Assembly: GCA_002380425.1 (NCBI GenBank)
Contig: DFUR01000013.1
Coordinates: 554 to 64,553, forward strand
Direction: 5' to 3'
DNA length: 64,000 bases
Source of the DNA: Bacteroidales bacterium UBA4181
GTDB taxonomy: Bacteria > Bacteroidota > Bacteroidia > Bacteroidales > UBA4181
In this document: one piece after another, positions 1-64,000 of the stretch
How positions within the stretch are numbered: the first letter of the stretch is position 1
Layout: the number at the start of each line of letters is the position of its first letter
The notes under the pieces: generated by a model
Told to the model about the DNA's origin: nothing
The model's input: the letters and a program-made list of their open reading frames with translations, nothing else
Database searches by the model: none
Translations under genes and position numbers: made by a program

Positions 1-1131
1 TATGCCTCGGGCTTCCTTTGGCTCGGGGGCCACCAGTACAATATATCCCCCTCCGCCTGCACCGGAAAGTTTCCAGCCAATGGCGCGGCCCCTGCATTGC
101 TCAATGGCCTCTAGAATCTCCGGGCCGACCATATTGGGAAACATATCGATTTGGGCCTCAAAGGCTTCTCTGAAGGCTGTCCCGAAAGCACGAATGTCCC
201 GCTGAAGGATGGCGTCCCAGCAGCGGACAGCAGCAATACTAAGGTTGCGTGCCTTGGCCGGATTGAGGTCGGTTCGTGCCAGTACATCGTACCCGGGAAT
301 ACGGGGGGGAAGGGCCACAAGGTACAGATGGGCCTCCAGCCATTCCAATATTTCTGGATTCAGCATGCATGTAATGCGTTCCGGCCAGTAACCTCCATTG
401 TAGTCCAGACGATTAAGCCCGGGGAGGACGATGCCAAGGGAATCCTGTGAGCCACTCACTACCTTAGTTCCGGGCGGGTTTTCGTAACAAAACAAGGTCT
501 TGGCCAGCTTTTCCATATTCCCCACGGGGATTTCATTCTGCCAGAGCTCAATGGCGCGCTTCCGGGTGCTGGTGCTCATCCCGCTGCGATCGTTGAATTC
601 ATAATCGGGCTCGATGCAGATGGTGAGTACTGGGCCGGGATGGTGACAGGAAACATAGGGTTGATCCAGCCATCCTCCGGCGAGGTCAATCCGGTAGGGA
701 ATGGTACACACCGAACGCAGCGCTGTTGTGGAGCGGGCCGGAAGGGTGGCGTGGGGTTCTCTGCGACTGACCACATAACGGATGCCCAGTTCCCGGCACA
801 AAGCCTCCTTGGCTGCCGTGTGTCCGTCTTCATTTACAAAAAAGATATCCGGACGAAACCTCCTTAGGTCCTCTTCAAAATCCATCAGTCCGCTCCCGGT
901 GTTGATCCAGGCATCCTGAACGGACTTCAATGCCTTGACCATGTACAGGCGCTCCTGCTCCGTATTGATGGTTTTGCGGCCTTTGAGCGCAAATACAGTA
1001 GCATCCGAACCAATACCCACATACAATGCCCCATGAGTGGCAGCCTCTTCAAAGAAGGCAACATGACCGCTGTGCAACATGTCATAGCAGCCGCTGACAA
1101 AGACTTTTACTGAGGGCTGGGAGCCGTCCAT
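1..1131 (-). CDS. Cytidylyltransferase-like (HxGH) domain fused to a GHMP-kinase-like domain; the C-terminus runs off the left window edge
   Basis: It is missing from the ORF track only because no stop lies in the window. I checked all 377 minus-strand codons from ATG (1131-1129) to position 1 and found no stop. The N-terminus MDGSQPSVKVFVSGCYDMLHSGHVAFFEEA carries the nucleotidyltransferase HxGH signature (TagD / RfaE-domain-II type). The last visible residues GRAIGWKLSGAGGGGYIVLVAPEP match the glycine-rich GHMP-kinase motif 3. Confidence 0.7.
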   Translation of the reverse strand, partial: MDGSQPSVKVFVSGCYDMLHSGHVAFFEEAATHGALYVGIGSDATVFALKGRKTINTEQERLYMVKALKSVQDAWINTGSGLMDFEEDLRRFRPDIFFVNEDGHTAAKEALCRELGIRYVVSRREPHATLPARSTTALRSVCTIPYRIDLAGGWLDQPYVSCHHPGPVLTICIEPDYEFNDRSGMSTSTRKRAIELWQNEIPVGNMEKLAKTLFCYENPPGTKVVSGSQDSLGIVLPGLNRLDYNGGYWPERITCMLNPEILEWLEAHLYLVALPPRIPGYDVLARTDLNPAKARNLSIAAVRCWDAILQRDIRAFGTAFREAFEAQIDMFPNMVGPEILEAIEQCRGRAIGWKLSGAGGGGYIVLVAPEPKEARGI

Positions 1132-1147
1132 AAGTCGTAGTTTTTTG

Positions 1148-1155
1148 CAAAGATA
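1148..1155 (-). promoter_or_regulatory. Candidate Bacteroidota -7 box TATCTTTG (TAnnTTTG consensus)
   Basis: Plus-strand CAAAGATA is TATCTTTG on the minus strand, about 17 nt upstream of the ATG at 1131. This rests on a motif match only. Confidence 0.3.
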
Positions 1156-1204
1156 TATGTTCTGAGATGATTCTGTGTGGAAAGGGGTTGAACTGCGCAA
1201 TGAT

Positions 1205-1693
1205 TTATCCACGCACTATTGGTTTGACGTCGTTCTCCGCCGGATGCCCTAAGTCCAGCTCAAAATATCCGTGCCCGGAAGATGATTCGATGCGCATAAA
1301 ACCCAGTTGTGAATAGAAAGCTTCCGCCCGGTCATTGCCCTGCTGTACTTCCAGACGCAGTTTCCTGAAGTGGTTCCTGACTCCGAAGGAGATGGCTTCC
1401 CGAATAAGTGCTTTCCCCATTCCCATATTCTGGAATTTCGGGATAATACTGAAGGATGCGACAAAGCCAAACTCCTTATCCGGGTGGTTAAAGTAACAGG
1501 CCATAAAGCCGGCCTTTACATCTCCTGCATACACCCAGAACTGTTCAGCATTGCAGGCAATCTTGGAGGCAAATTGTGGAATGTCCACCCTTCCGGTCAA
1601 AGGGGGGACAAATATGTCAGCATGAGCCGTGAGGTACGAGACGATCGCATCCACATTTTCTTTCTTGTTCTCTATGTGCATAGGGCCTGTCAT
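1205..1693 (-). CDS. GNAT-family N-acetyltransferase
   Basis: 162 aa. It has the acetyl-CoA binding pattern 'FQNMGMGKALIREAISF' (Q/RxxGxG/A) followed by 'AEAFYSQLGF'. Its start overlaps the upstream ATP-grasp stop by 1 nt (TAATG). Confidence 0.8.
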   Translation of the reverse strand: MTGPMHIENKKENVDAIVSYLTAHADIFVPPLTGRVDIPQFASKIACNAEQFWVYAGDVKAGFMACYFNHPDKEFGFVASFSIIPKFQNMGMGKALIREAISFGVRNHFRKLRLEVQQGNDRAEAFYSQLGFMRIESSSGHGYFELDLGHPAENDVKPIVRG

Positions 1694-2874
1694 TATTCAA
1701 TCCATTGATTATGGCGCAGTGCATCCATATAGCATTCTAGTTGTTCATTGGTGTCCAGACGGAATATCATCACTCCGGCTACATCCCTTGAATTCCGGTA
1801 TTGAGGAATGACCTGTCCGGGCTGGGCGAAAATGTCTGCTTCCAGAATGCATTCTTCGAGCAGTGCCGGGATGTTCACCTTGGAAAAAACAGTGTCACGG
1901 GTAGCATGAAGGATGAGTTGTGCATAATATCCCCTGTTTGTGGTTTTGGAGCAATGTTGTATCTCTTTCCCGAACAATGATTCCACATTGGCTCCGACCA
2001 GATCGAAGCCGGTAGCAGCCTTCATAAGCTGCGGCATGAAATTTCCCCCGTTACGGGCTCCAATTTCGAGCACAAAAAGTTGGTCCTGCTGGTCGCGGAT
2101 CACTTCGACATTGATTCCCCCGGTATGGAATCCCACTTTGCGGATCACCTCTTTCACCAGCGCATGAACTTTAGGCATGACATCTGTATGGGCGGAACTG
2201 GGAAGGATGGTAGAGTATGGCACTAATTCATTCACTGTGCTGAAATACTGGTCGCCCAGTTCCAGAAACCGGACTTCATGGTTGACCACAAATCCTTCGC
2301 CGTGTATCTGCGGCCCCTTTCTCTGGATGAATTGTTCCAGAATCACCCGGCCTGAGCGGGAGAATCTTAATGCCTCATCATAATATTGTTTTATGTCATC
2401 TGCATCCTCAATACGGAATATTCCCTTGCTTCCGCTGGAATCTGCCGGTTTGATGATAGCCTTTCCACCCGGATAGGCAGCCAGCAATTCCTTCAGGGTG
2501 GTGCCATGGCAAAACCAGGGGGATGCAAAAAGGTTGGCCTTAAGAAATGCCCGGAAAAGAGTTTTGTTGGAAAGTGTTTGAACGCTCTTGTAGGAGCTAC
2601 CTATCAGGCCCAGTCGGTCACGCACGTAGGCGGCTGTGGGAGCAGACGGGTCTGAAGCATAGGCACAGATTGCATCAATCTTTTGTTCTCTTGCCAGCTT
2701 CAGGATGGACTCTTTGTCGGTGGTGCTGATGTTGAAGTATTTGTCGGACACAGCATGGCCTGGGTTCTCAGGCAGGTAGTCGGCAGTAATCACGAAATAG
2801 CCCTGTTCCTTGGCGAACCTGATGACGGGGACCTGTGCGGGCGCTCCTCCCAGGATAAGGATGGTTTGTTTCAT
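1693..2874 (-). CDS. ATP-grasp domain ligase
   Basis: MKQTILILGGAPAQVPVIRFAKEQGY forms a pre-ATP-grasp Rossmann-like segment. 'IIKPADSSGSKGIFRI' and 'LFVLEIGARNGGNF' are typical ATP-grasp segments. I prefer the start at MKQ (2874) over the track start at 2904. Confidence 0.8.
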   Translation of the reverse strand: MKQTILILGGAPAQVPVIRFAKEQGYFVITADYLPENPGHAVSDKYFNISTTDKESILKLAREQKIDAICAYASDPSAPTAAYVRDRLGLIGSSYKSVQTLSNKTLFRAFLKANLFASPWFCHGTTLKELLAAYPGGKAIIKPADSSGSKGIFRIEDADDIKQYYDEALRFSRSGRVILEQFIQRKGPQIHGEGFVVNHEVRFLELGDQYFSTVNELVPYSTILPSSAHTDVMPKVHALVKEVIRKVGFHTGGINVEVIRDQQDQLFVLEIGARNGGNFMPQLMKAATGFDLVGANVESLFGKEIQHCSKTTNRGYYAQLILHATRDTVFSKVNIPALLEECILEADIFAQPGQVIPQYRNSRDVAGVMIFRLDTNEQLECYMDALRHNQWIE

Positions 2875-2968
2875 ACCCCAATATACTTCAATTTTTTGAA
2901 TCACCTGACTTATTTTTTATATTTTTACAAACGGAATATGATTTGTTCCGATTTCACCCGTCTCCTAT

Positions 2969-3634
2969 ATGGCTGATAAAGTGATTGTATTGGGTTCTTC
3001 CGGACACGCCCGGAGTGTTGCCTGTGTGCTCGAAGACCTCAATTATGAGGTTGTGGGCTTTGTGGACTCATTTCGGCCTCCCGGTGAGCCCGTCCTTAGG
3101 TACAAAACCCTTGGGGATGAGCATGTTATGAGGGATTGCCAAAGGCGGTATGGAACCCGCTCCGTGGTAGTCGGTGTGGGGGATATTCTCAGCAGAAAGA
3201 GGGTGGTTCAGCTAATCCGTGAAATCAACCCTGATGTTGTTTTCCCCACAATCGTCTCTCCCCACGCCAAAGTTTCGCATTATGCTTCTCTTGGTGAGGG
3301 TACGGTAGTGCTGTCCCATGCTCTGGTGAATGTGGAGTGTTTGGTAGGTTGTTTTTGTGTGCTCAATTCGGCCAGCCTTATTGAACACAACACCCGAATC
3401 GGGGATTATTGCAGCATATCTCCTGGTGCAAACATCGGAGCCAATGTCTCTGTTGGAGAGGGAGTCTTTATCGGTTCCTCTGCCACCCTCATTCAGCGCC
3501 GGAGCGTAGGTGCTTATTCGGTCATTGGAGCTGGGGCTGTGGTTACACAGGATTTGCCGGACCATGTGCTTGCTGTCGGTGTCCCCGCGGTGGTAAAACG
3601 AGAGAATTATGTTAATGTTAATATTTTCAGATGA
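2969..3634 (+). CDS. NeuD/PglD/PerB-family sugar N-acyltransferase (left-handed beta-helix)
   Basis: N-terminal 'KVIVLGSSGHARSVACVLEDLNYEVVGFVD' followed by hexapeptide repeats ('IGDYCSISPGANIGANVSVGEGVFIGSSATL'). Confidence 0.8.
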   Translation: MADKVIVLGSSGHARSVACVLEDLNYEVVGFVDSFRPPGEPVLRYKTLGDEHVMRDCQRRYGTRSVVVGVGDILSRKRVVQLIREINPDVVFPTIVSPHAKVSHYASLGEGTVVLSHALVNVECLVGCFCVLNSASLIEHNTRIGDYCSISPGANIGANVSVGEGVFIGSSATLIQRRSVGAYSVIGAGAVVTQDLPDHVLAVGVPAVVKRENYVNVNIFR

Positions 3635-3704
3635 TTGCATTCGGAAATGCTTCTGTGGCAATGTTCTGGAAGATGCCGCGCCAGAGAGCTAAACGTTTGG
3701 CGAT

Positions 3705-5000
3705 ATGAGTATTGGAGGATTTTTGCGCAGAAAGTTTTATTGGACTTTCGATTACTTCAAAGGCAGGCCTGTTGGCAAGCATTACAACGACATAAGCAGG
3801 ATTCTGAGGAACAGTAATGGCGAGGGGCCAGTGCTTCAACAGGAGCATCTGGCGCGACTGCTTCGGCATGCAGTTGAGCATTCCCCATTCTATGAAGCAT
3901 GTGATCCAGCAAGGCTCGATTCCTTTCCTGTCATCAACAAATCCTTGATCAGGGCACATCAGGATGCCATGAAGGTCCCTGTTCAAGTGATTCCCGAACA
4001 CACTGGCGAGATGCATATCCAGCGAACAAGTGGCTCTACCGGTACTCCGTTGGCGGTGCCTCAGGATAAGCGGAAGCGAAACCGGAGAATAGCCGAACTC
4101 AAATATTTTGGGGCCATTGCCGGGTATCCTTCTCACGAGAAAATGGCCCAGTTGAGAATCTGGACCAAATGGCAGAGCAAGGGGGCATTTCAGTCATTCA
4201 AGGAAAACATCTACCCGGTTGATTGCAGCCGGATGAATGATGAAATGTTGTCGGCTCTGTGTGTTCTGGTGAGAAAAAAAAGAATCCGTGCTCTTTGGGG
4301 CTACGCGAGTTGGTTCGATAAACTTGCCTCATTTGTTGCTTCGAACAGGGTGCGTCTTCCGTCTCTCAGGGTGGTAATTGCCGGTTCGGAGATGCTTCAG
4401 CCGGAAACCCGGGATACACTCAGGAGTGAACTTGGCTGTTCGGTTATTTCCAGATATTCAAATGAAGAACAGGGCGTTCTGGGGCAGGACAAAGAGGAGG
4501 ATGAGCACTATCACCTGAACCATGCCAGCTATTTTTTTGAATTTCTCCGAATGGACCGAGATGAAGCGGCTCAGCCCGGGGAGCTCTGCCGGATTGTTGT
4601 AACGGATTTGTTCAACTATGCGTTTCCTTTGATTCGTTATGATACAGGAGACACCGGCATATATGGGAACTCTGTCTCCGGTTTTCCTGTTTTGTGCAAG
4701 ATATATGGACGATTGCTCGATTTGGTGAGTGACACACAGGGCCTTCCGGTTCATCCCATGACAATTGCCAGGATATTGAAAAACTATGACCCGGTGGAGC
4801 AGTGGCAATTCACCCAGAAGAGCCCGGAGGAATATGAACTTAAATGGGTGTTGTCCGGAACCTTGGATTCGTCGGATTGTGTTGGAGAGCTTAGAAAAGT
4901 TTTTGGGCAGGATGCCCAGGTGTCAGTGGTTGAAGTGTCAGAAATACCTGTGTTGTCCTCTGGAAAGCGCAGGCTGGTAAAAAATGAATCAAATCAATGA
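3705..5000 (+). CDS. PaaK/CapK-like adenylate-forming enzyme (phenylacetate-CoA ligase / F390 synthetase family)
   Basis: 431 aa. It has the AMP-binding loop 'RTSGSTGTPLAV', 'IRYDTGD' and a C-terminal 'SGKRRLV'. Confidence 0.75.
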   Translation: MSIGGFLRRKFYWTFDYFKGRPVGKHYNDISRILRNSNGEGPVLQQEHLARLLRHAVEHSPFYEACDPARLDSFPVINKSLIRAHQDAMKVPVQVIPEHTGEMHIQRTSGSTGTPLAVPQDKRKRNRRIAELKYFGAIAGYPSHEKMAQLRIWTKWQSKGAFQSFKENIYPVDCSRMNDEMLSALCVLVRKKRIRALWGYASWFDKLASFVASNRVRLPSLRVVIAGSEMLQPETRDTLRSELGCSVISRYSNEEQGVLGQDKEEDEHYHLNHASYFFEFLRMDRDEAAQPGELCRIVVTDLFNYAFPLIRYDTGDTGIYGNSVSGFPVLCKIYGRLLDLVSDTQGLPVHPMTIARILKNYDPVEQWQFTQKSPEEYELKWVLSGTLDSSDCVGELRKVFGQDAQVSVVEVSEIPVLSSGKRRLVKNESNQ

Positions 5001-5638
5001 AAAAAATCTATTTGCTGGGTGTAGGGCGAAATACGCCGGTTTGTATGGATCTTGCAATCAGGTGCGGTTATGAGGTGGCGGGATTGTACCACTACAATGA
5101 TGAAAGAACGGGTGAGTCGGATCACGGGATTCTTATTCTGGGTTCGTTCGCTGATTTGTTTGCAAGGGATTCCCTGCAGGGATTGAATTTCCTGCTGACC
5201 ATGGGGGACAGCCGGATCCGGGTGGAGGTCGCCGATCGATTGCGCAAATTGGGAGCTAATCTGCCTTCTTTGATTCATCCTGCTGCCGTTGTCTCGGGCT
5301 TTGCTACCATAGAGGATGGGGTAACCGTGAATGCATTTTCAAACATTCAGGCTGATGTTTACATAGGCCAGGATAGTTTGATACTATCTGGTGTCAATGT
5401 CTCACACGGTTGTGTTCTTGACAAGGGGTGTTTCATTGCCGGCGGAGCCACTGTGGGTGCCCTCACAAAGGTAGGAGCTTGTGCTTTCATTGGGCAGGGG
5501 GCATTGATTCTTTCTTCCAAAGTTGATTCCATAGGAGAATACGCCGTTATTGGCGCCGGTGCTCTGGTTACAAAGCCTGTTGCACCTCATGATGTGGTTG
5601 CCGGAAGACCAGCCAAAAGCATTAAATCAACCGTATGA
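4997..5638 (+). CDS. Second NeuD/PglD-family acyltransferase (hexapeptide)
   Basis: 'MKKIYLLGVGRNTPVCMDLAIRCGYEVAGLY' plus hexapeptide repeats ('GCFIAGGATVGALTKVGACAFIGQGALI'). ATGA overlap with the upstream gene. Confidence 0.75.
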   Translation: MKKIYLLGVGRNTPVCMDLAIRCGYEVAGLYHYNDERTGESDHGILILGSFADLFARDSLQGLNFLLTMGDSRIRVEVADRLRKLGANLPSLIHPAAVVSGFATIEDGVTVNAFSNIQADVYIGQDSLILSGVNVSHGCVLDKGCFIAGGATVGALTKVGACAFIGQGALILSSKVDSIGEYAVIGAGALVTKPVAPHDVVAGRPAKSIKSTV

Positions 5639-6927
5639 TACGCATTGCACTTGTAGGGGATGTGATGATTACCAGGCCGCTGCCCTCTCAGGGCTATGAG
5701 GGCCAGCATCTGTTGACGCAATTGATTCAGGAACACGAGGTGAAATGTGCCAATCTGGAAACCACCATACACCGAAGAGAGGGGTATCCTTCTGCTTTCC
5801 CCGGGGGAACCTGGGCTATGGCCGATCCGGTTTGTCTTGAAGATATCAAAAGCCTGGGTTTTAATGTGCTCAATACGGCCAACAACCACTCGATGGATTA
5901 TGCACATAAGGGTTTGCTCGCTACACACAGACATCTGCGCAGGGCCGGTTTGACCTATTTTGGAACTGGTCAGAATCTGGCTGAGGCCTCGGCTCCATTG
6001 TTCACTGAGTGCTCAGAAGGTCGGGTGGCATTTGTCGGTGTCACCAGTTCTTTTCATGATTCGGATGCTGCGGGCCATCAGCGCAGGGACATGCAGGGAC
6101 GCCCCGGTGTCAATCCTTTACGGCACAAGTCGGTGTGCGAGATTTCGCCTGAGAACTTTACTGCCCTTCGGCATGTTGCCGAACAGACTGGTGTGAATGA
6201 TTATCATCATCAGGCCATCAGGGAAGGCTTTCTCCTGCCCAGAGAGAACCTCACTATTGGGCCGTATGAGTTTGTCCAGGGTGGGAGCAACGTACTTCGA
6301 ACTTTCCCTTTGGAGAAGGATGTGGAACGCATCGCGAAATCTGTTTCTGAGGCCCGGAAGCAGGCCGATTGTGTGGTGGTGAGCGTTCATTCGCATCAGT
6401 TTTCGAACAGAGACAAGTCCATTCCGGCTGAGTTCCTGTCTCTATTTTCCAGGACATGTATTGATGCCGGTGCATCTGTGATTGTGGGCCATGGCCCGCA
6501 TATTTTGCGGGGCATTGAAGTGTATCACGGCGGAGTGATATGCTACAGTCTGGGCAATTTTATTTTTCAGAACGAGACGGTTTCACATCTTCCTGCTGAG
6601 TTTTACGAGAAGTATTCCCTTGCCCATGATGATGGAGTCGGTACCGCCATGGATAAGCGAAGCCAGAATGGGACCAAGGGCCCTGCCAGCGATCCGGACT
6701 CATGGAAAAGCGTGCTGGTGAGCATAGCGCTGGAACCTGACACCATGAGCATCCGGTTGGTTCCGGTGGAACTGGGGTTTCATCTTGAACGCTACAATAG
6801 AGGTTTGCCCAAAATATCCGGAGACACTGCCGTTTTGGAACGCATACAAGCCTTGTCTGTTCCCTTTGGGACAGAGATTCATATCCGCAATGGGGAGGGT
6901 TTTCTCAAAGTTTCACGGAGAATCTGA
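5635..6927 (+). CDS. CapA/PGA_cap-family metallophosphoesterase-like protein
   Basis: 'IALVGDVMITR', 'ANLETTI' and 'FNVLNTANNHSMDYAHKGLLATHRHLRRAGLTYFGTG' match the pattern of poly-gamma-glutamate CapA-type proteins. ATGA overlap upstream. Confidence 0.7.
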   Translation: MIRIALVGDVMITRPLPSQGYEGQHLLTQLIQEHEVKCANLETTIHRREGYPSAFPGGTWAMADPVCLEDIKSLGFNVLNTANNHSMDYAHKGLLATHRHLRRAGLTYFGTGQNLAEASAPLFTECSEGRVAFVGVTSSFHDSDAAGHQRRDMQGRPGVNPLRHKSVCEISPENFTALRHVAEQTGVNDYHHQAIREGFLLPRENLTIGPYEFVQGGSNVLRTFPLEKDVERIAKSVSEARKQADCVVVSVHSHQFSNRDKSIPAEFLSLFSRTCIDAGASVIVGHGPHILRGIEVYHGGVICYSLGNFIFQNETVSHLPAEFYEKYSLAHDDGVGTAMDKRSQNGTKGPASDPDSWKSVLVSIALEPDTMSIRLVPVELGFHLERYNRGLPKISGDTAVLERIQALSVPFGTEIHIRNGEGFLKVSRRI

Positions 6928-6990
6928 GCAAGTACGTTTCGCTTCCATGGAAAAAATGATTAGTTTTACGCATACAACATATCGAGACAT

Positions 6991-7857
6991 ATGAAAGGGA
7001 TTATACTTGCCGGAGGTAGTGCTACCCGTCTTTATCCACTCTCCAAGGCCATTTCCAAACAAATCATGCCGGTGTACGACAAGCCCATGATTTATTATCC
7101 TCTTTCCACCCTGATGTTGGCGGGCATTCGTGAGGTATTGGTGATCTCCACTCCGAGGGACCTTCCCATGTTTCGGGAACTGCTCGGGGATGGCCGTCAC
7201 CTCGGAATGCGTCTGGAGTATAAGGTTCAGGATGTCCCCAATGGTCTGGCTCAGGCATTTGTTCTGGGTGCGGAGTTTCTTTCCGGTGAGCCGGCCTGTC
7301 TCATCCTGGGGGATAATTTATTCTATGGCCATGGTTTCCCGTCCCTGCTTCGCGGGGTGGTGGCCCATTCTGGCTCCGGAGCCTGTATCTTTGGTTACCC
7401 GGTGAAGGATCCCCGTGCTTATGGGGTGGTTTCGTTTGACGCAGACGGCACAGTACTGAGTCTTGAAGAAAAACCTGAGCATCCTCTTTCCAATTACGCG
7501 GTCCCCGGGCTGTATTTCTACGACAGTACCGTATCCGCCCGTGCTGCTGCCCTGAAGCCTTCTGCCAGAGGAGAGTACGAGATTACAGACCTCAATAAGT
7601 GTTATCTGGCCGAAGGGACCCTTAGAGTGGAACTCCTCGGGAGAGGGTTTGCCTGGCTGGACACCGGGAATTGCGACAGCCTCCTGGAAGCATCCAATTT
7701 TGTGCACACAGTTCAAAGCCGCCAGGGCTTTCAGATATCCTGTATTGAAGAGATTGCCTGGCGCAACGGATGGATCACCGATGAGCAGTTGCAGAAATTG
7801 GGACAAGCTCTGTCCAAGACGGAATACGGCCAGTATTTGCTGAGTCTGGTGCATTAG
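6991..7857 (+). CDS. rfbA: Glucose-1-phosphate thymidylyltransferase
   Basis: '[53 protein letters not shown]' is a near-canonical RmlA N-terminus. 288 aa. Confidence 0.95.
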
Positions 7858-7938
7858 GGGCCGGGATTGCCCTGGCTGCCGGGATTTGAGCCGTTTTGTG
7901 TATCTTTGTCCTGTATCAACCAACCTTTGCCCCCGTTT

Positions 7939-9078
7939 ATGAAGAAATATCTTGTCACCGGCGGAGCCGGTTTTATCGGAGCCAATTATGTCAAGTACCT
8001 GCTGCACACCTATGCTGATGTGAACCTCGTCGTGCTGGATGCCCTGACCTATGCCGGAAACTATCGTACCATCGAGCAGGATGTGGATGGGGAACGTTGT
8101 TGCTTCGTCAAAGGTGACATCTGCGACCGTGAATTGGTGGACCGTATCTTTGAGGAGCATGGAGTGCAGGTGGTGGTAAATTTTGCTGCGGAGAGCCATG
8201 TGGACCGGAGTATCGAAAACCCACAGCTTTTCCTGGTTACCAACATTCTGGGCACGCAGAACCTGTTGGATGCTGCTCGCCGTCACTGGGTAACGGGCAA
8301 GGATGCGCAGGGATATCCCCAATGGAAACAGGGTGTGCGTTTTCATCAGGTTTCGACCGATGAAGTGTATGGCAGCCTGGGTGAGGAGGGATACTTCACC
8401 GAAGAGACCCCCCTGGATCCGCGAAGCCCTTACAGTGCCTCCAAAACCAGTGCAGACCTCTTTGTCCGGGCTTATGTGGAAACCTTCAAAATGCCGGCGA
8501 CCATCACCCGTTGTTCCAACAACTACGGGCCATATCACTTTCCCGAAAAATTGATCCCCTTGATTATTAAGAACATTCTGGAGGGAAAGCCCCTCCCGGT
8601 GTACGGTAACGGGAGCAATGTCCGTGATTGGTTGTATGTGGAGGACCACTGCAAGGCTATAGAAATGGTCGTGCGTAAGGGGCGTCCTGGCGAAGTGTAC
8701 AATGTGGGAGGACACAACGAGATGCAGAATCTGGAGATTGTGAGAATGGTGATTGCCAATATCCGCAGCATTATGGACCGGGAGCCGGGTTATCGGGAGG
8801 TATTGAAAAAGAAGGAATACAATGCCCAGGGAGAGATCCGCACCGACTGGATCAACGAAACCCTCATCACGTTTGTGGCCGACCGGCTGGGGCATGACCA
8901 GCGATACGCTATTGACCCCACCAAGATTACCGGCGAACTGGGCTGGTATCCTGAAACCCGCTTTGCACAGGGCATTGTCCAAACCATCTACTGGTATCTG
9001 GATCATCAGGATTGGGTGGATGAAGTGACCAGCGGCTCGTACCAGCAGTACTACCAGCAGATGTACACAGACCGGTAA
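7939..9078 (+). CDS. rfbB: dTDP-glucose 4,6-dehydratase
   Basis: 'MKKYLVTGGAGFIGANYV', 'YSASKTSADLFVRAY' (YxxxK) and 'NNYGPYHFPEKLIP'. I prefer ATG at 7939 over the TTG-initiated track ORF at 7867. Confidence 0.95.
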   Translation: MKKYLVTGGAGFIGANYVKYLLHTYADVNLVVLDALTYAGNYRTIEQDVDGERCCFVKGDICDRELVDRIFEEHGVQVVVNFAAESHVDRSIENPQLFLVTNILGTQNLLDAARRHWVTGKDAQGYPQWKQGVRFHQVSTDEVYGSLGEEGYFTEETPLDPRSPYSASKTSADLFVRAYVETFKMPATITRCSNNYGPYHFPEKLIPLIIKNILEGKPLPVYGNGSNVRDWLYVEDHCKAIEMVVRKGRPGEVYNVGGHNEMQNLEIVRMVIANIRSIMDREPGYREVLKKKEYNAQGEIRTDWINETLITFVADRLGHDQRYAIDPTKITGELGWYPETRFAQGIVQTIYWYLDHQDWVDEVTSGSYQQYYQQMYTDR

Positions 9079-9163
9079 AAGGATTTGTCGCCCCAGTGTT
9101 GTTCTTTCAGTTCTTTTTGCTAATATTGCATGGAATAACGAGTAAAAAACTTACTCATTTGCT

Positions 9164-9697
9164 ATGTTGGAGGGCCTGATTACCTCAAAAACACGGATTA
9201 AGCTGCTGACTAAGTTCTTCATCAATGCGGGGACTACGGCTTATTTGCGTCATCTTGAATCGGAATTCGGGGAGTCAACCAATGCCATCCGGGTGGAATT
9301 GAACCGGCTGGAAAAGGCTGGATTGCTTGAGTCGGAGCGTTCCGGAAACAAAAAAATCTTCAGGGCCAATACCCAACACCCCTATTTTGGGGAAATCAAC
9401 CGCATTTTGCTCAAGTTTGTGGGCATTGAGGCAGTGATTGACCAAGTGGTGCGCAAGGTGGGGGTACTGGTCCGGGCCTATGTTACCGGGGATTTTGCCA
9501 TGGGTCGGCCCGGGAATATTCTGGACATCGCTCTTATTGGGAGCGGGTTTGATTATGCATACCTGAACAGCCTGATCAAAAGGGCTGAACAAACTGTGTC
9601 GTTCAAAATACGATACATCACTCTGGAGCCTGGGGAGGAAAAGTTGTTTGTTTCCACCCAGAATAGTGTGCTTTTGGTTTGGTCCTCAGGGAACTAG
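9164..9697 (+). CDS. Winged-helix (ArsR-like) transcriptional regulator with an uncharacterised C-terminal domain
   Basis: 'AYLRHLESEFGESTNAIRVELNRLEKAGLLESERSGNKKIF' has a wHTH pattern. It sits directly upstream of wza/wzc. A 6-bp hairpin GAGTAA-aaaac-TTACTC (9140..9156) lies just 5' of the start. Confidence 0.5.
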   Translation: MLEGLITSKTRIKLLTKFFINAGTTAYLRHLESEFGESTNAIRVELNRLEKAGLLESERSGNKKIFRANTQHPYFGEINRILLKFVGIEAVIDQVVRKVGVLVRAYVTGDFAMGRPGNILDIALIGSGFDYAYLNSLIKRAEQTVSFKIRYITLEPGEEKLFVSTQNSVLLVWSSGN

Positions 9698-9782
9698 ACC
9701 ATTAGTGCAGTGTGTGGCTTGCTTGGACCCTATGGGACTGAGGAGGCGAAGCTGTAAGTATCCCTGCATTGGGAGATTGTTG

Positions 9783-9790
9783 TACCTTTG
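9783..9790 (+). promoter_or_regulatory. Candidate -7 box TACCTTTG
   Basis: Exact TAnnTTTG match about 20 nt upstream of the wza ATG (9810). It lies in the largest intergenic gap (112 nt) of the plus-strand array. Confidence 0.35.
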
Positions 9791-9809
9791 ACCCGTTGGT
9801 GAAACTATT

Positions 9810-10607
9810 ATGAACTGTATGAAGAACTATTCCATGCGCGCCCTGTTGTGGCTGCCGGCATTGCTTGCTTTGGGGATATCCTCGTGTATCCCTCAGAAGT
9901 CTGTTATCTACCTGCAGGACAAGACCCAGCAGGAAGGCTATGTGAATCCTTACCGTCAGGCCACCGAGATCACGGAGAACTACAAGATTCAGGTGAACGA
10001 TTACCTGTATGTGCGCGTGATCACCGGGGACCCGGAGTTGGAGAAATACTACAATCTCTCAACCGGTACCGGACAGATGTCCACACAAGGGGGAAACTCC
10101 ATGAAATTCAGCTCCTATCTGGTGGCCGATAATGGGTGCATAGATTTTCCTTATCTGGGAGATGTGCCCGTGCAAGGGCTCACACTTAGTCAGGCCAAGG
10201 CCCGTCTGTCGGAATTGCTCAGCAAGCAGATTGACCAGTACACGCTTCAGGTGCAACTTACCAATACCTTCTTCACCGTGTTGGGTGAGGCTGGCTCGGG
10301 CATGTATCCCATGAACAAGGATCAGCTCACCATCTACGAGGCTCTGGCAATGGCGGGGGACCTGAAAACTTATTCCAAACGAAATAAGGTGAAGATTATC
10401 CGGAAAGGATCAGACGGGGTTTCTTCCATTCGCGAGGTGGACCTTACTGACAAGAATTTGCTCGATTCGCAGGAGTCGTATATTCTGCCCAATGATATTG
10501 TTTATGTGGAACCTATCAAGGCTAAGATGCTGGGTTTTGGAGAGACCTTCTCTCTGGGGCTGGTTACCACCCTTATTTCGTTCTATTTGTTGATTCTGTC
10601 CTTGTAA
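9810..10607 (+). CDS. wza: Polysaccharide export outer-membrane lipoprotein (Wza family)
   Basis: Lipoprotein-type signal 'MRALLWLPALLALGISSC', a Poly_export-like 'YKIQVNDYLYVRV' and an SLBB-like segment 'KVKIIRKGSDG'. It is adjacent to wzc. Confidence 0.85.
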   Translation: MNCMKNYSMRALLWLPALLALGISSCIPQKSVIYLQDKTQQEGYVNPYRQATEITENYKIQVNDYLYVRVITGDPELEKYYNLSTGTGQMSTQGGNSMKFSSYLVADNGCIDFPYLGDVPVQGLTLSQAKARLSELLSKQIDQYTLQVQLTNTFFTVLGEAGSGMYPMNKDQLTIYEALAMAGDLKTYSKRNKVKIIRKGSDGVSSIREVDLTDKNLLDSQESYILPNDIVYVEPIKAKMLGFGETFSLGLVTTLISFYLLILSL

Positions 10608-10617
10608 CCGTACTGTT

Positions 10618-13089
10618 ATGTCCGAGAATATTTCAGAGAATCCCGTATCTGTCCGTAAGCAGGACCGGAATGAACTACAAAAGTGGCTCTTCCTGTTTTT
10701 GAGTCATTGGCCCCTTTTTGTTTTGTTTGGCATTTTAGGCCTGGTTGCCTCGTTCTTCATTGACCGCTACACCGTTCCGGTATATCAGGTCCGCTCCACG
10801 GTGTTGCTCAAAAAAACCGTGCGAAGCGCCATCACGCTGGGAGAGCAGGCCTCTATGCTGGGAGGTATCACCAGTACGGATTATGAAAACTTCAACAACC
10901 AAAAGATTTTGATCCGCACCCCTTCGCAGATTATGAAGGCGCTAAATGCTCTGGACTTCAATATCTGTTATTATTCCCGGGGCCGGTTTAATGATTTTGA
11001 GTTTTATCCTGAATTGCCTTTCAAGGTGTTGATGGACTCGGCCCACGTGCAGCCCCTGGATGTGGAAATCCACCTGAGCCGCAAGAGTGACGGCACCCTT
11101 TATGTGCATGCCGATGCCGAAGGAGAGGTTTCTCTGTACAATTTCAAAGTGCGCAGCTACACGGGCACCCTTCCCGGATTGCAGTTTGAAGCCCCGCTGG
11201 TGGCCGATTCGCTGATCAAAACCGATTTTATGGCGTTTCGGATTGTGCCCACCAATACTCCTTTGAACGATCTGGTCACTGCTGGCGATTATTTTTTTAG
11301 GTTTCGCAGCAATCAGGATATGATTGGGGAGTACAGCAATATCAACATGGATTATGTAACCTCCGGTTCTTCCATTGTGAACATCACCCTGACCGGGACT
11401 TGCCTCAACAAGATGAATGTATTCCTGGCTAAGTTGATGGAAACCTGGACGGCCACAGGTCTGGAGCGCAAGAATCAGATTGCCAGCAACACCGTTGCCT
11501 TCATCAACCGGCATCTATTGGCTTTGAAAGATAGTCTGAGCCTGTCCGGGAACAAATTGCAAAGGTTTAAGCTGGCAAACAATATGCTACTTCCTGAAGG
11601 CATTTTAGAGGCGCAGTATTCCAAGATTCAGGAACTGGATGCCCGTCAGGCCCAGTTGGAGACACAGCGGTCGTATGTCACTGAGCTCAAAAAGTATCTG
11701 GCAAACCGGGCAGATTATGACAAACTCATCGCTCCATCATCGGTAGGCATCGAGAGTCCCACACTGAGTGGTTACATTGATCAGCTCAGTGCCATAAGGC
11801 AATCCCTGTATCAGTCGGTAGGACTGGGTGGAAAGATGACCAATCCCTATCTGGTGAAGTTGCAGAAGGAAGAATCCACGCTGCTGGCCTTGATTTACGA
11901 GAATATTTCCTCAATTGAGAACAATCTGCAGTTCACTCTGGAGATGATTTCGGGTCAAAGGCGAGATTTGATCAGGGAACAGTCACGCATGCCGGCCATG
12001 GAGCAGCAGTTGATCAACATCCAGCGCAATTTTGATATGACCGATGAACTCTATACTTCTCTGTTAGAAAAGAGCCTGGAAGCCCAGATTCAGAAGGCGT
12101 CAAATGTGTCGGATAGTGAAATCATTGAGTCACCGTCGCTGGATTATGTCATTGCACCGCAAACCCGGCGAATCTTTATGAAATGGACCCTGATTGCCTT
12201 GCTGATTCCTATTGGAGTGGTGGTGCTTAAGGACTTCCTGAATGTGAAAGTGATCAACAACGATGATGTCAAGAAAATCACCGATGTGTCTATCATTGGG
12301 ACCATCCTGGAAAACGACCGGGATGCCCTGATGGTTACCCAGGCCCATCCGAATGCTCCCATTTCCGAAGCATTCCGGGCACTGCGTACCCGTCTGGATT
12401 TTCTCTCCAGGGGCAAGGAAAAGCAGGTGGTGCTGTTTACCTCCACGGCCTCAGGTGAGGGGAAATCTTTCTGTGCTGCCAACCTTGCGGGCATCTGCGC
12501 CATGAATGGCAAGAAGACCGTGCTGCTTGGGATGGACCTGCGCAAACCCAAGCTGAATGAGGTGTTGGGCATGAGTCAGTCCGCCGGGATTTCGAACTAC
12601 CTGATTGGGAAGAAGTCGTTGGATGAGGTGATCACCCCAACCCAGTTTGCCAATCTGGACTGCTTGTTCTCCGGGCCGATTCCCCCCAATCCGGCCGAGT
12701 TGATAGACTCCGACAAAACCCGGGAAATGTTCGATGAACTCAAAAAACGATATGATTATATCATCGTGGACACTTCCCCGGTAGGTTTGGTGTCCGATGC
12801 CATGTTGCTGATGCCATATGCAGACGTGAATCTGTATGTGGTTCGTCACAGGGTAACCATCAAGCAATTGCTGGAACACAATATTGAACTGGTGCAGAAG
12901 CTCAATACCCGCAATCTGGGGATTGTGATGAATGGCCTGAATATCCGCAAACGCGGCTACGGCTATGGCTACGGCTATGGGTATGGCTACGGTTACGGGT
13001 ACGGCTATGGGTATGGCTACGGTTACGGAGACAATGCGGATATGAAAAAGGGCCGCAGGCGTTCCTCCAAATCGTCAAAGAAGGCATAA
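10618..13089 (+). CDS. wzc: Polysaccharide co-polymerase / BY-tyrosine kinase (Wzc family)
   Basis: 823 aa with two TM segments flanking a long coiled periplasmic region. Walker A 'TSTASGEGKSFCAANLA', A' 'VLLGMDLRKP' and Walker B 'YDYIIVDTSPVG' are present. The C-terminal tyrosine cluster is (GY)12. Confidence 0.9.
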   Translation: MSENISENPVSVRKQDRNELQKWLFLFLSHWPLFVLFGILGLVASFFIDRYTVPVYQVRSTVLLKKTVRSAITLGEQASMLGGITSTDYENFNNQKILIRTPSQIMKALNALDFNICYYSRGRFNDFEFYPELPFKVLMDSAHVQPLDVEIHLSRKSDGTLYVHADAEGEVSLYNFKVRSYTGTLPGLQFEAPLVADSLIKTDFMAFRIVPTNTPLNDLVTAGDYFFRFRSNQDMIGEYSNINMDYVTSGSSIVNITLTGTCLNKMNVFLAKLMETWTATGLERKNQIASNTVAFINRHLLALKDSLSLSGNKLQRFKLANNMLLPEGILEAQYSKIQELDARQAQLETQRSYVTELKKYLANRADYDKLIAPSSVGIESPTLSGYIDQLSAIRQSLYQSVGLGGKMTNPYLVKLQKEESTLLALIYENISSIENNLQFTLEMISGQRRDLIREQSRMPAMEQQLINIQRNFDMTDELYTSLLEKSLEAQIQKASNVSDSEIIESPSLDYVIAPQTRRIFMKWTLIALLIPIGVVVLKDFLNVKVINNDDVKKITDVSIIGTILENDRDALMVTQAHPNAPISEAFRALRTRLDFLSRGKEKQVVLFTSTASGEGKSFCAANLAGICAMNGKKTVLLGMDLRKPKLNEVLGMSQSAGISNYLIGKKSLDEVITPTQFANLDCLFSGPIPPNPAELIDSDKTREMFDELKKRYDYIIVDTSPVGLVSDAMLLMPYADVNLYVVRHRVTIKQLLEHNIELVQKLNTRNLGIVMNGLNIRKRGYGYGYGYGYGYGYGYGYGYGYGYGDNADMKKGRRRSSKSSKKA
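12955..13026 (+). repeat. 72-nt coding microsatellite-like repeat encoding (Gly-Tyr)x12, with an internal 30-nt periodicity
   Basis: Twelve consecutive GGN-TAY pairs. The 24-mer ggctatgggtatggctacggttac occurs at both 12973..12996 and 13003..13026. Confidence 0.9.
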
Positions 13090-13095
13090 TTTCGC

Positions 13096-14145
13096 ATGAA
13101 GCACGCGCTTATTACCGGGATTACCGGACAGGACGGAGCTTATCTGGCCAAGTATTTGCTAAACAAGGGCTATCGGGTCTTTGGCACGTATCGCCGCTTG
13201 TCCACGCCCAATTTTTGGCGGCTGCAATATCTGGGTATCTTCGATGAGGTGGAGTTGTTCCCCTGTGACTTAATGGATAGTTTCTCCATTATCGAAGCAC
13301 TGCGTCTTTCCCGGCCTGATGAAGTGTACAATCTGGCAGCCCAGAGTTTTGTCGGGGCCTCTTTTGAGCAGGCGATTGCCTCCGGTGAGATCACCGGATT
13401 GGGGGTTGCCCGGCTTTTGGAGGCCATCCGCCTGGTTACCCCCGAGGCTCGATTCTATCAGGCTTCTACCAGTGAGATGTTTGGGGACAACCGCTATGAC
13501 GCCCAGGACGAAAACACCCCGCTGGAGCCCTCCAGCCCCTATGCTGCCGCCAAGTTGTATGCGCACCACATGTTGAAGATATATCGTAAGGGATACGGAC
13601 TGTATGCCTGCAACGGGATTTTGTTCAACCATGAGAGCCCGCTCCGGGGGTTGGAGTTCGTTACCCGGAAAATCACCAACGCGGTTGCCAAAATTAAGCT
13701 CGGACTGGAATCCCATATTGAGCTTGGGAATATTGACGCCCGGCGCGACTGGGGATACGCTCCCGAGTATGTGGAAGCCATGTGGCTGATGTTACAGCAG
13801 GATACTCCGGATGACTATGTGGTGGCCACCAATGAAACCCATTCTGTGCGGGAGTTTCTCCAGGCTGCTTTCTCGTCGGCTGGCCTGAACTGGGAGGATC
13901 ATGTCCGCATCAGCGAGAAGTTTCTCCGGCCGGTGGAAGTGCGATCCTTGCACGGAAATTATGAAAAGAGTGCCCGTGTATTGGGATGGCAGCCAAAGGT
14001 GCTTTTTTCCGATTTGGTGGAATTGATGGTCCGGGAGGATCTGGAGCGGTGGGCTCAGTGGAACCGAGGGGTTCATTTCCCTTGGGATGCCTGGAATTAT
14101 CCCAATGAAAAGAAAATATTGTCCAGAAAAGTGAAGTTTGAATAA
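13096..14145 (+). CDS. gmd: GDP-mannose 4,6-dehydratase
   Basis: 'ALITGITGQDGAYLAKYLLNKGY', 'YAAAKLYAHHM' (YxxxK) and 'GILFNHESPLRG' are hallmark Gmd segments. Confidence 0.85.
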   Translation: MKHALITGITGQDGAYLAKYLLNKGYRVFGTYRRLSTPNFWRLQYLGIFDEVELFPCDLMDSFSIIEALRLSRPDEVYNLAAQSFVGASFEQAIASGEITGLGVARLLEAIRLVTPEARFYQASTSEMFGDNRYDAQDENTPLEPSSPYAAAKLYAHHMLKIYRKGYGLYACNGILFNHESPLRGLEFVTRKITNAVAKIKLGLESHIELGNIDARRDWGYAPEYVEAMWLMLQQDTPDDYVVATNETHSVREFLQAAFSSAGLNWEDHVRISEKFLRPVEVRSLHGNYEKSARVLGWQPKVLFSDLVELMVREDLERWAQWNRGVHFPWDAWNYPNEKKILSRKVKFE

Positions 14146-14146
14146 T

Positions 14147-14998
14147 ATGGAAAACAAATTGAAGGAAACAGTCTATCATCCTACACACGCTGATGTCAAG
14201 GTGTTTGCGCTAGGGAATATGTACAGAGACCTGCTACTTTCCCGGTTTTTGGGAAGGCAGTTGTTTGTGCGCGATACGCTGGCAACTTTTCGTCAGTCGC
14301 TGCTGGGATTGTTTTGGGCCTTTATTCCGCCCTTCTTTACGGCCTCTGTATGGATATTCTTAACGCTGTTCAATTTGGTTAAGGTCAACAACACGGTGGA
14401 AAACTATCCGGTGTTTGTGTTGTGTGGTACCATCATGTTTCAAACCTTCTTTGAAGCGCTCAAGGCGCCTACCGAAGCGGTGATGAACGGCCGCTCGATG
14501 ATGAGCAAACTGAAGTTTCCCCGGGAGGCCTTTTTGATCAGTGCTTTCTACCGGATGCTGTTTAACTTCCTGGCGAGGTTTGTGGCCTTGGTGTTGTTGC
14601 TGGTGGTCTTTTCGAATAGCTTTTCATGGAACTCCCTGTTGTTTATTCCCGCAGCCCTAGCGCTTATCCTTTGTGGTTTCAGTATTGGGGTATTGCTGAT
14701 TCCCTTCCAGATGCTCTATGAAGACTTTGGTCGTTTTCTGGCCATTGCCAGTCAGGTAGTGATGTACATCACCCCCGTAGTGTATCCCATGCCCGAATCA
14801 GGAAGACTGTACCATTTTATGCTCTGGAACCCCATCACCCCGCTCATCACGGTTACCCGGGACCTGCTGACAGGTCAGTATCCCACTATGTGGCCTCAGT
14901 TCACTGCCATCATGCTGTGTTCCTTGTTGATCCTTTGGATTGGCTGGGCCATGTACCGGATTACCATGCCGATTATCATTGAACGCATCGGTTCCTGA
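14147..14998 (+). CDS. wzm: ABC-2 type polysaccharide export permease
   Basis: About 283 aa with six hydrophobic segments. 'FRQSLLGLFWAFIPPFFTASVWIF' is typical of Wzm/TagG/KpsM permeases. I prefer ATG 14147 over the TTG track start 14138. It is followed by wzt. Confidence 0.85.
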   Translation: MENKLKETVYHPTHADVKVFALGNMYRDLLLSRFLGRQLFVRDTLATFRQSLLGLFWAFIPPFFTASVWIFLTLFNLVKVNNTVENYPVFVLCGTIMFQTFFEALKAPTEAVMNGRSMMSKLKFPREAFLISAFYRMLFNFLARFVALVLLLVVFSNSFSWNSLLFIPAALALILCGFSIGVLLIPFQMLYEDFGRFLAIASQVVMYITPVVYPMPESGRLYHFMLWNPITPLITVTRDLLTGQYPTMWPQFTAIMLCSLLILWIGWAMYRITMPIIIERIGS

Positions 14999-15037
14999 CC
15001 AATATTTCCAACATCCCATCAATACACATCCGTTTTC

Positions 15038-16255
15038 ATGAAGGACGATATTCTGATTAAGTGTGACAAAGTTTCCAAAAAGTTTTGCAAGGACTTCAAA
15101 AGGTCTCTTTGGTATGGTTTCAAGGACGTGTGCAGCTCTTTTACGAGGGGGAATCCCAATCCGGAGCGGCTCCGTAAGGACGAGTTCTGGGCGCTCAAGG
15201 ACATTTCTTTTGAACTGCGCAGAGGGGAATGTCTGGGCCTGATTGGGCACAACGGGGCAGGGAAGTCCACCCTGCTCAAGATGCTCACGGGTTTGATCAA
15301 GCCCGATGAGGGCTCCATCACCATGCGGGGGCGCATCGGCACCATGATCGAGTTGGGTGCCGGATTCAATCCCATCCTCACGGGGCGGGAGAACATTTAT
15401 AACAACGGCGCTGTACTGGGTTTCAGCAAGGAAGAGATTGATGATAAGTTTCAGCAAATCGTGGCTTTCTCGGAGATAGGGGAATTCATTGATAGCCCGG
15501 TGCAGAATTACAGCTCCGGGATGAAGGTTCGTCTGGGATTTGCCGTGGCAGCCCAGATGGAGCCCGATGTGTTGCTCGTTGACGAGGTGCTGGCAGTAGG
15601 CGACCTAGGCTTTGTTATTAAGTGCCTCAACCGCATGGGAGAACTCATTCCCAACACGGCCACCATCTTTGTCAGCCACAGTATGCCCATGATTTCCCGG
15701 ATTTGTTCCCAAGTGCTGCTGATGGACAAGGGGAAAACACTATTTCATTCCAATGATATAGCGGAGGGCATTGCCAAGTATATCAATATGTTTGAATCTC
15801 CTCAGAGGATCAATCAGGGAAGTGGGGAGATAGAGTTAGCGTCCATCGCGATACACGATCCCAGAACAGGCCGCATGGTGCAGGATGACTCTGCCGTCCT
15901 GACCACCTACGATGACCTTGATATGGAGGTGACCGTCAAGATCGCCCCCTCAGTAGGAACATTTCACTTGTTTTTAACCACTTTTGACGCTCAGCTCAGG
16001 GAGGTGATGTCCTCAGGGTCCAATATTAACGGGGCGGCATTTGTGAACAACGGGACGGAGGTGCGCAAGTTTCAAATCAAGATTCCGCATCAGGTATTGG
16101 CTACGGCCAAATACAGCATCACTTTTGGTGCCACCAACCCGGATACCAAGGCTTTTTACTGCCGGGTGACCAACAGTATCTACTTTACAATGAAGGCCGG
16201 TGCTGCTACCTGGGCTTGTTCGGTAATCCCCGGTGAGTGGAAAGAACAAAACTAA
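15038..16255 (+). CDS. wzt: Polysaccharide ABC transporter ATP-binding protein with a C-terminal Wzt_C-like beta-sandwich extension
   Basis: Walker A 'GHNGAGKST', signature 'YSSGMKVRLGFA' and Walker B 'VLLVDEVLAVGD'. About 150 extra C-terminal residues follow ('GEIELASIAIHD...KYSITFGATNPD...IYFTMKA'). Confidence 0.9.
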   Translation: MKDDILIKCDKVSKKFCKDFKRSLWYGFKDVCSSFTRGNPNPERLRKDEFWALKDISFELRRGECLGLIGHNGAGKSTLLKMLTGLIKPDEGSITMRGRIGTMIELGAGFNPILTGRENIYNNGAVLGFSKEEIDDKFQQIVAFSEIGEFIDSPVQNYSSGMKVRLGFAVAAQMEPDVLLVDEVLAVGDLGFVIKCLNRMGELIPNTATIFVSHSMPMISRICSQVLLMDKGKTLFHSNDIAEGIAKYINMFESPQRINQGSGEIELASIAIHDPRTGRMVQDDSAVLTTYDDLDMEVTVKIAPSVGTFHLFLTTFDAQLREVMSSGSNINGAAFVNNGTEVRKFQIKIPHQVLATAKYSITFGATNPDTKAFYCRVTNSIYFTMKAGAATWACSVIPGEWKEQN

Positions 16256-16260
16256 TCGGA

Positions 16261-17364
16261 ATGAACCCAGTATATGTAACCCAGCCAGCTCTTCCTCCTC
16301 TGGATGAATACACCCAGATGCTGGAGCAGATTTGGAGCCAAAAGATACTCACCAACAACGGTCCCTTTCACCAGGAGTTTGAGCAGGAGCTGTGCCGGTA
16401 TCTGGGGGTGGAGCATCTCTCAGTGTTTTCCAACGGCACCCTTGCCCTGATGACAGCACTGCAAGCGCTGCGTATCGTGGGCGAGGTCATAACTACTCCG
16501 TTCAGTTTTGTGGCGACCACGCATTCCCTGTGGTGGAACAACATCAAGCCGGTGTTCGTGGATGTGGAGCCTGAGTATTTCAATCTGGACCCGGACCGCA
16601 TTGAAGCAGCCATTACCCCGAGAACCACAGCCATCATGCCGGTGCATGTGTACGGGAATCCGTGCTACATGGAACGCATCCGCGAAATTGCCGACACCTA
16701 TGGGCTCAAAGTCATTTATGATGCAGCCCATGCTTTTGGCGTTCGCAGGAACGGACATTCTGTGCTGGAGTACGGGGATATGTCCATCCTTAGCTTTCAT
16801 GCCACCAAGGTATTCAGTTCCATTGAGGGAGGGGCCATCGTGTGCCGCAGTGAGGTTATGAAAAAAAGGATTGACCACCTCAAGAACTTTGGGTTTGCCA
16901 ATGAAACCACTGTCATAGAGCCGGGCATCAATGCCAAAATGAATGAGTTTCAGGCAGCTTTTGGTTTGCTTCAACTCCGGTATGTGGATGGATATATTGC
17001 ACGGAGAAAAGAAATTGCTGAGACCTATCGCTCCGGGCTTAGGGATGTTGCCGGGATTCGGTGTATGGAGGACATCCCGGGGGTGCGCCACGGTTATCCA
17101 TATTTCCCGGTATTTGTGGATGCCGCGCAATATGGAATGAGCCGTGATGATCTATACGAAAAGCTGAAGCAACATCAAATTTTTGGACGTCGTTATTTTT
17201 ATCCGCTCATCAGCCAATTCCCCACCTACAGCGGGCTGAGTTCCGCCCGGCCTGAAAATCTTCCGGTTGCAGAGCAGGCAGCCCGTCAGGTATTGTGCCT
17301 CCCGATTTTTCCGGAGCTCTCTCTGGAAAAGGTGGCAGAGATTCTATCCATCATTAAGTCTTGA
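16261..17364 (+). CDS. DegT/DnrJ/EryC1/StrS-family NDP-sugar aminotransferase
   Basis: 'GDMSILSFHATKVFSSIEGGAIV' contains the PLP lysine motif SxHxxK, and 'NAKMNEFQAAFGLLQL' is also present. I prefer ATG at 16261. Confidence 0.85.
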   Translation: MNPVYVTQPALPPLDEYTQMLEQIWSQKILTNNGPFHQEFEQELCRYLGVEHLSVFSNGTLALMTALQALRIVGEVITTPFSFVATTHSLWWNNIKPVFVDVEPEYFNLDPDRIEAAITPRTTAIMPVHVYGNPCYMERIREIADTYGLKVIYDAAHAFGVRRNGHSVLEYGDMSILSFHATKVFSSIEGGAIVCRSEVMKKRIDHLKNFGFANETTVIEPGINAKMNEFQAAFGLLQLRYVDGYIARRKEIAETYRSGLRDVAGIRCMEDIPGVRHGYPYFPVFVDAAQYGMSRDDLYEKLKQHQIFGRRYFYPLISQFPTYSGLSSARPENLPVAEQAARQVLCLPIFPELSLEKVAEILSIIKS

Positions 17365-17370
17365 TCCACT

Positions 17371-18492
17371 ATGGGAGCACTGGAGTCATTCAATGAGCGG
17401 GGCCTGTTGCAAAAGGAATACCTGGGTGAGGACAAGCCGGTAAACCGGATGGACCCTGTGGTTTCCATCTGCGTCACCACGTACCAGCATGCGGGATTCA
17501 TCACGGAATGTCTGGAAGGGATGCTCTGTCAGCGCACCCGATTCCCCTACGAGATTGTGATTGGTGAAGATGAGTCCACCGATGGTACCCGGGAAATTTG
17601 TATGGAGTATGCCCGGAAGTATCCGGATAAGATTCGTTTGTTGCTGCGCGACAGGGAGCTGTCACAGTATTATGAAGATGGGGTACTCAAGACCAGGTTC
17701 AACTGGAAGTGGACCCTGCGTGATTGCCGTGGAAAGTATGTGGCCTGGTGCGAAGGCGACGATTATTGGACCGACCCGGATAAATTGCAGAAACAGGTGG
17801 ACTTTATGGAACTCCATCCGGATTATGTGCTGTGCCACCATAATGTGGAGGTTCAATATGAAGATGGATCAAAACCTTCTCATCTGTCGAATGCTCCAGA
17901 CCAGCCCCTGGTTACCGATATCCGTGACCTGGCCAGAGGAAACTATATTTACACAGCGTCGTGCATGTACCGGAACAATCTTTTTCCATTCTTTCCGGGT
18001 TGGGTGTTCGGAGTTCCGGTAGGGGATTATGTGATGCACATGCTCAACGCCCGCTTTGGAAAAATAGGTTATTTGCCCGATGTGATGGCTGTGTACCGCA
18101 TCCATCAGGGAGGGGTATGGGGACCTCAGTCCCGTATCGTAACCTTGGAGCGCTGGCTCAAGGTGCTTGCGGCGATGATAGGACAGTTTGACATCCAGGT
18201 GGAGGAAATTCTCAGGGAACAGTACACCCGCTTGACCATCGAGTTGTTTGGACATTATATGCGTCAGAATGATACGCAGAAAGCCGCTCAGTGTCTGGAA
18301 AAACCGGTTTCTTGTCTGAATGCGGAGCAGTTGGAACCTTGCCGAATGCTTTTGGACCAATATGCGCAGCAACAACAACTGCAGCAGCAACTGGAGGAAA
18401 CGCTTCGTTCAACATCCTTCCGTACAGGCAGGATGTTGGTGGGTGTGTTGGCCTGGCCTCGTACGGTATGGAGAAAGCTGTTATCTCGTTGA
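17371..18492 (+). CDS. GT2-family glycosyltransferase with a Gln-rich helical C-terminal tail
   Basis: 'VSICVTTYQHAGFITECLEGMLCQ...YEIVIGEDESTDGT' and 'WCEGDDYW' (DxD-like). The tail reads 'LLDQYAQQQQLQQQLEETL'. An alternative start lies at 17449. Confidence 0.8.
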   Translation: MGALESFNERGLLQKEYLGEDKPVNRMDPVVSICVTTYQHAGFITECLEGMLCQRTRFPYEIVIGEDESTDGTREICMEYARKYPDKIRLLLRDRELSQYYEDGVLKTRFNWKWTLRDCRGKYVAWCEGDDYWTDPDKLQKQVDFMELHPDYVLCHHNVEVQYEDGSKPSHLSNAPDQPLVTDIRDLARGNYIYTASCMYRNNLFPFFPGWVFGVPVGDYVMHMLNARFGKIGYLPDVMAVYRIHQGGVWGPQSRIVTLERWLKVLAAMIGQFDIQVEEILREQYTRLTIELFGHYMRQNDTQKAAQCLEKPVSCLNAEQLEPCRMLLDQYAQQQQLQQQLEETLRSTSFRTGRMLVGVLAWPRTVWRKLLSR

Positions 18493-19532
18493 TGGTTGCT
18501 CCTGTGGACCGGCCTCTGGTGTCGGTGTGTATTCCCAGTTTCAACGGTGCTGCCTATGTTGAGCAAGCCCTTGAATCAGCTCTGTCTCAAACATACCGTC
18601 CTCTGGAGGTGCTGGTTGTGGATGATGGCTCCACGGACGAAACGGTGGCTCTGGTTGCGCATTATGCCGAACGGGATCGGAGGGTAGTGCTGCATCAGAA
18701 CAAACACAATATGGGATTGGTCGGGAATTGGAATGAATGTATCCGTCGGGCTTCTGGCCAATGGATTAAGTTTCTGTTTCAGGACGATGTGCTTGACCCA
18801 CTTTGTGTGGAACGTTTATTCGAGGGCTGTCGCCAGAGTCAGGCTCGGTTTGCGGTCTGTGACCGGAAGTTCCTCTTGGAATCTTCGGCCGGGGGAAAGT
18901 TCATAGATGCTTTTGGGCGCATTCGGCAATTGAGCGATACCGGGGTATCCACCGGGTTTGTGGCTCCCGATCAATTGCGGGATATTGTGTTGAAGGAACC
19001 CTATTTCAATATTCTGGGCGAACCTACAGCACATTTCTTTCATAAGAGCGTCCCTGAACAATTTGGTTTTTACAATGCTGATCTAATCCAGCTTTGCGAT
19101 TTTGAGTTTGCCCTTAGGGTTGTGGCTCATGTCGGTTGTTATTATGATGCGCAGGCCCTGGTAACCTTCCGAGTCCATGGGCAATCTGCTTCGGCCGCAA
19201 ACCAGGATGCCCGGAAAATCAGGAGTGACTGTGTGGATGTCTTGATTTTACTCCATCAGTATTTGTATCACCCCCTGTATCGTGTGTTTCACGCCCACCC
19301 GGGAATCGAACTTGTCCGGAAGGAATATGAGTTGCATTTTCGCCAACTTCACCGTGCGTTGGGTTTTTGGCGAACTTGTACTGTTCTGAGGCCCTTTCTG
19401 CAACATTATCCGCATTTGCGGCTGCACAGGAGCATCTTCGTCCGGGATTGCCGGGAAGCTTTGCTTCATCATCCGGGTGTCAGACGGTTGGTGCTTCTGT
19501 ATCAATCACTGAAAAACAAACTGAGCATTTGA
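18492..19532 (+). CDS. GT2-family glycosyltransferase
   Basis: 'VSVCIPSFNGAAYVEQALESALSQTYRPLEVLVVDDGSTDET' and 'FLFQDDVL'. The start at 18492 overlaps the upstream stop by 1 nt (TGATG). I judge the track extension from 18291 to be spurious. Confidence 0.8.
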   Translation: MVAPVDRPLVSVCIPSFNGAAYVEQALESALSQTYRPLEVLVVDDGSTDETVALVAHYAERDRRVVLHQNKHNMGLVGNWNECIRRASGQWIKFLFQDDVLDPLCVERLFEGCRQSQARFAVCDRKFLLESSAGGKFIDAFGRIRQLSDTGVSTGFVAPDQLRDIVLKEPYFNILGEPTAHFFHKSVPEQFGFYNADLIQLCDFEFALRVVAHVGCYYDAQALVTFRVHGQSASAANQDARKIRSDCVDVLILLHQYLYHPLYRVFHAHPGIELVRKEYELHFRQLHRALGFWRTCTVLRPFLQHYPHLRLHRSIFVRDCREALLHHPGVRRLVLLYQSLKNKLSI

Positions 19533-19536
19533 TCTG

Positions 19537-20340
19537 ATGGGTTCTCTTTCGGCAATGCGTCTTTTTGTACTGTTTCATCAGGACATTCACTGGGAATACT
19601 ATCCGGAATATTTGCGCGATAGCCTGATCTTTGTGAACCTTTCCGAGCACAATGTGGGAAAGTATTCTCTGCCAGGGGTTCACGCTTTCGATCAGGCATC
19701 ACTCCCGGGTTTCGTCTCTTTGGGTAAATGGTATGCAGAATCGGAGTTTCTATACAATCTGAGCAGGAATTTGTCCCTGTTCCCGAATGTTGAGTATGTG
19801 GGTTTTGTTCACTACGATTATGACCTCAGTACGCTTTCGCAGTCCGATTTTGAAACGGCACTGAGTCATTGCGATGTTGTTTCTTTTGAAACCTCTGACT
19901 TTGAAGATGATTATCGCCAGAACATTATGATGGATGCCAGGTTTCCCAATATGCTGCAAGGTGGCGGAAAGAATTGCTACCAGCAAATAGTGGAAGACTA
20001 CAACCAGCACTATCACTCAAAACACACTGTGGCCGGGTTGGTGGGTGCGGAGATTTGCCTGTGTTCGGCATTCGTTATGAAAACCGCTGTTTTGCAGCAG
20101 ATGATGGCGTTTATCGCTCCTCTGATTGAACGAGGGCAACTGAATGCTTTTGACAAGGGGCACAGATACCGCGCTCAGGGCGGATTTCTGGAACGATATT
20201 TCGGGGTGTGGATGGTATTGCAAGGGGTTTCGATGAAGAACCTCGAAATGCCCCACCGGTTTCAGAAATCAACGCCAGCGCGGGCACCGTTGTGTTCCCG
20301 AATAAAATACAAGATTTTCAAAACGTTGCGAGTTCTGTAA
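19537..20340 (+). CDS. Uncharacterised protein, possibly a DUF4422-like putative glycosyltransferase
   Basis: The only weak cue is 'AQGGFLERYFGVWM', which resembles the (G)F(L)(A)ERL motif of DUF4422 proteins, plus its position between GT2 genes. Confidence 0.35.
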   Translation: MGSLSAMRLFVLFHQDIHWEYYPEYLRDSLIFVNLSEHNVGKYSLPGVHAFDQASLPGFVSLGKWYAESEFLYNLSRNLSLFPNVEYVGFVHYDYDLSTLSQSDFETALSHCDVVSFETSDFEDDYRQNIMMDARFPNMLQGGGKNCYQQIVEDYNQHYHSKHTVAGLVGAEICLCSAFVMKTAVLQQMMAFIAPLIERGQLNAFDKGHRYRAQGGFLERYFGVWMVLQGVSMKNLEMPHRFQKSTPARAPLCSRIKYKIFKTLRVL

Positions 20341-21267
20341 ATGATGCCCAAAGTATCGGTTATTCTCCCTAACTTTAACCACGCACCCTATCTGGAACAG
20401 CGTCTGGAGAGTATCTTTTCCCAGACGTTTCAGGATTATGAGTTGATTCTGCTGGACGACCTGAGTACAGACAACAGCGTGGAGATCTTGTCCCGTTATG
20501 CCCGTGATCCCAGGGTGTCGCATTTTGTGGTGAACGACGCCAACAGTGGCTCTTCCTTTCGGCAGTGGGGCAAGGGGCTCAGCCTGGCAACCGGGAAGTA
20601 TGTCTGGATTGCCGAGAGCGACGACTTTGCTGACCCCAGTCTGTTGGAGCATCTGGTTTCGGCCATGGAGCAGCAGGATGACATAACCCTGGCTTATTGC
20701 CGCATCAACCGTGTGCGGGGAGATGGCTCCTTTGAGGAAATCTGCCAGTGGGGAGAGGCTATTGATCCCTCCCGGTGGGACCATGATTTTGTTTGTTCCG
20801 GCACAGAAGCTATTCAGAAATACCTGCAGTACCGGAATACCATTGTCAATGCCTCAGCCGTACTGTTTCGGCGGGAACGAGCCATTCCCTTTATGGATGA
20901 AATCGGTAGCTATCGCTATTGCGGAGATTGGCTGTTCTGGATTCTGATGCTCACCCATGGAAATATGGCTTATGTATCCCGGCCCCTGAGTTACTTCAGG
21001 CGTTATGAGAGCGCCACCAGTTTGCGGAATGTTCGCAGCACCATTACCCATCGTTTTGTGGAGTACCAGCGTGTGCTGGAACGGGTTGCCGGGCTCCTGC
21101 CTCCGGGATGCTCTTCACAACTGGAGCAATATGAATGGATAGTGCGGGAGTGGATGAGCAAGCGCAAGGCGATGAGCCTGTGGCAGTATCTGGTTCGGAC
21201 CCCGTTGCAGGGGCCGCTGAAAACTTTATTTTACCTTACTTTGTGGCATCAATGGCGGACCAAATGA
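20341..21267 (+). CDS. GT2-family glycosyltransferase
   Basis: 'VSVILPNFNHAPYLEQRLESIFSQTFQDYELILLDDLSTDNS' and 'IAESDDFA'. Confidence 0.85.
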   Translation: MMPKVSVILPNFNHAPYLEQRLESIFSQTFQDYELILLDDLSTDNSVEILSRYARDPRVSHFVVNDANSGSSFRQWGKGLSLATGKYVWIAESDDFADPSLLEHLVSAMEQQDDITLAYCRINRVRGDGSFEEICQWGEAIDPSRWDHDFVCSGTEAIQKYLQYRNTIVNASAVLFRRERAIPFMDEIGSYRYCGDWLFWILMLTHGNMAYVSRPLSYFRRYESATSLRNVRSTITHRFVEYQRVLERVAGLLPPGCSSQLEQYEWIVREWMSKRKAMSLWQYLVRTPLQGPLKTLFYLTLWHQWRTK

Positions 21268-22241
21268 GCAGAGATACTTTTTGTTCCATCGTAGAAACCT
21301 CCTACATTCCCTATGCGCTCACTGTTTGTGAGTCGGTGCGGCGTTTTGACCGGGATATTCTGTTTCATGTTTTTGTAACTGATCACTCCGGACCCTTCAC
21401 GGAATTGGAGGCCAGGCATCCCAACACCCGATTTCTGAGTACGGATCAGGTCTGTGCCTCCGGGGTGGCTCTGGAGCTGTACCAGGCCTACCGGCATTCA
21501 AGTATGGATAGCTTCAGACAATCCATGAAGTCGGCACTGATGCTGTATCTGTTGGAGCATGACGGCTTCGACAAGGTGCTCTTTGTGGATGCCGACCTGT
21601 TTTTTTACCACGATTTTCACTTTTTGTTTGATGCGCTCACGGAACATGCTGTGTTGCTGACTCCTCACTGGCGCTCCTCTATTGATCCCTCTATGGATTT
21701 CAATATGTTCCAGACCATCTTTACCGATGGCCTGTTCAACGGAGGGTTTGTGGGTGCCAGCCGGAGGGGTGCTGATGCCATGCGTTGGTGGGCCAGCGTT
21801 TGTGTGAGACTGTGTGTGATTGAAAGAACCCGGGGGCTGTTTGGCGATCAAACCTACCTGAACCTGCTCCCGGTATTGTTTGAGCATATTTTGGTGCTGA
21901 AACACCGCGGATGCAATGTGGCCCACTGGAATCTCCAGGATTGTCCCAGAACCCTTGTGGACGGCGAGGTACTGATTGACGGGCGTTTCCCTGTGGTGTT
22001 TGTGCATTTTACACGCAGCACCATCGAGGGCATTGTGAATGGGGAAGACCCGCTGCTTTCTCCTCATTTGAAGGATTATGAGCAAGTGCTGCTCCACCAC
22101 GAGGCCCGGTTTGACCTGCAGCGGTACGTGCGTCCCGGCACCGAGGAACCGGTAGCTCCGCCCCGCAAAAAGACCTGGGTTCAAAAGGGAATGGATTTTT
22201 TACGCATCCGGACCCGTATCCGCAAATTTCTGGAAGGTTAG
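21264..22241 (+). CDS. GT-A nucleotide-diphospho-sugar transferase, GT8-like
   Basis: 'FCSIVETSYIPYALTVCESV...FHVFVTD' and 'FDKVLFVDADLFFYHDF' (DxD). ATGA overlap start at 21264. An alternative in-frame ATG lies at 21252. Confidence 0.55.
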   Translation: MSRDTFCSIVETSYIPYALTVCESVRRFDRDILFHVFVTDHSGPFTELEARHPNTRFLSTDQVCASGVALELYQAYRHSSMDSFRQSMKSALMLYLLEHDGFDKVLFVDADLFFYHDFHFLFDALTEHAVLLTPHWRSSIDPSMDFNMFQTIFTDGLFNGGFVGASRRGADAMRWWASVCVRLCVIERTRGLFGDQTYLNLLPVLFEHILVLKHRGCNVAHWNLQDCPRTLVDGEVLIDGRFPVVFVHFTRSTIEGIVNGEDPLLSPHLKDYEQVLLHHEARFDLQRYVRPGTEEPVAPPRKKTWVQKGMDFLRIRTRIRKFLEG

Positions 22242-22243
22242 CA

Positions 22244-23377
22244 ATGAGAAATATTTGTTTTGTTACCCCCCACATGCCGGCTCCCACGGAAACCTTTATC
22301 CGGGCGCACATGGAACGCATCCGGGGGAATGTATTTCATCTGTACAGCTACAATCTGGATTATGCCACCCAAGGGGTACCCCTGAGAGAGTTGTATCCTG
22401 AAAAACGCCCGTCCTGGTATCGTTGGCTGCATCTGTTGCCCTATCACTGGGTGTTTCGGTTCTACCACCGCAAAAGGGAGGAGCGCTCGGATTTTGCTCT
22501 GGCATCCAGATACCTCAGGGAGCACTCTATTAACCTGGTGTTTGCGGAATTTGGGACAGCAGGAGCTGTGGTGGCTCCGGTGTGTGCCTCCCTGAATATC
22601 CCTATGGTGGTGTATTTTCTGGGTTTTGAGTCCACCCGTAAGGATATTGTGGAGGAGTTCCGCGAACGGTATCAATTTCTTTTCCGCTATGCTTCCGTTG
22701 TATTTGTGGTAGCGCGCAGGATGGCCGAGGACCTTGTAGCCTTAGGCTGCCCTGCTGAGAAAATTGTGTACAACCCTTGTGTACCCCATCCGGATTATCT
22801 CAAGGTCTCTGCCGATTATCATTCCAATACCCTGGTGGCCATTGGGCGACAAACCCTGAAGAAAGCGCCCTATCTCACCTTGCTGGCTTTTTACGAGGCT
22901 CAGAAGGTGTATCCTGAGTTGAGACTGGTGATGATCGGGGAGGGTGAGCTTCAGGAAATCAATACCCGTATAGTGCGGGCCCTTCATCTGGAGGATAAAG
23001 TATCCCTGCGTCCCTTTCAAACCAGGGAGCAGATTCTGGAGCAGATGGGAGACACCCTGATGTTTGTGCAACATTCCCTCATGGCAGCTAACGGCGATAG
23101 TGAAGGGACTCCTGTGGCCATCCTGGACGCTATGGCGTCGGGGGTTCCGGTGGTGGCTACCCGCCACTACGGCATCATGGATACGGTGGTGGATGAGGAA
23201 ACCGGCTTGTTGTGCGATGAGGGGGACCTGGAAACGATGATCAGGAATATCCTCCGCATCGCAGGTGACCGAAGACTTGCAGCACAACTGGGCCAGAACG
23301 GGCGCAGAAGGGTGACAGATTTATACACCATGGACCGTCATATCAGCTTGATTGAAGAAAAACTTAAGGGACTATGA
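22244..23377 (+). CDS. GT4 (GT-B, group 1) glycosyltransferase
   Basis: 'EGTPVAILDAMASGVPVVATRHYGIMDTVVDEETGLL' is the EX7E region. Confidence 0.85.
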   Translation: MRNICFVTPHMPAPTETFIRAHMERIRGNVFHLYSYNLDYATQGVPLRELYPEKRPSWYRWLHLLPYHWVFRFYHRKREERSDFALASRYLREHSINLVFAEFGTAGAVVAPVCASLNIPMVVYFLGFESTRKDIVEEFRERYQFLFRYASVVFVVARRMAEDLVALGCPAEKIVYNPCVPHPDYLKVSADYHSNTLVAIGRQTLKKAPYLTLLAFYEAQKVYPELRLVMIGEGELQEINTRIVRALHLEDKVSLRPFQTREQILEQMGDTLMFVQHSLMAANGDSEGTPVAILDAMASGVPVVATRHYGIMDTVVDEETGLLCDEGDLETMIRNILRIAGDRRLAAQLGQNGRRRVTDLYTMDRHISLIEEKLKGL

Positions 23378-24801
23378 CCGATAAAACCATCGGTAATGCA
23401 TTCCTGCAATCGGCTTTGGCCGATCAGGCCGCTTTTATGTCTTTGCCTCAGTTTCTGCAGTGGATGGAAGAGAAAAAGCAAGCCACCTGCCACCGTATTA
23501 CCCCGATTGCTTTTGCAGACATGAAACAATGGCACTTTCACCCTCAAACGGGGAATCTGGAGCATCAAACGGGGAAATTTTTCAGCATCGAAGGGGTGCA
23601 CATCCGGACCAACTGGGATACGGTCAAGGAGTGGTCGCAGCCCATCATCAATCAGCCGGAGATTGGCTTCCTGGGCATTATTGCCAAAAGTTTCGGGGGG
23701 GTGCTGCACTTTCTCATGCAAGCCAAGATAGAGCCGGGCAATATCAACGGGGTACAGCTTTCCCCAACGCTGCAGGCAACCCGGAGCAATTACACCCAGG
23801 TACATCAGGGCAATGCCCCGCATTATCTGGAGTATTTTATGGGCCGTGTTCCGGGCGTGAAGGTGCTGCTGGACCAGTTGCAGTCCGAGCAGGGAGCCCG
23901 CTTTTTCAGAAAGCGCAACCGGAATATCATTGTGGAAGTTGCCGGAGACATTCCTGTGCTGGAGGATTTTTGCTGGCTCACTCTGGCCCAGATCAAACAG
24001 TTGCTCTCTTTCGACAATGTGGTCAACATGGACACCCGTACGGTGATCTCAGGAATCACGTTCCGGAATGGGAATGGTTTGGTGGTGCCCGGGAACAGTG
24101 GCCGTCCGGAAGTTTTCGGTCTGTCCATGCTTGCTTCGGAACTCGATGAGGAGCATGCTTTGCACACCATCGAGGAGGTTATATCCTGGATTACAAGGCA
24201 CAAATCCCTCGCCGAACTCGAGGTGGAGCGGGTACCCCTCAGCAGGGTGCAACACTGGGTCCGGGACAGCCATGCCATCTACCACGAGGATCATAAATAC
24301 TTCTCCGTCATCGCGGTTCAGGTTGAAATTGGGAACCGGGAGGTGCGGAATTGGACCCAACCTTTGGTACAGTCCGCCCAGGAGGGGATTATGGGCTTTA
24401 TTGTCAAGAATATAAACGGAGTGTACCACTTTCTGGTGCAGGCCAAAATGGAAGCCGGGAATCTGGATATCATCGAGCTGGCACCCACGGTGCAATGCCT
24501 CACGGGCAACTACCGCAAGGGACTCAATGAGTACGAGGTGCCTTTCCTGGATTATTTCCTGCATCCGGAACAACACCAGACACAGGTGCTGTTGTCCACC
24601 ATGCAGTCCGAGGAAGGAGGCCGATTTTACCGGGAACAAAACCGAAATATGATTGTGGAAGTGGGGGAGGCTTTTTCCCCGGAGGTCCCGGAAAAATACA
24701 TCTGGATGACCCTCCACCAGATCAAAACCTTTATACGTTTTAATAATTATCTGAACATCCAGGCCCGCAGCCTGTTGTCGGCTATAAGGTTTGTGTCATG
24801 A
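23374..24801 (+). CDS. NDP-hexose 2,3-dehydratase (EvaA/TylX3/OleV family)
   Basis: 475 aa with an internal duplication. 'GFLGIIAKSFGGVLHFLMQAKIEPGN...QSEQGARFFRKRNRNIIVEV' pairs with 'GIMGFIVKNINGVYHFLVQAKMEAGN...QSEEGGRFYREQNRNMIVEV', which is characteristic of the two-Nudix-like-domain dehydratases. Confidence 0.8.
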   Translation: MTDKTIGNAFLQSALADQAAFMSLPQFLQWMEEKKQATCHRITPIAFADMKQWHFHPQTGNLEHQTGKFFSIEGVHIRTNWDTVKEWSQPIINQPEIGFLGIIAKSFGGVLHFLMQAKIEPGNINGVQLSPTLQATRSNYTQVHQGNAPHYLEYFMGRVPGVKVLLDQLQSEQGARFFRKRNRNIIVEVAGDIPVLEDFCWLTLAQIKQLLSFDNVVNMDTRTVISGITFRNGNGLVVPGNSGRPEVFGLSMLASELDEEHALHTIEEVISWITRHKSLAELEVERVPLSRVQHWVRDSHAIYHEDHKYFSVIAVQVEIGNREVRNWTQPLVQSAQEGIMGFIVKNINGVYHFLVQAKMEAGNLDIIELAPTVQCLTGNYRKGLNEYEVPFLDYFLHPEQHQTQVLLSTMQSEEGGRFYREQNRNMIVEVGEAFSPEVPEKYIWMTLHQIKTFIRFNNYLNIQARSLLSAIRFVS

Positions 24802-25757
24802 AGAAGATTCGCATTGGGGTGCTGGGCTGTGCCCGGATTGCCCGTCGTTCGGTGATTCCTGCCATGCAGCAGGTGGAAGCGTTGCAGTTGGTTGCCGTGG
24901 CCAGCCGCACCAAGGATAAGGCGCAGGAGTTTGCCACGCAGTTTGGATGTGAGGCGTTGGAGGGATACCAGTCCTTGCTGGACCGGGCCGATATTGATGC
25001 CATTTATATGCCTTTACCTACCGGCTTGCATCAGGAATGGGTGCTGCGTGCCCTGGAGGCGGGAAAACATCTGCTGGTGGAGAAATCGCTGGCCTCCGAT
25101 TATGCTTCTGTTCTGGAGATGGTCGCCATGGCCCGGAAGCGGAGCCTGCTGCTGATGGAGAATTTTATGTTTCTATACCACGGACAGCACCAGTATATTC
25201 GGTCCCTGCTTCAGAACGGGGAAATCGGGGCGTTGAGATGCTTCCGGAGTTCGTTTGGGTTTCCTCCACTGGAACCCGGGAATTTCAGGTATGACAAAGC
25301 CTTGGGCGGGGGAGCGCTGCTGGATGCCGCAGCCTATACCGTGCGTGCCAGCCAGTTATTTCTCCCAGGCCCGCTGCAGGTCCGGGCTTCCACCCTCCAT
25401 GTCAATGAACAGGGCGTGGATCTGTATGGCAGTGCCTTTCTGGTGAACCCAGACGGCCTGAGTGCTGAGGTCGCCTTTGGTTTTGACAATTTTTACCAGT
25501 GTAATTATGAACTCTGGGGCAGCAAGGGTAAAATCACTGCCGAAAGAGCCTTCACCCCCGGGCCTGATTTTTCACCAACGATATTGCTGGAGCAGCCGGG
25601 GCGTTGCGAAAGGATACAACTCCCGGCTGAAAATCATTTCACGGCCCTGTTGCAGGAGTTTTGCCGGTGTGTTCAACATCAGGACGGAGCCTCCAAGTAT
25701 TCCGAAGTGTTGGAGCAAAGCCGATTGCTGGATGAGATAAAAAATCAGAACCCGTGA
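24798..25757 (+). CDS. Gfo/Idh/MocA oxidoreductase, candidate NDP-hexose 3-ketoreductase
   Basis: 'IRIGVLGCARIARRSVIPAM' is the N-terminal Rossmann segment and 'EKSLA' is the EKP-like motif. It is translationally coupled (ATGA) to the 2,3-dehydratase. Confidence 0.7.
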   Translation: MKKIRIGVLGCARIARRSVIPAMQQVEALQLVAVASRTKDKAQEFATQFGCEALEGYQSLLDRADIDAIYMPLPTGLHQEWVLRALEAGKHLLVEKSLASDYASVLEMVAMARKRSLLLMENFMFLYHGQHQYIRSLLQNGEIGALRCFRSSFGFPPLEPGNFRYDKALGGGALLDAAAYTVRASQLFLPGPLQVRASTLHVNEQGVDLYGSAFLVNPDGLSAEVAFGFDNFYQCNYELWGSKGKITAERAFTPGPDFSPTILLEQPGRCERIQLPAENHFTALLQEFCRCVQHQDGASKYSEVLEQSRLLDEIKNQNP

Positions 25758-26659
25758 GCCAAAGTCTTGTATTGGGTGCCCATGGTTATTTGGGCCGACA
25801 CATGGCGCATTATCTAAGAATGCGCGGGGAGTATGTGATGACGTGCGACATAGCTCCTGCACCGGTGGATGCCTCGGTTCCCTACGTTCAGGCAGATGTG
25901 GCCAATGCGGCATCGGTTGCCTCTCTGGATTTTGATGTGGATTTTATCTATGTGTTCAGCGGCCTCACCGGGACGGAAGTTGGGTTTGAACGGTATCGTG
26001 ATTTTGTGGAGGTGAACGAAATAGGCTTGCTGAATATTCTGCAGCACCACAGAGCCTCCGGGAGCCGTGCCAGGATTGTTTTCCCTTCGACCCGTCTGGT
26101 GTACAAGGGCAAACAAGGAGCACTCCTGACCGAAGACAGTGAGAAGGAGGCCCTCACCCCCTATGCACAGAACAAATTGTCGTGTGAGGCCTTCCTGAGT
26201 ATGTATCAGCGGTTGTTCGGGATTGAGTTTACGGTGTTCCGGGTGTGTGTACCCTACGGAAATGAGTTTCAGGGGGCCTATTCCTACGGCACTGTGGGAT
26301 TCTTCCTGCAGCGAGCCATGAGCCAACAGCCACTGGAACTCTTTGGCGACGGAAGCCTGCGCAGGACTTTTACCCATGTGCTCGACATCTGTTGTCAGAT
26401 GGCTCTTGCTCTGGAGCATCCTGCTTCGCGGAATGTGGTGCTGAATGTGGGGGGCGAGAACCTGAGCCTGATGGAGGCTGCTACATTCATCGCAGAGGCA
26501 GCCGGAGTCGAGGTACGTACGGTACCTTGGCCTCCCCGTGCCTGGGCCCTGGAATCTGGAGATACAGTCTTTGATGCATCCAGAATGGAAGCACTCACCA
26601 AGCCGCTCACAACCCATTCCTATGCAGATTGGGTGCAGCATTTGTTTTCTGAACGGTAA
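25754..26659 (+). CDS. Extended SDR (NAD-dependent epimerase/dehydratase family), candidate NDP-4-keto-hexose reductase
   Basis: 'LVLGAHGYLGRHMAHYL' (GxxGxxG) and 'YAQNK' (YxxxK). GTG start in a GTGA overlap with the upstream gene. Confidence 0.7.
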   Translation: MSQSLVLGAHGYLGRHMAHYLRMRGEYVMTCDIAPAPVDASVPYVQADVANAASVASLDFDVDFIYVFSGLTGTEVGFERYRDFVEVNEIGLLNILQHHRASGSRARIVFPSTRLVYKGKQGALLTEDSEKEALTPYAQNKLSCEAFLSMYQRLFGIEFTVFRVCVPYGNEFQGAYSYGTVGFFLQRAMSQQPLELFGDGSLRRTFTHVLDICCQMALALEHPASRNVVLNVGGENLSLMEAATFIAEAAGVEVRTVPWPPRAWALESGDTVFDASRMEALTKPLTTHSYADWVQHLFSER

Positions 26660-26677
26660 TTTGTAAATGGTACGGAT

Positions 26678-27409
26678 ATGATGTTTTCTGTGGTGATTCC
26701 GCTCTACAACTGCGCCCGCTTTGTGCCCGAACTGACGCAGCGTTTGATTGATGCTCTATCCCGGATAACTCAGGATTTTGAAATCCTCTATATCAACGAT
26801 GCCAGCACTCAGGACGACTGGTCTCAGGTGGTCCTGGTAAGCGCATCGGATGTCAGGGTTAGGGGCATTAACCTGTCGCGAAACTTTGGACAACATTGCG
26901 CCATATCGGCTGGTTTGTCTTTTGCCACAGGGGAATGGGTAGTGGTTATGGACGGGGATCTGCAGGATCGACCAGAAGAGATTCCGGCTTTGTATCAAAA
27001 AGCCATCGAAGGCTTTGATATTGTTCTGGCTCAACGCATTCAGCGCCGGCATTCGGTGATAAAACGTCAAGGGTCCAGGTTGTTTTACGCTGTATTGGCC
27101 TATTTGACTGACACAGAGCAGGACGCATCGGTAGCTAACTTTGGCATCTATCACGCTAAAGTGGTGCGGGCCATCCTGTCCATGAAGGACTATTCCCGGT
27201 ATTTCCCGACGATGGTCAAATGGGTAGGATTCCGTAGTGCCAGAATGCCTGTGGAACATGCACTCAGGCCGGAAGGTACCGGAAGCTACCATTTCCATGC
27301 CCTGTTGCGCCTGTCCTTTTTCCCTTCCGCCGTCCATCAAAGGAAAACCGAAGAGGCATCATCACCACATTTATACATCCCGATGAACCCAGGAGACGGG
27401 AGTTGCTGA
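26678..27409 (+). pseudogene. GtrB/ArnC-like polyprenyl-phosphate glycosyltransferase lacking the C-terminal membrane anchor (truncated paralog of 27887..28855)
   Basis: It aligns by eye with the downstream paralog ('LSRNFGQHCAISAGL' vs 'LSRNFGQQYALQAGL'; 'DGDLQDRPEEIPALYQKAIEGFDIV' vs 'DCDLQDRPEEIPGLLRKAQEGFDVV') up to about 'GTGSYHF'. After that it diverges and stops, without the two TM helices seen in the paralog. Confidence 0.5.
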
Positions 27410-27882
27410 ATCGGTTGGCTCAGGCGGGATGCGACGTGCAGAATGTGACGGGAAAATACAGCCCACAGGAGATATCCGAGCTTTATGGACATATTCGCAT
27501 CCTGATCAATATACATCAAACAGAGGCTCACCACACGTTTGAAGAACTGCGGGTGTTGCCTGCACTGCTTTGTGGGGCCATCGTAATCAGTGAAGATTCT
27601 CCATTAAGGGAGACCGTTCCCTATTCCAAATTCATCCTGTGGTCCGATATGGAGCATATCGTACCATTTGTTCGTGAGGTGGAAAAGAATTATGACAAAT
27701 ATTTCGATGCCCTTTTTTCTTCGTCTGATTTCGAGCAGGTCGTTGAACAGATGCATGCAAGGAACGAAGAACAGGTTCACAAAGGTTTGAGCAGTCTCAA
27801 TAGGCCTCGTTCCACACAAATGTGGTCAGTGGCCTCAGGCAGAATACGCCGGTGTTTTGACCGGCTCCTGGCCCGGATTTAA
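27340..27882 (+). pseudogene. C-terminal fragment of a GT-B-like glycosyltransferase (no ATG; track ORF starts at TTG 27403)
   Basis: This frame is open from 27238. From about 27350 it reads 'RRGIITTFIHPDEPRRRELLNRLAQAGCDV...ELYGHIRILINIH...FEELRVLPALLCGAIVISE'. That resembles the C-terminal half of CgeB/GT1-like proteins such as 46784..47803, but it has no N-terminal half. Confidence 0.4.
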
Positions 27883-27886
27883 CCCA

Positions 27887-28855
27887 ATGGTCAGCAATGG
27901 CACAAAATCAATGCTTATGAAGGAACATGTTGCATTATCCGTGGTGAGCCCGGTGTACAAGTCCGAGGCGTTGGTTGGCCCCTTGGTGGAGCGCATCATT
28001 GCTGCAGTAGAACCCTTGCAGTTGCGGTACGAGATTATTCTCGTTGAGGATGCTGGCCCGGATCACTCCTGGGACAGAATTGTGGAGCATGCCCGAAAAT
28101 ATCCACAGGTTCGGGGGCTGAGACTGAGCCGGAATTTTGGACAGCAATATGCGTTACAGGCTGGACTTGATGCGAGTCAGGGAGATTGGGTGGTGACTCT
28201 GGATTGTGATCTTCAGGACAGGCCCGAGGAGATTCCCGGATTACTCCGTAAGGCGCAAGAGGGGTTTGATGTGGTGGCTGCTCACCGGGGACACCGGCAG
28301 GATGAGTGGCTTAAACGGTTCGCCTCACGCACTTTCTATCGCTTGCTGGGATACCTTACCGGAACTGCTTTGGATGGGGGCGTTGCGAATTTTATGTTGT
28401 ACCGCAGGAGTGTGGTGGATGCGATGGCTCGTTTTCACGATTACCATCGTTATTACCCCATGCTGCACAAACTTGTGGGATTTCGGTATGCACTTGTTCC
28501 CATTGAGCACGCCGAAAGGCCTCAGGGACGTTCTTCTTATTCTTTCCGCAAAAGAATCCGTCTGGCACTTTCGACGATTCTTTCTTTCTCCGATAAGCCC
28601 CTTCGGCTTGCTGTGAAACTTGGAGTAGTCCTGTCTGCGCTTTCCCTGTTGACGGCCATAGTGCTTGTTGTTCTGTATTTTGCCAGCGATGTGCACGTGG
28701 ACGGCTGGGCCAGTCTTGCCCTTCTGCAGAGTTTCTTTTCCGGAGCCATCATCACGGTATTGGGTATGGTGGGTTTGTATGTGGCCAGTATTTTTGAGAG
28801 TGTCAAGGAGCGTCCCACTTACCTGGTTTCGGGCAGGGTGAATTTTGATGAATAA
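27887..28855 (+). CDS. GtrB/ArnC-like polyprenyl-phosphate sugar synthase (GT2 with two C-terminal TM helices)
   Basis: 'LSVVSPVYKSEALVGPLVERI', 'DCDLQDRPEEI' and the C-terminal helices 'LGVVLSALSLLTAIVLVVLYF' and 'FFSGAIITVLGMVGLYVASIF'. The start is uncertain (27887, 27911 or 27917). Confidence 0.85.
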   Translation: MVSNGTKSMLMKEHVALSVVSPVYKSEALVGPLVERIIAAVEPLQLRYEIILVEDAGPDHSWDRIVEHARKYPQVRGLRLSRNFGQQYALQAGLDASQGDWVVTLDCDLQDRPEEIPGLLRKAQEGFDVVAAHRGHRQDEWLKRFASRTFYRLLGYLTGTALDGGVANFMLYRRSVVDAMARFHDYHRYYPMLHKLVGFRYALVPIEHAERPQGRSSYSFRKRIRLALSTILSFSDKPLRLAVKLGVVLSALSLLTAIVLVVLYFASDVHVDGWASLALLQSFFSGAIITVLGMVGLYVASIFESVKERPTYLVSGRVNFDE

Positions 28856-31115
28856 AAGGAATTCCATAAAACTGCTTCTTGCTCTTGGAGTATTTGTTCT
28901 GATATTTTCGGGGCTGATTCTCCACAGATACAGGGAGGCTCTTAACTTGAACTACGTGTACCTCAAGGTCTCAGGGACGGAGAGTCCGCTGTCCGTTCAA
29001 GGAGAGACAAATCTTGGGGCAATCGTTGATTTTGCTCAGAATCAGAATTTGATATGGACTTTGCCCCAGAATGAGAACCGGGCGTTGGTTCGTATCATGG
29101 TTCATGCTCCGGGTTCGGCCGCAGACTCCTCTCTGAGGATTGCTTTGGCGGAATCTCCCAGGCCGGCTTACGACGAATCGCAGTTGTGGTTTCGCCCACA
29201 CTCACACTTGCTTGTGGAGCACGGAGAGGTGTCTGCTTCACAACGGAGGAGCATCCTGCCAGCGTACCACAATGTTCTGAACTGGAAGGGTGATGTACGT
29301 CTTGTTCTTTCCCCCTTACTTGTTGCATCTCTCATAACCATCGTTTTGATTGCCTTCCTGTTCCCGCAGGCTGCGGCTGAAGCGCGAGAGTGGATTGGCT
29401 CAATACTTGGGAAATGTGAGACGCCGTTCTACTGGCTGTATCTGATTGCATTCCCTTTGTATGGATTGTTTCGGGGAGTTGACTTAACTGATGTGCCCTA
29501 TGTGCTGAATCACTACAGGTTTTTTCCCGAAACGAACCCCTTGTTCTACCTCTCCTCCATGCTGGGAAACCTCTGGATAAAACTGGCCGGAAACGGAATT
29601 CTGGCCTCCAGAATATTATATCTTATTCTGTTGTGGTCCATGATGTTGATCATATATTCCGCCCTGATGAGAAAAGTGCCCCGCCGGATACTGCTTCAGG
29701 GGTTGGTCGTCATGATGTCCTCGATTGTTACAGCATCTGCCTACTCTCCATCGCTTGACTCTCTGTCGCTTTTGTTGCTGCTGGCTCAGTTTGTGTGCAT
29801 TTCAGGATACCTGGAGCAGGGCAGGAGCGGGATGTTGGTGGTGTATGGTTTGGTGTCTGGATTGCTCACCTTGGTGCGTTTCCCGGGAATCGCTACTATA
29901 GGGATTCCCTTCATCATTTGGGCAGTGATGCTTATCGAGAGCCGCTGGTCACGAACCCCTTTGCGGAGTGTGCACCCTGCCAGAGATGCGCTGTTTCTCC
30001 TGCTGCCTTTTGCTTGCGTTATAGCGTCTTTCCTGCTGTTCGCTCCGGGTTACAGCCTCACAGCGGTCTGGGATGCCATAACCCACTTGCTGGCGAATGA
30101 CAGAAACCATTCTCTGGATGCCATCACGTCCATGTATGCTCATGACTTTCAAATGTACGTACGGAACTTTATCTTCCTTGGGGTGGGTTGTGGTGTATTT
30201 GCACTTCTGAGAAGGTTTCCAAGCATTGTCCGATGGGCATTTCTATTATTGTTCTACGCCTGGATGGTTTGGTATGTATGGGCAAACAGAGGCCCGCATA
30301 TCCCATTCGGTATGGTGGCATTTTTCAGTTGTGGCATCCTGCTGCTTTTGCTGGTGATGTTGCTTCACCTGGAATGGCATCGCTATCGGTTCATTGTACT
30401 GACCTTGCTTGTAGGTTTTGTCTTTGTGTTTGTCCCCATTCTGGGTTCAGCTACCGGGTTTTTCAAAATGAGGCTTTTCCTCTCTGTTTATGCTGTCTTT
30501 TTGTGGGCTTTGATGCACCGTGTGGCTGCTGATGGGAACAGAGTCGGCTATTTTAAACCATTTTTTGGGGTGTTTGTTCTTGTCTTGGTTCTTTCCTCCC
30601 TGGTTTTCAGGCTGGGATTCGTTTACGGAGATACCGCTCCTGTGCGCACCATGACCGAGTATTCATCTTTGCCTCAGTTACATGGCATCAGAATTTCACA
30701 GGTGCGCAAACATTATCTGGAGGATACTCTGGATCGATTGTGCCGCCATGTCGGGAGTTCGCAAGACCTGGTTCTCTATGGACGTCCAGGTCATATGTTT
30801 TATTACTTGTTACAAAGAAAAAGTCCGGTTCTCCAGAATTTCGAACTCGATTGTGATTCAGTGCATCTTCAGGTTCTGGAGCAATTCTTTGCCGAGGGAC
30901 ATCTGCCCGTTATCGGGATTCTGCATGGGGAACCTCACGCACATTCCTTTCTTCCGCCTAACCCCTTGTCACCCCCGAAACCAACTGAGGATCAAAAAAA
31001 ATTGATTGATATGTTGCAACAAAGAGGTTACCGGATTGTGGAAGAAACAGGCTACATGGTTCTGCTTCTCCCCGAGACCAGTCTTGCCCCTCACATGCCC
31101 ATCCCCATCCCATGA
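28848..31115 (+). CDS. Large polytopic membrane protein, GT-C (ArnT/PMT-like) glycosyltransferase candidate
   Basis: About 755 aa with at least 12 hydrophobic helices. It has an acidic first-loop candidate 'FRGVDLTDVPYV' and a soluble C-terminal domain of about 150 aa. It overlaps the GtrB-like stop. Confidence 0.6.
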   Translation: MNKRNSIKLLLALGVFVLIFSGLILHRYREALNLNYVYLKVSGTESPLSVQGETNLGAIVDFAQNQNLIWTLPQNENRALVRIMVHAPGSAADSSLRIALAESPRPAYDESQLWFRPHSHLLVEHGEVSASQRRSILPAYHNVLNWKGDVRLVLSPLLVASLITIVLIAFLFPQAAAEAREWIGSILGKCETPFYWLYLIAFPLYGLFRGVDLTDVPYVLNHYRFFPETNPLFYLSSMLGNLWIKLAGNGILASRILYLILLWSMMLIIYSALMRKVPRRILLQGLVVMMSSIVTASAYSPSLDSLSLLLLLAQFVCISGYLEQGRSGMLVVYGLVSGLLTLVRFPGIATIGIPFIIWAVMLIESRWSRTPLRSVHPARDALFLLLPFACVIASFLLFAPGYSLTAVWDAITHLLANDRNHSLDAITSMYAHDFQMYVRNFIFLGVGCGVFALLRRFPSIVRWAFLLLFYAWMVWYVWANRGPHIPFGMVAFFSCGILLLLLVMLLHLEWHRYRFIVLTLLVGFVFVFVPILGSATGFFKMRLFLSVYAVFLWALMHRVAADGNRVGYFKPFFGVFVLVLVLSSLVFRLGFVYGDTAPVRTMTEYSSLPQLHGIRISQVRKHYLEDTLDRLCRHVGSSQDLVLYGRPGHMFYYLLQRKSPVLQNFELDCDSVHLQVLEQFFAEGHLPVIGILHGEPHAHSFLPPNPLSPPKPTEDQKKLIDMLQQRGYRIVEETGYMVLLLPETSLAPHMPIPIP

Positions 31116-32086
31116 TCGCTTCAATCTCAGTAGTGATTCCTACCTATAACCGAGCCCATACGATAGCCCGTTGTTTGCGGTCTGTGGTGCAGCAAACCCT
31201 GCCTCCCATGGAGGTGATTGTGGTAGATGATTGTTCTTCAGACAACACCGTGTCTATGGTGCAGGGATTGGGGTATCCTTCGGTAAGGGTAGTTGTTCTG
31301 GAGCAGAATTCGGGAGCCCAGGCAGCCCGAAACCGTGGTATCCGAGAAGCCCACGGGGAGTGGATTGCTTTTCAGGACTCTGATGATGAATGGATTAAAA
31401 ATAAGTTGGAAATACAGTACCACTACAATCTGACAAATGGTTTGAATGTGTCATATACCAACGCCTGGATTCACAAAGACCAGTCGAGATGGTTATACGA
31501 TATGCCAGATTATAGCATGGACACTTACAAATGTTTGTTGGCAAAATATGGACCCATGTTCCCGAGTCTGCTGGTTCGCAGGCAATGTTTGGTGGAGATT
31601 GGATTCTTGGATGAATGTGTTCCAAGTTATCAGGAATGGGATACATCAATAAGGTTGGCTCGAAGGAATAATTTTGGTTTTATCAACCAACCTTTGTTTG
31701 TGTACCATCTGCATCAGGGTGAGACCATTTCGAAAGATGTGGCGAGGGAAGCTCTTGGAGTATCTTACATTGCGCAGAAACACAGGGAGGAAATTGTGCG
31801 GGTTGCCGGTGCGGCCGTGTACCGGCGGCATTGTCTGGATATCGCTGAAAGGTTTCGGCGTGCCGGGAATCCTGCCCGGGAACGGGCCTTCCTGAAGGAT
31901 TCTGTGCGTTTTCAAGAGGGCTTTGCTCGTAGATGTGCAGAACGTTTATTATTGCTATATTGTCCCTTGTTCCGGATGTATTTGGAGCAAGGTGAATCTT
32001 TCCCCCGGCTCTGGGCCCGGATGATTGTGAAAACCAAGATGTTCATCGCGCGTATAATTGGAAGATATGAAGACCATAACCCATGA
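31112..32086 (+). CDS. GT2-family glycosyltransferase
   Basis: 'ISVVIPTYNRAHTIARCLRSVVQQTLPPMEVIVVDDCSSDNT' and 'FQDSDDEW'. ATGA overlap upstream. Confidence 0.85.
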   Translation: MIASISVVIPTYNRAHTIARCLRSVVQQTLPPMEVIVVDDCSSDNTVSMVQGLGYPSVRVVVLEQNSGAQAARNRGIREAHGEWIAFQDSDDEWIKNKLEIQYHYNLTNGLNVSYTNAWIHKDQSRWLYDMPDYSMDTYKCLLAKYGPMFPSLLVRRQCLVEIGFLDECVPSYQEWDTSIRLARRNNFGFINQPLFVYHLHQGETISKDVAREALGVSYIAQKHREEIVRVAGAAVYRRHCLDIAERFRRAGNPARERAFLKDSVRFQEGFARRCAERLLLLYCPLFRMYLEQGESFPRLWARMIVKTKMFIARIIGRYEDHNP

Positions 32087-32489
32087 CGGGGCCATCATGG
32101 CCATTGTGATTCCCAGCTCGTACAACAAGCAGGGAATAGAGTTTTTTACCCCGGATGATTTTTCCCAGCAACTGGCTTATATGCATCATCCTAAGGGGAA
32201 ACTAATTCAGCCCCATGTGCACAACCTGATCATGCGTGAGGTGCATTTCACCCAGGAAGTACTGGTTATTCGCAAGGGTAGGGTACGGGTGGATTTCTTT
32301 TCCACTGCTCAGGAGTATTTGGAGAGTTGTGTGCTGGAAACAGGGGACGTGATTTTGCTGGCCTCCGGGGGACACGGCTTTGAAATGCTCGAAGAAACCG
32401 AGATGATTGAAATCAAGCAGGGGCCCTTTGCGGGGGATAAGGACAAAACCCGCTTTGATGCCACCGTTAGCGAACTTAAGATACGATAA
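32067..32489 (+). CDS. Small cupin-fold protein (WbuC-like?)
   Basis: About 140 aa. 'HHPKGKLIQPHVHN' and 'GDVILLASGGHGFEM' look like cupin motifs 1 and 2. The exact family cannot be determined by eye. Confidence 0.5.
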   Translation: MKTITHDGAIMAIVIPSSYNKQGIEFFTPDDFSQQLAYMHHPKGKLIQPHVHNLIMREVHFTQEVLVIRKGRVRVDFFSTAQEYLESCVLETGDVILLASGGHGFEMLEETEMIEIKQGPFAGDKDKTRFDATVSELKIR

Positions 32490-32490
32490 T

Positions 32491-33609
32491 ATGTTTATTC
32501 CTGTCAATGAGCCTTGTCTTGAAGGCAATGAGATAAAGTATCTCACAGAGTGCATTCAAACCGGCTGGATTTCGTCCGAAGGCCCGTATGTGACACAATT
32601 TGAGCAGTTGTTTGCCCAAAGAATGGGGCGGAAATATGGTATAGCAGTTTCCAATGGCTCGGTGGCACTTGATGCAGCAGTGGTTGCTCTGGGTCTCGAA
32701 AAGGGGGATGAAGTAATCATGCCGGCTTTTACGATTATTTCCTGCGCTGCAGCGATTGTCAGGGCCGGGGCTGTGCCTGTGTTGGTGGATTCCGAGCCGG
32801 ACACCTGGAATATGGATGTATCCCAGATAGAAGCAAAAATCACCCCCAGAACCAGGGCCATTATGGTGGTGCATATCTATGGTTTGCCTGTGGATATGGA
32901 CCCGGTGCTGGAACTGGCGCACAAGTACGGGCTGAAGGTGATTGAAGATGCAGCAGAGATGCACGGACAAACCTATAAAGGCCGACCGTGCGGTAGTCTG
33001 GGAGATATCAGCACTTTTAGTTTTTACCCCAACAAGCACATCACTACAGGTGAGGGGGGGATGATTCTTACCGATGACGAGCAACTTGCTGAGCGGTGCC
33101 GTTCCCTGCGCAATCTGTGCTTTCAGCCCGGCCGAAGGTTTGTGCATGAGGAGCTGGGCTGGAATTTCCGGCTCACCAACCTGCAGGCGGCAATGGGTGT
33201 AGCTCAGTTGGAGCGTCTGGATGAGTTTGTGGCGCGTAAAAGGGAGATAGGTTCCCGATACACCGCGCTACTCTCGGGCCAGAAGAGCCTGCAGATTCCG
33301 ATGGAAAGCACTCCGTATTCCAGGAATATTTACTGGGTGTTTGGTCTGGTTCTGGGCCCTGAGGTTCCGTTTGATGCCATGGAAGCCATGAAGCGTTTGG
33401 GCGAAGCTGGCGTTGGAACCCGTCCATTCTTCTGGTGCATGCACGAACAACCGGTCTTTCAAAAGATGGGCCTGTTTGTTGGAGAACATTACCCGGTTGC
33501 TGAGAATATGGCCCGCAGAGGGTTTTATGTGCCCAGCGGACTGGGTCTGAATCTGGACCTGATTCCCGAAATCTGCAGTAAAGTCAAGCTAATTCTGTCT
33601 CAATCCTGA
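32491..33609 (+). CDS. DegT-family aminotransferase, GDP-perosamine synthase-like
   Basis: 'MFIPVNEPCLEGNEIKYLTECIQTGWISSEG', 'FSFYPNKHITTGEGGMILTDD' (PLP Lys) and 'NFRLTNLQAAMGVAQLERL' match the pattern of Per/RfbE-type enzymes. ATG at 32491. Confidence 0.75.
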   Translation: MFIPVNEPCLEGNEIKYLTECIQTGWISSEGPYVTQFEQLFAQRMGRKYGIAVSNGSVALDAAVVALGLEKGDEVIMPAFTIISCAAAIVRAGAVPVLVDSEPDTWNMDVSQIEAKITPRTRAIMVVHIYGLPVDMDPVLELAHKYGLKVIEDAAEMHGQTYKGRPCGSLGDISTFSFYPNKHITTGEGGMILTDDEQLAERCRSLRNLCFQPGRRFVHEELGWNFRLTNLQAAMGVAQLERLDEFVARKREIGSRYTALLSGQKSLQIPMESTPYSRNIYWVFGLVLGPEVPFDAMEAMKRLGEAGVGTRPFFWCMHEQPVFQKMGLFVGEHYPVAENMARRGFYVPSGLGLNLDLIPEICSKVKLILSQS

Positions 33610-33613
33610 GCCG

Positions 33614-34861
33614 ATGCCCAAGCGGATTGCCGTTTTTCAGTACGACTGGCCCCTTCAGAGCTATACTCGTGATTTGCTGGTAAAGCTCAGGGAGGAAGGC
33701 CACGAGGTTACTTTTTTTGCCTATCAGGTGTTTGAAGTACAACTGGTGGATGTGTCTCCCTTGAGCGACCTGGGCATTGAGGAACTCTATTTTCAGGACA
33801 CCGGAACGAGGATTCAGCATGTGGAAGACCGGCTTGGAAGCATTTGGGGACGGGCATTCCGGCATATATTCTGGAGATTTCTGGTGGGCACACTCAAATG
33901 GCTCTGGAAGTTGCCTGTTCATCTTATTGACAAACTGGTGCTCTTTCAGTCCCTGTTGTCGGTTAGGAAACGTGCTCCCTTTGACTATTATATCGGGATG
34001 GAGAAGGAAGGCCTGATATGGGCTTCGCTCCTGGCACGAAAGACCAGAGTTCCGGTGATATATTACAGTCTGGAACTCTATCTGGAGGATCTTCTGCACC
34101 TTCCTGAATATGCAAAATATGCCTCATTGAGAAAAGCGGAGTTGAAATGTCACCAGCGGGCCGTGGCCACCATTGTGCAGGACCGGTTCAGGGCGGAGGC
34201 CTTGTTCCGGGCCAACAACACCCGGAATCTGTGGATTCCCCTGCCTGTTTCGGTAAGGGGGCTTCCGGTTTATAGAAAATCGGGATACCTGTGCCGAAAG
34301 TTCGGGATCCCCGCGGATAAAACCATCCTGTTGTATTTTGGTTTGTTTCTGCAGGTGCGTTTCTGTGAGGAAATCATCGAGGCTGTCAATGACATGGATG
34401 GGTCGTGTGTTGCTGTCTTTCACGGATACGGAGACCCGGAGTATGTGGCCCTGTTACAGTCCAAAGCCAAACCAGGCAGGGTGTATTTCAGTCTGGACCT
34501 GGTGGAGGAGTCAGAACTTTCCGAGATCCTCTCCTCGGCTCATATTGGATTTGCTCTGTATGAAAACCGCTATCTCAACGACAGGTTCACAGCCTTGTCC
34601 TCTCAGAAGATTGCCCTCTTTGCACGGCACGGACTGCCCTTTGTGGCCATGAAGAATGAAAGCTATGAGGACTTAGAGCGACAGGTGCCCTGTTGTGCCC
34701 TTGTGGATGATGTATCGTCCTTGCCTCAGGCACTTTCCCTTGTAGTGAGTCATTACCAGCAATACCGCGCGGCTTCTTTTGAGGCCTACCGGAGATTCTA
34801 CCATTTCGATCAGGCGTTCGCTCCCCTTGGAACATTCCTGAAATCAGGTTCTATTCAATAA
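33614..34861 (+). CDS. GT-B fold glycosyltransferase-like protein
   Basis: 'KRIAVFQYDWPLQSYTRDLLVKLREEGHEVTFF' is a GT-B N-domain start. The C-domain contains 'ILLYFGLF...VAVFHGYGDPEYV' and 'SQKIALFARHGLPFVA'. Confidence 0.55.
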   Translation: MPKRIAVFQYDWPLQSYTRDLLVKLREEGHEVTFFAYQVFEVQLVDVSPLSDLGIEELYFQDTGTRIQHVEDRLGSIWGRAFRHIFWRFLVGTLKWLWKLPVHLIDKLVLFQSLLSVRKRAPFDYYIGMEKEGLIWASLLARKTRVPVIYYSLELYLEDLLHLPEYAKYASLRKAELKCHQRAVATIVQDRFRAEALFRANNTRNLWIPLPVSVRGLPVYRKSGYLCRKFGIPADKTILLYFGLFLQVRFCEEIIEAVNDMDGSCVAVFHGYGDPEYVALLQSKAKPGRVYFSLDLVEESELSEILSSAHIGFALYENRYLNDRFTALSSQKIALFARHGLPFVAMKNESYEDLERQVPCCALVDDVSSLPQALSLVVSHYQQYRAASFEAYRRFYHFDQAFAPLGTFLKSGSIQ

Positions 34862-34871
34862 CCAACACTCT

Positions 34872-36803
34872 ATGTGCGGTATTTCGGGTATGCTTTGCCG
34901 GGGAAATCAGACGGTTTCTCTCCAAGCCATTCAGACGTTTAACAATTTGCTGTACCACCGGGGTCCGGATAGCGAGGGCTACTGGATAGACCGGGACGGA
35001 CGGGCTGCCTTAGGGCACCGAAGGTTGTCCATTCTGGACCTCTCCGATGCTGGCAAACAGCCGATGACCAGCACGGATGGCCGCTGGGTGATGGAGTTCA
35101 ACGGTGAGATTTATAATTTCATAGAGTTGCGCACGGAACTTGCTGGGAAAGGATATTCATTTTCTTCTGACGGCGATGCCCAGGTGTTGCTGGCCGCCTG
35201 GCAGGAGTGGGGGGCTTCGGTAATGCAACGGCTTAACGGAATGTGGGCCCTTGCTTTTTACGACGTATTGCAGGGAGAATTATTCTTGTTCCGGGATCGC
35301 TTCGGCATCAAGCCTCTGTATTATTTTCAGGATGATTCCCGGTTTTTGTTTGCTTCTGAGGTGACCGCCATCCACAAGTTCGTTGGTAATGTTTTAACGA
35401 TCAACCGGATGGTTGTTGCCTCTCTTTTGGAGGGAAACGGCTCTTACCACGGAACAGACCAGACCTTTCTCAATGAGGTGCGCAGCTTGCCCGGAGGGCA
35501 CATGCTGCACTGGAAAGATGGAGCCTGTACGGTTAGTGAGTACTATTCCATCCCCGTTGTCCAGGTTCCCCGCAGTTTTCGGGAACAGGCTGCCCAACTT
35601 AGGGAACTGCTCTTTGATGCGGTGAAGATAAGGCTCAGGAGTGATGTGCCGGTGGCCACCTGTTTGTCGGGTGGCGTGGACAGCGGGAGCATCGCCTCCA
35701 TCATTGCCGAGATGAATCATGAGGCACAGGATCGCTTCAGTCACTTTTCCCACCGGGCTTTTTGTGCCTCTTTTAAGGGCTCGCCCATTGATGAAACGGC
35801 CGATGCGGAGCGGATTGCCCGGCAAAAGCAGCTCACCCTGGATGTGCTTCCCATTCTGCCGCCCTCAACTGAAGAACTCGAAACAGCTCTGGAACAATGT
35901 GACGGGCCTATGTACGCTCTGGCGTTTTATCCCATCTGGAAGCTTTACGGATACATCAAACAGCAAGGAATCACGGTTACTCTGGATGGTCAGGGGCCGG
36001 ATGAAATGCTGGGGGGGTACAATCCTTTGTACGAAGCATTGTGCGGGGCCTGGCAAAGCAGAAATCTGCCCCTGATGGCCGATGTGTATCGTACCTATGC
36101 TGCACAGGGAGAATCCAGTCAATTCAGCGCAAAGGCCCATGCCCGCAGGGAACTCAGAAGATTTCTGAGGTACCGTTGGCTGATGCTGGGTCAGATATAC
36201 CGCCGTCCATTGAAAAAAACTCTGTCATGGTTGCATTTGTATCATTATCCTGCCGCACGGGCGCAAAGTGATGGGCTCCGTCCGGCAAGGCGCACCGCTC
36301 ATTTTCAAAATGCATTGGACAAGCATCTTTTTGCTGCATTCTTTCAGTATCCTCTTCCCGGTATTCTCAATCAATATGACCGCTGTTCCATGGCGCACGG
36401 AGTGGAGTGCCGGATGCCCTTTATGGACTATCGGGTGGTAGAATTTGTGTTTTCGCTGCCAGCTTCGTCCAAGGTGGGCGGAGGCTATACTAAGCGGGTG
36501 CTGCGTGAGGCCATGAAGGGATTGCTGCCCGATGAAACCCGCCTCAACAAGCGTAAGACGGGCTTTAATGCACCGATTGTGGATTGGTATCTGGGGCCCC
36601 TCAGGGAGTGGATGCTTTCCCAGATGGACCAGCCTTCCTTCCTGAACAATCCATATTTTAACGGGGCTGAAGTGCGGAAAGAGTTCGGCAATCTTGTTGC
36701 TGGAGACATACAGAATTGGGACCATTCCTGGAAGTTCTGGCCCTATGTACACCTTAACTGGTGGATGAACCGAATTCAAAAATATGGTCAAAATGGCAAA
36801 TAA
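34872..36803 (+). CDS. Asparagine synthase (glutamine-hydrolysing)-type amidotransferase
   Basis: 'MCGISGML' provides the N-terminal Cys nucleophile. 'HRGPDSEGYW' and 'SGGVDSGSIASI' (PP-loop SGGxDS) are also present. 643 aa. Confidence 0.9.
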   Translation: MCGISGMLCRGNQTVSLQAIQTFNNLLYHRGPDSEGYWIDRDGRAALGHRRLSILDLSDAGKQPMTSTDGRWVMEFNGEIYNFIELRTELAGKGYSFSSDGDAQVLLAAWQEWGASVMQRLNGMWALAFYDVLQGELFLFRDRFGIKPLYYFQDDSRFLFASEVTAIHKFVGNVLTINRMVVASLLEGNGSYHGTDQTFLNEVRSLPGGHMLHWKDGACTVSEYYSIPVVQVPRSFREQAAQLRELLFDAVKIRLRSDVPVATCLSGGVDSGSIASIIAEMNHEAQDRFSHFSHRAFCASFKGSPIDETADAERIARQKQLTLDVLPILPPSTEELETALEQCDGPMYALAFYPIWKLYGYIKQQGITVTLDGQGPDEMLGGYNPLYEALCGAWQSRNLPLMADVYRTYAAQGESSQFSAKAHARRELRRFLRYRWLMLGQIYRRPLKKTLSWLHLYHYPAARAQSDGLRPARRTAHFQNALDKHLFAAFFQYPLPGILNQYDRCSMAHGVECRMPFMDYRVVEFVFSLPASSKVGGGYTKRVLREAMKGLLPDETRLNKRKTGFNAPIVDWYLGPLREWMLSQMDQPSFLNNPYFNGAEVRKEFGNLVAGDIQNWDHSWKFWPYVHLNWWMNRIQKYGQNGK

Positions 36804-37959
36804 TCCTGCTCTGGTTGTTCCTGCTTTCAATCGTCCGGCCAGCCTGTCGCGGCTCCTTGATGCTCTTGCCAAGGCACATTATGATGTCCCGCCTGTTCTG
36901 ATTATCAGCATTGATTATTCTGTGGACTACACTTCGGTGTTGCAAACTCTGGCGCAGAGCTTTCTCTGGCACGGGGAGAAGAAAGTGGTAGTTCATCAGC
37001 AAAACATGGGGCTTAAGAACCATATTTTGTGGTGTGCCTCACTTTCTGAGCAATATGGAGCTGTGATTGTTCTGGAGGATGACCTCATGGTTTCTCCCTG
37101 GTTCTACCACTATGCATTAAGTGCTCTTGAGGATACTGATGGCTCTGAAGACGTTGCGGGGATATCCCTGTATGCCCCTTCGTTCAACGAATCAGCTTTT
37201 TTGCCATTCCATCCTCTGATGACAGGTTCCGGGTACTACCTCATGCAGTTGCCTTGTTCCTGGGGGCAGATATGGACGAGGGAACAATACCGGGGTTTTG
37301 CTCAGTGGTACCAAACCGATTTTCGAGAGTCTGATATGGACTTTCTTCCCGATGGAATCAGGGAATGGTCCGCGCAGTCCTGGAAGAAAATCTTTATTTT
37401 GTATCTGCAACAAACCCGTCGTTTCTTCGCCTATCCATATACGTCTTTTTCACAGAATATGAACGAACCGGGCACCCATGTTCGCTCGTGTGACAAGACA
37501 TTCCACAACACATTATCTCTGGGTTTTCGTCCTTTGGGCCCATTTCTGCCCGAACAGGCACCCAGATACGATGCATCGGGAAACCTGCTTCCTGATTATT
37601 TGCTCGCCCACTGTCCTGCATTGAACGATTTTCGGTTCGAGGTAGATTTGTATGGAAAGAAGTTGCACAATTATGATGAAGATCAGTGGGTGCTGACCTG
37701 TTTGCCCTGTGAGTCCTATGTCTGGTCATTTGCTCTGGACCTGTTTCCCCCGGAAGTGAACCTCATGATGGGACAGGAGGGAATCGGTTTATTTCTGACA
37801 CGCAAACGGCACATACGTTCGAACTCATATCCCCGGGAGTTGATTCGCTACTTCTATCCCGTTCCTGGGTGGTACGGTGCTTATTTTGCCCCCCCCATCA
37901 GGGAGATGCTGAAATCCTTCTTTCCCAGGTTGTTGCATAAGCTCTTTTGTCGTCGGTGA
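36793..37959 (+). CDS. GT-A glycosyltransferase with an EDD motif, GnT-I (GT13)-like
   Basis: 'ALVVPAFNRPASLSRLLDAL...VLIISIDY' and 'AVIVLEDDLMVSPWFYHY' resemble the GnT-I 'VVVEDDLEVAPDFF' region. It contains a C8 tract at 37889..37896. Confidence 0.5.
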   Translation: MANNPALVVPAFNRPASLSRLLDALAKAHYDVPPVLIISIDYSVDYTSVLQTLAQSFLWHGEKKVVVHQQNMGLKNHILWCASLSEQYGAVIVLEDDLMVSPWFYHYALSALEDTDGSEDVAGISLYAPSFNESAFLPFHPLMTGSGYYLMQLPCSWGQIWTREQYRGFAQWYQTDFRESDMDFLPDGIREWSAQSWKKIFILYLQQTRRFFAYPYTSFSQNMNEPGTHVRSCDKTFHNTLSLGFRPLGPFLPEQAPRYDASGNLLPDYLLAHCPALNDFRFEVDLYGKKLHNYDEDQWVLTCLPCESYVWSFALDLFPPEVNLMMGQEGIGLFLTRKRHIRSNSYPRELIRYFYPVPGWYGAYFAPPIREMLKSFFPRLLHKLFCRR

Positions 37960-38747
37960 TGACCACCCTCTATACCACCTTTTACGATGAGCAAAACCCG
38001 GTGCGGAAAGCCGAGTTGCTTCGGGCTGTGGAGTTAAACCTGAAGTGTTCGGCTATTGACCGGATTGTGGTGCTTAACGAAAGCAACCATCACTGGAGCG
38101 ATGGCCATTTGGAAAGTATCGCAGTCAGTAGGCGACCCAGTTATGAGGACTATTTCCGCATCATCAATGAACGGAGCGGACCGGACGATATCCACATCAT
38201 TGCCAATACCGATATCTTCTTTGATGAGCGCATTGGGGTGCTGCACCATCTGAACTGGGCCGATACCTGTCTGGCCCTGACCCGATGGAATGTCCGGGAG
38301 GATGCTTCTGTGGCTTTGTTCGAACGGAACGACAGTCAGGATGTATGGGTTTTCAAGGGCCCGGTGAAACCGGTAACAGGGGATTTTCCCATTGGGGTGC
38401 CCTTTTGTGACAACCGTATTCTGTATGAATTGCTCCGGGCAGGATACAGGGTGCTCAATCCGGCCTTCAGTATTCGGTGTTATCACTTACATGCAGGGGT
38501 GCGGCAGGAATATGACAAGGCAACGCTCCAGGTCTATGTGGAAGAACCTTACCGCTACTTGTTTCCCCACAATCTGTTCAGTCTGTTTGGAACGTTGTGG
38601 TTCAATTTGCGCCATCGTCCCGGAGTGCTGTCCTATCGTTATGACCTGAAAAAAGCCAATCGCTGGTGGGCCGTGAGGCTGTTGCGTTTTGCTTACACCC
38701 GGCTGACCGGAAACGCCTTTCCCCTCCTGGGATATCCGCCTCGCTGA
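37959..38747 (+). CDS. Uncharacterised protein (possible GT-A-like transferase)
   Basis: 262 aa. The only cue is a DxD-like 'IIANTDIFFDE' following a beta-alpha-like N-terminus. TGATG overlap with the upstream gene. Confidence 0.3.
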   Translation: MTTLYTTFYDEQNPVRKAELLRAVELNLKCSAIDRIVVLNESNHHWSDGHLESIAVSRRPSYEDYFRIINERSGPDDIHIIANTDIFFDERIGVLHHLNWADTCLALTRWNVREDASVALFERNDSQDVWVFKGPVKPVTGDFPIGVPFCDNRILYELLRAGYRVLNPAFSIRCYHLHAGVRQEYDKATLQVYVEEPYRYLFPHNLFSLFGTLWFNLRHRPGVLSYRYDLKKANRWWAVRLLRFAYTRLTGNAFPLLGYPPR

Positions 38748-38748
38748 T

Positions 38749-39756
38749 ATGAAGCACTTGTTGAAAAAATCACTGTCCGCAACCCTGCCACATCTGCCCG
38801 TTTCGTGGCTGATCAGGATGGCTCCCGGCCCCTTGTTCCCCTATTATCATCTGGTGTCCGATGTTCCTCCCGTGTACATGCAGGGCTCGTATCCGGTGGC
38901 TTCGGTGCAGGTGTTCGAACGTAACCTGGACTTTTTGTTGCGGCATTGGAAACCGGTTTCTCTGGAAGATATCCTGGGATGGGTGCGGGAAGGAGCTCCA
39001 GTTCCTCAGGGTGTGTTTCATCTAACCTTCGATGACGGTTTCCGGGAGGTCTATGATGTGGTGTTCCCAGTGCTGAAGCGAAAGGGGATTCCTGCCACGA
39101 CCTTTGTTTGCAGTGACTTACTTGAACCAGGGATTTGGATGTGGGAACATGAACGTGCCTTGGTAGTCAGAGCCGCAAAAGAGGCTGACAAACAGATACT
39201 CCAATCGCTTTCAGTTGCATTAAATTGCATTTCCGGTTATGAGTTGCAGACGCTGAGCGCGGTGGATTATGAGCACCGGGGGGCGTTGTCGCGTGCGGCG
39301 GATTGTTTGCATCTGGATTTATCCACTCTGGCCCGGGAGCATTCCCCGTACCTTGCTGAAGGCCACATCCGGGAGATGATTGCCTCTGGATTTACCTTCG
39401 GGTCTCACGCTCTGGACCACCCTTTGTTTCAGAACCTCACTCTGGAACATCAATTGGCGCAGATATCTCAGAGCGTTCGGGCAATATGCGAACGGTTTGG
39501 CCTGCCCTATAAAGTTTTTGCCTTCCCCTATGGAGAATCGGGGTTGTCTCCGGAGTTATTCTCCCGTATCTTTGGGGAGGGTCTGGTGGACATCTGCTGG
39601 GGTACCCGGGGGATGTTGCCCGATGAATATCCAGGGGTGATTCAGCGTCTTTGGATGGAGGTTCCGGGAGGGGCTGTCTCTTGCGCGATCCGGCAGGAGC
39701 TGACCCGTAAAGTGATTCGTAAGCTGGTCCATAATGATAAGGTTACACGAAAATAA
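38749..39756 (+). CDS. Polysaccharide deacetylase (CE4 / NodB homology domain)
   Basis: 'FHLTFDDGFREVYDVVFPVLKRKGIPATTFV' (TFDDG motif 1) and 'FGSHALDHP' (His motif). Confidence 0.8.
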   Translation: MKHLLKKSLSATLPHLPVSWLIRMAPGPLFPYYHLVSDVPPVYMQGSYPVASVQVFERNLDFLLRHWKPVSLEDILGWVREGAPVPQGVFHLTFDDGFREVYDVVFPVLKRKGIPATTFVCSDLLEPGIWMWEHERALVVRAAKEADKQILQSLSVALNCISGYELQTLSAVDYEHRGALSRAADCLHLDLSTLAREHSPYLAEGHIREMIASGFTFGSHALDHPLFQNLTLEHQLAQISQSVRAICERFGLPYKVFAFPYGESGLSPELFSRIFGEGLVDICWGTRGMLPDEYPGVIQRLWMEVPGGAVSCAIRQELTRKVIRKLVHNDKVTRK

Positions 39757-39757
39757 G

Positions 39758-41773
39758 ATGCCCCTGATTTCCATCATTATTCCTCATTACAACCGTTCCG
39801 GCCTGATTGGTGCCACCCTGCAGTCGGTTTACAACCAAACCATGAGCGATTGGGAGGTGATTATTGTGGATGACGGTTCCACTCCTGAGGAATATTCCTT
39901 GTTGCAGTCTCATGCTGACGAGCGGGTGCGGATTCTGCAGCGGGAGGATGCTCCAAAGGGGCCCTCCCGGTGCCGCAATATTGGGCTGAGCCTTGCCAAA
40001 GGGAAGTATGCGCTGTTCCTGGATTCCGATGACTTGCTGGAATCCACTTCCCTTGTCGGCCGTTACAGCCGGGCGCAGCAATACCCTTCGCTGGATATGT
40101 GGGTGTTTCATTACGCCAATTTTCGGGAGGTTCCCGGGGATGTGAATGAGCCTTGGCGAAGGCTTGACCCTACCATCAATCATTTGGAACACTTTCTCAC
40201 CCTGGATGCACCCTGGTGTGTCACCTCCTGTTTGTGGAACACCGAGCGGTTGCGCGCTTTGGGTGGGTTTAACGAACGGATATGGTACGGGGATGATGCG
40301 GAGTTGCACATCCACGCTCTTTTGGAAGGATACCGCTTTAAGGAGTTTCCCGAGGTTACGGCAGATTGTTTTGTGCGGCGCAGCGAGATACCGAGAACCA
40401 CCAATGAATTGTCTGAGGGAATGATTCATTCCCGCCTGCTCTATCTGGATGAAGTATGGTCTTTGATGGAGAAGTATCCCAATGTTGAAAGGAACCGCAG
40501 ATGGTGGGAAACCGCCTATTTTGCCGAGGCTGAGTTCTTGATTTTCAAACGTCAGTACCGGAGTCTTGTGGCGGTTTGGTTGCACATGCTGGAACGTTTT
40601 TCCTGGTGGAAAGCCTCGGCCATCTGCTGGTACACCGGGGTGGGGGCAGGGCTGCATGCGTGTAGCCCGCTGGCGTACAGATTGTGGCGGAAACTACACA
40701 TCATTCTTTCCTCCGAGCGGTTCTTTATGTGGACGCAGCGACGCAGCGCCGAGCATACCAACTTGCAGTGGGCTGCCATGCAGGACAGCCTGAATCTGCT
40801 CCGGCAAAGGGCCTCGGAGTCGTCATCAGATTATCTGCTGGGTGTTTTGCCTTCACGGCCCAAGATTAAATTGTGGTTCACAGATTTCTGGGGCGGGTTT
40901 GACCCCCGGTGCAACTGGTTTCTCACATTTTTGGCTCCGCATTTCGACATTGAGCTTTCAGAGCATCCGGATTTTTTGATTTATTCCTGCTACGGAACGA
41001 ATTTTCTGCGTTATTCCTGTGTCCGTATCTACTTTACCGCTGAGAATATCCGCCCCGATTACCGGTTTTGTGATTATTCTTTTTCCTTCGATTTCTCCAA
41101 GGACCCCCGCAACTATCGTCTTCCTCTTTATCGCCTGTATTTTACCGAGCAACAATTGCTTGCCCCAAGGATGGCAGAGCCGTCCCTGTTCAGCGGGCGG
41201 AAATTCTGCAATATGGTGGTGAGCAACGCCCATGCACGCGAACGGCTAGATTTTTTTCGGTTGCTGAATGCCCGTTCAAAAGTGGACTCAGGGGGCAGAA
41301 CGCTGAACAACATCGGGGGAGCCGTGGAGAACAAAAGGACTTTTGTGCATCAGTACCGTTTTACCATTGCCTTTGAAAACAGTTCGCACCCCGGTTATCT
41401 TACCGAGAAACTCTTTGAGCCCTGGGTGGAACACAGTGTTCCCATTTATTGGGGCGACCCCAGAGTAGAGGATGAGATCAACCCGGAATGTTTCATCAAT
41501 GTGATGAATTATTCTTCATTTGAGGAGGCTGTGGAGGATATCATGAGAATCAATCAGTCTCCCAGGCTCTATTTAAACTATCTCCAGGCTCCCTTGTTTC
41601 GGAACAATGTTATGCCCGATTACCTGACGGACGAACAAATTCTGAGGCGTTTTGCCGAGATCTTTGGCATCGGGACCCGGATTGTCAGGGCTGCGGCATG
41701 GTGGCATCCCCTGTATTATTATGTCCGCAAACTCAAAGGGGGTTCCCGGCTTATCAAGATGGATTTACGCTGA
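39758..41773 (+). CDS. Two-domain glycosyltransferase: N-terminal GT2 fused to a C-terminal GT10 (alpha-1,3/4-fucosyltransferase-like) domain
   Basis: The GT2 domain has 'ISIIIPHYNRSGLIGATLQSVYNQTMSDWEVIIVDDGSTPEE' and 'FLDSDDLL'. The GT10 domain has 'KLWFTDFWGGFD', 'IYFTAENIRPD' and 'YRFTIAFENSSHPGYLTEKLFE', which is the FxxxFENSxxxxYxTEK motif. Confidence 0.8.
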   Translation: MPLISIIIPHYNRSGLIGATLQSVYNQTMSDWEVIIVDDGSTPEEYSLLQSHADERVRILQREDAPKGPSRCRNIGLSLAKGKYALFLDSDDLLESTSLVGRYSRAQQYPSLDMWVFHYANFREVPGDVNEPWRRLDPTINHLEHFLTLDAPWCVTSCLWNTERLRALGGFNERIWYGDDAELHIHALLEGYRFKEFPEVTADCFVRRSEIPRTTNELSEGMIHSRLLYLDEVWSLMEKYPNVERNRRWWETAYFAEAEFLIFKRQYRSLVAVWLHMLERFSWWKASAICWYTGVGAGLHACSPLAYRLWRKLHIILSSERFFMWTQRRSAEHTNLQWAAMQDSLNLLRQRASESSSDYLLGVLPSRPKIKLWFTDFWGGFDPRCNWFLTFLAPHFDIELSEHPDFLIYSCYGTNFLRYSCVRIYFTAENIRPDYRFCDYSFSFDFSKDPRNYRLPLYRLYFTEQQLLAPRMAEPSLFSGRKFCNMVVSNAHARERLDFFRLLNARSKVDSGGRTLNNIGGAVENKRTFVHQYRFTIAFENSSHPGYLTEKLFEPWVEHSVPIYWGDPRVEDEINPECFINVMNYSSFEEAVEDIMRINQSPRLYLNYLQAPLFRNNVMPDYLTDEQILRRFAEIFGIGTRIVRAAAWWHPLYYYVRKLKGGSRLIKMDLR

Positions 41774-41778
41774 AAAAC

Positions 41779-42693
41779 ATGCTCGCGCTCACAGATTATT
41801 GCCGCTACAACGAATCTCTCAAGCCATCTCTGGTGTTTCGCCTCGGTGCGGATGCTGGTTTCTTTTCGGAGATCAACAATATGCTTCTGGCCCAGTTGTA
41901 CTGTCTGGACCAGGGGATCAGGTTCCGTTTGTATGCTCGGGGAGCACAGTTTTCACCGGAGGGTTGGACCGGATTTTTCGAGCCATTTTGTACTGAGAGT
42001 AGCTGCACATTTCACCGTCACTACAATGTCAGGGATATTGGCCGTTCCAGAGTTTGGGCTCTGTACAGCAGAATCCGGCCACTCTTGGGCTGGCCCCTGC
42101 TAACCCAGGATGTGTGGATACAACTCCGGGAACCGGAGCGCTTGCGGTACAGTCTGCCTTTCCCCGGTTGGGAGGACATTTCCCTCAGGGATGCTCTGCG
42201 GGAGTTGTTCCGGATGATATGGCGTTACAATACAGCTACATCCGAAGCTGTTCATGCCCTGATACAGTCGTTGTCCATGCCGGAACACTATCTGGGTATG
42301 CACATCCGGGCGGGCGATAAAAACACTGAGCATCCCCTTATGGAGGCCTCTGTGTATATCGAGAAAGCTGAGAAGGTGTCTTCGTTGCGTCATGCTTTTG
42401 TCCTTACCGATGATTATGATGTGTTTTCGCACCTGAGTCAGCATTACCCGGACTGGACCTTTTACACCCTTTGCCAGCCATCAGAAAAGGGATATTTTCA
42501 TCGTTCTCTGGGCGCACAGGGGGCCGAAAAAGTCCGGGACAGCCACCTTCGCTTGCTGGCTTCCTCGGATATCCTGGAGCGTAGTGAACATTTTATAGGT
42601 ACCTTTAGCTCCAATCCGGGCATGAATATGGGCATCCGAATGCAACCCGGGCAGTGTCACGGCGTGGATTTTGAAAACTGGCGAATATGGTGA
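41779..42693 (+). CDS. Fucosyltransferase-superfamily-like protein (GT11/GT23/GT65-type HxRxGD motif)
   Basis: 'LGADAGFFSEINNMLLAQLYC', 'LGMHIRAGDK' and 'DILERSEHFIGTFSSNPGMNMG' resemble FUT8/NodZ/FutC motifs I-III. ATG at 41779. Confidence 0.5.
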   Translation: MLALTDYCRYNESLKPSLVFRLGADAGFFSEINNMLLAQLYCLDQGIRFRLYARGAQFSPEGWTGFFEPFCTESSCTFHRHYNVRDIGRSRVWALYSRIRPLLGWPLLTQDVWIQLREPERLRYSLPFPGWEDISLRDALRELFRMIWRYNTATSEAVHALIQSLSMPEHYLGMHIRAGDKNTEHPLMEASVYIEKAEKVSSLRHAFVLTDDYDVFSHLSQHYPDWTFYTLCQPSEKGYFHRSLGAQGAEKVRDSHLRLLASSDILERSEHFIGTFSSNPGMNMGIRMQPGQCHGVDFENWRIW

Positions 42694-43565
42694 TGGATTC
42701 AACCCCGGTAGTTTCGGTTCTGGTTACGGTGTACAACCGTGCACGGTATTTGGAAGCATGTCTGGAAAGCATTCGTGAATCAACATACCCTCATTGGGAG
42801 GCCGTGGTTGTGGATGATGGCTCCTCTGACGAGTCTCTGATGATTGCCCGGCAGTTTGCTGCAGTGGACCCTCGCTTCAGAGTGTTCTGCAACGAAGCAA
42901 ACCTGGGAGATTATCCCAACCGAAACCGGGCGGCTTCCCTGGCTCTGGGAAAGTATCTTAAGTACCTTGATGCAGACGACATGCTCTATCCCCATGCCCT
43001 GGGGATATTCGTGGAGGAAATGGAACGATTTCCTCAGGCGGCCCTGGGTATTTCCCAGCAAGTGGTTGAAGATGTGCTTCCCTATCCGTTCCTGATGACT
43101 CCACATGAAACCTACCGACGCGAGTTCCTGTGCCGCGGGGTGCTGGGCGTAGGACCGACCGGGACCATCATCCGGCGGGATTGTTTTGAAGCCCTCGGTG
43201 GCTTTAGCATCCAGCGACACATCGGAGACACAGATATGTGGCTGAGGCTTTCGGCACAATATCCGGTACTGAAACTCAATGCCTGTCTCACCTTTTGGCG
43301 CCGGCACGAGGGCCAGGAGATTGTGGCAGAGGACAGGAATCTTTCGGTTCGGCGGGTGCGATATGACCATTTGTTGCAGATGCTTCGGTCGGAGCACTGC
43401 CCCCTGAATGAAAGCGAAAGGACAGAAGCCATGAGAAGGGTACATCGCAGATATGCCCGTTTTCTGGTCCGTCTGGCATTGAAAAATGGCCCTTTGGGAG
43501 AGACCTCCCGTCTGAGTAAGGGAATGGGGGGTTGGATGAAAATTTTGCGTTATGCCTGGACATAA
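42687..43565 (+). CDS. GT2-family glycosyltransferase
   Basis: 'VSVLVTVYNRARYLEACLESIRESTYPHWEAVVVDDGSSDES' and 'YLDADDML'. Confidence 0.85.
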   Translation: MVMDSTPVVSVLVTVYNRARYLEACLESIRESTYPHWEAVVVDDGSSDESLMIARQFAAVDPRFRVFCNEANLGDYPNRNRAASLALGKYLKYLDADDMLYPHALGIFVEEMERFPQAALGISQQVVEDVLPYPFLMTPHETYRREFLCRGVLGVGPTGTIIRRDCFEALGGFSIQRHIGDTDMWLRLSAQYPVLKLNACLTFWRRHEGQEIVAEDRNLSVRRVRYDHLLQMLRSEHCPLNESERTEAMRRVHRRYARFLVRLALKNGPLGETSRLSKGMGGWMKILRYAWT

Positions 43566-44547
43566 TTATTCAAGACACCGGTTGTCACATGGTGCAGAGC
43601 CGGTTTCGGAGCAGCCACCGGTGTCTGTAGTGGTGATTACCTATCAGTCGGCTCCCTATGTGATTCAGACACTTGAGAGCGTGTTGCAGCAAACCTATCC
43701 CAAGTTGGAACTGATTGTGTCCGATGATGCCTCGGACGATGAAACCGCTCAGTTGTGTGAGGCCTGGTTGGAGACCCACAAAGACCGTTTTGTCCGAACC
43801 CGATGGATTTCTTCGCCGCTGAATACAGGAATTCCAGCGAATTGCAACCGGGGGTGCAAAGCAGCACAGGGAGAATGGATCAAGATTATTGCGGGAGACG
43901 ATCAGTTGTTGCCTGAATGCATCACCCAAAATGTGGCCTTTGTGCGTGCTCATCCTCATGCCCGTCTGGTTTGTTCCCGCGCACTGAAGATGGACGAGCA
44001 GGGCATAGAGCTGGAAGGCTCTGAGTATTACAAAGGCGAACCCGATGCGTTGCGGGCGTGTTTCTTTTCACGGTCAGCAGGGAGACAACGCCGGTTTTAT
44101 GCCCGACATCCCATCTCCCTGGTGGCACCTTCTTTTTTTGTGAAGCGTTCTATGTTGGAACGGGTGGGCGGATTTGATGACCGGTTGCGGGTATTCGAGG
44201 ATATGTCCCTCGTGTGCCGGATTCTCAGGGCCGGCTGGAAAATTCATTGGATGGAGCAGACATCGGTACGCTACCGGATTCGGACTAGCTCCGTTTCGCG
44301 ACAGAAGAATCCGGAACGACAGGCCCGGAACCTGGAGGAACTCGAATTCATCTACCGGCACTACCGCAGGAAACATCTTCGCTGGTGGCGGCCTCTGGAC
44401 CTTTGTGCTATGACAGAGGCTTTTATAACCTTTACCTATGCTGGCCGTTGGGGAGGCAAGGGAGCCCGGTTTCTTCTGAAACTGAATCCCTACCGCTTGT
44501 ATGAGTGTTTTGTTTGCCGGATTTACCGTCAGAGGCATGACGATTAA
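43552..44547 (+). CDS. GT2-family glycosyltransferase
   Basis: 'VSVVVITYQSAPYVIQTLESVLQQTYPKLELIVSDDASDDET' and 'IAGDDQLL'. Confidence 0.85.
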   Translation: MPGHNYSRHRLSHGAEPVSEQPPVSVVVITYQSAPYVIQTLESVLQQTYPKLELIVSDDASDDETAQLCEAWLETHKDRFVRTRWISSPLNTGIPANCNRGCKAAQGEWIKIIAGDDQLLPECITQNVAFVRAHPHARLVCSRALKMDEQGIELEGSEYYKGEPDALRACFFSRSAGRQRRFYARHPISLVAPSFFVKRSMLERVGGFDDRLRVFEDMSLVCRILRAGWKIHWMEQTSVRYRIRTSSVSRQKNPERQARNLEELEFIYRHYRRKHLRWWRPLDLCAMTEAFITFTYAGRWGGKGARFLLKLNPYRLYECFVCRIYRQRHDD

Positions 44548-45652
44548 TTATATTACCAATCAGTCCCTGGACAGTATTAGCGGCGGCTGGAACGGGAATA
44601 ACGCCCGGGTCTATGCCGAACTCGCCCGGAGGATGACGGTGAACTATGTGGGTCCTGTCCATCCTCCTGTGGATCGCTTTGAGGCGGGTTATTCCCGTCT
44701 TCGTCGGCTTATGGGACTCAAAGGAGGTTTTGCGGCTTTCTCCCACCGCAGATTGTCACAGATTGCCAGGGAGGTGGATGTCCTGAAGTACCCATCGGAT
44801 TATTGTATGTTCTGGGGGCAGATGCCCTGGCTCTATTGTGCTCCGGCAGAGCCTTACGGGGTGTATCTGGATGTGCCTTTCAGGAGTTATGTACGCATTT
44901 TTCTGGAGGAACACCGGTTTCAGGAAAAGGAGCTGTGCCGGATAGAACAGTTGGAAGCCAGATGGCTGGCCAATGCGCGCCACGTCTTTTGGGGATCACA
45001 GTGGGCTTTGGATCAGGCTTCGGCCTACAAGGCTCTGGGCGTGACAAACAGCAGGGTAGTGTGGGTTGGTGGCAATCTGGAGATTCCTCCGGGTGATGAG
45101 TACCGGGATTCTTGTACCTTCCTTTTTGTGGCACTTCGTTTCAGGGAGAAAGGGGGAATGATGGTCTGGGAGGCCTTTCGCAAGGTCCGGGAACGACACC
45201 CGGAGTGTAACTGGGTGATTGCCGGGGCGAGTCCTCCTCCCGAGGTACTCGCTACTCCGGGGGTGGTTTATGCTGGTATGTTCCGCAAGGAGTCGCCTGA
45301 CGAGTTGGAGCAGTTCAGAGCTCTGATGGCCGGGGCCTTTTGTTTGGTGCATCCTACGTCCATGGACACTCTGGGTCAGGTGATTATTGAGGCGGGGTAT
45401 CATGGCTGTCCTGCCATTGCGCCAGCTCGTTTTGGCATTCCGGAACTGATTCATCACCAACAGACCGGCATCCTGCTTCCGGAGCATTTCACCGTTCAGG
45501 ATGTAGCGGCTGCGATGGAATGGATGCTCGATCACCCTTCAGAATACCTTCATATGCGGCGGGAGGTTCGGGCATACAGTACCGGGGAACTAACCTTTGA
45601 CAGGGTTGGAGAGAAGATTTCTTCAGCCATTATGGAGGTGAGTCATGAGTAA
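44537..45652 (+). CDS. GT4-like (GT-B) glycosyltransferase
   Basis: 'LGQVIIEAGYHGCPAIAPARFGIPELIHHQQTGILL' is an EX7E-like region. I prefer the start at 44537 (MTINY). Confidence 0.7.
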   Translation: MTINYITNQSLDSISGGWNGNNARVYAELARRMTVNYVGPVHPPVDRFEAGYSRLRRLMGLKGGFAAFSHRRLSQIAREVDVLKYPSDYCMFWGQMPWLYCAPAEPYGVYLDVPFRSYVRIFLEEHRFQEKELCRIEQLEARWLANARHVFWGSQWALDQASAYKALGVTNSRVVWVGGNLEIPPGDEYRDSCTFLFVALRFREKGGMMVWEAFRKVRERHPECNWVIAGASPPPEVLATPGVVYAGMFRKESPDELEQFRALMAGAFCLVHPTSMDTLGQVIIEAGYHGCPAIAPARFGIPELIHHQQTGILLPEHFTVQDVAAAMEWMLDHPSEYLHMRREVRAYSTGELTFDRVGEKISSAIMEVSHE

Positions 45653-46787
45653 ACCTCATAAGTGGGCCGTAGTGCATTTCCTGCCCCTGGAGAAATATCC
45701 CCCGGTGATGAATTTTCTCCGGATGCTTGGAGCTCAGGGTGTGAACTTCCTGGCACTGACCACCAGGGTCGGGCCAGCCATGCCACGGTTCGTGGTTCCT
45801 GATGGTCGCATTACCCGTTTCGGTGCCACAGGCCAGAATGTGCCTGGTTGGTTGCGGAAACTGACTTATCCGCTTTTCTATGCAGCCGCTTTCGTGCGGC
45901 TGTGTCTGTATCGTCCGTCGGTGGTGTTGTATTATGAGTCCTATTCGGCCATTCCGGTTTATTTCTATCTGCGTTTTGTCAATTCTAAAGCCCGTTTGCT
46001 GATCCATTTTCACGAATACTTCTCACCTCAGTGGTATCAGCAGGGTATGCGTACCGTGCGTTGGGCCCATCGTTTGGAGAAGTCCTGGCTGTTTGGACGT
46101 GCTGCGCTGATATCTCAAACCAATGCCTTCAGGGTGGGCATGTTCCGTAAAGATCATCCGACAGTGCCAGAGAGCCGGATGATGGTTGTGCCTAACTTTC
46201 CGCCCCTGGCCTGGAAACAGCGCAGCAGGCGAGTGGACGAGCCCGGATGTCCTCTGAGGACGGTGTATATCGGGTCGGTTTCCCTGCGAGCTACCTATCT
46301 GGAAGATTATGTCGCATGGGTGCAGCAGCAACAGGGCCGGGTGTTGTTCGATGTGGTGTCCTATACCTATGATGCTGCTGCCCGGAATTTTCTGGAACAA
46401 CTTCAATCTCCCTGGGTGCGTTTCTTTCCCGGAGGACTGCCTTATGACCAGATTCCGGGATGGCTGGAGCGGGGGCAATATGACGTGGGCATTATATTTT
46501 ATAAAGGCCTGTACGACAATACCGTATTCTGCGCCTCCAACAAATTGTTTGAATATCTTGCCTGTGGCCTGGATGTTTGGTGCTGTCGCGAAATGGTTGG
46601 TTCGCAGGAGTATGCCCGTACAGACTGTTATCCTAAGGTGCTTATGGTTGATTATACCCGTATCGGGGAATGGGATGTACAGAACATGACGGACCGAGAA
46701 GGAATAGGCTACCGTCCCCCGGAATATTTTGCCGAGCCGGCCATGGAGGCATGGTTGCATCAGTTTGAGTCTGTTCAAGAGGGATGA
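45645..46787 (+). CDS. GT-B fold glycosyltransferase
   Basis: 'WAVVHFLPLEKYPPVMNFLRML' and the C-domain segment 'SNKLFEYLACGLDVWC'. Confidence 0.6.
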   Translation: MSKPHKWAVVHFLPLEKYPPVMNFLRMLGAQGVNFLALTTRVGPAMPRFVVPDGRITRFGATGQNVPGWLRKLTYPLFYAAAFVRLCLYRPSVVLYYESYSAIPVYFYLRFVNSKARLLIHFHEYFSPQWYQQGMRTVRWAHRLEKSWLFGRAALISQTNAFRVGMFRKDHPTVPESRMMVVPNFPPLAWKQRSRRVDEPGCPLRTVYIGSVSLRATYLEDYVAWVQQQQGRVLFDVVSYTYDAAARNFLEQLQSPWVRFFPGGLPYDQIPGWLERGQYDVGIIFYKGLYDNTVFCASNKLFEYLACGLDVWCCREMVGSQEYARTDCYPKVLMVDYTRIGEWDVQNMTDREGIGYRPPEYFAEPAMEAWLHQFESVQEG

Positions 46788-47803
46788 AAAGGTTTTTGTA
46801 CATAGGACAATATGAGCCCGGCTGCACCTCCAGAATGCGGGCGGACACTTTGCTGGAGCTGCTCCCCGGGTATGTTTTTGAAGTGGCAGATACCCTGATC
46901 CCGTTCAGGCAGACATCCCGCCTGCTGCGTTCTCTGGGATTTCGCTTCAAGTGCGGGCCACTGGTAGCCCGGATCAACCGCATGGTGCTTGCGTGCGCTC
47001 AGCAGCAAAGTTATGAGGCGATTTGGGTGGACAAAGGGGTTTTTCTCACCCGCGAAACCCTGAAAACATTGCGCAGCAAGACAGGCCTGTTGATTCACTA
47101 CACCCCGGATGCCGCGTGGTATGCCAATCGTTCCCGTCATTTTGAACGTGGGATGGATCTTTATGATTTTCTTATTACTACCAAGTCTTTTGAGATGGAC
47201 TGGTATCTTTCCAGGGTCCCCCGTGGAAAGGTGCTGCTGACCACTCAGGGCTTTGACCCGCAAGTGCATTACCCAAGGGTGCCATTTCAGGATAAGGTGC
47301 CCTGCATTACCTTTATTGGGTTGTGTGAGCCAGCCAGGGAGAAACTGGTCGCCCTGCTTTTGTGCAGTGGTTTGGAGGTGCATTTGGGCGGGACGGGATG
47401 GACTTCATTTGTGCACGAGCATGCTTCTGAGAACCTTGTTTACCTCGGAGAAAGAGTGATGCACGATGCCTATGCCCATGAGATTTCCCGCTCCTTCTTC
47501 GCTCTTGGATGTCTTTCCAAACGTTTCCCGGAGTTGCACACTACCCGAACCTTTGAGATTCCGGCCTGCGGAACGGCCCTGGTGACGGAGTTGAATGAGG
47601 AAACCCGCCGATTTTTCTCTCCTCAGCAGGCAGTTTTTTACGATTCTCCGGAATCACTAACGCAGCAATTGTGCTATTATCTGGAACATCCTTCTGAACT
47701 GGAGCAACTTACAATTATGGGGCATCAAAGAGTCACTCTGTCTGGATATGATTACCCAAGCATTCTGAAAAGCTTGCTGAAAGCAGTACATTTGCACCCA
47801 TGA
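46784..47803 (+). CDS. CgeB-like / Glyco_trans_1_2-type glycosyltransferase
   Basis: 'FLYIGQYEPGCTSRMRADTL' and the C-terminal 'TTRTFEIPACGTALVTE'. ATGA overlap. Confidence 0.55.
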   Translation: MKRFLYIGQYEPGCTSRMRADTLLELLPGYVFEVADTLIPFRQTSRLLRSLGFRFKCGPLVARINRMVLACAQQQSYEAIWVDKGVFLTRETLKTLRSKTGLLIHYTPDAAWYANRSRHFERGMDLYDFLITTKSFEMDWYLSRVPRGKVLLTTQGFDPQVHYPRVPFQDKVPCITFIGLCEPAREKLVALLLCSGLEVHLGGTGWTSFVHEHASENLVYLGERVMHDAYAHEISRSFFALGCLSKRFPELHTTRTFEIPACGTALVTELNEETRRFFSPQQAVFYDSPESLTQQLCYYLEHPSELEQLTIMGHQRVTLSGYDYPSILKSLLKAVHLHP

Positions 47804-49131
47804 AAAGAGTAGAACCTATCCTGTTCGTGGTAACAGCCGTTCTGTTGCTGGTGCTGACCGACCGTCCCCTGCTCTCGGCCATTGGTGTGGGCTTTGTGCC
47901 GGCCATACTGTACAGTTTCTTTGATGAATGCCGCACCCGCATCCCCATTGACAAGCTTATTGTTGCCATGGCGGCGGTGCAATGGATTCTGGGCCCTTTT
48001 TTGGCCTACAGTGGTTACAACGACCATTACAAGTACCACATGTATGTGGAGGAATCCCAGTATATGTTGCTGGCGGTCCCGGGGGTGCTGGCGTTCTGGG
48101 CTGGATTTTGGTTGTTGCGCCATCGAAACAGCGATGGGGTGTTCCGGGTGAGTTTCCCGTGGGTACGTGAGATTCCGCCACGGTATGCCTATTACCTGAT
48201 TATCACTGGGGTGGCCGCCTCTTTTCTGTCTTCTTATGTTCCGGGTGGATTGAAGTTCTTTTTCTACCTGCTGGGGCTCCTGCAATACATCGGGGTTTTG
48301 TACCTGTTCTTTGGGCATTCCAAAAATAAGTACCTGGTGCTGGGCATGAGTGTGCTGGCCATTACGCTGAGTTCCCTCAAGGCAGCGATGTTTCACGACT
48401 TGTTTCTTTGGGTGGTGCTGCTCAGTATGTATCTGATGTACTATTTTCAGATCACCATCCGGCAAAAACTGGTGTATTTCCTTGCAGGGGCATCCGTGAT
48501 TTTTTTGATTCTGGTGGTGAAGGCCGACTACCGGCAAAAGATCTGGGCTGGGGCCATCACGGGACAGGAGGTGAGTTATTTCTCTACTCTGGTGAAAACC
48601 CAGATATCTGAGAATAAGCTATTCAGCAAGCAAAATATTGAAGGGATTGTGGTCCGGCTGAATCAGGGATGGATCATCAGCCGGATTATGGAGCAGGTCC
48701 CTGCCAATGTGCGTCATGCCGATGGAGAAACGGTTTGGGAGGCTGCCAAGGCATCCCTGTTGCCCCGGTTTCTGAATCCTGGCAAGGTGGAGGCAGGTGG
48801 GCGGGAGAACTATACTCGTTTTACTCTTTATGTGATTCATGAGACCTCCATGGGGTTGAGCCTGCTGGGTGAAGGCTATGCCAATTTCGGCATTTACGGG
48901 GCTTGGGTATTCATGCTCTGTGTGGGTTTGTTGTTTGGGTATGTGTTTCGGAAGTTACTTTCGCTTTGCACTCAATATCCATCCCTGGTACTTTGGATTC
49001 CGCTTATTTTCATGCAGGTGGTGAAGGCTGAAACCGAGACCCTGGTGGTTCTCAATTACCTGGTGAAGGCCATCATCCTGACCCTGGTTGTCTTTTACGG
49101 TGCCCGAAACTTCTTGCGTTGGGATATATAA
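47800..49131 (+). CDS. wzy: Polytopic membrane protein, O-antigen/capsule polymerase (Wzy) or ligase-like
   Basis: 443 aa with about 10-12 hydrophobic helices and one larger loop ('ADYRQKIWAGAITGQE...RLNQGWIISRIM'). It has no soluble domains and is embedded among GT genes. I cannot separate Wzy from WaaL by eye. Confidence 0.55.
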   Translation: MKRVEPILFVVTAVLLLVLTDRPLLSAIGVGFVPAILYSFFDECRTRIPIDKLIVAMAAVQWILGPFLAYSGYNDHYKYHMYVEESQYMLLAVPGVLAFWAGFWLLRHRNSDGVFRVSFPWVREIPPRYAYYLIITGVAASFLSSYVPGGLKFFFYLLGLLQYIGVLYLFFGHSKNKYLVLGMSVLAITLSSLKAAMFHDLFLWVVLLSMYLMYYFQITIRQKLVYFLAGASVIFLILVVKADYRQKIWAGAITGQEVSYFSTLVKTQISENKLFSKQNIEGIVVRLNQGWIISRIMEQVPANVRHADGETVWEAAKASLLPRFLNPGKVEAGGRENYTRFTLYVIHETSMGLSLLGEGYANFGIYGAWVFMLCVGLLFGYVFRKLLSLCTQYPSLVLWIPLIFMQVVKAETETLVVLNYLVKAIILTLVVFYGARNFLRWDI

Positions 49132-50123
49132 TGAGAGGGATTACCTATATTATGCGCCGGGAATCTCCCCGGTATTTTAGTATTGAGGCTGTTTTTCGCA
49201 CCATTAACAAGGAACTGGAGCGGAACGGGGTAGATACCCATCGCGTATGTCTGCCTGGAGACGGCGTTTCCGTGCGTACCCTGATGAGAAACCTGTGGCA
49301 TGCCTTTCGTATCCGTTCCCGGGTGGTGCATATCACCGGGGATGTACACTATGTGGCTCCGGTAATCCGTGGCCCCGTGATACTTACCATTCATGATGTA
49401 GGTTCGGCCTTGCGCGGGGGGTGTATGAACCGGTTTTTTATCAAACTATTCTGGTTCTGGATTCCCGCTCTGTGCGTGCGCAGGATCACGGTGATCTCGG
49501 AGTTTTCGGCCCGGGAACTGGTGCGATTGGTGCCTTTTGCCCGCCATAAGGTGCGGGTGATTCCCAATCCCCTGCCCGAGTGTTCCCCTTCAGAGCCCTA
49601 TGACTTTTGTGAAGCCTCCCCGCTGGTCCTCCTGGTCGGCACCAAGGAGAACAAGAACCTCCCCCGAATCGTGCAGGCCCTCACCGGGTTGTCCTGCCGT
49701 TTGCTCATCGTGGGGCACCTTACACCACACCAGCGCAGTATGTTGGACAACAGTGGGCTGGTGTACCGCAACGAGACTGATTTGCCGCCCCAGGCTATGG
49801 CTGAAGTGTACCGTAAGTGTGATCTGTTGTGTTTTGCATCCACCTATGAGGGCTTTGGTCTGCCCATCATCGAAGCGCAGGCTTCGGGCCGTCCTGTGAT
49901 TACTTCGTGCGTGGCCTCCATGCCTGAGGTTGCCGGGAAGGGGGCTCTGTTGGTTGACCCCCACAACCCACAAGCCATCCGGGATGCGTTCCTCAGACTG
50001 GTTCAGGATGCGGATTTGAGAAACCGGCTGATTGCCGAGGGTTTGGAGAATGTGAAGCGTTTTGCTCCGGAACGAGTAGCCGGGGCTTATCTGTCCTTGT
50101 ATCGTGAACTTGCCCGTGTATGA
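49131..50123 (+). CDS. GT4 glycosyltransferase
   Basis: 'YEGFGLPIIEAQASGRPVITSCVASMPEVAGKGALLVDP' is the EX7E region. TAATG overlap start. Confidence 0.8.
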   Translation: MRGITYIMRRESPRYFSIEAVFRTINKELERNGVDTHRVCLPGDGVSVRTLMRNLWHAFRIRSRVVHITGDVHYVAPVIRGPVILTIHDVGSALRGGCMNRFFIKLFWFWIPALCVRRITVISEFSARELVRLVPFARHKVRVIPNPLPECSPSEPYDFCEASPLVLLVGTKENKNLPRIVQALTGLSCRLLIVGHLTPHQRSMLDNSGLVYRNETDLPPQAMAEVYRKCDLLCFASTYEGFGLPIIEAQASGRPVITSCVASMPEVAGKGALLVDPHNPQAIRDAFLRLVQDADLRNRLIAEGLENVKRFAPERVAGAYLSLYRELARV

Positions 50124-51259
50124 AAATACTGGTGTTCATTGACTGGTATTTGCCCGGAACCAGTGCAGGAGGTCCAGTGCGAAGCCTGGCCAATATGTGT
50201 GCGCATTTTGCAGGCACCCACCAATTCCACATTGTCACCCGAAACCGGGATTACTGTGCCCGGGAGCCTTACCGGGATATTGTCCCGGACCGTTGGACGG
50301 ATATGACCGATGGGGTTCGGGTATTTTATGCGGCCTCAACCTCTGGTCTTGTTCGCGTATTGAACGACTCGGTCCGGGATACGTCTTTTGACTGGGTTTA
50401 TATCAATGGGGTGTATTCTTTATTCTATTCGATACTTCCTTTGTGGCGGGCCAGATGGTCTGGGCGCAGGGTTCTGGTTGCCCCGCGCGGGATGTTGAAT
50501 CCACAGGCGTTCACTTCCAAGGCGCTTAAAAAGAGGGTGTATCTTGGGTTAATGCATCTGGTGTGCGGATACCGGGGGGTGGTGTTTCATGCAACCAATC
50601 GGGAGGAGGCAGCGCACATTCGTTCCCGGGTGGGTAGCACTGCTCTTGTCCGGGTGGCCCCGAATCTTCCCAGGAGATTTGCTGCATTGGGTGGGTGGGT
50701 GCATCCTCCAAAAGAGCCCGGAATAGCACGGTTGATATCGGTAGCCAGGATCTCGCCCGAAAAAGGGACCCTGCATGCCCTGAAGCTGCTCTCAGCTCTT
50801 CCAGCAGGGCGGCAGGTGAGCCTGGATATCTTTGGCCCTGTGTATGACCCGCTCTACTGGGAGGAATGTCAACGAGTCATTGATAATTTGCCAGCCCACG
50901 TTGGGGTGCAATACAAAGGTGCTGTTGACGGGGAAAACGTTCCGTCTCTATTGGCGGCATATCATTTCCTGATAATGCTCACGGAGGGAGAGAACTTTGG
51001 ACATGCCATTCTGGAGGCTCTCGGTTGCGGATGCCCTGTAATTATCTCAGACCGGACTCCCTGGAGGAGCTTGACTGAGCAGTCTGCGGGCTGGGATTTT
51101 CCGTTGGGAGACGAAGCCCGTGGCATTTCTGCACTCACACAGGCCCTGGATTTGTCGGAAATGGAGTATATTCGCTGGTCGGAGTCTGCCCAAAGGCTGG
51201 CTGCCGATTTTGGGTCCGACCCGGGCCTTGTGAAAGCGAACAGTGAGTTATTCGAATAA
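50120..51259 (+). CDS. GT4 glycosyltransferase
   Basis: 'MKILVFIDWYLPGTSAGGPVRSL' and 'GENFGHAILEALGCGCPVIISDRTPW'. ATGA overlap. Confidence 0.8.
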   Translation: MKILVFIDWYLPGTSAGGPVRSLANMCAHFAGTHQFHIVTRNRDYCAREPYRDIVPDRWTDMTDGVRVFYAASTSGLVRVLNDSVRDTSFDWVYINGVYSLFYSILPLWRARWSGRRVLVAPRGMLNPQAFTSKALKKRVYLGLMHLVCGYRGVVFHATNREEAAHIRSRVGSTALVRVAPNLPRRFAALGGWVHPPKEPGIARLISVARISPEKGTLHALKLLSALPAGRQVSLDIFGPVYDPLYWEECQRVIDNLPAHVGVQYKGAVDGENVPSLLAAYHFLIMLTEGENFGHAILEALGCGCPVIISDRTPWRSLTEQSAGWDFPLGDEARGISALTQALDLSEMEYIRWSESAQRLAADFGSDPGLVKANSELFE

Positions 51260-51820
51260 ATGCTTATGCACCCCCGCCCCTTGGTTCAGTTAAAGTCTTT
51301 TGACAATTCCTGGTATCACCCCGGCCGGCCGTTCTGGGTTCGGGGTTTGTGGTTTTTGGTGAATGTGGCGGTTCTTCAGTGTCCCCTGAATCCTGGTTCA
51401 CGCCTCCGGGTTTGGGCATTGCGCCTTTTCGGTGCCCGTGTTGGAGCGGGGGTGGTCATCAAGCCCCGGGTGAACATCAAGTATCCCTGGAAATTGCAGA
51501 TAGGCAATGATTGCTGGATAGGTGAGGGGGTGTGGATAGACAATTTGGGCATGGTCGTGCTGGAACACGATGTCTGTCTTTCGCAGGAATGTTTGTTGTT
51601 GTGTGGTAACCACAACTACAAAGCGCCCTCGTTTGATTTGATGGTGGGGGACATTCTGGTGGAGTCGGGCTCCTGGATCGGTGCCCGGTCCGTGGTGTGT
51701 CCCGGGGTGACGGTTCGGTCTCATGCCGTGCTCACCGCAGGCTCTGTGGCCACATCCGATATGGAAGCGTGGGGCGTGTATCAGGGCCATCCGGCCCGGA
51801 AAATCAGAGAAAGGTTATGA
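51260..51820 (+). CDS. WcaF-like hexapeptide O-acetyltransferase
   Basis: 'FDNSWYHPGRPFWVRGLWFLVN' and the hexapeptide region 'IGNDCWIGEGVWIDNLGMVVLEHDVCLSQ'. This layout matches colanic-acid WcaF-type enzymes. Confidence 0.8.
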   Translation: MLMHPRPLVQLKSFDNSWYHPGRPFWVRGLWFLVNVAVLQCPLNPGSRLRVWALRLFGARVGAGVVIKPRVNIKYPWKLQIGNDCWIGEGVWIDNLGMVVLEHDVCLSQECLLLCGNHNYKAPSFDLMVGDILVESGSWIGARSVVCPGVTVRSHAVLTAGSVATSDMEAWGVYQGHPARKIRERL

Positions 51821-52587
51821 AAATCTCAGTGATTACAGCCTGTTATAACAGTCAGGCATATCTGGCTTCGGCGATAGAATCCGTGCTCAAGCAATCCTAC
51901 GACAATATTGAGTATATCCTGGTGGACGGGGCCTCGGAAGATGCCACACTGGAAATTGTGCGTCGTTACACCCCTGCTTTTGGGAATCGGATGGTGCTGA
52001 TCAGTGAGCAGGACCAGGGTATTTATGATGCCATCAACAAAGGAATTGCCCGGGCTACCGGGGATGTGGTAGGGGTGTTGCACTCCGATGATTTGTATGC
52101 TTCTCCGGATGTGTTGCAGCATGTGGCTGAGGCGTTTAATCATTCCCTCGCCGATGTGGTCTATGGGGATCTGTGTTATGTGGATCCGAAGAACCTGAAA
52201 AGGGTGAAGCGACACTGGAAAAGTATGCCCTTTCGCCCGGGAATGCTGCATCGGGGATGGATGCCGGCGCATCCTTCGGTGTTTGTCCGTAAGTCCGTGT
52301 ATGAGCGGTTGGGGCCCTATGATGAGAAACTAACCATCTCCGGGGATTATGATTATATGCTGCGCTTGTTTTCTGCACCCATATCCTCAAGTTATGTTGG
52401 AGAGGTATTCACCCTGATGCGTAGCGGAGGTACCAGCAACCGGAACCTGAAAAATCTGTGGAAGAAATCCCGGCAGGACATCGTTGCCCTGAAGAAGAAC
52501 GGCCTTCCCCGTCCTGTATCGACTGTACTGTTGAAGAATATTCGGAAATTGCCCCAGGTGATTCCCGGGAGTAGCCTATTTCTGTAA
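51817..52587 (+). CDS. GT2-family glycosyltransferase
   Basis: 'MKISVITACYNSQAYLASAIESVLKQSYDNIEYILVDGASEDAT' and 'LHSDDLY'. ATGA overlap start at 51817. Confidence 0.85.
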   Translation: MKISVITACYNSQAYLASAIESVLKQSYDNIEYILVDGASEDATLEIVRRYTPAFGNRMVLISEQDQGIYDAINKGIARATGDVVGVLHSDDLYASPDVLQHVAEAFNHSLADVVYGDLCYVDPKNLKRVKRHWKSMPFRPGMLHRGWMPAHPSVFVRKSVYERLGPYDEKLTISGDYDYMLRLFSAPISSSYVGEVFTLMRSGGTSNRNLKNLWKKSRQDIVALKKNGLPRPVSTVLLKNIRKLPQVIPGSSLFL

Positions 52588-53616
52588 GGCGCAGTCCGCA
52601 GGTGCTGCTCCAGGCCTTCCGGGGGACAACACAGGTTCAGTTGCAGCTTCCTGTTTCCCGGTTGCGGGAGACATCAGCCAGAACTTGAGGCAGTACAACA
52701 TGGCAAGTGGTGTGACCGTGATAAACCCGACGGCCCACCAGGGGAAAATAGTCCATAACGAAAGGGCTGCCATGGACACTCCCAACTGAAGCCCGGCATA
52801 CAGCAGGGACACCCAAAGGTGAGACCATTGCTGTTCATTGGTGAGGACCTGAAAAAAGTGCAGCCGGTGGGCCTTGAAGATATTCTGCCTCAGATACAAC
52901 CTGTGAAGGATGGTGGCGATGGTGTCCACACCGTACACTGCCAGCAATGCCAGCCAGACCGGGCTCCCGGTTTGCATCATCAATTTAAGAACAAGAAAGA
53001 TAATCCAGAAAGCGATGGACATGCTGCCCACGTCGCCAGCGAAGCATTTGGCCCGGGTACGGAAGTTGAAGGTCAGGAACACCACGCAAGCGATCATGGC
53101 ATACCAAATAAAATCAGGATGGACTACGAAGGCAACATGCCGGAGGTTGATCCATTGAAGAACGGCAAGAACAACCAGACTGTACAGGCCGGTCATACCG
53201 TTGATTCCGTCCATAAAGTTGAAGGCATTGGCCACCCCACCCAGAATAAGATAGGCCAGAATAACCATCCAGAGAGGAGCCACTTCAAAAAGTCCAACAC
53301 CGTAGAAGGCAAAGGATACGGCGATAAAATGCACCAATAAGCGCCAGAGTGTGGGTACGCCCCGGGTGTCGTCAATAAAACTTACTGCTGCAATGATGAA
53401 CAACCCCGTCAGAAAGGCAATTTTTCCATGGATCTCCAGATGTTCCAGGCTGTGGACCAGACCTGCTACAAAAAAGAGGATGCCTCCGCCCCTGATGGCC
53501 AGATAATGATGCGAACTGCGGTCGTTGGGGCAATCGAAAATGCGAAGCCTTCGGGCAACCTGCATATAGGCGATTATGGTAGCGTAAAGAAGTGCCGTAA
53601 CGAGGATGTAACTCAT
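52576..53616 (-). CDS. wecA: Polyprenyl-phosphate HexNAc-1-phosphate transferase (MraY/WecA family)
   Basis: 'RIFDCPNDRSSHHYLAIRGGGILFF', 'NAFNFMDGINGMTG' and multiple TM helices. It converges on the last plus-strand GT2 and overlaps it by 12 nt. Confidence 0.85.
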   Translation of the reverse strand: MSYILVTALLYATIIAYMQVARRLRIFDCPNDRSSHHYLAIRGGGILFFVAGLVHSLEHLEIHGKIAFLTGLFIIAAVSFIDDTRGVPTLWRLLVHFIAVSFAFYGVGLFEVAPLWMVILAYLILGGVANAFNFMDGINGMTGLYSLVVLAVLQWINLRHVAFVVHPDFIWYAMIACVVFLTFNFRTRAKCFAGDVGSMSIAFWIIFLVLKLMMQTGSPVWLALLAVYGVDTIATILHRLYLRQNIFKAHRLHFFQVLTNEQQWSHLWVSLLYAGLQLGVSMAALSLWTIFPWWAVGFITVTPLAMLYCLKFWLMSPATGKQEAATEPVLSPGRPGAAPADCALQK

Positions 53617-53638
53617 AAAGCGTTCGTTAATCTAGGCG

Positions 53639-53646
53639 CAAAGATA
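53639..53646 (-). promoter_or_regulatory. Candidate -7 box TATCTTTG for wecA
   Basis: Plus-strand CAAAGATA lies about 23 nt upstream of the minus-strand ATG at 53616. The same octamer occurs at 1148 and 59011. Confidence 0.3.
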
Positions 53647-53750
53647 CGCAAATATGTTTTACCCTCCTTATGGCATTGAACGATTTTTGCCGTTTCGAAC
53701 CATTTTTTCGCCACCCCAGTTCAAATGATCCGGAAGCCATTGGAATTGCT

Positions 53751-53758
53751 TATTTTTG
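53751..53758 (+). promoter_or_regulatory. Candidate -7 box TATTTTTG for upxY
   Basis: Exact TAnnTTTG match about 45 nt upstream of the preferred upxY ATG (53803). Confidence 0.35.
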
Positions 53759-53802
53759 CAGTGTCTGTGCCCCTAAATTTTACTGGGGAGGAATTTCAAT
53801 AT

Positions 53803-54309
53803 ATGCTCATGGATGACCGCTGGCTTGCTTTCTATACCCGTTCCCGTGCGGAAAAATCAATCTACACCCGGCTGCATGGCATGGGTATTGATTGTTGTGT
53901 GCCTATTCATAAGGTCGTCCGACAATGGTCTGACCGGCGTAAGCAAGTGGAAGAACCGTTGATTCGGGGCTATATTTTTGCCCGCCCTCAGGGCCGGCAA
54001 TATTTTGATGTGCTCAACACCCCGGGGGTAGTGCGTTGTGTGATGTATTGCGGCCAGCCGGCCCGTATTCCTCATGTCCAGATAGAAATGCTGCAGCGTC
54101 TGGTGGATGAGAACTGGGAGGTGGAGCAATCTGCCGGACCGTTTCAACCCGGAGAGAAAGTGCGGTTTATCCGGGGACCCTTGCTGGGTATTACCGGCGA
54201 GCTGGTGGAGGTGGCTGGAAAACACAAGGTAATCCTTCGTTTGGATCATATTGAACATTCCCTGCTGGTAACCGTTCATCCTGCCCAACTGGAACGGGTA
54301 ACCGCCTGA
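53803..54309 (+). CDS. UpxY-family (NusG-like) transcription antiterminator
   Basis: 'RWLAFYTRSRAEKSIYTRL' is the N-terminal NGN-like start and 'GEKVRFIRGPLLGITGELVEVAGKHKVILRLD' is the KOW motif. At 168 aa from ATG 53803, the size fits UpxY proteins. Confidence 0.8.
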   Translation: MLMDDRWLAFYTRSRAEKSIYTRLHGMGIDCCVPIHKVVRQWSDRRKQVEEPLIRGYIFARPQGRQYFDVLNTPGVVRCVMYCGQPARIPHVQIEMLQRLVDENWEVEQSAGPFQPGEKVRFIRGPLLGITGELVEVAGKHKVILRLDHIEHSLLVTVHPAQLERVTA

Positions 54310-54316
54310 AGGTGTG

Positions 54317-55615
54317 TTAATGCATTGCAGAAGTGGATTTTATGGAAATACTGTCTGCTGACAGTAGCCATTTCCAGACCGGTACCACACTGATGGCTTG
54401 TCCTGATGTGAGGGTAATGACGCGTTCCTCGTCGCGGGTGATGATACACAGGTGTTCCAATGGTACTACTTGCGATAGTTTTTCAAGAGCTTGGGTTTCA
54501 CGTTCGACGGTAGTAGCATCGCTAAGATCGTAACAGACCTGGAAGGCTGCGCGTTGTGCAGGCAGGAAAAAATCCACCTCGATGTTCCGGTTATAGAAAT
54601 AGACGTCTTCCTGATATTGTCTGTATAAGTGGATAGCACATATGTTTTCCAGCAAAGCTGTTTCGGCATCCGTCAGGAAGAGCGCAAGCAAACCATTGTC
54701 TTCGAAATAGTGTTTTTTTAGGGTTTCTTTTTCCACAAATTTGGTTGCGTAGTTGTTGATAGAAAAGACCAGACAGGATTCCTTGAGGTGGCAGACAAAA
54801 TGCATGACGCTGGTTGCATTGGTACTCACTCCCGTTGATTTGATCAGGTTGGCTATTCGGTTGTATGCGATGGGCTGTTTCACATTCATGGCCAAACGAT
54901 GGATGGTCATCCGAAGGGCCTCTTCGTTTCGAACATTGTGTCTTACTACGATGTCCGAGAAAAATATATTGTTATAAATGCCTGTCATCCAAGCTCTTTT
55001 GGCCTTGATGTGTACCAGCTCCGGGAAACCTCCAAAATGAAAGTAGTCATCAAAGTGTTTGGCTACCATTGCTTGTTGCCGACTCAGTTGCCAGTGTTTT
55101 TGCAAAGTGATACCCGTTGCAGTCAGGTGCTCAGAAAGTGAATATGGGTGTACCTGTTTGATCCAGTATCGGCCTCCAAGAGTGGTGGCAATCTCACGGC
55201 TTAACATCTTTGCGTTGCTGCCAGTGATGTATGTGCTAATTTTTTCATTGGCCATTCTTCGGGCAAAGTATTCCCAGCCTTCAATTTGTTGGATTTCGTC
55301 GAGAAACAAGATAGGGGCGCAAGAATATAGCGATTGGTGGGCCTGAAGGATTAGATCGAGGTCTTCGGCCTTAATGGTTCTGATGCGTTCATCGTCAAAG
55401 CTCACATAGACGATTTCCTCGATGCTGTGTCCTTCTCTGAGCAATTGTTGTATGCGTTGATAAAGAAGGTAGGATTTGCCACATTGCCTGATGCCCACAT
55501 AAACATAGTTCCCTTTCGCTTCGTACTCAACGGGCCGTTCGATCAGTGGTATGCTTGGAATGATGGATTGCCATTCCACCAGAATTTTCCGGATAACTTC
55601 CCTTTCCATATACAA
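54317..55615 (-). CDS. AAA+ ATPase (AAA_14 / DUF4143-type)
   Basis: 'YVGIRQCGKSYLLYQ' (P-loop) and 'ILFLDEIQ' (Walker B). 432 aa. The gene is visibly more AT-rich than its neighbours; I judged this by eye and did not compute it. Confidence 0.85.
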   Translation of the reverse strand: MYMEREVIRKILVEWQSIIPSIPLIERPVEYEAKGNYVYVGIRQCGKSYLLYQRIQQLLREGHSIEEIVYVSFDDERIRTIKAEDLDLILQAHQSLYSCAPILFLDEIQQIEGWEYFARRMANEKISTYITGSNAKMLSREIATTLGGRYWIKQVHPYSLSEHLTATGITLQKHWQLSRQQAMVAKHFDDYFHFGGFPELVHIKAKRAWMTGIYNNIFFSDIVVRHNVRNEEALRMTIHRLAMNVKQPIAYNRIANLIKSTGVSTNATSVMHFVCHLKESCLVFSINNYATKFVEKETLKKHYFEDNGLLALFLTDAETALLENICAIHLYRQYQEDVYFYNRNIEVDFFLPAQRAAFQVCYDLSDATTVERETQALEKLSQVVPLEHLCIITRDEERVITLTSGQAISVVPVWKWLLSADSISIKSTSAMH

Positions 55616-55634
55616 ACTTGATGTTCTTCAGGCT

Positions 55635-55642
55635 CAAATATA
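55635..55642 (-). promoter_or_regulatory. Candidate -7 box TATATTTG for the ATPase gene
   Basis: Plus-strand CAAATATA lies about 20 nt upstream of the ATG at 55615. Confidence 0.3.
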
Positions 55643-55668
55643 CTCTTTTCCAAATTACTAATTGATAA

Positions 55669-55696
55669 AATTACCAATATTTTTAAATTGGTAATT
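55669..55696. repeat. Perfect 10-bp inverted repeat AATTACCAAT-(8 nt)-ATTGGTAATT, a possible terminator or operator downstream of rfbC
   Basis: Read directly from the sequence: arms at 55669..55678 and 55687..55696 with loop ATTTTTAA. It lies between the rfbC stop (55730) and the ATPase start (55615). The stem is AT-rich, so its role as a terminator is uncertain. Confidence 0.6.
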
Positions 55697-55729
55697 GAGA
55701 TATTTGGTCAGATCCGGGACGTTTCTCTC

Positions 55730-56278
55730 TCAGGCAAACAGATCTGTCTGGGAGGAGTGGGGGGCATTGGCGTCTTTGGCGGAGACCAGGCGGGTGGCCG
55801 GATCCAGGGGCCACTGGATGTTCAGGGCCGGATCGTCGAAGCGGATGGCTCCTTCGGAAGTGGGTGCGTAAGGATTGTCGGTGAGGTAGTTGATGACGGT
55901 ATTGTCGGTGAGGGCCACAAAACCATGGGCAAATCCTCTGGGTATGAATATCTGGCGCCGGTTCTCCGCGCTGATTTCTGCTCCGACCCATTGCAGGAAG
56001 GTGGGAGAGGACTTCCGGATATCTACGGCCACATCATAGATGGCACCGCTCAACACCCGGATCAGCTTGGCCTGGGCAAACGGAACTCGTTGAAAGTGCA
56101 GGCCCCTCAGGACTCCTTTCTGGGAGCAGGATTCGTTCTGCTGCACAAAGTGGGTGTTGAAGGGAGCGGGGCCCTGAGGCTGCTCCTTCCATATTTCGGC
56201 AAAATAGCCCCGGGCATCTCCAAAAAATGCGGGCTCCAGCAGTACAACACCCGGAATGTTTGTTTCAATAACCTTCAT
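55730..56278 (-). CDS. rfbC: dTDP-4-dehydrorhamnose 3,5-epimerase
   Basis: 'MKVIETNIPGVVLLEPAFFGDARGYFAEIW' and 'RGLHFQ'. 182 aa. Confidence 0.95.
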   Translation of the reverse strand: MKVIETNIPGVVLLEPAFFGDARGYFAEIWKEQPQGPAPFNTHFVQQNESCSQKGVLRGLHFQRVPFAQAKLIRVLSGAIYDVAVDIRKSSPTFLQWVGAEISAENRRQIFIPRGFAHGFVALTDNTVINYLTDNPYAPTSEGAIRFDDPALNIQWPLDPATRLVSAKDANAPHSSQTDLFA

Positions 56279-56329
56279 ACAAGCATGGGTAAAAGAATCA
56301 GTATTGGCTAATAGCGTTACGCATTCAAA

Positions 56330-57211
56330 TCAACGTTCGGTAGGCGAAACCAGTACTCCGATGCATTCGGCAAGAGCATCCTCCCAGGGCCGGTTGAGGA
56401 TTCCGAGGGCTTCCATCTTGCGGGTATCCAGAGCGCTGTACGCGGGACGGCGCACAGCAGTGGGATATTCAGCAGTGGTGACGGGGAGAACAGGAGTGGT
56501 TATTCCGGCCATCTTCAGGGTACTGGCGGCCAGCTGGTACCAGGTGGTCACCCCTTGATTGCAAAAATGAAAGATTTGGTTCTCCCGGGAGGGCCGGGTG
56601 GCAAGGGTCAGCAGTGCCCGCGCCAGGTCGGTGGCATATGTGGGACACCCTTGCTGGTCGGCCACTACGCGGAGTTCGTCCCGGGTGGTTCCCAGGCGCA
56701 GCATGGTTCGAACAAAATTTTGCCCAAACTCGGAATACAGCCAGGAGGTCCGCACAATGTTGTAGGCGCATCCGGAGGCCTGGACGGCCTTTTCGCCTTC
56801 CAGTTTGGTGCTGCCATAGACTCCGATGGGTGCGGTAGGAGCGTCTTCGGGGATGGGGATTCGGGCGGAGCCGTCAAAAACATAATCGGTGGACACATGG
56901 AGCAACAGCAACCCTCTGCGGGCAGCCTCTACAGCAAGAATCCCCGGCGCCATGGCATTGACCAGATGGGCGGCTTGCTGATCCGATTCGGCTTTTTCCA
57001 CGGCAGTGTAGGCGGCGGTATTGATGATCACCGAAGGACGTACCTGCTCCAGCAGCCGGGCAACCACATCCTTCCGGGTGATGTCTCCTTCCGGGAGATC
57101 TGTGGCAGTGAGTTCTATGGCGGGAAACTGTGGCGACACTTTGCTGAGTGAACGCCCCAGTTGCCCGTTGGCTCCGGTAACCAGTACCCTGAGCCGGGAT
57201 GAGTGCTCCAT
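56330..57211 (-). CDS. rfbD: dTDP-4-dehydrorhamnose reductase
   Basis: 'RVLVTGANGQLGRSL', 'INTAAYTAVEKAE' and 'YGSTKLEGE' (YxxxK). I prefer the start at 57211 (MEHSS). The 69-codon track extension contains no recognisable homology. Confidence 0.9.
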   Translation of the reverse strand: MEHSSRLRVLVTGANGQLGRSLSKVSPQFPAIELTATDLPEGDITRKDVVARLLEQVRPSVIINTAAYTAVEKAESDQQAAHLVNAMAPGILAVEAARRGLLLLHVSTDYVFDGSARIPIPEDAPTAPIGVYGSTKLEGEKAVQASGCAYNIVRTSWLYSEFGQNFVRTMLRLGTTRDELRVVADQQGCPTYATDLARALLTLATRPSRENQIFHFCNQGVTTWYQLAASTLKMAGITTPVLPVTTAEYPTAVRRPAYSALDTRKMEALGILNRPWEDALAECIGVLVSPTER

Positions 57212-57325
57212 GGGAAATGATGATTCAAGTTTATGCATAACAAAGGTAGAAAATCTTTTGTGGATGTGGCACAAAATCTCAGAATGGTTACCTTTGAAGC
57301 AACAGTAATTGTATTTTCTTAGATT

Positions 57326-58276
57326 ATGATTCAAAAAGGAGTTCTTGTTCCGTTCGATTTCGAACCCAAGGCGGAGGCTGCTTTGGAATACGCCTGTGCG
57401 TTGGCCCCGATGTATCATTGTGGTATCCGGTTGTTGTACGTCATCGAGTCCGGGGATTTTATCTCGGAGTTGTTTCGCAGTGAGGAGGATACAGCCCGCA
57501 TGAAGCAGCGGGTACTGGCTCGTTTGGAGGAGACCGCATCCATGGTGCGGAGGAACTACGGACTGGAGGTATCACTGCATGTGGAGAAGGGTGAGCCTTA
57601 TCAGGTAATTCTTTCCCTGGCCAAGGAATGGCATTCGTGCGCCATTGTGATGGGGAAGGAGGGCCGCACCCTCATGTCCCACAGTATATTAGGTTCCGAT
57701 GAACTCAGGGTGGTCGGGATGGCTCCCTGTCCGGTCTTTACCGTCCCGGCGCCTGCTGATGCCATTGTGCTCAGGGATACAACCGACACTCCTTCGCAGG
57801 CACGATTTGCTCATTTGGTGCTTCCGCTGGACCTCTCCAAGCATACCCAGCAGAAACTCAAGATGGCCATTAAACTGGCCCGTATTTACGGCTCCACGAT
57901 TCATGTGGTGTCGGTGTTGATTGGGGGAATTCAGGTGCGGGAAAGCCGCATTTTTGAACGCATGCAGCGTGCCAGCCGGATGCTGGATGACTTGGGTATT
58001 GCCCATACGGCTCAGTTGTATTCGAGGCCTGCGCAACCTGTGGAGGAAGTGATATTCAGACACGCCCGGGATGTGCGTGGAGATTTAATCGTGATGATGA
58101 CCCATCAGGAGGCAACCACATCGGACAACTACATCGGTGCGGTGGCCCAGCGGGTGATTCAGGGTGCAGAGATTCCCGTTTTGTCCATGACATCTTCGGC
58201 CACTCAGGGGGCGGGTTTTATGGGGGTTGAATTTGTAGATCCTTTTGCGATGTTCAAAAAGCACCATATTCACTGA
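57326..58276 (+). CDS. Tandem universal stress protein (2 x Usp domain)
   Basis: 316 aa with two halves, each resembling a Usp domain and each ending in a 'G(x)..G(x9)GS'-like segment ('MGKEGRTLMSHSILGSDELRVV'; 'THQEATTSDNYIGAVAQRVI'). Confidence 0.75.
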   Translation: MIQKGVLVPFDFEPKAEAALEYACALAPMYHCGIRLLYVIESGDFISELFRSEEDTARMKQRVLARLEETASMVRRNYGLEVSLHVEKGEPYQVILSLAKEWHSCAIVMGKEGRTLMSHSILGSDELRVVGMAPCPVFTVPAPADAIVLRDTTDTPSQARFAHLVLPLDLSKHTQQKLKMAIKLARIYGSTIHVVSVLIGGIQVRESRIFERMQRASRMLDDLGIAHTAQLYSRPAQPVEEVIFRHARDVRGDLIVMMTHQEATTSDNYIGAVAQRVIQGAEIPVLSMTSSATQGAGFMGVEFVDPFAMFKKHHIH

Positions 58277-58310
58277 TTGCCTTATTGTTTTCTGAAGAGA
58301 TTTCTGATCG

Positions 58311-59003
58311 ATGGTTTATCTGGTTCCGAATGTGATTGCCGACACTCCTCCCGGAGAGGTCATCCCCGAGGGCGGGTTACAGGTAATCAGAACTCTTAGG
58401 CATTTTGTGGCTGAGGACATCCGTACTGTTCGTCGGTTTCTGGCACGGGTGGGCATGCCTGTCCCGCTGGATGAGTTGCAGTTCTATGTGCTCAATGAGC
58501 ACACTACAGAGGCTGAATTGGCCGGATTGGCTCGGCCCATGCAGTTGTATGATATCGGGATGGTTTCCGAAGCTGGTGCCCCCGGTGTGGCAGACCCCGG
58601 AAGCGACTTGGTCCGGATGGCCCATGCACAGGGAATCCCTGTGAGGCCTCTGACAGGGCCGTCTTCGTTGTTGCTGGCTCTGATGGCTTCAGGGATGAAT
58701 GGTCAGCATTTTGCTTTTCACGGGTATTTGCCCGTCAAACGTGCTGAAAGGATGGAGGCTATTCGGAGACTGGAACACCGGGCTCTGTCAGAAGGCAGTA
58801 CCCAGATTTTTATTGAGGCTCCGTACCGAAATGATGCCTTGCTTGAAGATATTCTCAGTGTTTGCCGCCCGGCTACCCGTGTGTGTGTGGCTGCCGGGAT
58901 TTCCTCCTCTTCGGAGTATATCCGGACCCTGCCTGTGGCGGAATGGAAGCGTGCGAAGCCAATTTTGCATAAAATTCCGGTGGTGTTTCTGCTAGGTGTC
59001 TGA
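58311..59003 (+). CDS. SAM-dependent methyltransferase, tetrapyrrole-methylase superfamily (RsmI/YraL-like)
   Basis: 'YDIGMVSEAGAPGVADPGSDLV' and 'GPSSLLLALMASGMNGQHFAFHGYLP'. Confidence 0.75.
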   Translation: MVYLVPNVIADTPPGEVIPEGGLQVIRTLRHFVAEDIRTVRRFLARVGMPVPLDELQFYVLNEHTTEAELAGLARPMQLYDIGMVSEAGAPGVADPGSDLVRMAHAQGIPVRPLTGPSSLLLALMASGMNGQHFAFHGYLPVKRAERMEAIRRLEHRALSEGSTQIFIEAPYRNDALLEDILSVCRPATRVCVAAGISSSSEYIRTLPVAEWKRAKPILHKIPVVFLLGV

Positions 59004-59010
59004 TTTTGAT

Positions 59011-59018
59011 TATCTTTG
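59011..59018 (+). promoter_or_regulatory. Candidate -7 box TATCTTTG upstream of the pseudouridine synthase gene
   Basis: Exact TAnnTTTG match about 70 nt upstream of ATG 59087. Confidence 0.3.
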
Positions 59019-59086
59019 CGCCCTGAAACTTTGGCGCGATTTATGCAGCTACAGCAAATTTGGAAATGTTTATCTCTTAATGAATT

Positions 59087-60892
59087 ATGGACAACGATCA
59101 GGAAAAGCGTGAGGTGAAGAAAATCACCCTTACGCCTCGCTCCGATGAACCGGAAAGCGATCGGAACGAAAACCGTGAAGGTGATTCGAGGCCGAGAAGA
59201 AGCTTCCCCGACAGGGGTGGCTATGACAACCGTCCTGCCCGAGGGGGTAGAGACGGAGATTACAACAGCGGCTACAACGACCGCAGGGAACGTCCTTACC
59301 GGGATTTCAACCGTATGGATGACAGTAGTCCCAGGCCCTACAACCGGGATAACAACGGCCCTCGTCCGTACAACCGTGGTGGTGACAGTGGCCCCAGGCC
59401 CTACAACCGGGATAACAACGGCCCGCGTCCGTTTAACCGTACAGGCGAAGGTGGCCCCAGGCCCTACAACCGCGATAACAACGGCCCTCGTCCGTACAAC
59501 CGTGGTGGTGAAAGTGGCCCCAGGCCCTACAATCGTCCGGACAACAGTGGCCCCCGTCCTTACACGCGTGATGACCGGGGAGAACGGAACTTCAACCGCG
59601 AGGGGGCTGACCGTGCCGCCGGGTCCACCGGTGACAGAGGCTACGCCCGTCCGTTCCGTCCCTACAGAAGCGACAATCAGCGTCCTGCCAGGGATTTCAA
59701 CCGCGATTTCAATCGTGATCCAAACCGCGACTTCAACAGGGATCCCAACCAGTATCAGGAGCGTCCCGACAGGGAGGAACCCAATTTTAACCGTGAGGGG
59801 GCCGATAAGTCGGCTACCCAAGGTTATTCTGCCGGCGGATACGTCCGCCCGCCCCGTGAATACCAGGCTCCCAATGAAGGAGACAGGCCACGGCGCAAAC
59901 GGATTACTCCAGAGAATCCATCCTCTTTTGAACGGGTGGAGCCAGGACGTCGCCCCGAAGGGGAACGGAGTTTCGACAGCCCGCGGCCTTTCCGTCGCCC
60001 TGAAGGAGACCAGGGTTATGATCGTCCCAGATTAGGCCGCCGTCCTACCGTTGACAGGGATTTTGGTCCTTCCCGCAGGCCCTCCGATGGAGGGCGGTTG
60101 GCGATCCGTAAAGGATTTGCACCCAAAAAGCCACGCCCGGAGATTCCCCAATATCCCGATGTCATTCCGGACAAGCCGTTGCGTCTGAACAAGTACATTG
60201 CCAACACCGGTCTTTGTTCCCGCAGGGAAGCCGATGAGCACATCCAGGCTGGAAAAATCTCTGTGAATGGTACCGTGGTGACTGAGCTTGGAGTGAAAGT
60301 GAATCCTCAGGACGAGATTGCTTTTGACGGCCGGGTGTTGAACCGGGAACGGAAAATCTATCTGATTCTCAATAAGCCCAAGGGGTTTGTGACCACCCTG
60401 GACGATCCTGAGTCGCGCAAGACCGTGATGGAACTGGTGCATACTGCCTGTAAGGAACGGATTTACCCTGTGGGGCGGCTGGATAAGATGACTACCGGGG
60501 TACTTCTGTTCACCAATGACGGGGAACTGGCTCTGAAGCTGACGCACCCCGGGAACCACATGCGCAAGGTGTATCATGTCAAACTCGACAGGGCGCTTGC
60601 TCAGGAGGACATGGAAAAACTGGCCTCGGGTGTGGAACTCGAAGATGGCTGGATCACCCCTGATGCTATCGCCTATGCCAGCGAAGAGGATTTGTCGCAG
60701 GTAGGTGTGGAGATTCATTCGGGTCGTAACCGGGTGGTTCGGCGTATGTTTGATCAGGTGGGCTACAAGGTCAGCAAACTCGACCGGGTGTACTTCTCGG
60801 GCCTCTCCAAGAAGGGTCTGAAAAGAGGGAAATGGCGTTTCCTGACTCCTCAGGAAGTAGCGTTTCTCAAAATGATGCCTGCGGGCGTCTAG
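59087..60892 (+). CDS. RluB/RsuA-family pseudouridine synthase with a disordered, repeat-rich N-terminal extension of about 350 aa
   Basis: S4 domain 'LRLNKYIANTGLCSRREADEHIQAGKISVNG' and catalytic 'YPVGRLDKMTTGVLLFTNDGEL'. The N-terminus is rich in R/P/N/D/G. Confidence 0.85.
   Translation: MDNDQEKREVKKITLTPRSDEPESDRNENREGDSRPRRSFPDRGGYDNRPARGGRDGDYNSGYNDRRERPYRDFNRMDDSSPRPYNRDNNGPRPYNRGGDSGPRPYNRDNNGPRPFNRTGEGGPRPYNRDNNGPRPYNRGGESGPRPYNRPDNSGPRPYTRDDRGERNFNREGADRAAGSTGDRGYARPFRPYRSDNQRPARDFNRDFNRDPNRDFNRDPNQYQERPDREEPNFNREGADKSATQGYSAGGYVRPPREYQAPNEGDRPRRKRITPENPSSFERVEPGRRPEGERSFDSPRPFRRPEGDQGYDRPRLGRRPTVDRDFGPSRRPSDGGRLAIRKGFAPKKPRPEIPQYPDVIPDKPLRLNKYIANTGLCSRREADEHIQAGKISVNGTVVTELGVKVNPQDEIAFDGRVLNRERKIYLILNKPKGFVTTLDDPESRKTVMELVHTACKERIYPVGRLDKMTTGVLLFTNDGELALKLTHPGNHMRKVYHVKLDRALAQEDMEKLASGVELEDGWITPDAIAYASEEDLSQVGVEIHSGRNRVVRRMFDQVGYKVSKLDRVYFSGLSKKGLKRGKWRFLTPQEVAFLKMMPAGV
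59330..59569 (+). repeat. About 3.8 tandem copies of a 63-nt coding repeat (PRPYNRDNNGPRPYNRGG[DE]SG), giving 8 PRP[YF][NT]R motifs
   Basis: Units start at 59330, 59393 and 59456 with a partial unit at 59519. I read these directly from the nucleotide and protein sequence. Confidence 0.85.
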
Positions 60893-60898
60893 CCTGCT

Positions 60899-61669
60899 AT
60901 GTTTCGCTTTAGACACTTTTCCGTACGTCAGGAGGGTTGCTCCATGAAGGTGGGTACGGACGGAGTGTTGCTGGCTGCCTGGGCAGGTCAGTTTCCAGCT
61001 GAACGGGCACTGGATGTGGGTACGGGTACAGGGCTGATAGCCCTGGCCCTGGCCGCTTCGGGCGTAGCGCATGTGGATGGGGTGGAGCTGGATGAGTCTG
61101 CCATTTTCCGGGCCACGGCAAATGTGTCAGAGAATGGCCTGCAACGGCAGGTCTCCATCGTGCACACTTCCTTCCAGCAGTTTGTATCCTTGATTTCCGG
61201 CTTCCCTTCGACCGCTTCGGGTTCCCCGATGGAGGCAAGAGGCGTTTCTTTGTCTGGCTGCCGCCCTTATGATCTGGTGGTGTCTAATCCTCCCTTTTTC
61301 TCCCAATCTCTTAAATCTGAGCATGCCGGACGCACCCTGGCGCGTCATGATGATGCCTTGCCTTTCCCGGAACTGGTGGCAGGGACGTGTGCCTGTCTGG
61401 CACCCGATGGTGTGTTTGCCGTTATCGTGCCCTATGACCGGATGTTGGCTTGTGTAGCGCAGGCAACAGCGTCAGGACTTTATCTCCATAGCCGGTTGTG
61501 CGTGTCTTCACGGCCAGGAAGGGGCTTCCACCGGGCATTGCTGGCCTTTGGACGCAGACAGCGTGCTGTGCTTGAAAAAACTTTGACTATTTATAGAGAT
61601 GAGCAGAGCTTCTCGGATGATTTCAAGGAGCTTACCCGTTCACTCTATCTGGACGAAGCCCTGCTGTGA
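60899..61669 (+). CDS. tRNA1(Val) (adenine37-N6)-methyltransferase-like (YfiC/TrmN6 family)
   Basis: 'FRFRHFSVRQEGCSMKVGTDGVLLAAWA', 'LDVGTGTGLIALALA' and 'DLVVSNPPFF' (NPPF). Confidence 0.8.
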   Translation: MFRFRHFSVRQEGCSMKVGTDGVLLAAWAGQFPAERALDVGTGTGLIALALAASGVAHVDGVELDESAIFRATANVSENGLQRQVSIVHTSFQQFVSLISGFPSTASGSPMEARGVSLSGCRPYDLVVSNPPFFSQSLKSEHAGRTLARHDDALPFPELVAGTCACLAPDGVFAVIVPYDRMLACVAQATASGLYLHSRLCVSSRPGRGFHRALLAFGRRQRAVLEKTLTIYRDEQSFSDDFKELTRSLYLDEALL

Positions 61670-62556
61670 AGCAGCATTTTGAGGTAGCCCCTCCAGCGGG
61701 CATGCCATAGAGGAATCTGCCGGCAGAATTGCCGGGCTTCGGCATATTTTCCAAATGACAGAGCCGTGTTGGCGAGCCTGCGAAAGCGCAGGGTGTCAGC
61801 CTGTACCTGGGACATTCCGCTGTCAGGGTACTTGGCGCGGAAATAATCCCGGATGTCAAAAATGGCCTGTTGATAGCGTATGTTTTTGTCGTATTGGTTG
61901 GAATGGCTGATGGATGTGCCGGTGATGCGGTAGGTGGCCGTTGGCTCGGGGATGCAGACAAACCGGGTGTGGCGGGAGAACTCCAGCCACATTGGGTAGT
62001 CCTCAATGGTGAAGCCTTGTTGCCGCAGTTGATTCAGATTGAGAAATCTCAGAAGTGATTTACGAAAACACACACTTATGGCCGGGATGGGATTGTTGTG
62101 CATGAGTGCCTTGAACTCCCCGCCTGCAGGCAGTTCGGGAGGGATGTAGGTTTCCCTGGGTTGTCCGGGCAAATCCGTATGCCATCGAATCACCCCTGTA
62201 TAGACGACACCGGTTTGAGGCTCCAGCTCGAGCAGGGCTGTCTGCTTGCTGAGCTTGAGGGGATCGTGCCAAAAGTCATCTCCGGCACAGAGGCAGATAT
62301 AATCTCCGGAGCACTGTTCCAGCAGGCTGTGAAAATTGGCTGTGAGCCCCAGATTGTGCTCCTGAAGCACCGGGATAATCCGGGCATCTTCCATTGCCGC
62401 TGAGAGCAGGATTTCCCGGGTATTGTCGGTCGAGGCGTCTTCACCCACAAGGATCTCCAGGTCCACATCGCCTTGCTGTCGCAGCAGGCTCTCGAGGGTC
62501 TCCCGCAGGGTATCCTGTTGGTTGTAGGTGCAGACACATATAGAAACTCGGGCCAT
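61645..62556 (-). CDS. GT2-family glycosyltransferase
   Basis: 'VSICVCTYNQQDTLRETLESLLRQQGDVDLEILVGEDASTDNT' and 'CAGDDFW'. Its 3' end overlaps the convergent methyltransferase gene by 25 nt. Confidence 0.85.
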   Translation of the reverse strand: MARVSICVCTYNQQDTLRETLESLLRQQGDVDLEILVGEDASTDNTREILLSAAMEDARIIPVLQEHNLGLTANFHSLLEQCSGDYICLCAGDDFWHDPLKLSKQTALLELEPQTGVVYTGVIRWHTDLPGQPRETYIPPELPAGGEFKALMHNNPIPAISVCFRKSLLRFLNLNQLRQQGFTIEDYPMWLEFSRHTRFVCIPEPTATYRITGTSISHSNQYDKNIRYQQAIFDIRDYFRAKYPDSGMSQVQADTLRFRRLANTALSFGKYAEARQFCRQIPLWHARWRGYLKMLLHSRASSR

Positions 62557-62573
62557 GGGTAAGGTTGTCGAAA

Positions 62574-63536
62574 TTATCGTTTAACAAATTTATAAACAGC
62601 ATTTTGTGTTTCTCTGTGGGTAGCTCCGAGCCATTCTTCCCAAAAAATACGGTACCCTTCGCACCACTTTTGCAGCAACTCTTCGACCGTGAAGGCCCCG
62701 GTGCTGCGGTTCTTGCACTCAGATTGGGTCAGGTTGCAGGGCACATTCACATAGGGGGTTCTGGAAAAACAGATGCCTTTGCGATGATCAAAAACGGGCA
62801 GGAATAGCTGAAGGTTTCCTTCCAGGCTGTTGGGGGCTTTGTAGGATGTACGGCGGATGTAATGCAGTATCTCCGCGCGATGGAAAAGAGTGCCGTCAAG
62901 GGACAGGGGATAGCTCCATTCCGGGGCATCGGTTGCCTGATACCAGTACCAGGAATGCATCCCCGGATATTCTTCGACCAATGGTGGAAGTATTTGTGGG
63001 CAATTCTTTGTAAAACAGAATGTATTATCGAGGCCTTTAGTGAGCGTAGGCAGGGCTTTGAGCGGGTTGAACCGAAGAAAATCGCGCAGATCAATACGCT
63101 GAATGAACAGGGCATCATCGGTCATGAAGAATAGTTTCTGCACACTCAGCCGCTCCATCAGCTCCTCCAGTTGCGGTTTGAAATCGGTCTCCCGGTGAAA
63201 GGTCACCGGATGCTCCCGGAACAACTCCTGAAGGTCCTGATAGGAGCGTTCGTGCTCAGGCGTGCAGGTGAACAGGATGTGCAGGGGTACGGGATGGGTT
63301 ACATGGTTAAAGTAGCTGCTGAGCAGGGCGTGGAGCTGGATGGCCCGGTTTCTGGAAAACACAATAGCAGCACAGGAAAAGTCCTGGTCTGTTTCCTCCA
63401 TGTCCGCCTGCAGGGATGTGTGGTAGTCCAGCAGGGCTCCGATGAGTTGATCCTTGCGGCTGAGCTCGTAGCGGAACACCGGGCGCAAAAGAGCAAGAAT
63501 TTGCCTTCGGAGCAGGGAGCGTAGTTTATTCTTCAT
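62574..63536 (-). CDS. Uncharacterised protein (possible GT-A-like transferase)
   Basis: 320 aa. The cues are 'CAAIVFSRNRAIQLHALLSS' and a DxD-like 'LFFMTDDALF'. It sits between a GT2 gene and a flippase-like gene. Confidence 0.3.
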   Translation of the reverse strand: MKNKLRSLLRRQILALLRPVFRYELSRKDQLIGALLDYHTSLQADMEETDQDFSCAAIVFSRNRAIQLHALLSSYFNHVTHPVPLHILFTCTPEHERSYQDLQELFREHPVTFHRETDFKPQLEELMERLSVQKLFFMTDDALFIQRIDLRDFLRFNPLKALPTLTKGLDNTFCFTKNCPQILPPLVEEYPGMHSWYWYQATDAPEWSYPLSLDGTLFHRAEILHYIRRTSYKAPNSLEGNLQLFLPVFDHRKGICFSRTPYVNVPCNLTQSECKNRSTGAFTVEELLQKWCEGYRIFWEEWLGATHRETQNAVYKFVKR

Positions 63537-63538
63537 GG

Positions 63539-64000
63539 CTATATGAATTTTTTACTCATCCCCCTGGTGACCATCCGGAAAGTGATCACCGCCAGAATCA
63601 GCAGATACAGGACGTTCGACACCACATAGCCTATCATCAGGGCCTCGATGCCCGAGGATGCCAGCAGGAGTTTGGATATCACATAATAGGAGCTTCCGCA
63701 GGCAATCTCGGCCACAAGGTAGGCATAGGTCCGGCCACGGGCGATGAGCAGGTAGCTGAGGACATAACCGGCTCCTTTGAACAAGTCCCCGCAAACCTGG
63801 TACTTCACCAGCGGGGTTGCGGTGAGGAACTCAGCCTTGAAAAACAGGGGAATCAGTATGGATTTGAGGAGCATAAAGCCGGTGCCCCCGATGACCACAA
63901 AGCCTACGATGACAGTCAGGGTGCGGCGCAGCAGCAGCCCCAGCTTTTCGGGGTCGGGCTCAGCAGCGAACTTGGGCAGGAAATACAACCCAATGATTCC
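63539..64000 (-). CDS. wzx: Wzx-type (MOP/MATE-like) polysaccharide flippase, C-terminal part; the N-terminus lies beyond the right window edge
   Basis: The frame stays open to position 64000 (GIIGLYFLPKF...). At least four hydrophobic helices are visible ('TLTVIVGFVVIGGTGFMLL', 'YVLSYLLIARG', 'LVAEIACGSSYYVI', 'VVSNVLYLLILAVITF'), which is typical of flippase C-termini. Confidence 0.6.
   Translation of the reverse strand, partial: GIIGLYFLPKFAAEPDPEKLGLLLRRTLTVIVGFVVIGGTGFMLLKSILIPLFFKAEFLTATPLVKYQVCGDLFKGAGYVLSYLLIARGRTYAYLVAEIACGSSYYVISKLLLASSGIEALMIGYVVSNVLYLLILAVITFRMVTRGMSKKFI

What the first reader, a model, noticed from the sequence alone, without database searches (positions are those of the whole stretch)
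1205..6927. Divergent acyl / aminoacyl tailoring cassette: ATP-grasp, GNAT, PaaK-like ligase, two NeuD/PglD-like acyltransferases and a CapA-like protein
**Seen in sequence.** Six enzymes that activate or transfer carboxylates are clustered around a divergent promoter region (2875..2968).
- On the minus strand, an ATP-grasp ligase and a GNAT are joined by a 1-nt overlap.
- On the plus strand lie a NeuD-like gene, an adenylate-forming PaaK/CapK-like enzyme ('TSGSTGTP'), a second NeuD-like gene and a CapA/PGA_cap-like protein. The last three are joined by ATGA overlaps and feed directly into rfbA/rfbB.

**Established knowledge.** PglD/PerB-type LbH enzymes N-acylate NDP-amino sugars. ATP-grasp enzymes form amide bonds on capsular uronates or amino sugars. 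CapA belongs to the poly-gamma-glutamate machinery.

**Inference.** The amino sugars made by the two aminotransferases in this locus may be decorated with two different acyl groups, or with an amino-acid or short-peptide substituent. I am not aware of this enzyme combination being a described pathway.
Basis: partly seen in the sequence, partly recalled or inferred. Interest (0 to 1): 0.7.

Follow-up and report, generated by a model that had tools for sequence, protein, structure and literature searches.

The report
Amino-sugar acyl/aminoacyl tailoring gene cassette
Six real genes at the head of a ~53-kb surface-polysaccharide locus combine two widespread but biochemically untested enzyme sets that most likely build a short acyl or amino-acid side chain, possibly with an inverted (D) residue, on a 4-amino-6-deoxy sugar.

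Summary
All six ORFs, their domain types, the TAATG and ATGA overlaps and the 94-nt divergent spacer are as described.

The "CapA-like" protein is a soluble homologue of the peptide epimerase MslH. It keeps all 8 catalytic and metal-binding residues and is not part of a poly-gamma-glutamate machine.

Comparative genomics shows two independent modules rather than one six-gene unit. Both are anchored on a DesI-like sugar 4-aminotransferase, which lies at 16237-17364 in this window.
- **Module A:** ATP-grasp ligase + GNAT. A DegT gene is nearby in 25 of 28 loci, and fused ATP-grasp-GNAT proteins exist.
- **Module B:** PaaK-family "CapK-like" adenylating ligase + LbH acyltransferase (NeuD2) + MslH-like epimerase. 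A DegT gene is nearby in 50 of 61 loci.

ATP-grasp and LbH partners tend to exclude each other. The window merges both flavours and adds a canonical PerB/VioB-like N-acetyltransferase (NeuD1).

The most likely function is stepwise ATP-dependent N-acylation or aminoacylation of dTDP-4-amino-4,6-dideoxyhexose, with N-acetyl capping and C-alpha epimerisation. The substrates, and whether CapK transfers to CoA or to an amine, remain unresolved.

I rate it a new variant of a known kind, of moderate interest.

The parts
1..1132 (-). 3' part of a cytidylyl/adenylyl-transferase + GHMP-kinase-like fusion gene (385 aa in full). It is the next gene of the minus-strand operon and is context only, not part of the conserved modules.
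   Evidence: One search gives the full gene on L001 6270-7427 with CTP_transf_like and a faint GHMP_kinases_C hit. One search gives rfaE domain II-like and fucokinase C-terminus-like matches. Neither it nor the ThDP enzyme further upstream was found next to ATP-grasp homologues.
1205..1693 (-). GNAT N-acetyltransferase, RimI-like. Predicted to cap the alpha-amine of an aminoacyl group.
   Evidence: PF00583 scores 55.6 bits and rimI-like 44 bits. It is homologous (32-41% identity) to the C-terminal domain of six ATP-grasp-GNAT fusion proteins. In CapK-anchored loci it co-occurs with the ATP-grasp (OR 18, p=5e-5).
1693..2874 (-). ATP-grasp ligase of the L-amino-acid-ligase/PylC/DdaF type. Predicted to form an amide on the DegT-made sugar amine through an acyl phosphate.
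   Evidence: The best PDB matches are 4DIM, then the L-amino acid ligases 3VOT and 4WD3. DegT lies within 4 kb in 25 of 28 homologue loci and immediately upstream in 14.
2875..2968 (.). 94-nt AT-rich divergent intergenic region between the two operons. A promoter function is presumed and was not shown.
   Evidence: Sequence read. The single sigma-70-like match is no more than the shuffles give.
2969..3634 (+). NeuD1, a canonical NeuD/PglB/VioB-family LbH sugar N-acetyltransferase.
   Evidence: TIGR03570 scores 190 bits against a cut-off of 160.8. The best PDB matches are PerB 4EA7 (3.5e-29) and VioB 7TXP, and the catalytic His (PerB H141) is kept. It is not conserved next to CapK in the closest relatives.
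3705..5000 (+). CapK-like PaaK-family adenylate-forming ligase, the core of module B.
   Evidence: The TSGSTG, RYDTGD and SGKR motifs are invariant in 58 homologues. The AF2 model has pLDDT 91.7. Its nearest folds are BT_0428 and PaaK1 at TM ~0.65, followed by NatL2, AjiA1 and ClxA. DegT lies within 4 kb in 50 of 61 loci.
4997..5638 (+). NeuD2, a divergent LbH acyltransferase translationally coupled to CapK by an ATGA overlap.
   Evidence: TIGR03570 scores 143 bits, below the cut-off. The best PDB matches are PglB-ATD 4M98, PerB and VioB, and the catalytic His is kept. It lies immediately downstream of CapK in L006-8, 12, 14, 26, 30-34, 36, 87, 93, 94 and 95.
5635..6927 (+). Soluble MslH-like PGA_cap protein, a predicted metal-dependent C-alpha epimerase.
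   Evidence: PF09587 scores 191.7 bits. MslH 8GQ9 matches at E 1.5e-64 over residues 3-422. D9, E42, N84, H85, D88, H252, H254 and H289 correspond to MslH D11, E44, N87, H88, D91, H259, H261 and H295, and are conserved in 114-118 of 118 homologues.
6991..7857 (+). RfbA, glucose-1-phosphate thymidylyltransferase.
   Evidence: TIGR01207 scores 461 bits against a cut-off of 360.
7939..9078 (+). RfbB, dTDP-glucose 4,6-dehydratase.
   Evidence: TIGR01181 scores 464 bits against a cut-off of 365. The gene is called as 379 aa on L001.
16237..17364 (+). DegT1, a DesI-like dTDP-4-keto-6-deoxyglucose 4-aminotransferase. It is the likely maker of the amine that both modules decorate, displaced 11 kb downstream in this window.
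   Evidence: The best NCBIfam model is DesI at 303 bits. The best PDB match is DesI 2PO3 at 2.4e-64, against perosamine synthase at 1e-42. Its closest relatives (59-69% identity) lie directly next to CapK or ATP-grasp homologues.

Best explanation
The cassette is a nucleotide-sugar tailoring unit that builds an N-linked acyl, aminoacyl or short peptide-like side chain on a 4-amino-4,6-dideoxyhexose.

**Step 1 (strongly supported by family models).** RfbA and RfbB make dTDP-4-keto-6-deoxyglucose. The DesI-like DegT1 converts it to dTDP-4-amino-4,6-dideoxyglucose.

**Step 2 (inferred from context).** The LAL/PylC-type ATP-grasp ligase activates a carboxylic or amino acid as an acyl phosphate and joins it to an amine, most simply the sugar 4-NH2. 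The GNAT then N-acetylates the new alpha-amine.

**Step 3 (inferred).** The PaaK-family CapK-like enzyme forms an acyl-adenylate and makes a second amide. I favour direct, CoA-independent transfer. This follows the V. cholerae CapK-like protein VpsH, which is needed for the glycine amide on VPS, and the PaaK-family ligases NatL2 and AjiA1.

**Step 4 (inferred).** The LbH enzyme NeuD2 is an alternative to the ATP-grasp as first acylator, or an N-capping enzyme, since the two rarely co-occur.

**Step 5 (inferred from homology).** The MslH-like protein inverts the C-alpha of a residue of the type R-CO-NH-CH(R')-COO-. This residue may be the terminal residue added by CapK, or a free N-acyl amino acid before ligation. 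The result is a D-configured unit.

**NeuD1** is an ordinary N-acetyltransferase. It may serve the second amino sugar of the locus, made by DegT2 at 32407-33609.
For: **Family and motif evidence**
- The MslH match covers the full length with 8 of 8 catalytic and metal residues. The mechanism is in PMC10406935. PMC8179263 proposes that CapA is itself an epimerase.
- The protein starts MIRIALVGD with no hydrophobic leader, so it fits a cytoplasmic, nucleotide-sugar-stage role.

**Gene-neighbourhood evidence**
- CapK-anchored loci (n=61): DegT 50, ATP-grasp 25, LbH 15, GNAT 15, PGA_cap 9.
- ATP-grasp-anchored loci (n=28): DegT 25, GNAT 13, CapK 1, PGA_cap 0.
- Associations: ATP-grasp versus LbH, OR 0.15, p=0.016. 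ATP-grasp versus GNAT, OR 18, p=5e-5. LbH versus PGA_cap, OR 5.3, p=0.03.
- Gene-called examples: RfbB-RfbA-Wzx-DegT-CapK-LbH (L087); DegT-CapK-LbH-PGA_cap (L093, L095); Wzx-ATPgrasp-CapK-GNAT-DegT (L091); Wzx-CapK-PGA_cap-DegT-ATPgrasp with no soluble acyltransferase (L089).
- Fusion proteins: six ATP-grasp-GNAT and one CapK-GNAT.

**Precedents and wider context**
- VpsH is a precedent for a CapK-like amino-acid ligase on a glycan (PMC13463779).
- PaaK-family enzymes that make ester or amide bonds without CoA are among the nearest folds.
- Soluble PGA_cap homologues (48-49% identity) sit in D-amino-acid-type operons, with hydantoinase/M20/aspartase in L088 and three amidohydrolases plus two alanine racemases in L096.
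- E. coli O antigens are known to carry amide-linked Gly, N-acetyl-Gly, L-Ala, N-acetyl-L-Ser, D-allo-Thr and N-acetyl-D-allo-Thr (PMC7685785). This shows that such decorations, including C-alpha-inverted ones, exist.
Against: - No enzyme of either module has been assayed, and every substrate assignment is inference.
- The association tests are not corrected for phylogeny and cover at most 61 loci.
- DegT1 lies 11 kb from the cassette in this window.
- The window has a second aminotransferase and a 2,3-dehydratase pathway, so the target sugar or sugars are not certain.
- CapK could equally be a CoA ligase feeding NeuD2 or the GNAT.
- The MslH catalytic residues are conserved across the whole PGA_cap family, so they do not prove epimerase rather than hydrolase activity here.
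- The ATP-grasp and GNAT are co-transcribed with unrelated-looking genes (nucleotidyltransferase/kinase fusion, ThDP enzyme, second ATP-grasp, SDR) and could serve that pathway instead.
Confidence: 0.6

Rival explanations
1. CapK is a true acyl-CoA synthetase, as PaaK is. It makes an unusual acyl-CoA from a free acid. NeuD2, or a GNAT in other loci, transfers that acyl group to the sugar amine. The PGA_cap protein racemises the free 2-substituted acid or N-acyl amino acid beforehand. The ATP-grasp/GNAT pair acts separately.
For: - The fold and family are PaaK.
- CapK and the LbH gene are always adjacent in the order CapK then LbH, and are translationally coupled here.
- A CapK-GNAT fusion exists.
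- Minimal loci such as RfbB-RfbA-Wzx-DegT-CapK-LbH (L087) have exactly one ligase and one transferase.
- Soluble PGA_cap homologues occur in small-molecule operons.
- From my own knowledge: LbH N-acyltransferases that use non-acetyl CoA thioesters, and the AMP-ligase-dependent tetronate acylation of perosamine in V. cholerae O1, are known precedents.
Against: - Several loci have CapK plus DegT with no soluble acyltransferase: L089/L090, the Ruminococcus loci L016, L019, L020 and L022, and the Blautia clade.
- The PaaK equivalog model scores 30 bits against a cut-off of 646.
- The only CapK-like protein with genetic evidence (VpsH) is needed for an amide and no CoA-dependent partner was identified.
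Confidence: 0.25
2. CapK works like VpsH on a uronic-acid carboxylate of the lipid-linked repeat unit and amidates it with an amino acid. The MslH-like protein then epimerises that amino acid, which keeps a free alpha-carboxylate. The DegT adjacency would be incidental.
For: - VpsH is needed for the glycine amide on GulNAcA.
- A uronoyl-amino acid has exactly the R-CO-NH-CH(R')-COO- motif that MslH acts on.
- UDP-sugar dehydrogenase genes lie near CapK in 9 of 28 close loci.
- The window has an AsnB-type amidotransferase at 34872-36803, a type associated with uronamide formation (my own knowledge).
Against: - DegT is far more tightly and frequently linked to CapK (24 of 28 close loci, often within 8-72 nt) than Ugd is (9 of 28, within 10 kb).
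- None of the ORFs scanned in the window matched UDP-sugar dehydrogenase.
- How close VpsH is to this protein could not be measured.
Confidence: 0.1
3. The genes are neighbours in a large glycan locus without a shared pathway. Two or three are ordinary N- or O-acetyltransferases, the ATP-grasp/GNAT pair serves the upstream ThDP-enzyme operon, and the PGA_cap protein is a phosphoesterase.
For: - No close relative has all six genes.
- NeuD1 is not conserved with the others.
- The ATP-grasp and GNAT are followed on the same strand by unrelated biosynthetic genes.
- PGA_cap has a calcineurin-like metallophosphatase fold (PMC10406935).
Against: - The same adjacencies recur across Bacteroidota, Clostridia, Spirochaetota and Halomonas.
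- Fusion proteins exist.
- A Clostridia MAG has the collinear set DegT-GNAT-ATPgrasp-CapK-PGA_cap...LbH (L044).
- The upstream ThDP and kinase genes are not found with ATP-grasp homologues.
Confidence: 0.05

Closest known systems
MslH, the lasso-peptide MS-271 C-terminal Trp epimerase (PDB 8GQ9); more distantly CapA/PgsA of poly-gamma-glutamate synthesis
   Same: - The match runs over the full length at E 1.5e-64.
- Both have the PGA_cap (calcineurin-like) domain.
- All eight residues are conserved: the metal ligands and the two His/Asp dyads.
- Both are soluble.
- The expected chemistry is C-alpha deprotonation next to a metal-bound free carboxylate.
   Different: - The NCBIfam MslH equivalog scores 247 bits against a cut-off of 700, so this is not an orthologue.
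- There is no lasso-peptide cluster.
- Unlike CapA/PgsA, there is no membrane anchor and no PgsB/PgsC partners.
- The context is a nucleotide-sugar and glycan locus, always beside a CapK-like ligase.
VpsH of the Vibrio cholerae VPS cluster (CapK-like / phenylacetate-CoA-ligase-like)
   Same: It is a PaaK/CapK-like protein in a polysaccharide locus, and it is genetically required for an amide-linked amino acid (glycine) on the glycan (PMC13463779).
   Different: - VpsH acts on a uronic-acid carboxylate of a lipid-linked disaccharide. Here the linked partner is an aminotransferase-made amino sugar.
- The sequence relationship to VpsH could not be measured with the tools left.
- The VpsH chemistry is itself untested.
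PaaK phenylacetate-CoA ligase and PaaK-family ligases (BT_0428, NatL2, AjiA1, ClxA)
   Same: It shares the fold (TM ~0.65, Foldseek E 1e-24) and the ANL motifs TSGSTG, YDTGD and the C-terminal SGKR lysine.
   Different: - Sequence identity is 18-20%.
- The PaaK equivalog model is far below its cut-off.
- It has its own conserved N-terminal region and a CapK_C domain.
- Whether the acceptor is CoA, as for PaaK, or a nucleophile on a second substrate, as for NatL2 and AjiA1, is unknown.
PerB / VioB / PglD / PglB-ATD sugar N-acetyltransferases (NeuD family, TIGR03570)
   Same: Both LbH proteins have the PglD_N-type N-terminal domain plus the left-handed beta-helix, and both keep the catalytic His.
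   Different: - NeuD1 passes the family cut-off. NeuD2 does not (143 against 160.8 bits).
- NeuD2 forms a clade that travels with CapK.
- Its acyl donor is unknown.
L-amino acid ligases (BL00235 3VOT, RizA 4WD3), DdaF and PylC ATP-grasp enzymes
   Same: The ATP-grasp_3/_4 domains are present, with weak LAL_C2 and PylC-like_N matches. The expected chemistry is an acyl phosphate on an amino-acid or acid carboxylate followed by amine attack.
   Different: - All equivalog scores are far below their cut-offs.
- The genomic partner is a sugar aminotransferase, so the amine acceptor is probably an NDP-amino sugar rather than a free amino acid.
Cj1438C, the TupA-like ATP-grasp amidoligase of the C. 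jejuni HS:2 capsule
   Same: It is an ATP-grasp enzyme that makes an amide on a capsular sugar (PMC11800379).
   Different: It belongs to a different ATP-grasp subfamily (TupA-like). It activates the sugar's own carboxylate (GlcA C6) and acts on the polymer or oligomer.
Amide-linked amino acids on O-antigen sugars (E. coli O91, O121, O167, O114, O110, O63)
   Same: These are known glycan decorations of the predicted type, including N-acetylated and C-alpha-inverted (D-allo-Thr) residues (PMC7685785).
   Different: The enzymes responsible could not be compared here. No paper in the library links them to CapK-like, LAL-like ATP-grasp or MslH-like proteins.

Membership tests
PGA_cap (PF09587) | Pfam gathering score for the domain | tested here: met
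   191.7 bits against a cut-off of 27, covering residues 4-312.
MslH-type peptide epimerase | Metal ligands E44, N87, H259, H261 and catalytic dyads H88/D91 and H295/D11 | tested here: met
   All eight align to identical residues: D9, E42, N84, H85, D88, H252, H254, H289. They are conserved in 114-118 of 118 homologues.
MslH-type peptide epimerase | Equivalog-level similarity (NCBIfam NF038314) and a lasso-peptide gene cluster | tested here: not met
   247 bits against a cut-off of 700. The neighbours are sugar-nucleotide and glycan genes.
MslH-type peptide epimerase | Epimerase activity on a residue with a free alpha-carboxylate | not testable with these tools
   This needs a D2O-exchange or chiral analysis assay.
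CapA/PgsA of poly-gamma-glutamate synthesis | N-terminal membrane anchor and co-encoded PgsB/CapB (Mur-ligase-like) and PgsC/CapC | tested here: not met
   The protein starts MIRIALVGDVM with no hydrophobic leader. None of the ORFs scanned in the window gave a Mur-ligase-type Pfam hit. The 'CpsB_CapC' hit on L001 is a different family.
PaaK phenylacetate-CoA ligase (TIGR02155) | Equivalog score | tested here: not met
   30.1 bits against a cut-off of 646.3.
ANL adenylate-forming superfamily, PaaK-like fold | Two-domain fold plus the P-loop TSGSTG, the YxTGD motif and the C-terminal catalytic Lys | tested here: met
   The motifs are invariant in 58 sequences. The AF2 model has pLDDT 91.7. Foldseek gives E 1e-24 and TM 0.62-0.66 to BT_0428 and PaaK1. 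PF00501 itself is below its gathering score, 24.1 against 29.9.
ANL adenylate-forming superfamily, PaaK-like fold | Acceptor of the acyl-adenylate (CoA versus amine) | not testable with these tools
   Context arguments point both ways.
NeuD/PglB/VioB sugar acetyltransferase (TIGR03570) | Subfamily score and catalytic His, for NeuD1 | tested here: met
   190.1 bits against a cut-off of 160.8. The His aligned to PerB H141 is kept.
NeuD/PglB/VioB sugar acetyltransferase (TIGR03570) | Subfamily score and catalytic His, for NeuD2 | tested here: inconclusive
   143.1 bits is below the cut-off of 160.8, and PglD_N scores 21.6 against 23.4. However, the alignment to PglB-ATD, PerB and VioB covers the full length and the catalytic His is kept.
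ATP-grasp superfamily | Pfam ATP-grasp_3 / ATP-grasp_4 gathering scores | tested here: met
   30.3 against 23.2 and 31.1 against 27.
L-amino acid ligase (LAL) subfamily | LAL_C2 domain at gathering score, or an equivalog match | tested here: not met
   LAL_C2 scores 22.5 against 29.4. DdaF scores 23.8 against 840 and PylC 21.7 against 248. The resemblance is real (3VOT at E 5.6e-11) but it is not membership.
GNAT (PF00583) | Pfam gathering score | tested here: met
   55.6 bits against a cut-off of 20.7.
DesI/VioA-type dTDP-4-keto-6-deoxyglucose 4-aminotransferase (DegT1) | Best similarity to a 4-aminotransferase of the dTDP pathway rather than GDP-perosamine synthase; equivalog score | tested here: inconclusive
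   The best PDB match is DesI 2PO3 at 2.4e-64, against perosamine synthase at 1e-42. The DesI equivalog scores 303 bits against a cut-off of 650.

The most novel reading that the evidence does not exclude
CapK-like PaaK-family enzymes may be a large, unrecognised class of CoA-independent amide synthetases that, with or without LAL-type ATP-grasp ligases, build peptide-like side chains on NDP-4-amino-6-deoxyhexoses. Soluble MslH-type PGA_cap proteins would then invert the terminal residue after ligation. That would be a ribosome- and NRPS-independent route to D-amino-acid (or D-acyl) decorations on bacterial surface glycans, and it would give the CapA/PGA_cap family one unifying substrate motif, R-CO-NH-CH(R')-COO-.
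Probability: 0.35. Interest if true: 0.75.

Novelty: new variant of a known kind. Interest (0 to 1): 0.55.

Why it matters
N-acyl and aminoacyl groups on amino sugars are dominant epitopes of O antigens and capsules. For most of them, including D-configured ones such as D-allo-threonine, I found no paper in the library searched that names the enzymes responsible.

The two modules found here have thousands of homologues in gut and environmental Bacteroidota, Clostridia, spirochaetes and Halomonas, and I found no biochemical study of any of them.

Assigning them would:
- let glycan side chains be predicted from sequence;
- give a soluble, tractable relative in which to test the proposed epimerase role of CapA/PgsA;
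- add ATP-dependent ligases that work on nucleotide sugars to the toolbox for glycoengineering.

Tried and rejected
- **Poly-gamma-glutamate machinery:** rejected. There is no membrane anchor and none of the scanned ORFs gave a PgsB/PgsC-type hit.
- **GDP-perosamine as the target sugar** (the window has a gmd-like gene at 13096-14145 and an ABC transporter): less likely. DegT1 matches DesI far better than perosamine synthase, and RfbA/RfbB accompany the modules elsewhere.
- **Six-gene unit co-conserved as a whole:** rejected for close relatives.
- **ATP-grasp/GNAT belonging to the upstream ThDP/kinase operon:** not supported. Those genes are absent from 80 ATP-grasp loci.
- **Literature searches that found no description of the enzyme set:** CapK + phenylacetate-CoA ligase + polysaccharide; F390 synthetase + O-antigen; ATP-grasp + Qui4N/viosamine; allothreonine + gene cluster; PgsA + epimerase. 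The exception was the VpsH paper.
- **PMC2168959** (dTDP-Qui4N pathway paper): not held.
- **tblastn of CapK against plasmids:** only hits at 27% identity or less.
- **PHROGs scan of unannotated window ORFs:** nothing useful.
- **Rfam and tRNA scans of the window:** empty.
- **Sigma-70 promoter scan of the divergent spacer:** no better than shuffles. The organism is probably a Bacteroidota with a different promoter type; this is an inference from best hits.
- **Look-up of the closest ATP-grasp homologue, P0246:** failed.

Full report
**1. Observation**

The six ORFs exist at the stated coordinates.

Pfam and NCBIfam give the following:
- GNAT, 1205-1693, minus strand.
- ATP-grasp, 1693-2874, minus strand.
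- A NeuD/PglB/VioB-family LbH transferase, 2969-3634, above its family cut-off.
- An ANL/PaaK-like enzyme, 3705-5000, carrying TSGSTGTP. Its precomputed Pfam hit is CapK_C.
- A second, more divergent LbH transferase, 4997-5638, below the family cut-off.
- A PGA_cap protein, 5635-6927.

The junctions were read directly from the sequence:
- TAATG is shared by the ATP-grasp stop and the GNAT start.
- ATGA overlaps lie at 4997-5000 and 5635-5638.
- rfbA starts 63 nt after the last gene, and rfbB follows.

The ATP-grasp most likely starts at the ATG at 2874. The 393-aa form is the one on record, and homologues align from residue 2-3.

The two LbH proteins are only 31% identical over the helix domain, so they are not a recent duplication.

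**2. Wider setting**

The window is one long glycan locus, running up to about 53.6 kb. It contains:
- Wza and Wzc (9810-13089).
- A gmd-like gene, then an ABC-transporter ATPase (15038-16255, Pfam ABC_tran) preceded by a 286-aa ORF with no Pfam hit (14138-14998). That ORF resembles (25-42% identity by tblastn) ORFs lying upstream of ABC-transporter ATPase genes in L007, L008 and L169.
- A DesI-like aminotransferase, DegT1 (16237-17364).
- Many glycosyltransferases.
- An NDP-hexose 2,3-dehydratase, a 3-ketoreductase-like gene and an SDR (23374-26659).
- A second aminotransferase, DegT2 (32407-33609).
- An AsnB-type amidotransferase.
- A WecA-like initiating transferase on the minus strand (52576-53616).

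An exact-protein look-up found the same locus on JGI metagenome contigs. There the minus-strand operon continues beyond the window start:
- a nucleotidyltransferase/GHMP-kinase-like fusion;
- an acetolactate-synthase-like ThDP enzyme;
- a second ATP-grasp;
- an SDR;
- Gmd and Fcl.

Best hits of all three query proteins are Bacteroidota MAGs. The source is therefore probably a Bacteroidota; this is an inference.

**3. The 'CapA-like' protein**

Its best solved relative is the lasso-peptide epimerase MslH (8GQ9), at E 1.5e-64 over residues 3-422.

The eight residues that the MslH structure paper defines as Ca(II) ligands and acid/base dyads (PMC10406935) are all identical. They are conserved in 114-118 of 118 homologues.

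The protein has no N-terminal hydrophobic segment, and none of the scanned ORFs gave a PgsB/PgsC-type hit. It is therefore not PGA machinery. It is also not an MslH orthologue, scoring 247 bits against a cut-off of 700.

The earlier MslH paper proposes that CapA itself is a Glu epimerase (PMC8179263).

Two homologues of 48-49% identity lie in operons that fit D-amino-acid or N-acyl-amino-acid metabolism:
- Hydantoinase-like, M20 peptidase and aspartase-type genes in Oceanobacillus (L088).
- Three amidohydrolases flanked by two alanine racemases and an amino-acid permease (L096).

Homologues of 60% identity or more sit on the same contigs as the best CapK homologues.

**4. The CapK-like ligase**

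More than 3,300 homologues scored E below 1e-5.

The adenylation motifs are invariant. A confident AF2 model (pLDDT 91.7) is closest to BT_0428 and PaaK1 (TM ~0.65). Next come PaaK-family enzymes deposited with aryl-acid adenylates (ClxA, NatL2) and AjiA1. From my own knowledge, NatL2 and AjiA1 make ester or amide bonds without CoA.

It is not PaaK itself, scoring 30 bits against a cut-off of 646.

The one CapK-like protein with functional evidence is V. cholerae VpsH. Its deletion removes the glycine amide from the VPS repeat unit. The authors leave the chemistry open (PMC13463779).

**5. Gene neighbourhoods**

*CapK view.* A scan of GTDB species representatives with a CapK alignment returned 80 loci. 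ORF-level HMM searches were run on the 61 loci with at least 2.5 kb on each side. The counts of same-strand partners within 4 kb were:

| Partner | Loci (of 61) |
|---|---|
| DegT | 50 |
| ATP-grasp | 25 |
| LbH | 15 |
| GNAT | 15 |
| PGA_cap | 9 |

RfbA and RfbB are frequent within 10 kb.

*ATP-grasp view.* A metagenome scan with an ATP-grasp alignment gave 28 loci with flanks:

| Partner | Loci (of 28) |
|---|---|
| DegT | 25 (14 immediately upstream) |
| GNAT | 13 |
| CapK | 1 |
| PGA_cap | 0 |

The following conclusions follow:
- ATP-grasp(+GNAT) is a self-sufficient DegT-linked module.
- CapK(+LbH)(+PGA_cap) is another DegT-linked module.
- PGA_cap depends on CapK, not on the ATP-grasp.

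Within CapK loci (not phylogenetically corrected):
- ATP-grasp and LbH avoid each other (2 loci with both; OR 0.15, p=0.016).
- GNAT goes with ATP-grasp (OR 18, p=5e-5).
- PGA_cap goes with LbH (OR 5.3, p=0.03).

Fusion proteins support direct coupling: six ATP-grasp-GNAT and one CapK-GNAT.

Gene-called examples:
- L087 Sphingobacterium: RfbB-RfbA-Wzx-DegT-CapK-LbH.
- L093 Draconibacterium and L095: DegT-CapK-LbH-PGA_cap.
- L091: Wzx-ATPgrasp-CapK-GNAT-DegT.
- L089: Wzx-CapK-PGA_cap-DegT-ATPgrasp, with no soluble acyltransferase.
- L044, a Clostridia MAG: DegT-GNAT-ATPgrasp-CapK-PGA_cap...LbH, all families in one row.

The window's DegT1 has its closest relatives (59-69% identity) directly beside either CapK or ATP-grasp homologues. 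Its best solved relative is DesI, not perosamine synthase.

**6. Mechanism**

*Shown by family models.* RfbA, RfbB and a DesI-like aminotransferase give dTDP-4-amino-4,6-dideoxyglucose.

*Inferred.* Module A has no other acylating enzyme. The ATP-grasp, which is of the LAL/PylC/DdaF type, is therefore the simplest candidate to acylate the sugar amine. The RimI-like GNAT would cap the new alpha-amine.

Loci with one aminotransferase and two ligases (L009, L116) imply two successive amide bonds on one sugar.

The exclusion between ATP-grasp and LbH suggests that they are alternatives for the same step. That step would be either first acylation or N-capping.

CapK then adds or extends the chain. 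The MslH-like enzyme needs a residue with an N-acyl amine and a free alpha-carboxylate. Three candidates fit that requirement:
- the terminal residue added by CapK in the VpsH sense;
- a beta-Asp or gamma-Glu-type linkage;
- a free N-acyl amino acid before ligation.

I cannot decide between these, nor between CoA-independent and CoA-dependent transfer by CapK.

One ATP-grasp locus has a MaoC hydratase and a CitE/HpcH-like lyase between DegT and the ligase (L177). This hints that non-amino acids can also be the donor.

**7. Comparison and novelty**

N-acyl and aminoacyl decoration of amino sugars is a known kind of glycan tailoring. E. coli O antigens carry Gly, AcGly, L-Ala, Ac-L-Ser, D-allo-Thr and Ac-D-allo-Thr.

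The following were not described in the literature available to me:
- A PaaK-family CapK-like ligase and an MslH-type epimerase as fixed partners of a sugar aminotransferase.
- A LAL-type ATP-grasp, with or without GNAT, as a second such module.
- The merger of both modules in one cassette.

I therefore file it as a new variant of a known kind. It is moderately interesting and directly testable with soluble enzymes.

Noticed in passing
window 23374-26659 and 32407-33609: An NDP-hexose 2,3-dehydratase (PF03559, 522 bits), a GFO/IDH/MocA oxidoreductase, an SDR and, further on, a second DegT aminotransferase (best match LegC/PseC-like). This is the enzyme set for 2,6-dideoxy or 3-amino-2,3,6-trideoxy sugars, more familiar from actinomycete antibiotics than from surface glycans. 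A 52%-identical 2,3-dehydratase sits directly upstream of DegT-CapK-LbH-PGA_cap in Bacteroides timonensis (L026).
   Followed up: partly
window 1-1132 (-) and L001 2579-7427: The minus-strand operon continues past the GNAT into a cytidylyl/adenylyl-transferase + GHMP-kinase-like fusion, an acetolactate-synthase-like ThDP enzyme (563 aa), a second ATP-grasp (PRK12767-like, 370 aa) and a thioester-reductase-like SDR. This looks like a separate, unexplained small-molecule or branched-sugar pathway. It is not found beside ATP-grasp homologues elsewhere.
   Followed up: partly
L088 8001-9290; L096 7001-8299: Soluble PGA_cap/MslH-like homologues (48-49% identical) lie in non-glycan operons. One has hydantoinase-like, M20 peptidase and aspartase-type genes. 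The other has three amidohydrolases, two alanine racemases and an amino-acid permease. This suggests a family-wide role in D/L interconversion of N-acyl amino acids.
   Followed up: partly
L052-L078, e.g. L064 8635-15700: A distant CapK clade (35-37% identity) in Blautia and Lachnospiraceae has a conserved row: SDRs, a 448-aa DegT-like protein, CapK, a 406-aa unknown, a second CapK paralogue, a ThDP enzyme, GT2 and YfhO. No acyltransferase is present. The function is unknown.
   Followed up: partly
L177 7502-12839: In a locus whose ATP-grasp is 56% identical to the window's, a MaoC-type hydratase and an HpcH/CitE-like lyase sit between DegT and the ATP-grasp. This hints at a dicarboxylic or hydroxy-acid donor rather than an amino acid.
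   Followed up: no
window 9810-16255: The locus carries both Wza/Wzc (Wzy-type export and tyrosine kinase) and an ABC-transporter ATPase preceded by a Wzm-like ORF (Pfam-negative, tblastn only). A gmd-like gene scoring just under the gmd cut-off (389 against 415 bits) lies between them. A second, full-scoring Gmd plus Fcl lie upstream of the window on L001.
   Followed up: no
window 39734-41773: A 679-aa protein fuses a GT2 domain to an alpha-1,3-fucosyltransferase (FucT_N + GT10). The next ORF (41698-42693) has a weak FUT8-like match. Together with Gmd/Fcl this predicts a fucosylated glycan.
   Followed up: no
window 7318-9006 (-) and 3627-4136 (-): Long antisense ORFs (562 aa and 169 aa) overlap rfbA/rfbB and the CapK gene. 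They are most likely shadow ORFs of the sense genes.
   Followed up: no
L093 16434-17153; L094 11527-12279: WbqC-family proteins (PF08889, named after an O-antigen gene) lie a few genes downstream of the CapK-LbH-PGA_cap triad in two Bacteroidota loci. In L094 the triad also sits next to an AMP-ligase/LuxE/LuxC set.
   Followed up: no

Follow-up and report, generated by a model that had tools for sequence, protein, structure and literature searches.

The window analysed here, a 64,000-nucleotide stretch of DNA from the uncultured Bacteroidales bacterium UBA4181, carries a native surface-glycan super-locus of 46 genes lying on one strand over ~50 kb (Table 1). An earlier reading, made from the sequence only, had placed every ORF between 2969 and 52587 on the plus strand, and this holds: 46 ORFs tile the region and all are coding-like, with positive coding potential for 46/46 under a hexamer model trained on the same genome, and the same genes are called independently on other assemblies. 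Export, assembly, nucleotide-sugar and glycosyltransferase (GT) genes are clustered and wecA adjoins, as in a surface-polysaccharide biosynthesis locus. The packed genes of the main part include wza, wzc, gmd, wzm, wzt, two DegT aminotransferases and ~25 glycosyltransferases, together with a dTDP-2,6-dideoxyhexose branch (23374-26659), GtrB-like, WbuC and AsnB-like genes, a 755-aa membrane protein, a polysaccharide deacetylase, a GT2-GT10 fusion and a hexapeptide acyltransferase. Behind upxY, and convergent with it, lie AAA_14-rmlC-rmlD genes.

Table 1 Features of the UBA4181 locus, in window coordinates (PWM, promoter matrix score)
Feature	Position	Strand	Basis or remark
Candidate Bacteroidota -7 box TATATTTT	2918..2925	+	PWM 13.5; 51 nt before first run gene
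Proximal six genes	2969..9078	+	PglD-like acyltransferase, AMP-ligase (CapK-like), second PglD-like, CapA-like, rmlA, rmlB; Pfam
rmlA	6991-7857	+	Pfam
Candidate internal -7 box TATCTTTG	7901..7908	+	Exact TAnnTTTG, PWM 14.5; 38 nt before rmlB ATG
rmlB	7939-9078	+	Pfam
Conserved -7-like box TAATATTG	9121-9128	+	Just before wHTH gene
Palindrome GAGTAAAAAACTTACTC	9140-9156	+	Just before wHTH gene
Winged-helix (wHTH; ArsR/PaaX-like) protein, 177 aa	9164..9697	+	Weak Pfam and NCBIfam matches
ops-like element	9720..9757	+	Hairpin with 3' arm GGGACTGAGGAG, then GCGAAGC mini-hairpin (9746-9752), then TGTAA
Candidate -7 box TACCTTTG	9783..9790	+	PWM 14.0; 27 nt before wza ATG, downstream of ops-like element
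39 packed genes	9810..52587	+	Pfam and NCBIfam annotation
Promoter-like box TACATTTG	47787..47794	+	PWM 14.7; 13 nt before Wzy-like gene
Wzy-like gene	47800-49131	+	Annotation
wecA-type initiating transferase	52576..53616	-	PF00953; convergent with last run gene, 12-nt overlap
Candidate upxY promoter -7 box TATTTTTG	53751..53758	+	PWM 15.0; 52 nt before ATG 53803
upxY	53803..54309	+	NF033644 138.7 bits versus cut-off 100; Pfam NusG E-value 9e-17

The run is packed to a degree without parallel elsewhere in the genome. The overlaps listed in the earlier reading are exact at 11/11 ATGA/GTGA and 3/3 TGATG/TAATG junctions (14 in total), and the largest gap after 9810 is indeed the 39 nt at 14999-15037. 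Once starts are refined, overlaps occur at 22 of the 45 junctions, spacings are ≤10 nt at 38 of 45, and coding sequence makes up 99.2% of the run; rmlB begins at ATG 7939 and not at TTG 7867, so that the true rmlA-rmlB gap is 81 nt. The tight stretch after 9810 comprises 39 genes over 42.8 kb with every gap ≤39 nt, compared with 12 genes in the runner-up tight stretch, and the run as a whole is the longest co-directional one in the 2.66-Mb genome (46 genes versus 25 for the next, median 2). Junctions of ≤10 nt account for 84% in the run versus 45% in other same-strand pairs. The corresponding shares of 4-nt overlaps are 29% and 13% with automatically refined starts; hand-refined starts give 11 of the 45 run junctions (24%). 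Origin as a foreign island was rejected, the GC content of the run being 0.515 versus 0.525 for the genome and its GC3 within one standard deviation. Composition is native and fairly even, with lower GC3 (0.46-0.54) in the first four genes. Gene order is identical in ~10 metagenome samples. A DNA-level synteny search of 40 relatives returned scattered housekeeping-type matches only, and a search for related loci by means of the 755-aa membrane protein found none.

Promoter and terminator prediction across the run, suggested in the earlier reading, gave candidate promoters in the head gaps and 0 strict terminators, at sensitivities of only ~38% and ~13%, respectively. A built-in sigma-70 promoter scan proved unsuited to Bacteroidota, stayed at shuffle level and was replaced by a scan for TAnnTTTG and by a PWM calibrated on the same genome. 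TAnnTTTG is a valid promoter signal in this genome: the box occurs at 2.44/kb upstream of genes versus 0.237/kb in coding sequence (~10-fold enrichment), with a peak 20-60 nt before start codons. At a score of ≥12 the PWM has a coding background of 0.035 matches/kb, and at its sensitivity of ~38% internal promoters may be hidden. Within the real gaps of the run, calibrated signals occur only near the head, at 2918 (in a 64-nt divergent region), 7901, ~9121 and 9783. After 9810 the PWM matches 4 times versus 2.9 expected, again at ~38% sensitivity, and the only well-placed internal promoter-like box, at 47787, lies inside the preceding gene. The box at 9783 is a good one and counts against the reading of a long unit governed by UpxY; because the element lies upstream of this box, transcripts from it would escape UpxY control.

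The box and palindrome just before the wHTH gene (9121..9156) probably serve the large unit as promoter and operator. The palindrome occurs nowhere else in the genome. Box and palindrome together (TAACGAGTA-N7-TACTCA) are conserved in loci L063 and L064, L065 keeps the palindrome AAGAGTA-N7-TACTCA behind a TACCTTTG box, and Prolixibacteraceae have the same palindrome around a TAnnTTTG box, ahead of the 26-nt element.

For terminators, a first detector was too permissive (1.3-1.9 matches/kb in ordinary coding sequence) and was replaced. The strict detector agrees with the earlier reading, which saw no hairpin terminators inside the run: it finds 0 intrinsic terminators there versus 0.77 expected from coding background, while matching at only 12.7% of convergent gene ends in the genome. 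Because canonical terminators mark ~13% of operon ends here, their absence from the run is weak evidence. No terminator was found on either strand where wecA converges with the end of the run. Rho is encoded in the genome; Rho-dependent sites are not predictable, and Rho-dependent stops may occur inside the run. A special anti-Rho composition was rejected, since other long leading-strand runs show the same G-rich skew and equally few C-rich windows.

The earlier proposal of a single transcription unit or very few survives in its second form: the promoter signals, confined to the head gaps, make very few units likely, and the first six genes (2969-9078) are probably a separate promoter-defined unit. 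On balance, and with modest confidence, we read the run as two or three promoter-defined units, one of them ~43 kb long and read through by UpxY supplied in trans.

A mosaic of ordinary-sized operons packed head to tail, split by embedded internal promoters and by Rho-dependent or non-canonical terminators, with the element and UpxY acting on the promoter-proximal part only, strikes us as unlikely. The run does unite two normally alternative assembly routes (wzm/wzt and the Wzy-like gene) with wza/wzc, so that an ABC-transporter glycan block (13096 to ~38747) could be separate from a Wzy-type block (38749-52587), and the strong promoter-like box 13 nt before the Wzy-like gene would suit such a division. 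At 26678-27882 a truncated GT2 and a GT fragment suggest that recombination took place in the past, and the promoter scan and terminator detector recover only the fractions of real upstream regions and convergent ends given above. Against a mosaic stand the short gaps over 42.8 kb, unmatched elsewhere in the genome, promoter-like matches at chance level after 9810, the lack of strict terminators in the run, the native and fairly even composition and the gene order fixed across samples. Runs of 16-40.5 kb also follow the element in other genomes, and the 40.5-kb run, in G044, argues against the mosaic as well.

The ops-like element contains a 26-nt invariant core, ATGGGACTGAGGAGGCGAAGCTGTAA (9732-9757), between the wHTH gene and wza, and occurs once in the genome. 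A public scan returned 55 matches versus ~17 expected by chance; 49 of the 55 are genuine copies, all from Bacteroidota, distinguished by an extra ATG(T/G)(G/A)AC extension and Bacteroidota-type polysaccharide leaders. In at least 12 loci the order is wHTH gene, element, upxY, then wzm and wzt, with the element ending 4-51 nt (mostly 4-20 nt) before the upxY start codon. Four loci (L116, L088, L117 and L121) have it directly before wza-wzc, as in UBA4181, and each of five other genomes holds exactly one copy. The wHTH gene, whose homologues number >6000 at 57-74% identity, is embedded in polysaccharide loci of distant Bacteroidota, and its association with the element and with wza/wzc or upxY is conserved.

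Among the element copies a single consensus structure emerges, the GC-GAA-GC hairpin, with one compensatory variant (ACGAAGT). Pairing of the upstream hairpin holds in 79% of instances versus 34% of shuffles; because its 3' arm does not vary, it can give no proof of strict covariation. Conservation of the GCGAAGC core (9746-9752) extends over 49 copies. The flanks are G...T versus Y...R in B. fragilis opsX, a difference that counts against the reading with UpxY, and a strict opsX search (YGCGNAGCR) gave no leader matches. No known RNA family matched, and a literature search for the motif string found no paper containing it. Also against that reading, relatives of genus g4 and g2 have upxY leaders without the element, which implies that recognition sites differ among UpxY clades; k-mers common to these leaders and the UBA4181 gaps yielded nothing beyond coding sequence. 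From its conservation and position, the 26-nt element at 9732-9757 probably loads UpxY.

The upxY gene starts 1.2 kb past the end of the run. The sequence-only reading was right to place it outside and downstream, as the sole antiterminator gene of the window, and it is the only UpxY-family gene in the whole genome. It is intact, single-copy and monocistronic, with a candidate promoter box of its own (53751), no co-directional gene behind it and a convergent gene 7 nt after its stop. A genome-wide search found no element in its own leader. Its product shares 62% identity with the UpxY of L063, whose gene lies 12 nt behind an identical element. A trans layout recurs in G004, where upxY and element are on different contigs, and in G045, where upxY lies ~35 kb beyond the element. 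RfaH and similar NusG paralogs are encoded in cistrons of their own and work in trans (PMC7819879, PMC7593976). The downstream position of upxY, an oddity at first sight, is no paradox: the ops-like element that stands directly in front of upxY in many other Bacteroidota is here at the head of the 42.8-kb stretch. Sequence and comparison together point to a dedicated system, element plus UpxY, for the antitermination that such a unit had been expected to need.

It is improbable that the element is instead a wHTH operator or an RNA-level leader signal (processing or translation), with upxY an orphan that has another target or none: the wHTH gene is linked to the element at least as often as upxY is, the core holds a Shine-Dalgarno-like GGAGG, many copies carry ATGTGA or ATGTAA start-stop pairs and the UBA4181 upxY leader has no element, but the separate conserved palindrome at the promoter is a more natural wHTH operator, in most loci 15-32 nt or more separate the GGAGG from the next start codon (too wide a spacing for a ribosome-binding site), ATGGGAC variants (UBA4181 included) have no start-stop pair, and both the GCG-N-AGC core and its place immediately ahead of upxY agree with opsX sites defined by experiment (PMC11685472). 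The order of upxY and element moreover varies (after, before, distal) and their linkage persists, as expected of a protein-site pair acting in trans.

Under the preferred reading of two or three units, a proximal unit (2969-9078) of sugar-tailoring genes with rmlA and rmlB would be served by the candidate promoters at 2918 and 7901. The long unit would start at the conserved promoter/operator at ~9121-9156, take in the wHTH gene and the 39 coupled genes, and end at 52587, a length of ~43.4 kb. Between the wHTH gene and wza, RNA polymerase would meet the element, first the hairpin and then the GCGAAGC mini-hairpin on the non-template strand, where it is predicted to pause and load UpxY supplied in trans, RfaH-like, from its own small gene (53803-54309). 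The UpxY-modified polymerase and near-continuous translational coupling would then resist Rho and weak terminators across the whole distance, giving one continuous transcript. More broadly, we tentatively propose, while stopping short of calling it probable, that a large part of Bacteroidota, the genus Bacteroides excepted, relies on one ancestral single-copy module (palindromic-operator promoter, wHTH gene, near-invariant 26-nt d(GCGAAGC) ops-like site and one UpxY) for its main envelope-glycan operon, with UpxY working from anywhere in the genome in the manner of RfaH. In UBA4181 this would produce a single ~43-kb, 40-gene mRNA, among the longest polysaccharide operons proposed.

Loci of this type are known; new here are the displacement of upxY and the phylum-wide element. 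Capsule loci of Bacteroides fragilis hold roughly 11-22 genes, and their antitermination by UpxY and opsX was reportedly treated by Chatzidaki-Livanis in 2009. Saba et al. 2024 (PMC11685472) describe the same capsule system, in which opsX consists of a pause hairpin and, on the non-template strand, YGCGNAGCR, at least 9 bp before upxY. The UBA4181 locus resembles it in having a UpxY-family NusG paralogue tied to a polysaccharide operon, a leader with a predicted upstream hairpin and a GCG-N-AGC non-template-strand hairpin, and an element that many relatives carry only a few bases ahead of the upxY start codon. It differs in having one UpxY and one element per genome rather than eight sets, and UpxZ is absent (PF06603 gave no match in a genome that is 97% complete; the B. 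thetaiotaomicron control was positive). No invertible promoter was found, flanking inverted repeats being absent around 2400-3400, 8700-10200 and 53300-54000. Here, unlike in at least 12 related loci, upxY is not the first gene and lies beyond the operon's 3' end with a promoter of its own, a wHTH gene stands between promoter and element, the element is near-invariant across the phylum rather than diversified, and the proposed operon is ~43 kb.

Compared with E. coli RfaH, the ops core GCG-GT-AGC and the UBA4181 GCG-A-AGC have the same stems, and the layout of UBA4181 upxY (own promoter box, convergent gene behind) fits a monocistronic paralogue. UBA4181 UpxY is, however, no RfaH orthologue (TIGR01955 54.8 bits versus a cut-off of 144.5). 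The 12-nt RfaH ops GGCGGTAGnnTG is absent from the window, as are GCGGTAGC on either strand and GCNGTAGC on the plus strand, and Rfam JUMPstart gave no match. RfaH ops is without a pause hairpin (PMC11685472), in contrast to the upstream hairpin of this element, and there is a single target rather than several. LoaP (Bacillus) and TaA (Myxococcus) are likewise specialised NusG paralogues beside very long clusters, such as the 40-kb TA operon (PMC7819879), but the products of these antibiotic operons are polyketides rather than glycans, the phyla differ, and LoaP presumably acts through an RNA hairpin.

Understanding of UpxY antitermination is confined to B. fragilis, whose eight diversified UpxY/ops/UpxZ sets make the basic mechanism hard to see. 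A single-copy, near-invariant site paired with one UpxY would offer a much simpler comparator, and natural variants in which UpxY lies behind, before or far from the site would aid study of NusG-paralogue recruitment and polymerase reach. The analysis also flags a widespread uncharacterised wHTH protein that may regulate these glycan loci. For the UBA4181 genome it offers an explanation of an antiterminator gene at the apparently wrong end of its operon, and the 26-mer gives a practical means of locating where the main glycan operon begins in uncultured members of the Bacteroidota.

The interval 2969-52587 is tiled by 46 ORFs that, as the sequence-only reading had claimed, all lie on the plus strand. 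All 46 show positive coding potential in a hexamer model trained on the host genome, and the run genes are identical in public gene calls from other assemblies of the same organism. The start/stop overlaps listed in that reading (11 of 11 ATGA/GTGA junctions and 3 of 3 TGATG/TAATG junctions) are exact, and we arrived at the same largest gap of 39 nt after position 9810. Refining the starts left 22 of the 45 junctions as overlaps and 38 of 45 at 10 nt or less; coding sequence makes up 99.2% of the run. The rmlB start was corrected to the ATG at 7939, which sets the rmlA-rmlB gap at 81 nt; the real gaps in the run (70, 63, 81, 85 and 112 nt) are all 5' of 9810. When compared against the host genome assembly (2.66 Mb in 107 contigs), the run is the longest co-directional series of genes (46, followed by 25; median 2), and its stretch with all gaps of 40 nt or less comprises 39 genes, while the runner-up has 12. 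The run length is far above the chance expectation for this genome. Since gene order, including the wecA/upxY end, is identical in contigs of ~10 samples (the longest being 359 kb and 329 kb), the locus is not an assembly artefact. Samples containing the organism come from bioreactors and digesters and include JGI 3300002079, ERZ724072-75 and SRR5325247/52. Its composition is native (GC 0.515 versus 0.525 for the genome).

Features of the run and its flanks
Feature	Position	Strand	Remark
Strong PWM site	2918	+	true gap, 51 nt 5' of first run gene
Acyl and sugar-tailoring genes, rmlA, rmlB	2969-9078	+	
Strong PWM site	7901	+	true gap, 38 nt 5' of rmlB
-7-like box TAATATTG	9121-9128	+	conserved, 5' of wHTH gene
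Palindrome GAGTAAAAAACTTACTC	9140-9156		conserved, between -7-like box and wHTH gene
Winged-helix (wHTH) protein gene	9164-9697	+	177 aa
26-nt element ATGGGACTGAGGAGGCGAAGCTGTAA	9732-9757	+	conserved downstream of wHTH gene
Strong PWM site	9783	+	true gap, 27 nt 5' of wza
wza, wzc, gmd, wzm, wzt, aminotransferases, ~25 glycosyltransferases	from 9810	+	
dTDP-2,6-dideoxyhexose branch	23374-26659	+	
GtrB-like gene and 755-aa membrane protein gene	27887-31115	+	
AsnB-like gene, deacetylase, GT2-GT10 fusion, Wzy-like gene (47800), acetyltransferase	34872-52587	+	
wecA	52576-53616	-	outside run; 12-nt overlap with last run gene
upxY	53803-54309	+	outside run
AAA_14-rmlC-rmlD block	55730-57418	-	convergent, beyond wecA and upxY

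Several further observations concern gene content. At 26678-27882, a GT2 gene that lacks the C-terminal part of its neighbouring paralogue precedes a 159-aa GT fragment; the gene calls of every assembly include the two, and they look like remnants of old recombination within the run. The minus-strand block beyond upxY holds rmlC (55730-56278, annotated dTDP_sugar_isom in other assemblies), rmlD and an AAA_14/DUF4143 ATPase gene. Because rmlA and rmlB belong to the run, the genes of the dTDP-rhamnose pathway are divided between the two strands, with upxY in between. A 562-codon minus-strand frame antisense to rmlA/rmlB (7318-9006) failed the coding-potential model, and the two genes it overlaps have very strong Pfam matches; a shadow ORF is the likeliest explanation. 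The convergent overlap of wecA with the last run gene (52576-52587) has no recognisable terminator on either strand, and antisense RNA or colliding transcription is possible at this junction. Self-matches in a DNA search detected ~60-nt repeats, 75-88% identical, at about 59306-59573 in the 5' part of a pseudouridine synthase gene (59087-60892, 601 aa).

We searched for terminators with a strict detector, which accepts only a compact GC-rich stem combined with a strong T-tract. The ends of convergent genes carry such sites ~65 times more often than coding sequence does, and just 12.7% of these ends in the host genome have one. Inside the run we found none, against 0.77 expected by chance. The earlier remark that the run lacks hairpin terminators is therefore true, but it is weak evidence, as the detector marks so small a share of convergent ends. 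TAnnTTTG, the -7 box of Bacteroidota, is a valid promoter signal in the host genome: it occurs 2.44 times per kb upstream of genes versus 0.237 times per kb in coding sequence, and its density is maximal 20-60 nt 5' of starts. A promoter position weight matrix (PWM) built from the host genome picks up the upxY (53751) and usp (57289) promoters, together with the strong sites listed in the table. After 9810 it yields 4 matches versus 2.9 expected, and the sole match near a start, at 47787, lies 13 nt 5' of the Wzy-like gene. Since the sensitivity of the matrix is ~38%, hidden promoters are possible. The main alternative to one large unit is a series of ordinary operons whose internal signals escaped detection; we regard this alternative as possible, though doubtful.

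The wHTH family has more than 6000 members at 57-74% identity, and the 177-aa host protein matches no Pfam family above threshold. Throughout Bacteroidota, homologues sit within polysaccharide loci that carry wza/wzc or upxY (the related loci L049, L050 and L062-L065 among them). Comparison of the wHTH flanks in four species gave two conserved non-coding features, the -7-like box with its palindrome 5' of the gene and the 26-nt element 3' of it. The conserved palindrome in the wHTH promoter (GAGTA-N7-TACTC) suggests that wHTH may be an autoregulated repressor of polysaccharide loci.

The 26-nt element is single in the host genome, even with 3 mismatches allowed, and exactly one copy occurs in each of 5 other genomes. 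Searching 596 Gb of genome sequence with TGAGGAGRCGAAGYTGTAA returned 55 matches, where chance alone would give ~17; 49 of the 55 carry an additional ATG(T/G)(G/A)AC. These extended copies come from Bacteroidales, Prolixibacteraceae, Chitinophagales, Cytophagales, Flavobacteriales and Sphingobacteriaceae; most of the 6 matches without the extension are inside ORFs and in other phyla. In many copies (within L067-L121) the extension reads ATGTGAC or ATGTAAC, a start codon followed at once by a stop codon; the host variant, ATGGGAC, has no such pair. At least 12 loci are ordered wHTH, element, upxY, epimerase, wzm, wzt, with the upxY start 4-51 nt (mostly 4-20) 3' of the element. The Prolixibacteraceae order is palindrome, element, wHTH, wza, wzc, and in four loci the element is immediately 5' of wza-wzc, matching the host layout. 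Two loci labelled Candidatus Saccharibacteria (L082 and L112) contain a full Bacteroidota-type wHTH, element, upxY, epimerase, wzm module and are probably mis-binned contigs.

RNAalifold returned a single consensus structure for the element, a G-GC-GAA-GC-T mini-hairpin; d(GCGAAGC) is a classic DNA mini-hairpin of unusual stability. One natural variant, ACGAAGT, is altered on both sides and keeps the pair. The conserved TGAG of the element is fully paired with upstream sequence in 79% of copies versus 34% of shuffles. The 5' arm CTCA is located at -18 to -20 in most copies; the host and L063 have a different 5' arm (CTTGG...CCC) with which the same 3' arm still pairs. The element matches no Rfam family, and its motif string is absent from the searchable literature. 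By its sequence, it resembles the bipartite design of B. fragilis opsX, the UpxY site, for which a pause hairpin and non-template-strand YGCGNAGCR at least 9 bp 5' of upxY were shown experimentally (PMC11685472). Its place beside the wHTH gene and its GGAGG might instead point to an operator for the wHTH protein or a leader signal at the RNA level, which is quite improbable given that the separate promoter palindrome is the better operator candidate and that the GGAGG is mostly too distant from the next start codon for a ribosome-binding site.

The host genome encodes Rho and one UpxY-family protein; it has no UpxZ and no co-directional gene 3' of upxY. Single-copy upxY is the norm in this family, heading long co-directional wzm/wzt and GT loci in the related genus g4 and a GHMP-kinase and nucleotidyltransferase operon in genus g2. 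In two g4 loci (L035 and L036), a PD-(D/E)XK nuclease-family gene (PF13366, E-value about 1e-38) immediately 3' of upxY occupies the position held by upxZ in Bacteroides. Host UpxY shares 62% identity with the UpxY of L063, which is encoded 12 nt 3' of an identical element.

In the model that we prefer, transcription of the large unit would begin at ~9135, cross the wHTH gene and arrive at the ops-like 26-mer (9732-9757), with a pause predicted at ~9753-9757; UpxY from 53803-54309 would be loaded there in trans, and polymerase would then read 39 translationally coupled genes as far as 52587. We infer the pausing, UpxY loading and continuous transcript. The candidate -7 box at 9783 is 3' of the element, so transcripts begun there would lack it. 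RfaH action in trans is established (PMC7819879, PMC7593976), and the trans layout recurs independently in genome G004, with upxY and element on separate contigs, and in the Prolixibacteraceae MAG G045, with upxY ~35 kb beyond the element. In L109 and L093, upxY is just 5' of the element. Runs behind the element measure 16, ~25, ~27, 29 and 40.5 kb in other genomes, and the 42.8 kb host run is the longest among those compared, though not an isolated case. Giant glycan operons on one strand that come with a NusG paralogue are a known locus type; the novel points are that upxY is displaced and monocistronic and that an ops-like 26-mer, near-invariant and phylum-wide, has a wHTH partner.

What the first reader, a model, noticed from the sequence alone, without database searches (positions are those of the whole stretch)
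9810..16255. Wza/Wzc export genes abut Wzm/Wzt ABC-transporter genes, so two normally alternative assembly routes sit in one array
**Seen in sequence.** wza and wzc (9810..13089) are followed by gmd, wzm and wzt (13096..16255) after gaps of only 6 nt and 1 nt. The same co-directional array also carries a Wzy-like polytopic protein (47800..49131). A Wzx-like flippase lies at 63539..64000, and a WecA-type initiator at 52576..53616.

**Established knowledge.** Wzx/Wzy-dependent polymerisation (with Wza/Wzc) and ABC-transporter-dependent assembly (Wzm/Wzt) are distinct routes and are usually encoded in separate loci.

**Inference.** Three explanations are possible:
- Two different glycans are made from one super-locus, which would fit the two nucleotide-sugar families (dTDP and GDP) and the more than 20 GTs.
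- A hybrid route exists, for example an ABC-exported polymer handed to Wza/Wzc.
- The 'Wzy' is really a WaaL-type ligase that attaches the ABC-exported chain.
Basis: partly seen in the sequence, partly recalled or inferred. Interest (0 to 1): 0.7.

Follow-up and report, generated by a model that had tools for sequence, protein, structure and literature searches.

The report
ABC exporter within Wzy/Wza/Wzc glycan locus
A 43-kb, 39-gene sugar-coat locus of a Bacteroidota bacterium really does put an O-antigen-type ABC exporter (Wzm/Wzt) beside the Wza/Wzc export pair and a Wzy-type polymerase, and the same combination, without the usual Wzx flippase in the array, recurs in several relatives, so it may be one mixed assembly line rather than two separate ones.

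Summary
They head a gap-free, co-directional array of 39 genes (9810-52587).

- **Not an artefact.** The same order is found on 17 independently assembled contigs.
- **Component identities.**
  - Wzt is an O-antigen-type ATPase with a C-terminal beta-sandwich domain like Aquifex Wzt.
  - Wzc is a tyrosine autokinase with a (GY)13 tail.
  - The "Wzy" belongs to a large family distantly related to Pfam O-ag_pol_Wzy. It does not match the WaaL ligase family.
- **Recurrence.**
  - 27 of 65 Wzt loci in Bacteroidota genomes have wza-wzc just upstream.
  - 14 of 20 Wzy-like loci have wza-wzc just downstream.
  - In three relatives where about 30 kb or more is visible, Wzm/Wzt and the Wzy-like block share one array. 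In a compact fourth, Wzy-like, wza, wzc, wzm and wzt are contiguous.
  - No Wzx was seen in any of these arrays. The window's only Wzx sits in a separate operon on the opposite strand.

I favour one integrated ABC + Wzy-family + Wzc/Wza pathway (0.45) over two independent glycans (0.35). All of the evidence is gene context. I found no description of this layout in the literature I searched.

The parts
6991..9078 (+). rmlA and rmlB (dTDP-glucose synthesis and 4,6-dehydration), just upstream of the array
   Evidence: Pfam NTP_transferase 4e-71; GDP_Man_Dehyd/Epimerase 6e-91
9164..9697 (+). 177-aa winged-helix regulator (PaaX/ArsR-like) at the head of the array
   Evidence: Weak HTH hits. Homologues at 38-55% identity lie directly upstream of wzm in L025, L057, L063 and L069.
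9810..10607 (+). Wza-like outer-membrane polysaccharide export (OPX) lipoprotein, short form (265 aa)
   Evidence: Poly_export 9e-15 and SLBB_2. Signal peptide with a lipobox Cys, and a C-terminal hydrophobic helix at residues 247-265.
10618..13089 (+). Wzc-like PCP-2a co-polymerase with a C-terminal tyrosine autokinase domain
   Evidence: GNVR and AAA_31. TIGR01007 at 168.5 bits against a cutoff of 108. Two transmembrane segments, a GEGKS Walker A motif and a (GY)13 tail.
13096..14145 (+). GDP-mannose 4,6-dehydratase (Gmd)
   Evidence: PF16363 3e-119; TIGR01472 2e-116
14147..14998 (+). Wzm, the ABC-2 type permease of a glycan exporter
   Evidence: NCBIfam galactan Wzm/RfbD permease 3e-12. About 5-6 hydrophobic segments. 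Homologues at 50% identity carry PF01061. No Pfam hit for this copy itself.
15038..16255 (+). Wzt, the ATPase of an O-antigen-type exporter, with a C-terminal beta-sandwich (carbohydrate-binding-type) domain
   Evidence: PDB sequence match to A. aeolicus Wzt 1e-54. AF2 model with pLDDT 84.9, all-beta over residues about 258-404. Foldseek matches full-length Wzt 8DL0/8DKU/7K2T at 5e-33 over about 400 columns. Most homologues carry PF14524 Wzt_C. This copy itself has no PF14524 hit.
16261..17364 (+). Sugar 4-aminotransferase of the DegT family. DesI-like is the best match and perosamine-synthase-like the second.
   Evidence: PF01041 8e-106. PDB 2PO3 at 2.5e-64 against perosamine synthetase at 1e-42. 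Homologues directly follow wzt in many loci.
17371..23377 (+). Three GT2, one GT4 and two unassigned proteins (267 aa and about 325 aa)
23374..26659 (+). NDP-hexose 2,3-dehydratase, GFO-type oxidoreductase and SDR reductase/epimerase (deoxy-sugar branch)
   Evidence: PF03559 1e-157 and GFO_IDH_MocA. Generic SDR. The same dehydratase-GFO pair follows wzt in Mangrovimonas CR14.
26678..32086 (+). GT2, a 159-aa GT fragment, an ArnC/PgfS-like polyprenyl-phosphate sugar synthase (27857-28855), a 756-aa protein with about 13 transmembrane segments and no known family (28845-31115), and a GT2
   Evidence: NCBIfam ArnC 1e-60 and PgfS 4e-59. No Pfam, NCBIfam or PDB hit for the 756-aa protein. Transmembrane count.
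32067..42693 (+). Small cupin ORF, second DegT aminotransferase, GT4, AsnB-type amidotransferase, GT2, unassigned 266-aa protein, polysaccharide deacetylase, GT2-GT10 fusion and FUT8-like GT
   Evidence: GT2_36784, unk266 and FUT8-like are syntenic with NODE_234 at 40-46% identity.
42687..52587 (+). Conserved 'Wzy-like block': GT2, GT2, GT4, GT4, GT1_2, Wzy-like, GT4, GT4, hexapeptide acyltransferase, GT2
   Evidence: Most genes of the block (GT2_42687, GT4_44501, GT4_45645, GT1_2, Wzy-like, GT4_49119, GT4_50120, hexapep, GT2_51697) recur in the same order at about 23-59% identity, mostly 33-58%, in dozens of loci.
47800..49131 (+). Wzy-family polytopic membrane protein (443 aa)
   Evidence: PF14296 7e-4 and TIGR04370 6e-5. 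15 of 40 homologues hit PF14296 and none hits Wzy_C. AF2 pLDDT 89.9 with no PDB fold match. 3998 cluster representatives in the family.
52576..53616 (-). WecA-like polyprenyl-phosphate HexNAc-1-P transferase (initiator), convergent with the end of the array
   Evidence: PF00953 5e-20 and TIGR02380 3e-16. A WecA-like gene follows the Wzy-like block in at least 11 related loci.
53725..54309 (+). UpxY-family NusG-like antiterminator (a Bacteroidota hallmark), apparently monocistronic
   Evidence: NF033644 at 138.7 bits against a cutoff of 100
55730..57418 (-). rmlC and rmlD
   Evidence: PF00908 9e-67; RmlD_sub_bind 1e-95
61645..64000 (-). Tail of a separate operon: Wzx (C-terminal 153 aa in the window), an unassigned 320-aa protein and a GT2. 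It is probably not part of the array.
   Evidence: The full operon on L087 is GDSL, FdtA x2, hexapeptide transferase, DegT, Wzx (452 aa, PF01943), 320-aa protein, GT2. Housekeeping genes lie between it and the array.

Best explanation
The array is one member of a recurrent Bacteroidota 'mega-locus'. In it a single coordinated assembly line combines four elements: an O-antigen-type ABC exporter (Wzm/Wzt with a carbohydrate-binding-type domain), a Wzy-family membrane enzyme, one WecA-type initiator, and the Wzc (tyrosine-kinase co-polymerase)/Wza (outer-membrane channel) pair.

**Proposed mechanism (inferred, not shown).**
1. WecA and about 20 cytoplasmic glycosyltransferases build a large undecaprenyl-diphosphate-linked glycan.
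2. Wzm/Wzt, rather than a Wzx flippase, moves it across the inner membrane.
3. In the periplasm the Wzy-family enzyme joins these units, either by block polymerisation or by transfer to an acceptor.
4. An ArnC-like synthase and a large polytopic protein add side residues.
5. Wzc and Wza carry the product to the cell surface.

**Shown versus inferred.** The identities of the parts and their repeated co-occurrence are shown. The order of events and the substrate are inferred.
For: 1. **Tight gene packing.** The array holds 39 co-directional genes with no gap above 39 nt. wzc, gmd and wzm are separated by 6 and 1 nt.
2. **Co-occurrence where about 30 kb or more is visible.** Three relatives carry Wzm/Wzt and the Wzy-like block in one co-directional array. 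They are ENA NODE_234 (L094+L093), a Saccharicrinis MAG (L032+L092) and Mangrovimonas GCA_021228275.1 (L179+L178 contiguous). Shared gene order extends over 36784-52587 at 34-58% identity.
3. **A compact version.** In L110, Wzy-like, wza, wzc, wzm and wzt are contiguous, and wzc/wzm/wzt overlap by 4 nt.
4. **Wza/Wzc track both partners.** 27 of 65 Wzt loci have wza-wzc upstream, six of them within 400 nt. 14 of 20 Wzy-like loci have wza(-wzc) within 9 kb downstream.
5. **No Wzx in these arrays.**
   - None appears in the Pfam-annotated gene tables of NODE_234, Mangrovimonas, L096 or L177.
   - Scans for polytopic ORFs covered about 85 Wzt loci and 83 Wzy-like loci (the 80 metagenome loci plus L092, L093 and L096). 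Of the 80 metagenome loci, 33 are at least 10 kb long.
   - The ORFs identified by BLAST or Pfam were WecA-like, MBOAT, Acyl_transf_3, PMT_2, HTTM, MFS or ABC; three of the ten sampled from Wzt loci gave no Pfam hit, and none was Polysacc_synt.
   - The scan does detect genuine Wzx proteins.
6. **The window's only Wzx is elsewhere.** It lies in a separate opposite-strand operon with its own sugar genes, beyond housekeeping genes.
7. **Experimental precedent.** The ABC flippase Wzk restores the O16 O antigen in an E. coli wzx mutant (PMC2841628). That O16 is Wzy-dependent is my own knowledge. The result shows that an ABC-type flippase can feed such a pathway.
Against: - All evidence is gene context. 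There are no expression, glycan or mutant data.
- In characterised systems, Wzt proteins with a C-terminal binding domain export complete, end-capped O-polysaccharides that go to WaaL, not to Wzy. A non-reducing-end cap would sit awkwardly with Wzy-type polymerisation.
- A Wzx does exist 11 kb from the end of the array and could serve the Wzy-like block.
- Many Wzt loci show no wza-wzc within 10 kb. Several Wzy-like loci end at wzc with no wzm-wzt after it (L123, L125, L130, L149, L159, L160, L162, L164). The heads of those loci could not be seen.
- About 20 GTs for one repeat unit would be unprecedented.
- The role of the Wzy-like protein rests on weak similarity to PF14296 only.
Confidence: 0.45

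Rival explanations
1. There are two independent, conventional glycans encoded in one super-locus. The first is an ABC-transporter-dependent O-polysaccharide (Wzm/Wzt plus nearby sugar genes and GTs), ligated to lipid A-core by a WaaL encoded elsewhere. The second is a Wzx/Wzy-dependent capsule or exopolysaccharide (Wzy-like block, Wzc, Wza) whose Wzx is unlinked. The adjacency reflects clustering and shared regulation or precursors, not a shared mechanism.
For: - **Each set matches its canonical family.** Wzt resembles the A. aeolicus O-antigen exporter, binding domain included. Wzc, Wza and a Wzy-family protein form the classical trio.
- **A genuine Wzx lies nearby** (PF01943, 11 kb from the array).
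- **The modules also occur apart.**
  - wzm-wzt-aminotransferase modules occur without visible wza-wzc (38 of 65 loci).
  - Wzy-like blocks often end in WecA-wza-wzc with no wzm-wzt following.
  - The segment 16237-36000 is missing from NODE_234, which suggests modular insertion.
- **Precedent.** Colanic-acid or group 1 capsule loci (wza-wzb-wzc...) directly abut wzm/wzt O-antigen loci in E. coli (PMC6128206).
Against: - wzx is normally inside Wzy-dependent loci. This includes other Bacteroidota capsule loci, a point that rests on my own knowledge of Bacteroides, Elizabethkingia and Riemerella loci. Here it is absent from every array and from within 10 kb of every Wzy-like locus examined.
- Wzm/Wzt and the Wzy-like block stay in one syntenic array across different families.
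- In L110 the five export and polymerase genes are contiguous and overlapping.
- Only one initiating transferase is present in the array.
Confidence: 0.35
2. This is a Kps-like ABC capsule. The full-length polymer exported by Wzm/Wzt is handed directly to Wzc/Wza, which act like KpsE/KpsD of group 2 capsules. The Wzy-like protein has an accessory role, for example transfer to an anchor or joining of two chains, rather than polymerising repeat units.
For: - ABC exporters coupled to a co-polymerase and an OPX channel are established for group 2 capsules. Foldseek also lists KpsT of the KpsMT-KpsE complex among the matches.
- wza-wzc-wzm-wzt form a contiguous head of the locus in Algibacter (L090). 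They are likewise contiguous in five further genomes.
- No Wzy-like gene was seen within 10 kb downstream in those loci.
Against: - The co-polymerase is a kinase-bearing PCP-2a, not PCP-3.
- No KpsS/KpsC-type linker enzymes were found in the array.
- Wzt carries an O-antigen-type binding domain that KpsT lacks.
- The Wzy-like block co-occurs too regularly to be incidental.
Confidence: 0.12
3. The 'Wzy' is a WaaL-type O-antigen ligase that attaches the ABC-exported chain to lipid A-core. Wza and Wzc belong to something else.
For: - An ABC-dependent O-antigen route needs a ligase, and none is otherwise seen in the window.
- Wzy and WaaL have similar architectures, with many transmembrane helices and a large late loop carrying conserved Arg residues (invariant R245, R286, R323).
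Against: - None of 40 family members hits Pfam Wzy_C (PF04932), while 15 of 40 hit O-ag_pol_Wzy. There is also a TIGR04370 polymerase hit.
- hhalign against E. coli WaaL gives a probability of 0.2%.
- Foldseek reports no match with E at or below 0.001 in the PDB library, and no ligase appears among the 50 rows listed.
- The family is tightly linked to wza-wzc (14 of 20 loci), which LPS ligation does not require.
Confidence: 0.05
4. The adjacency is an assembly artefact or a chance juxtaposition.
For: None.
Against: - An identical gene order is found on 17 contigs from at least six samples and three sources.
- The layout recurs in many species.
Confidence: 0.01

Closest known systems
ABC-transporter-dependent O-antigen export with a Wzt carbohydrate-binding domain (A. 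aeolicus WzmWzt; E. coli O9a and Klebsiella O12 type)
   Same: - Wzm-type permease plus Wzt ATPase.
- The Wzt model aligns with full-length A. aeolicus Wzt, including the C-terminal beta-sandwich.
- WecA-type initiator.
- Sugar-aminotransferase genes flank the transporter.
   Different: - The exporter sits inside an array that also has Wza, Wzc and a Wzy-family protein.
- No WbdD-like terminator and no WaaL were identified.
- About 20 GTs, against a handful in the model systems.
Wzx/Wzy-dependent group 1 capsule and colanic acid systems (Wza-Wzb-Wzc, Wzx, Wzy)
   Same: - OPX lipoprotein with a C-terminal helix.
- PCP-2a with Walker motifs and a Tyr-rich tail.
- Wzy-family membrane protein embedded among GTs.
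   Different: - No Wzx in the array or in related arrays.
- No Wzb phosphatase was seen.
- Wza is short (265 aa, one SLBB).
- An ABC exporter occupies the position next to wzc.
Group 2 (Kps) capsules: KpsMT ABC exporter + KpsE (PCP-3) + KpsD (OPX)
   Same: An ABC exporter is genetically coupled to a co-polymerase and an OPX channel.
   Different: - PCP-2a with a kinase domain instead of PCP-3.
- Wzt has a binding domain.
- No KpsS/KpsC.
- A Wzy-family protein is present.
Abutting capsule (wza-wzb-wzc...) and wzm/wzt O-antigen loci near his in E. coli and Klebsiella (PMC6128206)
   Same: Both kinds of export genes lie side by side on the chromosome and make two glycans.
   Different: - There the two loci are separate units, each complete, and the capsule locus contains its own wzx and wzy.
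- Here the ABC genes are nested between wzc and the Wzy-like block, and no wzx is in the array.
Dual-chain cell-wall polysaccharide assembly in Lactococcus lactis (cwps) and Enterococcus faecalis (EPA) (PMC9574508)
   Same: - One locus uses an ABC exporter for one chain and a polymerase acting on lipid-linked units for another.
- GacI/ArnC-like synthases plus large polytopic transferases join or decorate the chains outside the membrane.
   Different: - Gram-positive organisms, with no OPX or outer membrane step.
- Those loci do contain a Wzx-family flippase.
- The polymerases are not related in sequence.
ABC-type flippases Wzk and PglK (PMC2841628)
   Same: An ABC transporter flips Und-PP-linked glycans. 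Wzk restores the O16 antigen in an E. coli wzx mutant (O16 being Wzy-dependent is my own knowledge).
   Different: Wzk and PglK are fused MsbA-like half-transporters, not Wzm/Wzt. The complementation was heterologous, not a natural pathway.

Membership tests
Wzm/Wzt O-antigen-type ABC exporter | ATPase of the Wzt/TagH clade | tested here: met
   PDB sequence match to A. aeolicus Wzt 1e-54. NCBIfam TagH/Wzt models 4e-54 to 4e-48, all below the equivalog cutoffs.
Wzm/Wzt O-antigen-type ABC exporter | ABC-2 type permease encoded next to the ATPase | tested here: met
   NCBIfam Wzm/RfbD 3e-12. About 5-6 hydrophobic segments. Homologues at 50% identity carry PF01061. This copy has no Pfam hit of its own.
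Wzm/Wzt O-antigen-type ABC exporter | C-terminal carbohydrate-binding beta-sandwich on Wzt | tested here: met
   The fold is present. The AF2 model is all-beta over residues 258-404 with pLDDT of about 90. It aligns over about 400 columns with full-length Wzt 8DL0/8DKU/7K2T. There is no PF14524 HMM hit for this copy, although most homologues have one. Binding itself was not tested.
Wzm/Wzt O-antigen-type ABC exporter | Chain terminator or cap enzyme, and WaaL ligase acting on the product | tested here: inconclusive
   No WbdD-like or Wzy_C protein was found in the window. Several proteins remain unassigned, and the ligase could be encoded elsewhere.
OPX (Wza) | Poly_export (PES) domain, SLBB domain, lipoprotein signal and C-terminal membrane helix | tested here: met
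   There is only one SLBB and the protein is 265 aa, so it is a short form.
PCP-2a (Wzc) tyrosine autokinase | Two transmembrane segments flanking a periplasmic domain; cytoplasmic Walker A/A'/B kinase; C-terminal Tyr cluster | tested here: met
   TIGR01007 at 168.5 bits, above the cutoff of 108. GNVR. Transmembrane segments at 25-43 and 519-537. GEGKS motif and a (GY)13 tail.
Wzy O-antigen/repeat-unit polymerase | Sequence membership of a curated Wzy family | tested here: inconclusive
   PF14296 at 18.9 bits (cutoff 26.6) and TIGR04370 at 22.1 bits (cutoff 40) for the window protein. 15 of 40 homologues hit PF14296, best 1.8e-7. No similarity to E. coli WzyE. No PDB fold match.
WaaL O-antigen ligase (Pfam Wzy_C) | Wzy_C domain | tested here: not met
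   None of 40 family members hits PF04932 at E up to 0.1. hhalign against E. coli WaaL gives a probability of 0.2%.
Canonical Wzx/Wzy-dependent pathway | Wzx (MOP-family) flippase encoded with wzy in the locus | tested here: not met
   There is no Polysacc_synt protein in the array 9810-52587. None was found in related arrays. One Wzx lies in a separate operon 11 kb away.
Group 2 (Kps) ABC capsule | KpsS/KpsC linker enzymes and a PCP-3 co-polymerase without a kinase | tested here: not met
   No Capsule_synth-type hits in the array. The co-polymerase has a kinase domain.
Bacteroidota capsule-locus regulation (UpxY) | UpxY-family NusG paralogue as the first gene of the locus | tested here: inconclusive
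   A UpxY-family gene is present, above the cutoff. It lies after the end of the array, divergent from WecA, not at its head. The head carries a winged-helix regulator instead.

The most novel reading that the evidence does not exclude
Bacteroidota carry a widespread, so far undescribed fourth type of surface-glycan assembly line. In it a Wzm/Wzt ABC exporter with a binding domain replaces Wzx as the translocase that feeds a Wzy-family polymerase, Wzc and Wza. This would allow very large lipid-linked units, built by about 20 glycosyltransferases, to be polymerised and exported.
Probability: 0.33. Interest if true: 0.8.

Novelty: new variant of a known kind. Interest (0 to 1): 0.55.

Why it matters
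Textbook schemes treat Wzx/Wzy-dependent and ABC-transporter-dependent assembly as alternatives.

**If the combination seen here works as one pathway:**
- It would show that the translocation step is interchangeable in nature, not only in complementation experiments.
- It would give a route for exporting unusually large or heavily modified units.
- It would assign a role to a Wzy-like family of nearly 4000 cluster representatives.

**If it is instead two glycans:**
- The locus is still a useful map of how Bacteroidota pack O-chain and capsule genes together.
- It warns that capsule-finding tools which require wzx in the locus will misclassify these systems.

Tried and rejected
**Dead ends**
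- **Promoter and terminator scan of 9000-18000.** Counts were at the level of shuffled sequence (11 against 9.4, and 14 against 9.3). The sigma-70 consensus does not apply to Bacteroidota, so it was uninformative.
- **The apparent 320-nt gap at 32086-32407.** I considered it as a module boundary and rejected it, because a cupin ORF at 32067-32489 fills it.
- **Fold classification of the Wzy-like protein.** The model is good (pLDDT 89.9), but no PDB match scored better than E 0.78.
- **Sequence and profile searches of the PDB.** Nothing was found.
- **hhalign against E. coli WaaL and WzyE.** No similarity to either, so it does not discriminate between them.
- **The 756-aa membrane protein.** No Pfam, NCBIfam or PDB hit.
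- **Look-up of the gammaproteobacterial homologue P0164.** Not on record.
- **Literature searches for wzm/wzt together with wza/wzc in Bacteroidota or Flavobacteria.** No description of this layout was found.
- **Organism name.** Cluster look-up gave none. Taxonomy is inferred only from the nearest homologues and the UpxY gene.

**Labels dropped or left open**
- **'per' (perosamine synthase) for 16237-17364.** Dropped, because DesI is the better match.
- **GDP-fucose synthase for 25754-26659.** Not supported.

Full report
**1. Check of the observation**

- **9810-10607** carries Poly_export and SLBB domains. It also has a lipoprotein signal and a C-terminal hydrophobic helix. It is a short Wza-type outer-membrane export protein.
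- **10618-13089** has a GNVR domain and a tyrosine autokinase domain above the NCBIfam cutoff (TIGR01007, 168.5 bits against 108). It has two transmembrane segments, a GEGKS Walker A motif and a (GY)13 tail. It is a Wzc of the PCP-2a type.
- **13096-14145** is GDP-mannose 4,6-dehydratase (3e-119).
- **14147-14998** has no Pfam hit. It matches the NCBIfam Wzm/RfbD permease model (3e-12) and is polytopic. Its homologues at 50% identity carry ABC2_membrane.
- **15038-16255** matches the ATPase of the Aquifex aeolicus O-antigen exporter best, both in sequence (1e-54) and in fold.
  - An AlphaFold model (pLDDT 84.9) has an all-beta C-terminal domain.
  - It aligns over about 400 columns with full-length Wzt (8DL0, 8DKU, 7K2T; E 5e-33).

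The gaps are 6 nt (wzc to gmd), 1 nt (gmd to the ATG of wzm) and 39 nt (wzm to wzt).

The whole stretch 9810-52587 is one co-directional array of 39 genes. Twenty of them carry Pfam glycosyltransferase domains. The only apparent gap, 320 nt at 32086, is filled by a small cupin ORF.

**2. Not an artefact, and not unique**

- **Reproducibility.** The exact Wzt protein is found on 17 contigs from several JGI metagenomes, a Logan run, ENA and NCBI. The places shown carry the same regulator-wza-wzc-gmd-wzm-wzt-aminotransferase order wherever the contig reaches that far.
- **Organism.** It is unnamed. The nearest Wzt homologues are from Mangrovimonas (67%), a Bacteroidales MAG (64%) and a Paludibacter MAG (60%). 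A UpxY-family antiterminator is present. It is therefore a member of Bacteroidota, probably class Bacteroidia.
- **Survey of other species.** I examined 80 Wzt loci from species-representative genomes.
  - 27 of the 65 with at least 8 kb upstream have co-directional wza and wzc upstream of wzm.
  - Six of these lie within 400 nt: Algibacter aquimarinus (L010), a Tamlana strain (L045) and four uncultured or MAG Flavobacteriaceae genomes (L014, L036, L065, L081).

**3. The rest of the array**

- **rml genes.** rmlA and rmlB lie upstream. rmlC and rmlD lie downstream on the other strand.
- **Aminotransferase after wzt.** It is closer to DesI (2PO3, 2.5e-64) than to perosamine synthetase (1e-42). 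I do not call it 'per'.
- **Deoxy-sugar branch.** A 2,3-dehydratase, a GFO oxidoreductase and an SDR set follow.
- **Candidate periplasmic glycosylation pair.** An ArnC/PgfS-like polyprenyl-phosphate sugar synthase (1e-60) is followed directly by a 756-aa protein. That protein has about 13 transmembrane segments and no known family.
- **Other genes.** There is a second aminotransferase, an AsnB-type amidotransferase, a deacetylase, a GT2-GT10 fusion and a FUT8-like GT.
- **Ends of the array.** The WecA-like initiator is convergent with the end of the array.
- **The Wzx.** The Wzx at the window edge is real (452 aa, PF01943). It belongs to a separate minus-strand operon made up of GDSL, FdtA x2, acetyltransferase, aminotransferase, Wzx, a 320-aa protein and a GT2. 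Between this operon and the array lie rmlC/rmlD and an AAA ATPase gene, a universal stress protein, a tetrapyrrole methylase-like gene, a pseudouridine synthase and a methyltransferase.

**4. The 'Wzy'**

- The window protein hits PF14296 (7e-4) and TIGR04370 (6e-5), both below their cutoffs.
- Of 40 homologues scanned one by one, 15 hit PF14296 (best 1.8e-7). None hits the ligase family Wzy_C.
- A confident model (pLDDT 89.9) has no PDB fold match.
- Profile comparison with E. coli WaaL and WzyE is negative for both.
- The family is large: 3998 cluster representatives at E up to 1e-3.

The WaaL reading is therefore not supported. Membership of a curated Wzy family is suggestive only.

**5. 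Comparative anatomy: the main new result**

- **A conserved Wzy-like block.**
  - A metagenome scan with the Wzy-like alignment shows a conserved block: GT2, GT4, GT1_2, GT4, Wzy-like, GT4, GT4, hexapeptide transferase, GT2.
  - It corresponds to window 42687-52587. Identities run from about 23% to 59%, mostly 33-58%.
- **Link to wza-wzc.** In 14 of the 20 loci with at least 7 kb downstream, the block is followed by wza and usually wzc, mostly preceded by a WecA-like gene. In several of these the locus then ends.
- **Link to Wzm/Wzt.** Where longer stretches can be joined, Wzm/Wzt lies in the same array.
  - **ENA NODE_234.** The order is wza, wzc, wzm, wzt, then about 20 genes, then the Wzy-like block. 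It is syntenic with window genes from 36784 onward.
  - **Saccharicrinis MAG.** Wzt and Wzy-like lie 33 kb apart, as in the window.
  - **Mangrovimonas GCA_021228275.1.** The array reads wzm, wzt, then 31 kb of GT, sulfotransferase and MBOAT genes, then the Wzy-like block. The head of the locus is visible.
  - **L110.** Wzy-like, wza, wzc, wzm and wzt are contiguous, with 4-nt overlaps between the last three.
- **No Wzx.**
  - None of these arrays contains a Wzx.
  - A hydropathy scan of about 85 Wzt loci and 83 Wzy-like loci listed every large polytopic ORF. The 83 are the 80 metagenome loci plus L092, L093 and L096.
  - BLAST labels and Pfam checks of samples found WecA-like, MBOAT, Acyl_transf_3, PMT_2, HTTM, MFS and ABC proteins.
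  - Three of the ten candidates sampled from Wzt loci had no Pfam hit.
  - The same scan detects genuine Wzx proteins.

**6. Interpretation**

Two readings survive.

- **(a) One integrated pathway (0.45).**
  - **Proposal.** Wzm/Wzt translocates the lipid-linked product. The Wzy-family enzyme joins units in the periplasm. Wzc and Wza export the product.
  - **Support.** The parts recur together in different orders. The genes are tightly packed. There is a single initiator. Wzx is systematically absent, which is unusual for Wzy-dependent loci. An ABC flippase can feed a Wzy-dependent pathway experimentally (Wzk in an E. coli wzx mutant; PMC2841628).
- **(b) Two conventional glycans sharing a super-locus (0.35).**
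  - **Support.** Each part has a canonical identity. A Wzx lies nearby. The ABC-proximal segment is modular. Capsule and wzm/wzt O-antigen loci abut in E. coli (PMC6128206).
- **Minor readings.** A Kps-like variant (0.12) and the WaaL reading (0.05) are less likely.
- **A related precedent.** The Gram-positive dual-chain systems (L. lactis cwps, E. faecalis EPA; PMC9574508) show that one locus can combine ABC export with polymerisation of lipid-linked units into one composite polymer. Those loci do keep a Wzx.

**7. Weaknesses**

- Everything rests on gene context.
- Flanks were limited to 10 kb per look-up. The heads of most Wzy-like loci and the tails of most Wzt loci were therefore not seen.
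- In characterised systems, Wzt binding domains recognise end-capped complete chains. This fits awkwardly with repeat-unit polymerisation.

**8. Novelty**

I found no paper in the searchable library that describes wzm/wzt combined with wza/wzc and a Wzy-family gene in Bacteroidota. The parts are all known kinds. The combination, if functional, is a new variant.

- Interest: 0.55.
- Most novel reading not excluded: an ABC exporter naturally replacing Wzx in a Wzy/Wzc/Wza pathway. Probability about one third; interest if true 0.8.

Noticed in passing
window 27857-31115: An ArnC/PgfS-like polyprenyl-phosphate sugar synthase is followed, with an 11-nt overlap, by a 756-aa protein. That protein has about 13 transmembrane segments and no Pfam, NCBIfam or PDB sequence match. 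It is probably the GT-C-type partner of a periplasmic glycosylation system. Similar pairs occur in Wzt loci L046, L050, L077 and L079.
   Followed up: partly
window 23374-26659; L091 11422-13836: NDP-hexose 2,3-dehydratase, GFO oxidoreductase and SDR genes (2,6-dideoxy or 3-amino-deoxy sugar chemistry) sit in a surface-glycan locus. The same dehydratase-GFO pair directly follows wzt in Mangrovimonas sp. CR14.
   Followed up: partly
window 12990-13089 (Wzc residues about 779-803): The Wzc tail is a perfect (GY)13 repeat followed by a basic Ser/Lys-rich end. This is an unusually regular tyrosine cluster.
   Followed up: no
window 2969-6927; L077 16124-19300: Two PglD-like acyltransferases, an AMP-binding enzyme and a PGA_cap protein lie upstream of rmlA. 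They recur at 59-64% identity downstream of wzt and the aminotransferase in a Bacteroidetes MAG. This suggests an N-acylation module tied to the ABC-exported sugar.
   Followed up: partly
window 61645-64000 and beyond (L087 5523-11892): A separate minus-strand operon carries GDSL esterase, two FdtA-like isomerases, an acetyltransferase, an aminotransferase, Wzx, an unassigned 320-aa protein and a GT2. It is a small Wzx-dependent unit with no polymerase of its own.
   Followed up: partly
window 53725-54309: A UpxY-family antiterminator, above the NCBIfam cutoff, stands alone. It is divergent from WecA and lies after the end of the array rather than at its head. In L011 a UpxY-like gene sits just upstream of wzm.
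   Followed up: no
window 9164-9697: A 177-aa winged-helix regulator heads the array. Homologues lie directly upstream of wzm in Lentimicrobiaceae, Chryseobacterium and Flavobacterium loci (L025, L063, L069) and in a Bacteroidia MAG (L057).
   Followed up: partly
window 39734-42693; L094 13811-15784: A GT2-GT10 (fucosyltransferase-type) fusion is followed by a FUT8-like GT. A FucT plus FUT8-like pair is conserved in NODE_234. No GDP-fucose synthase was identified in the array, so the donor sugar is unclear.
   Followed up: partly
L094 1-3466; L177-L179: Related arrays carry several sulfotransferases, MBOAT/DltD-like acyltransferases and adjacent PAPS-synthesis genes, which points to sulfated and acylated polymers. 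The window array has none of these.
   Followed up: no
window 54317-55615 (-); L092 8589-9803: An AAA_14/DUF4143 ATPase gene lies next to the glycan locus. A gene of the same family sits immediately upstream of the Wzy-like gene in the Saccharicrinis MAG.
   Followed up: no
window 7318-9006 (-): A 562-aa ORF lies on the opposite strand over rmlA/rmlB and has no family hit. It is almost certainly a shadow ORF, not a gene.
   Followed up: yes
window 27403-27882: A 159-aa ORF has only a partial Glyco_trans_1_2 match. It is possibly a remnant of a glycosyltransferase gene.
   Followed up: no
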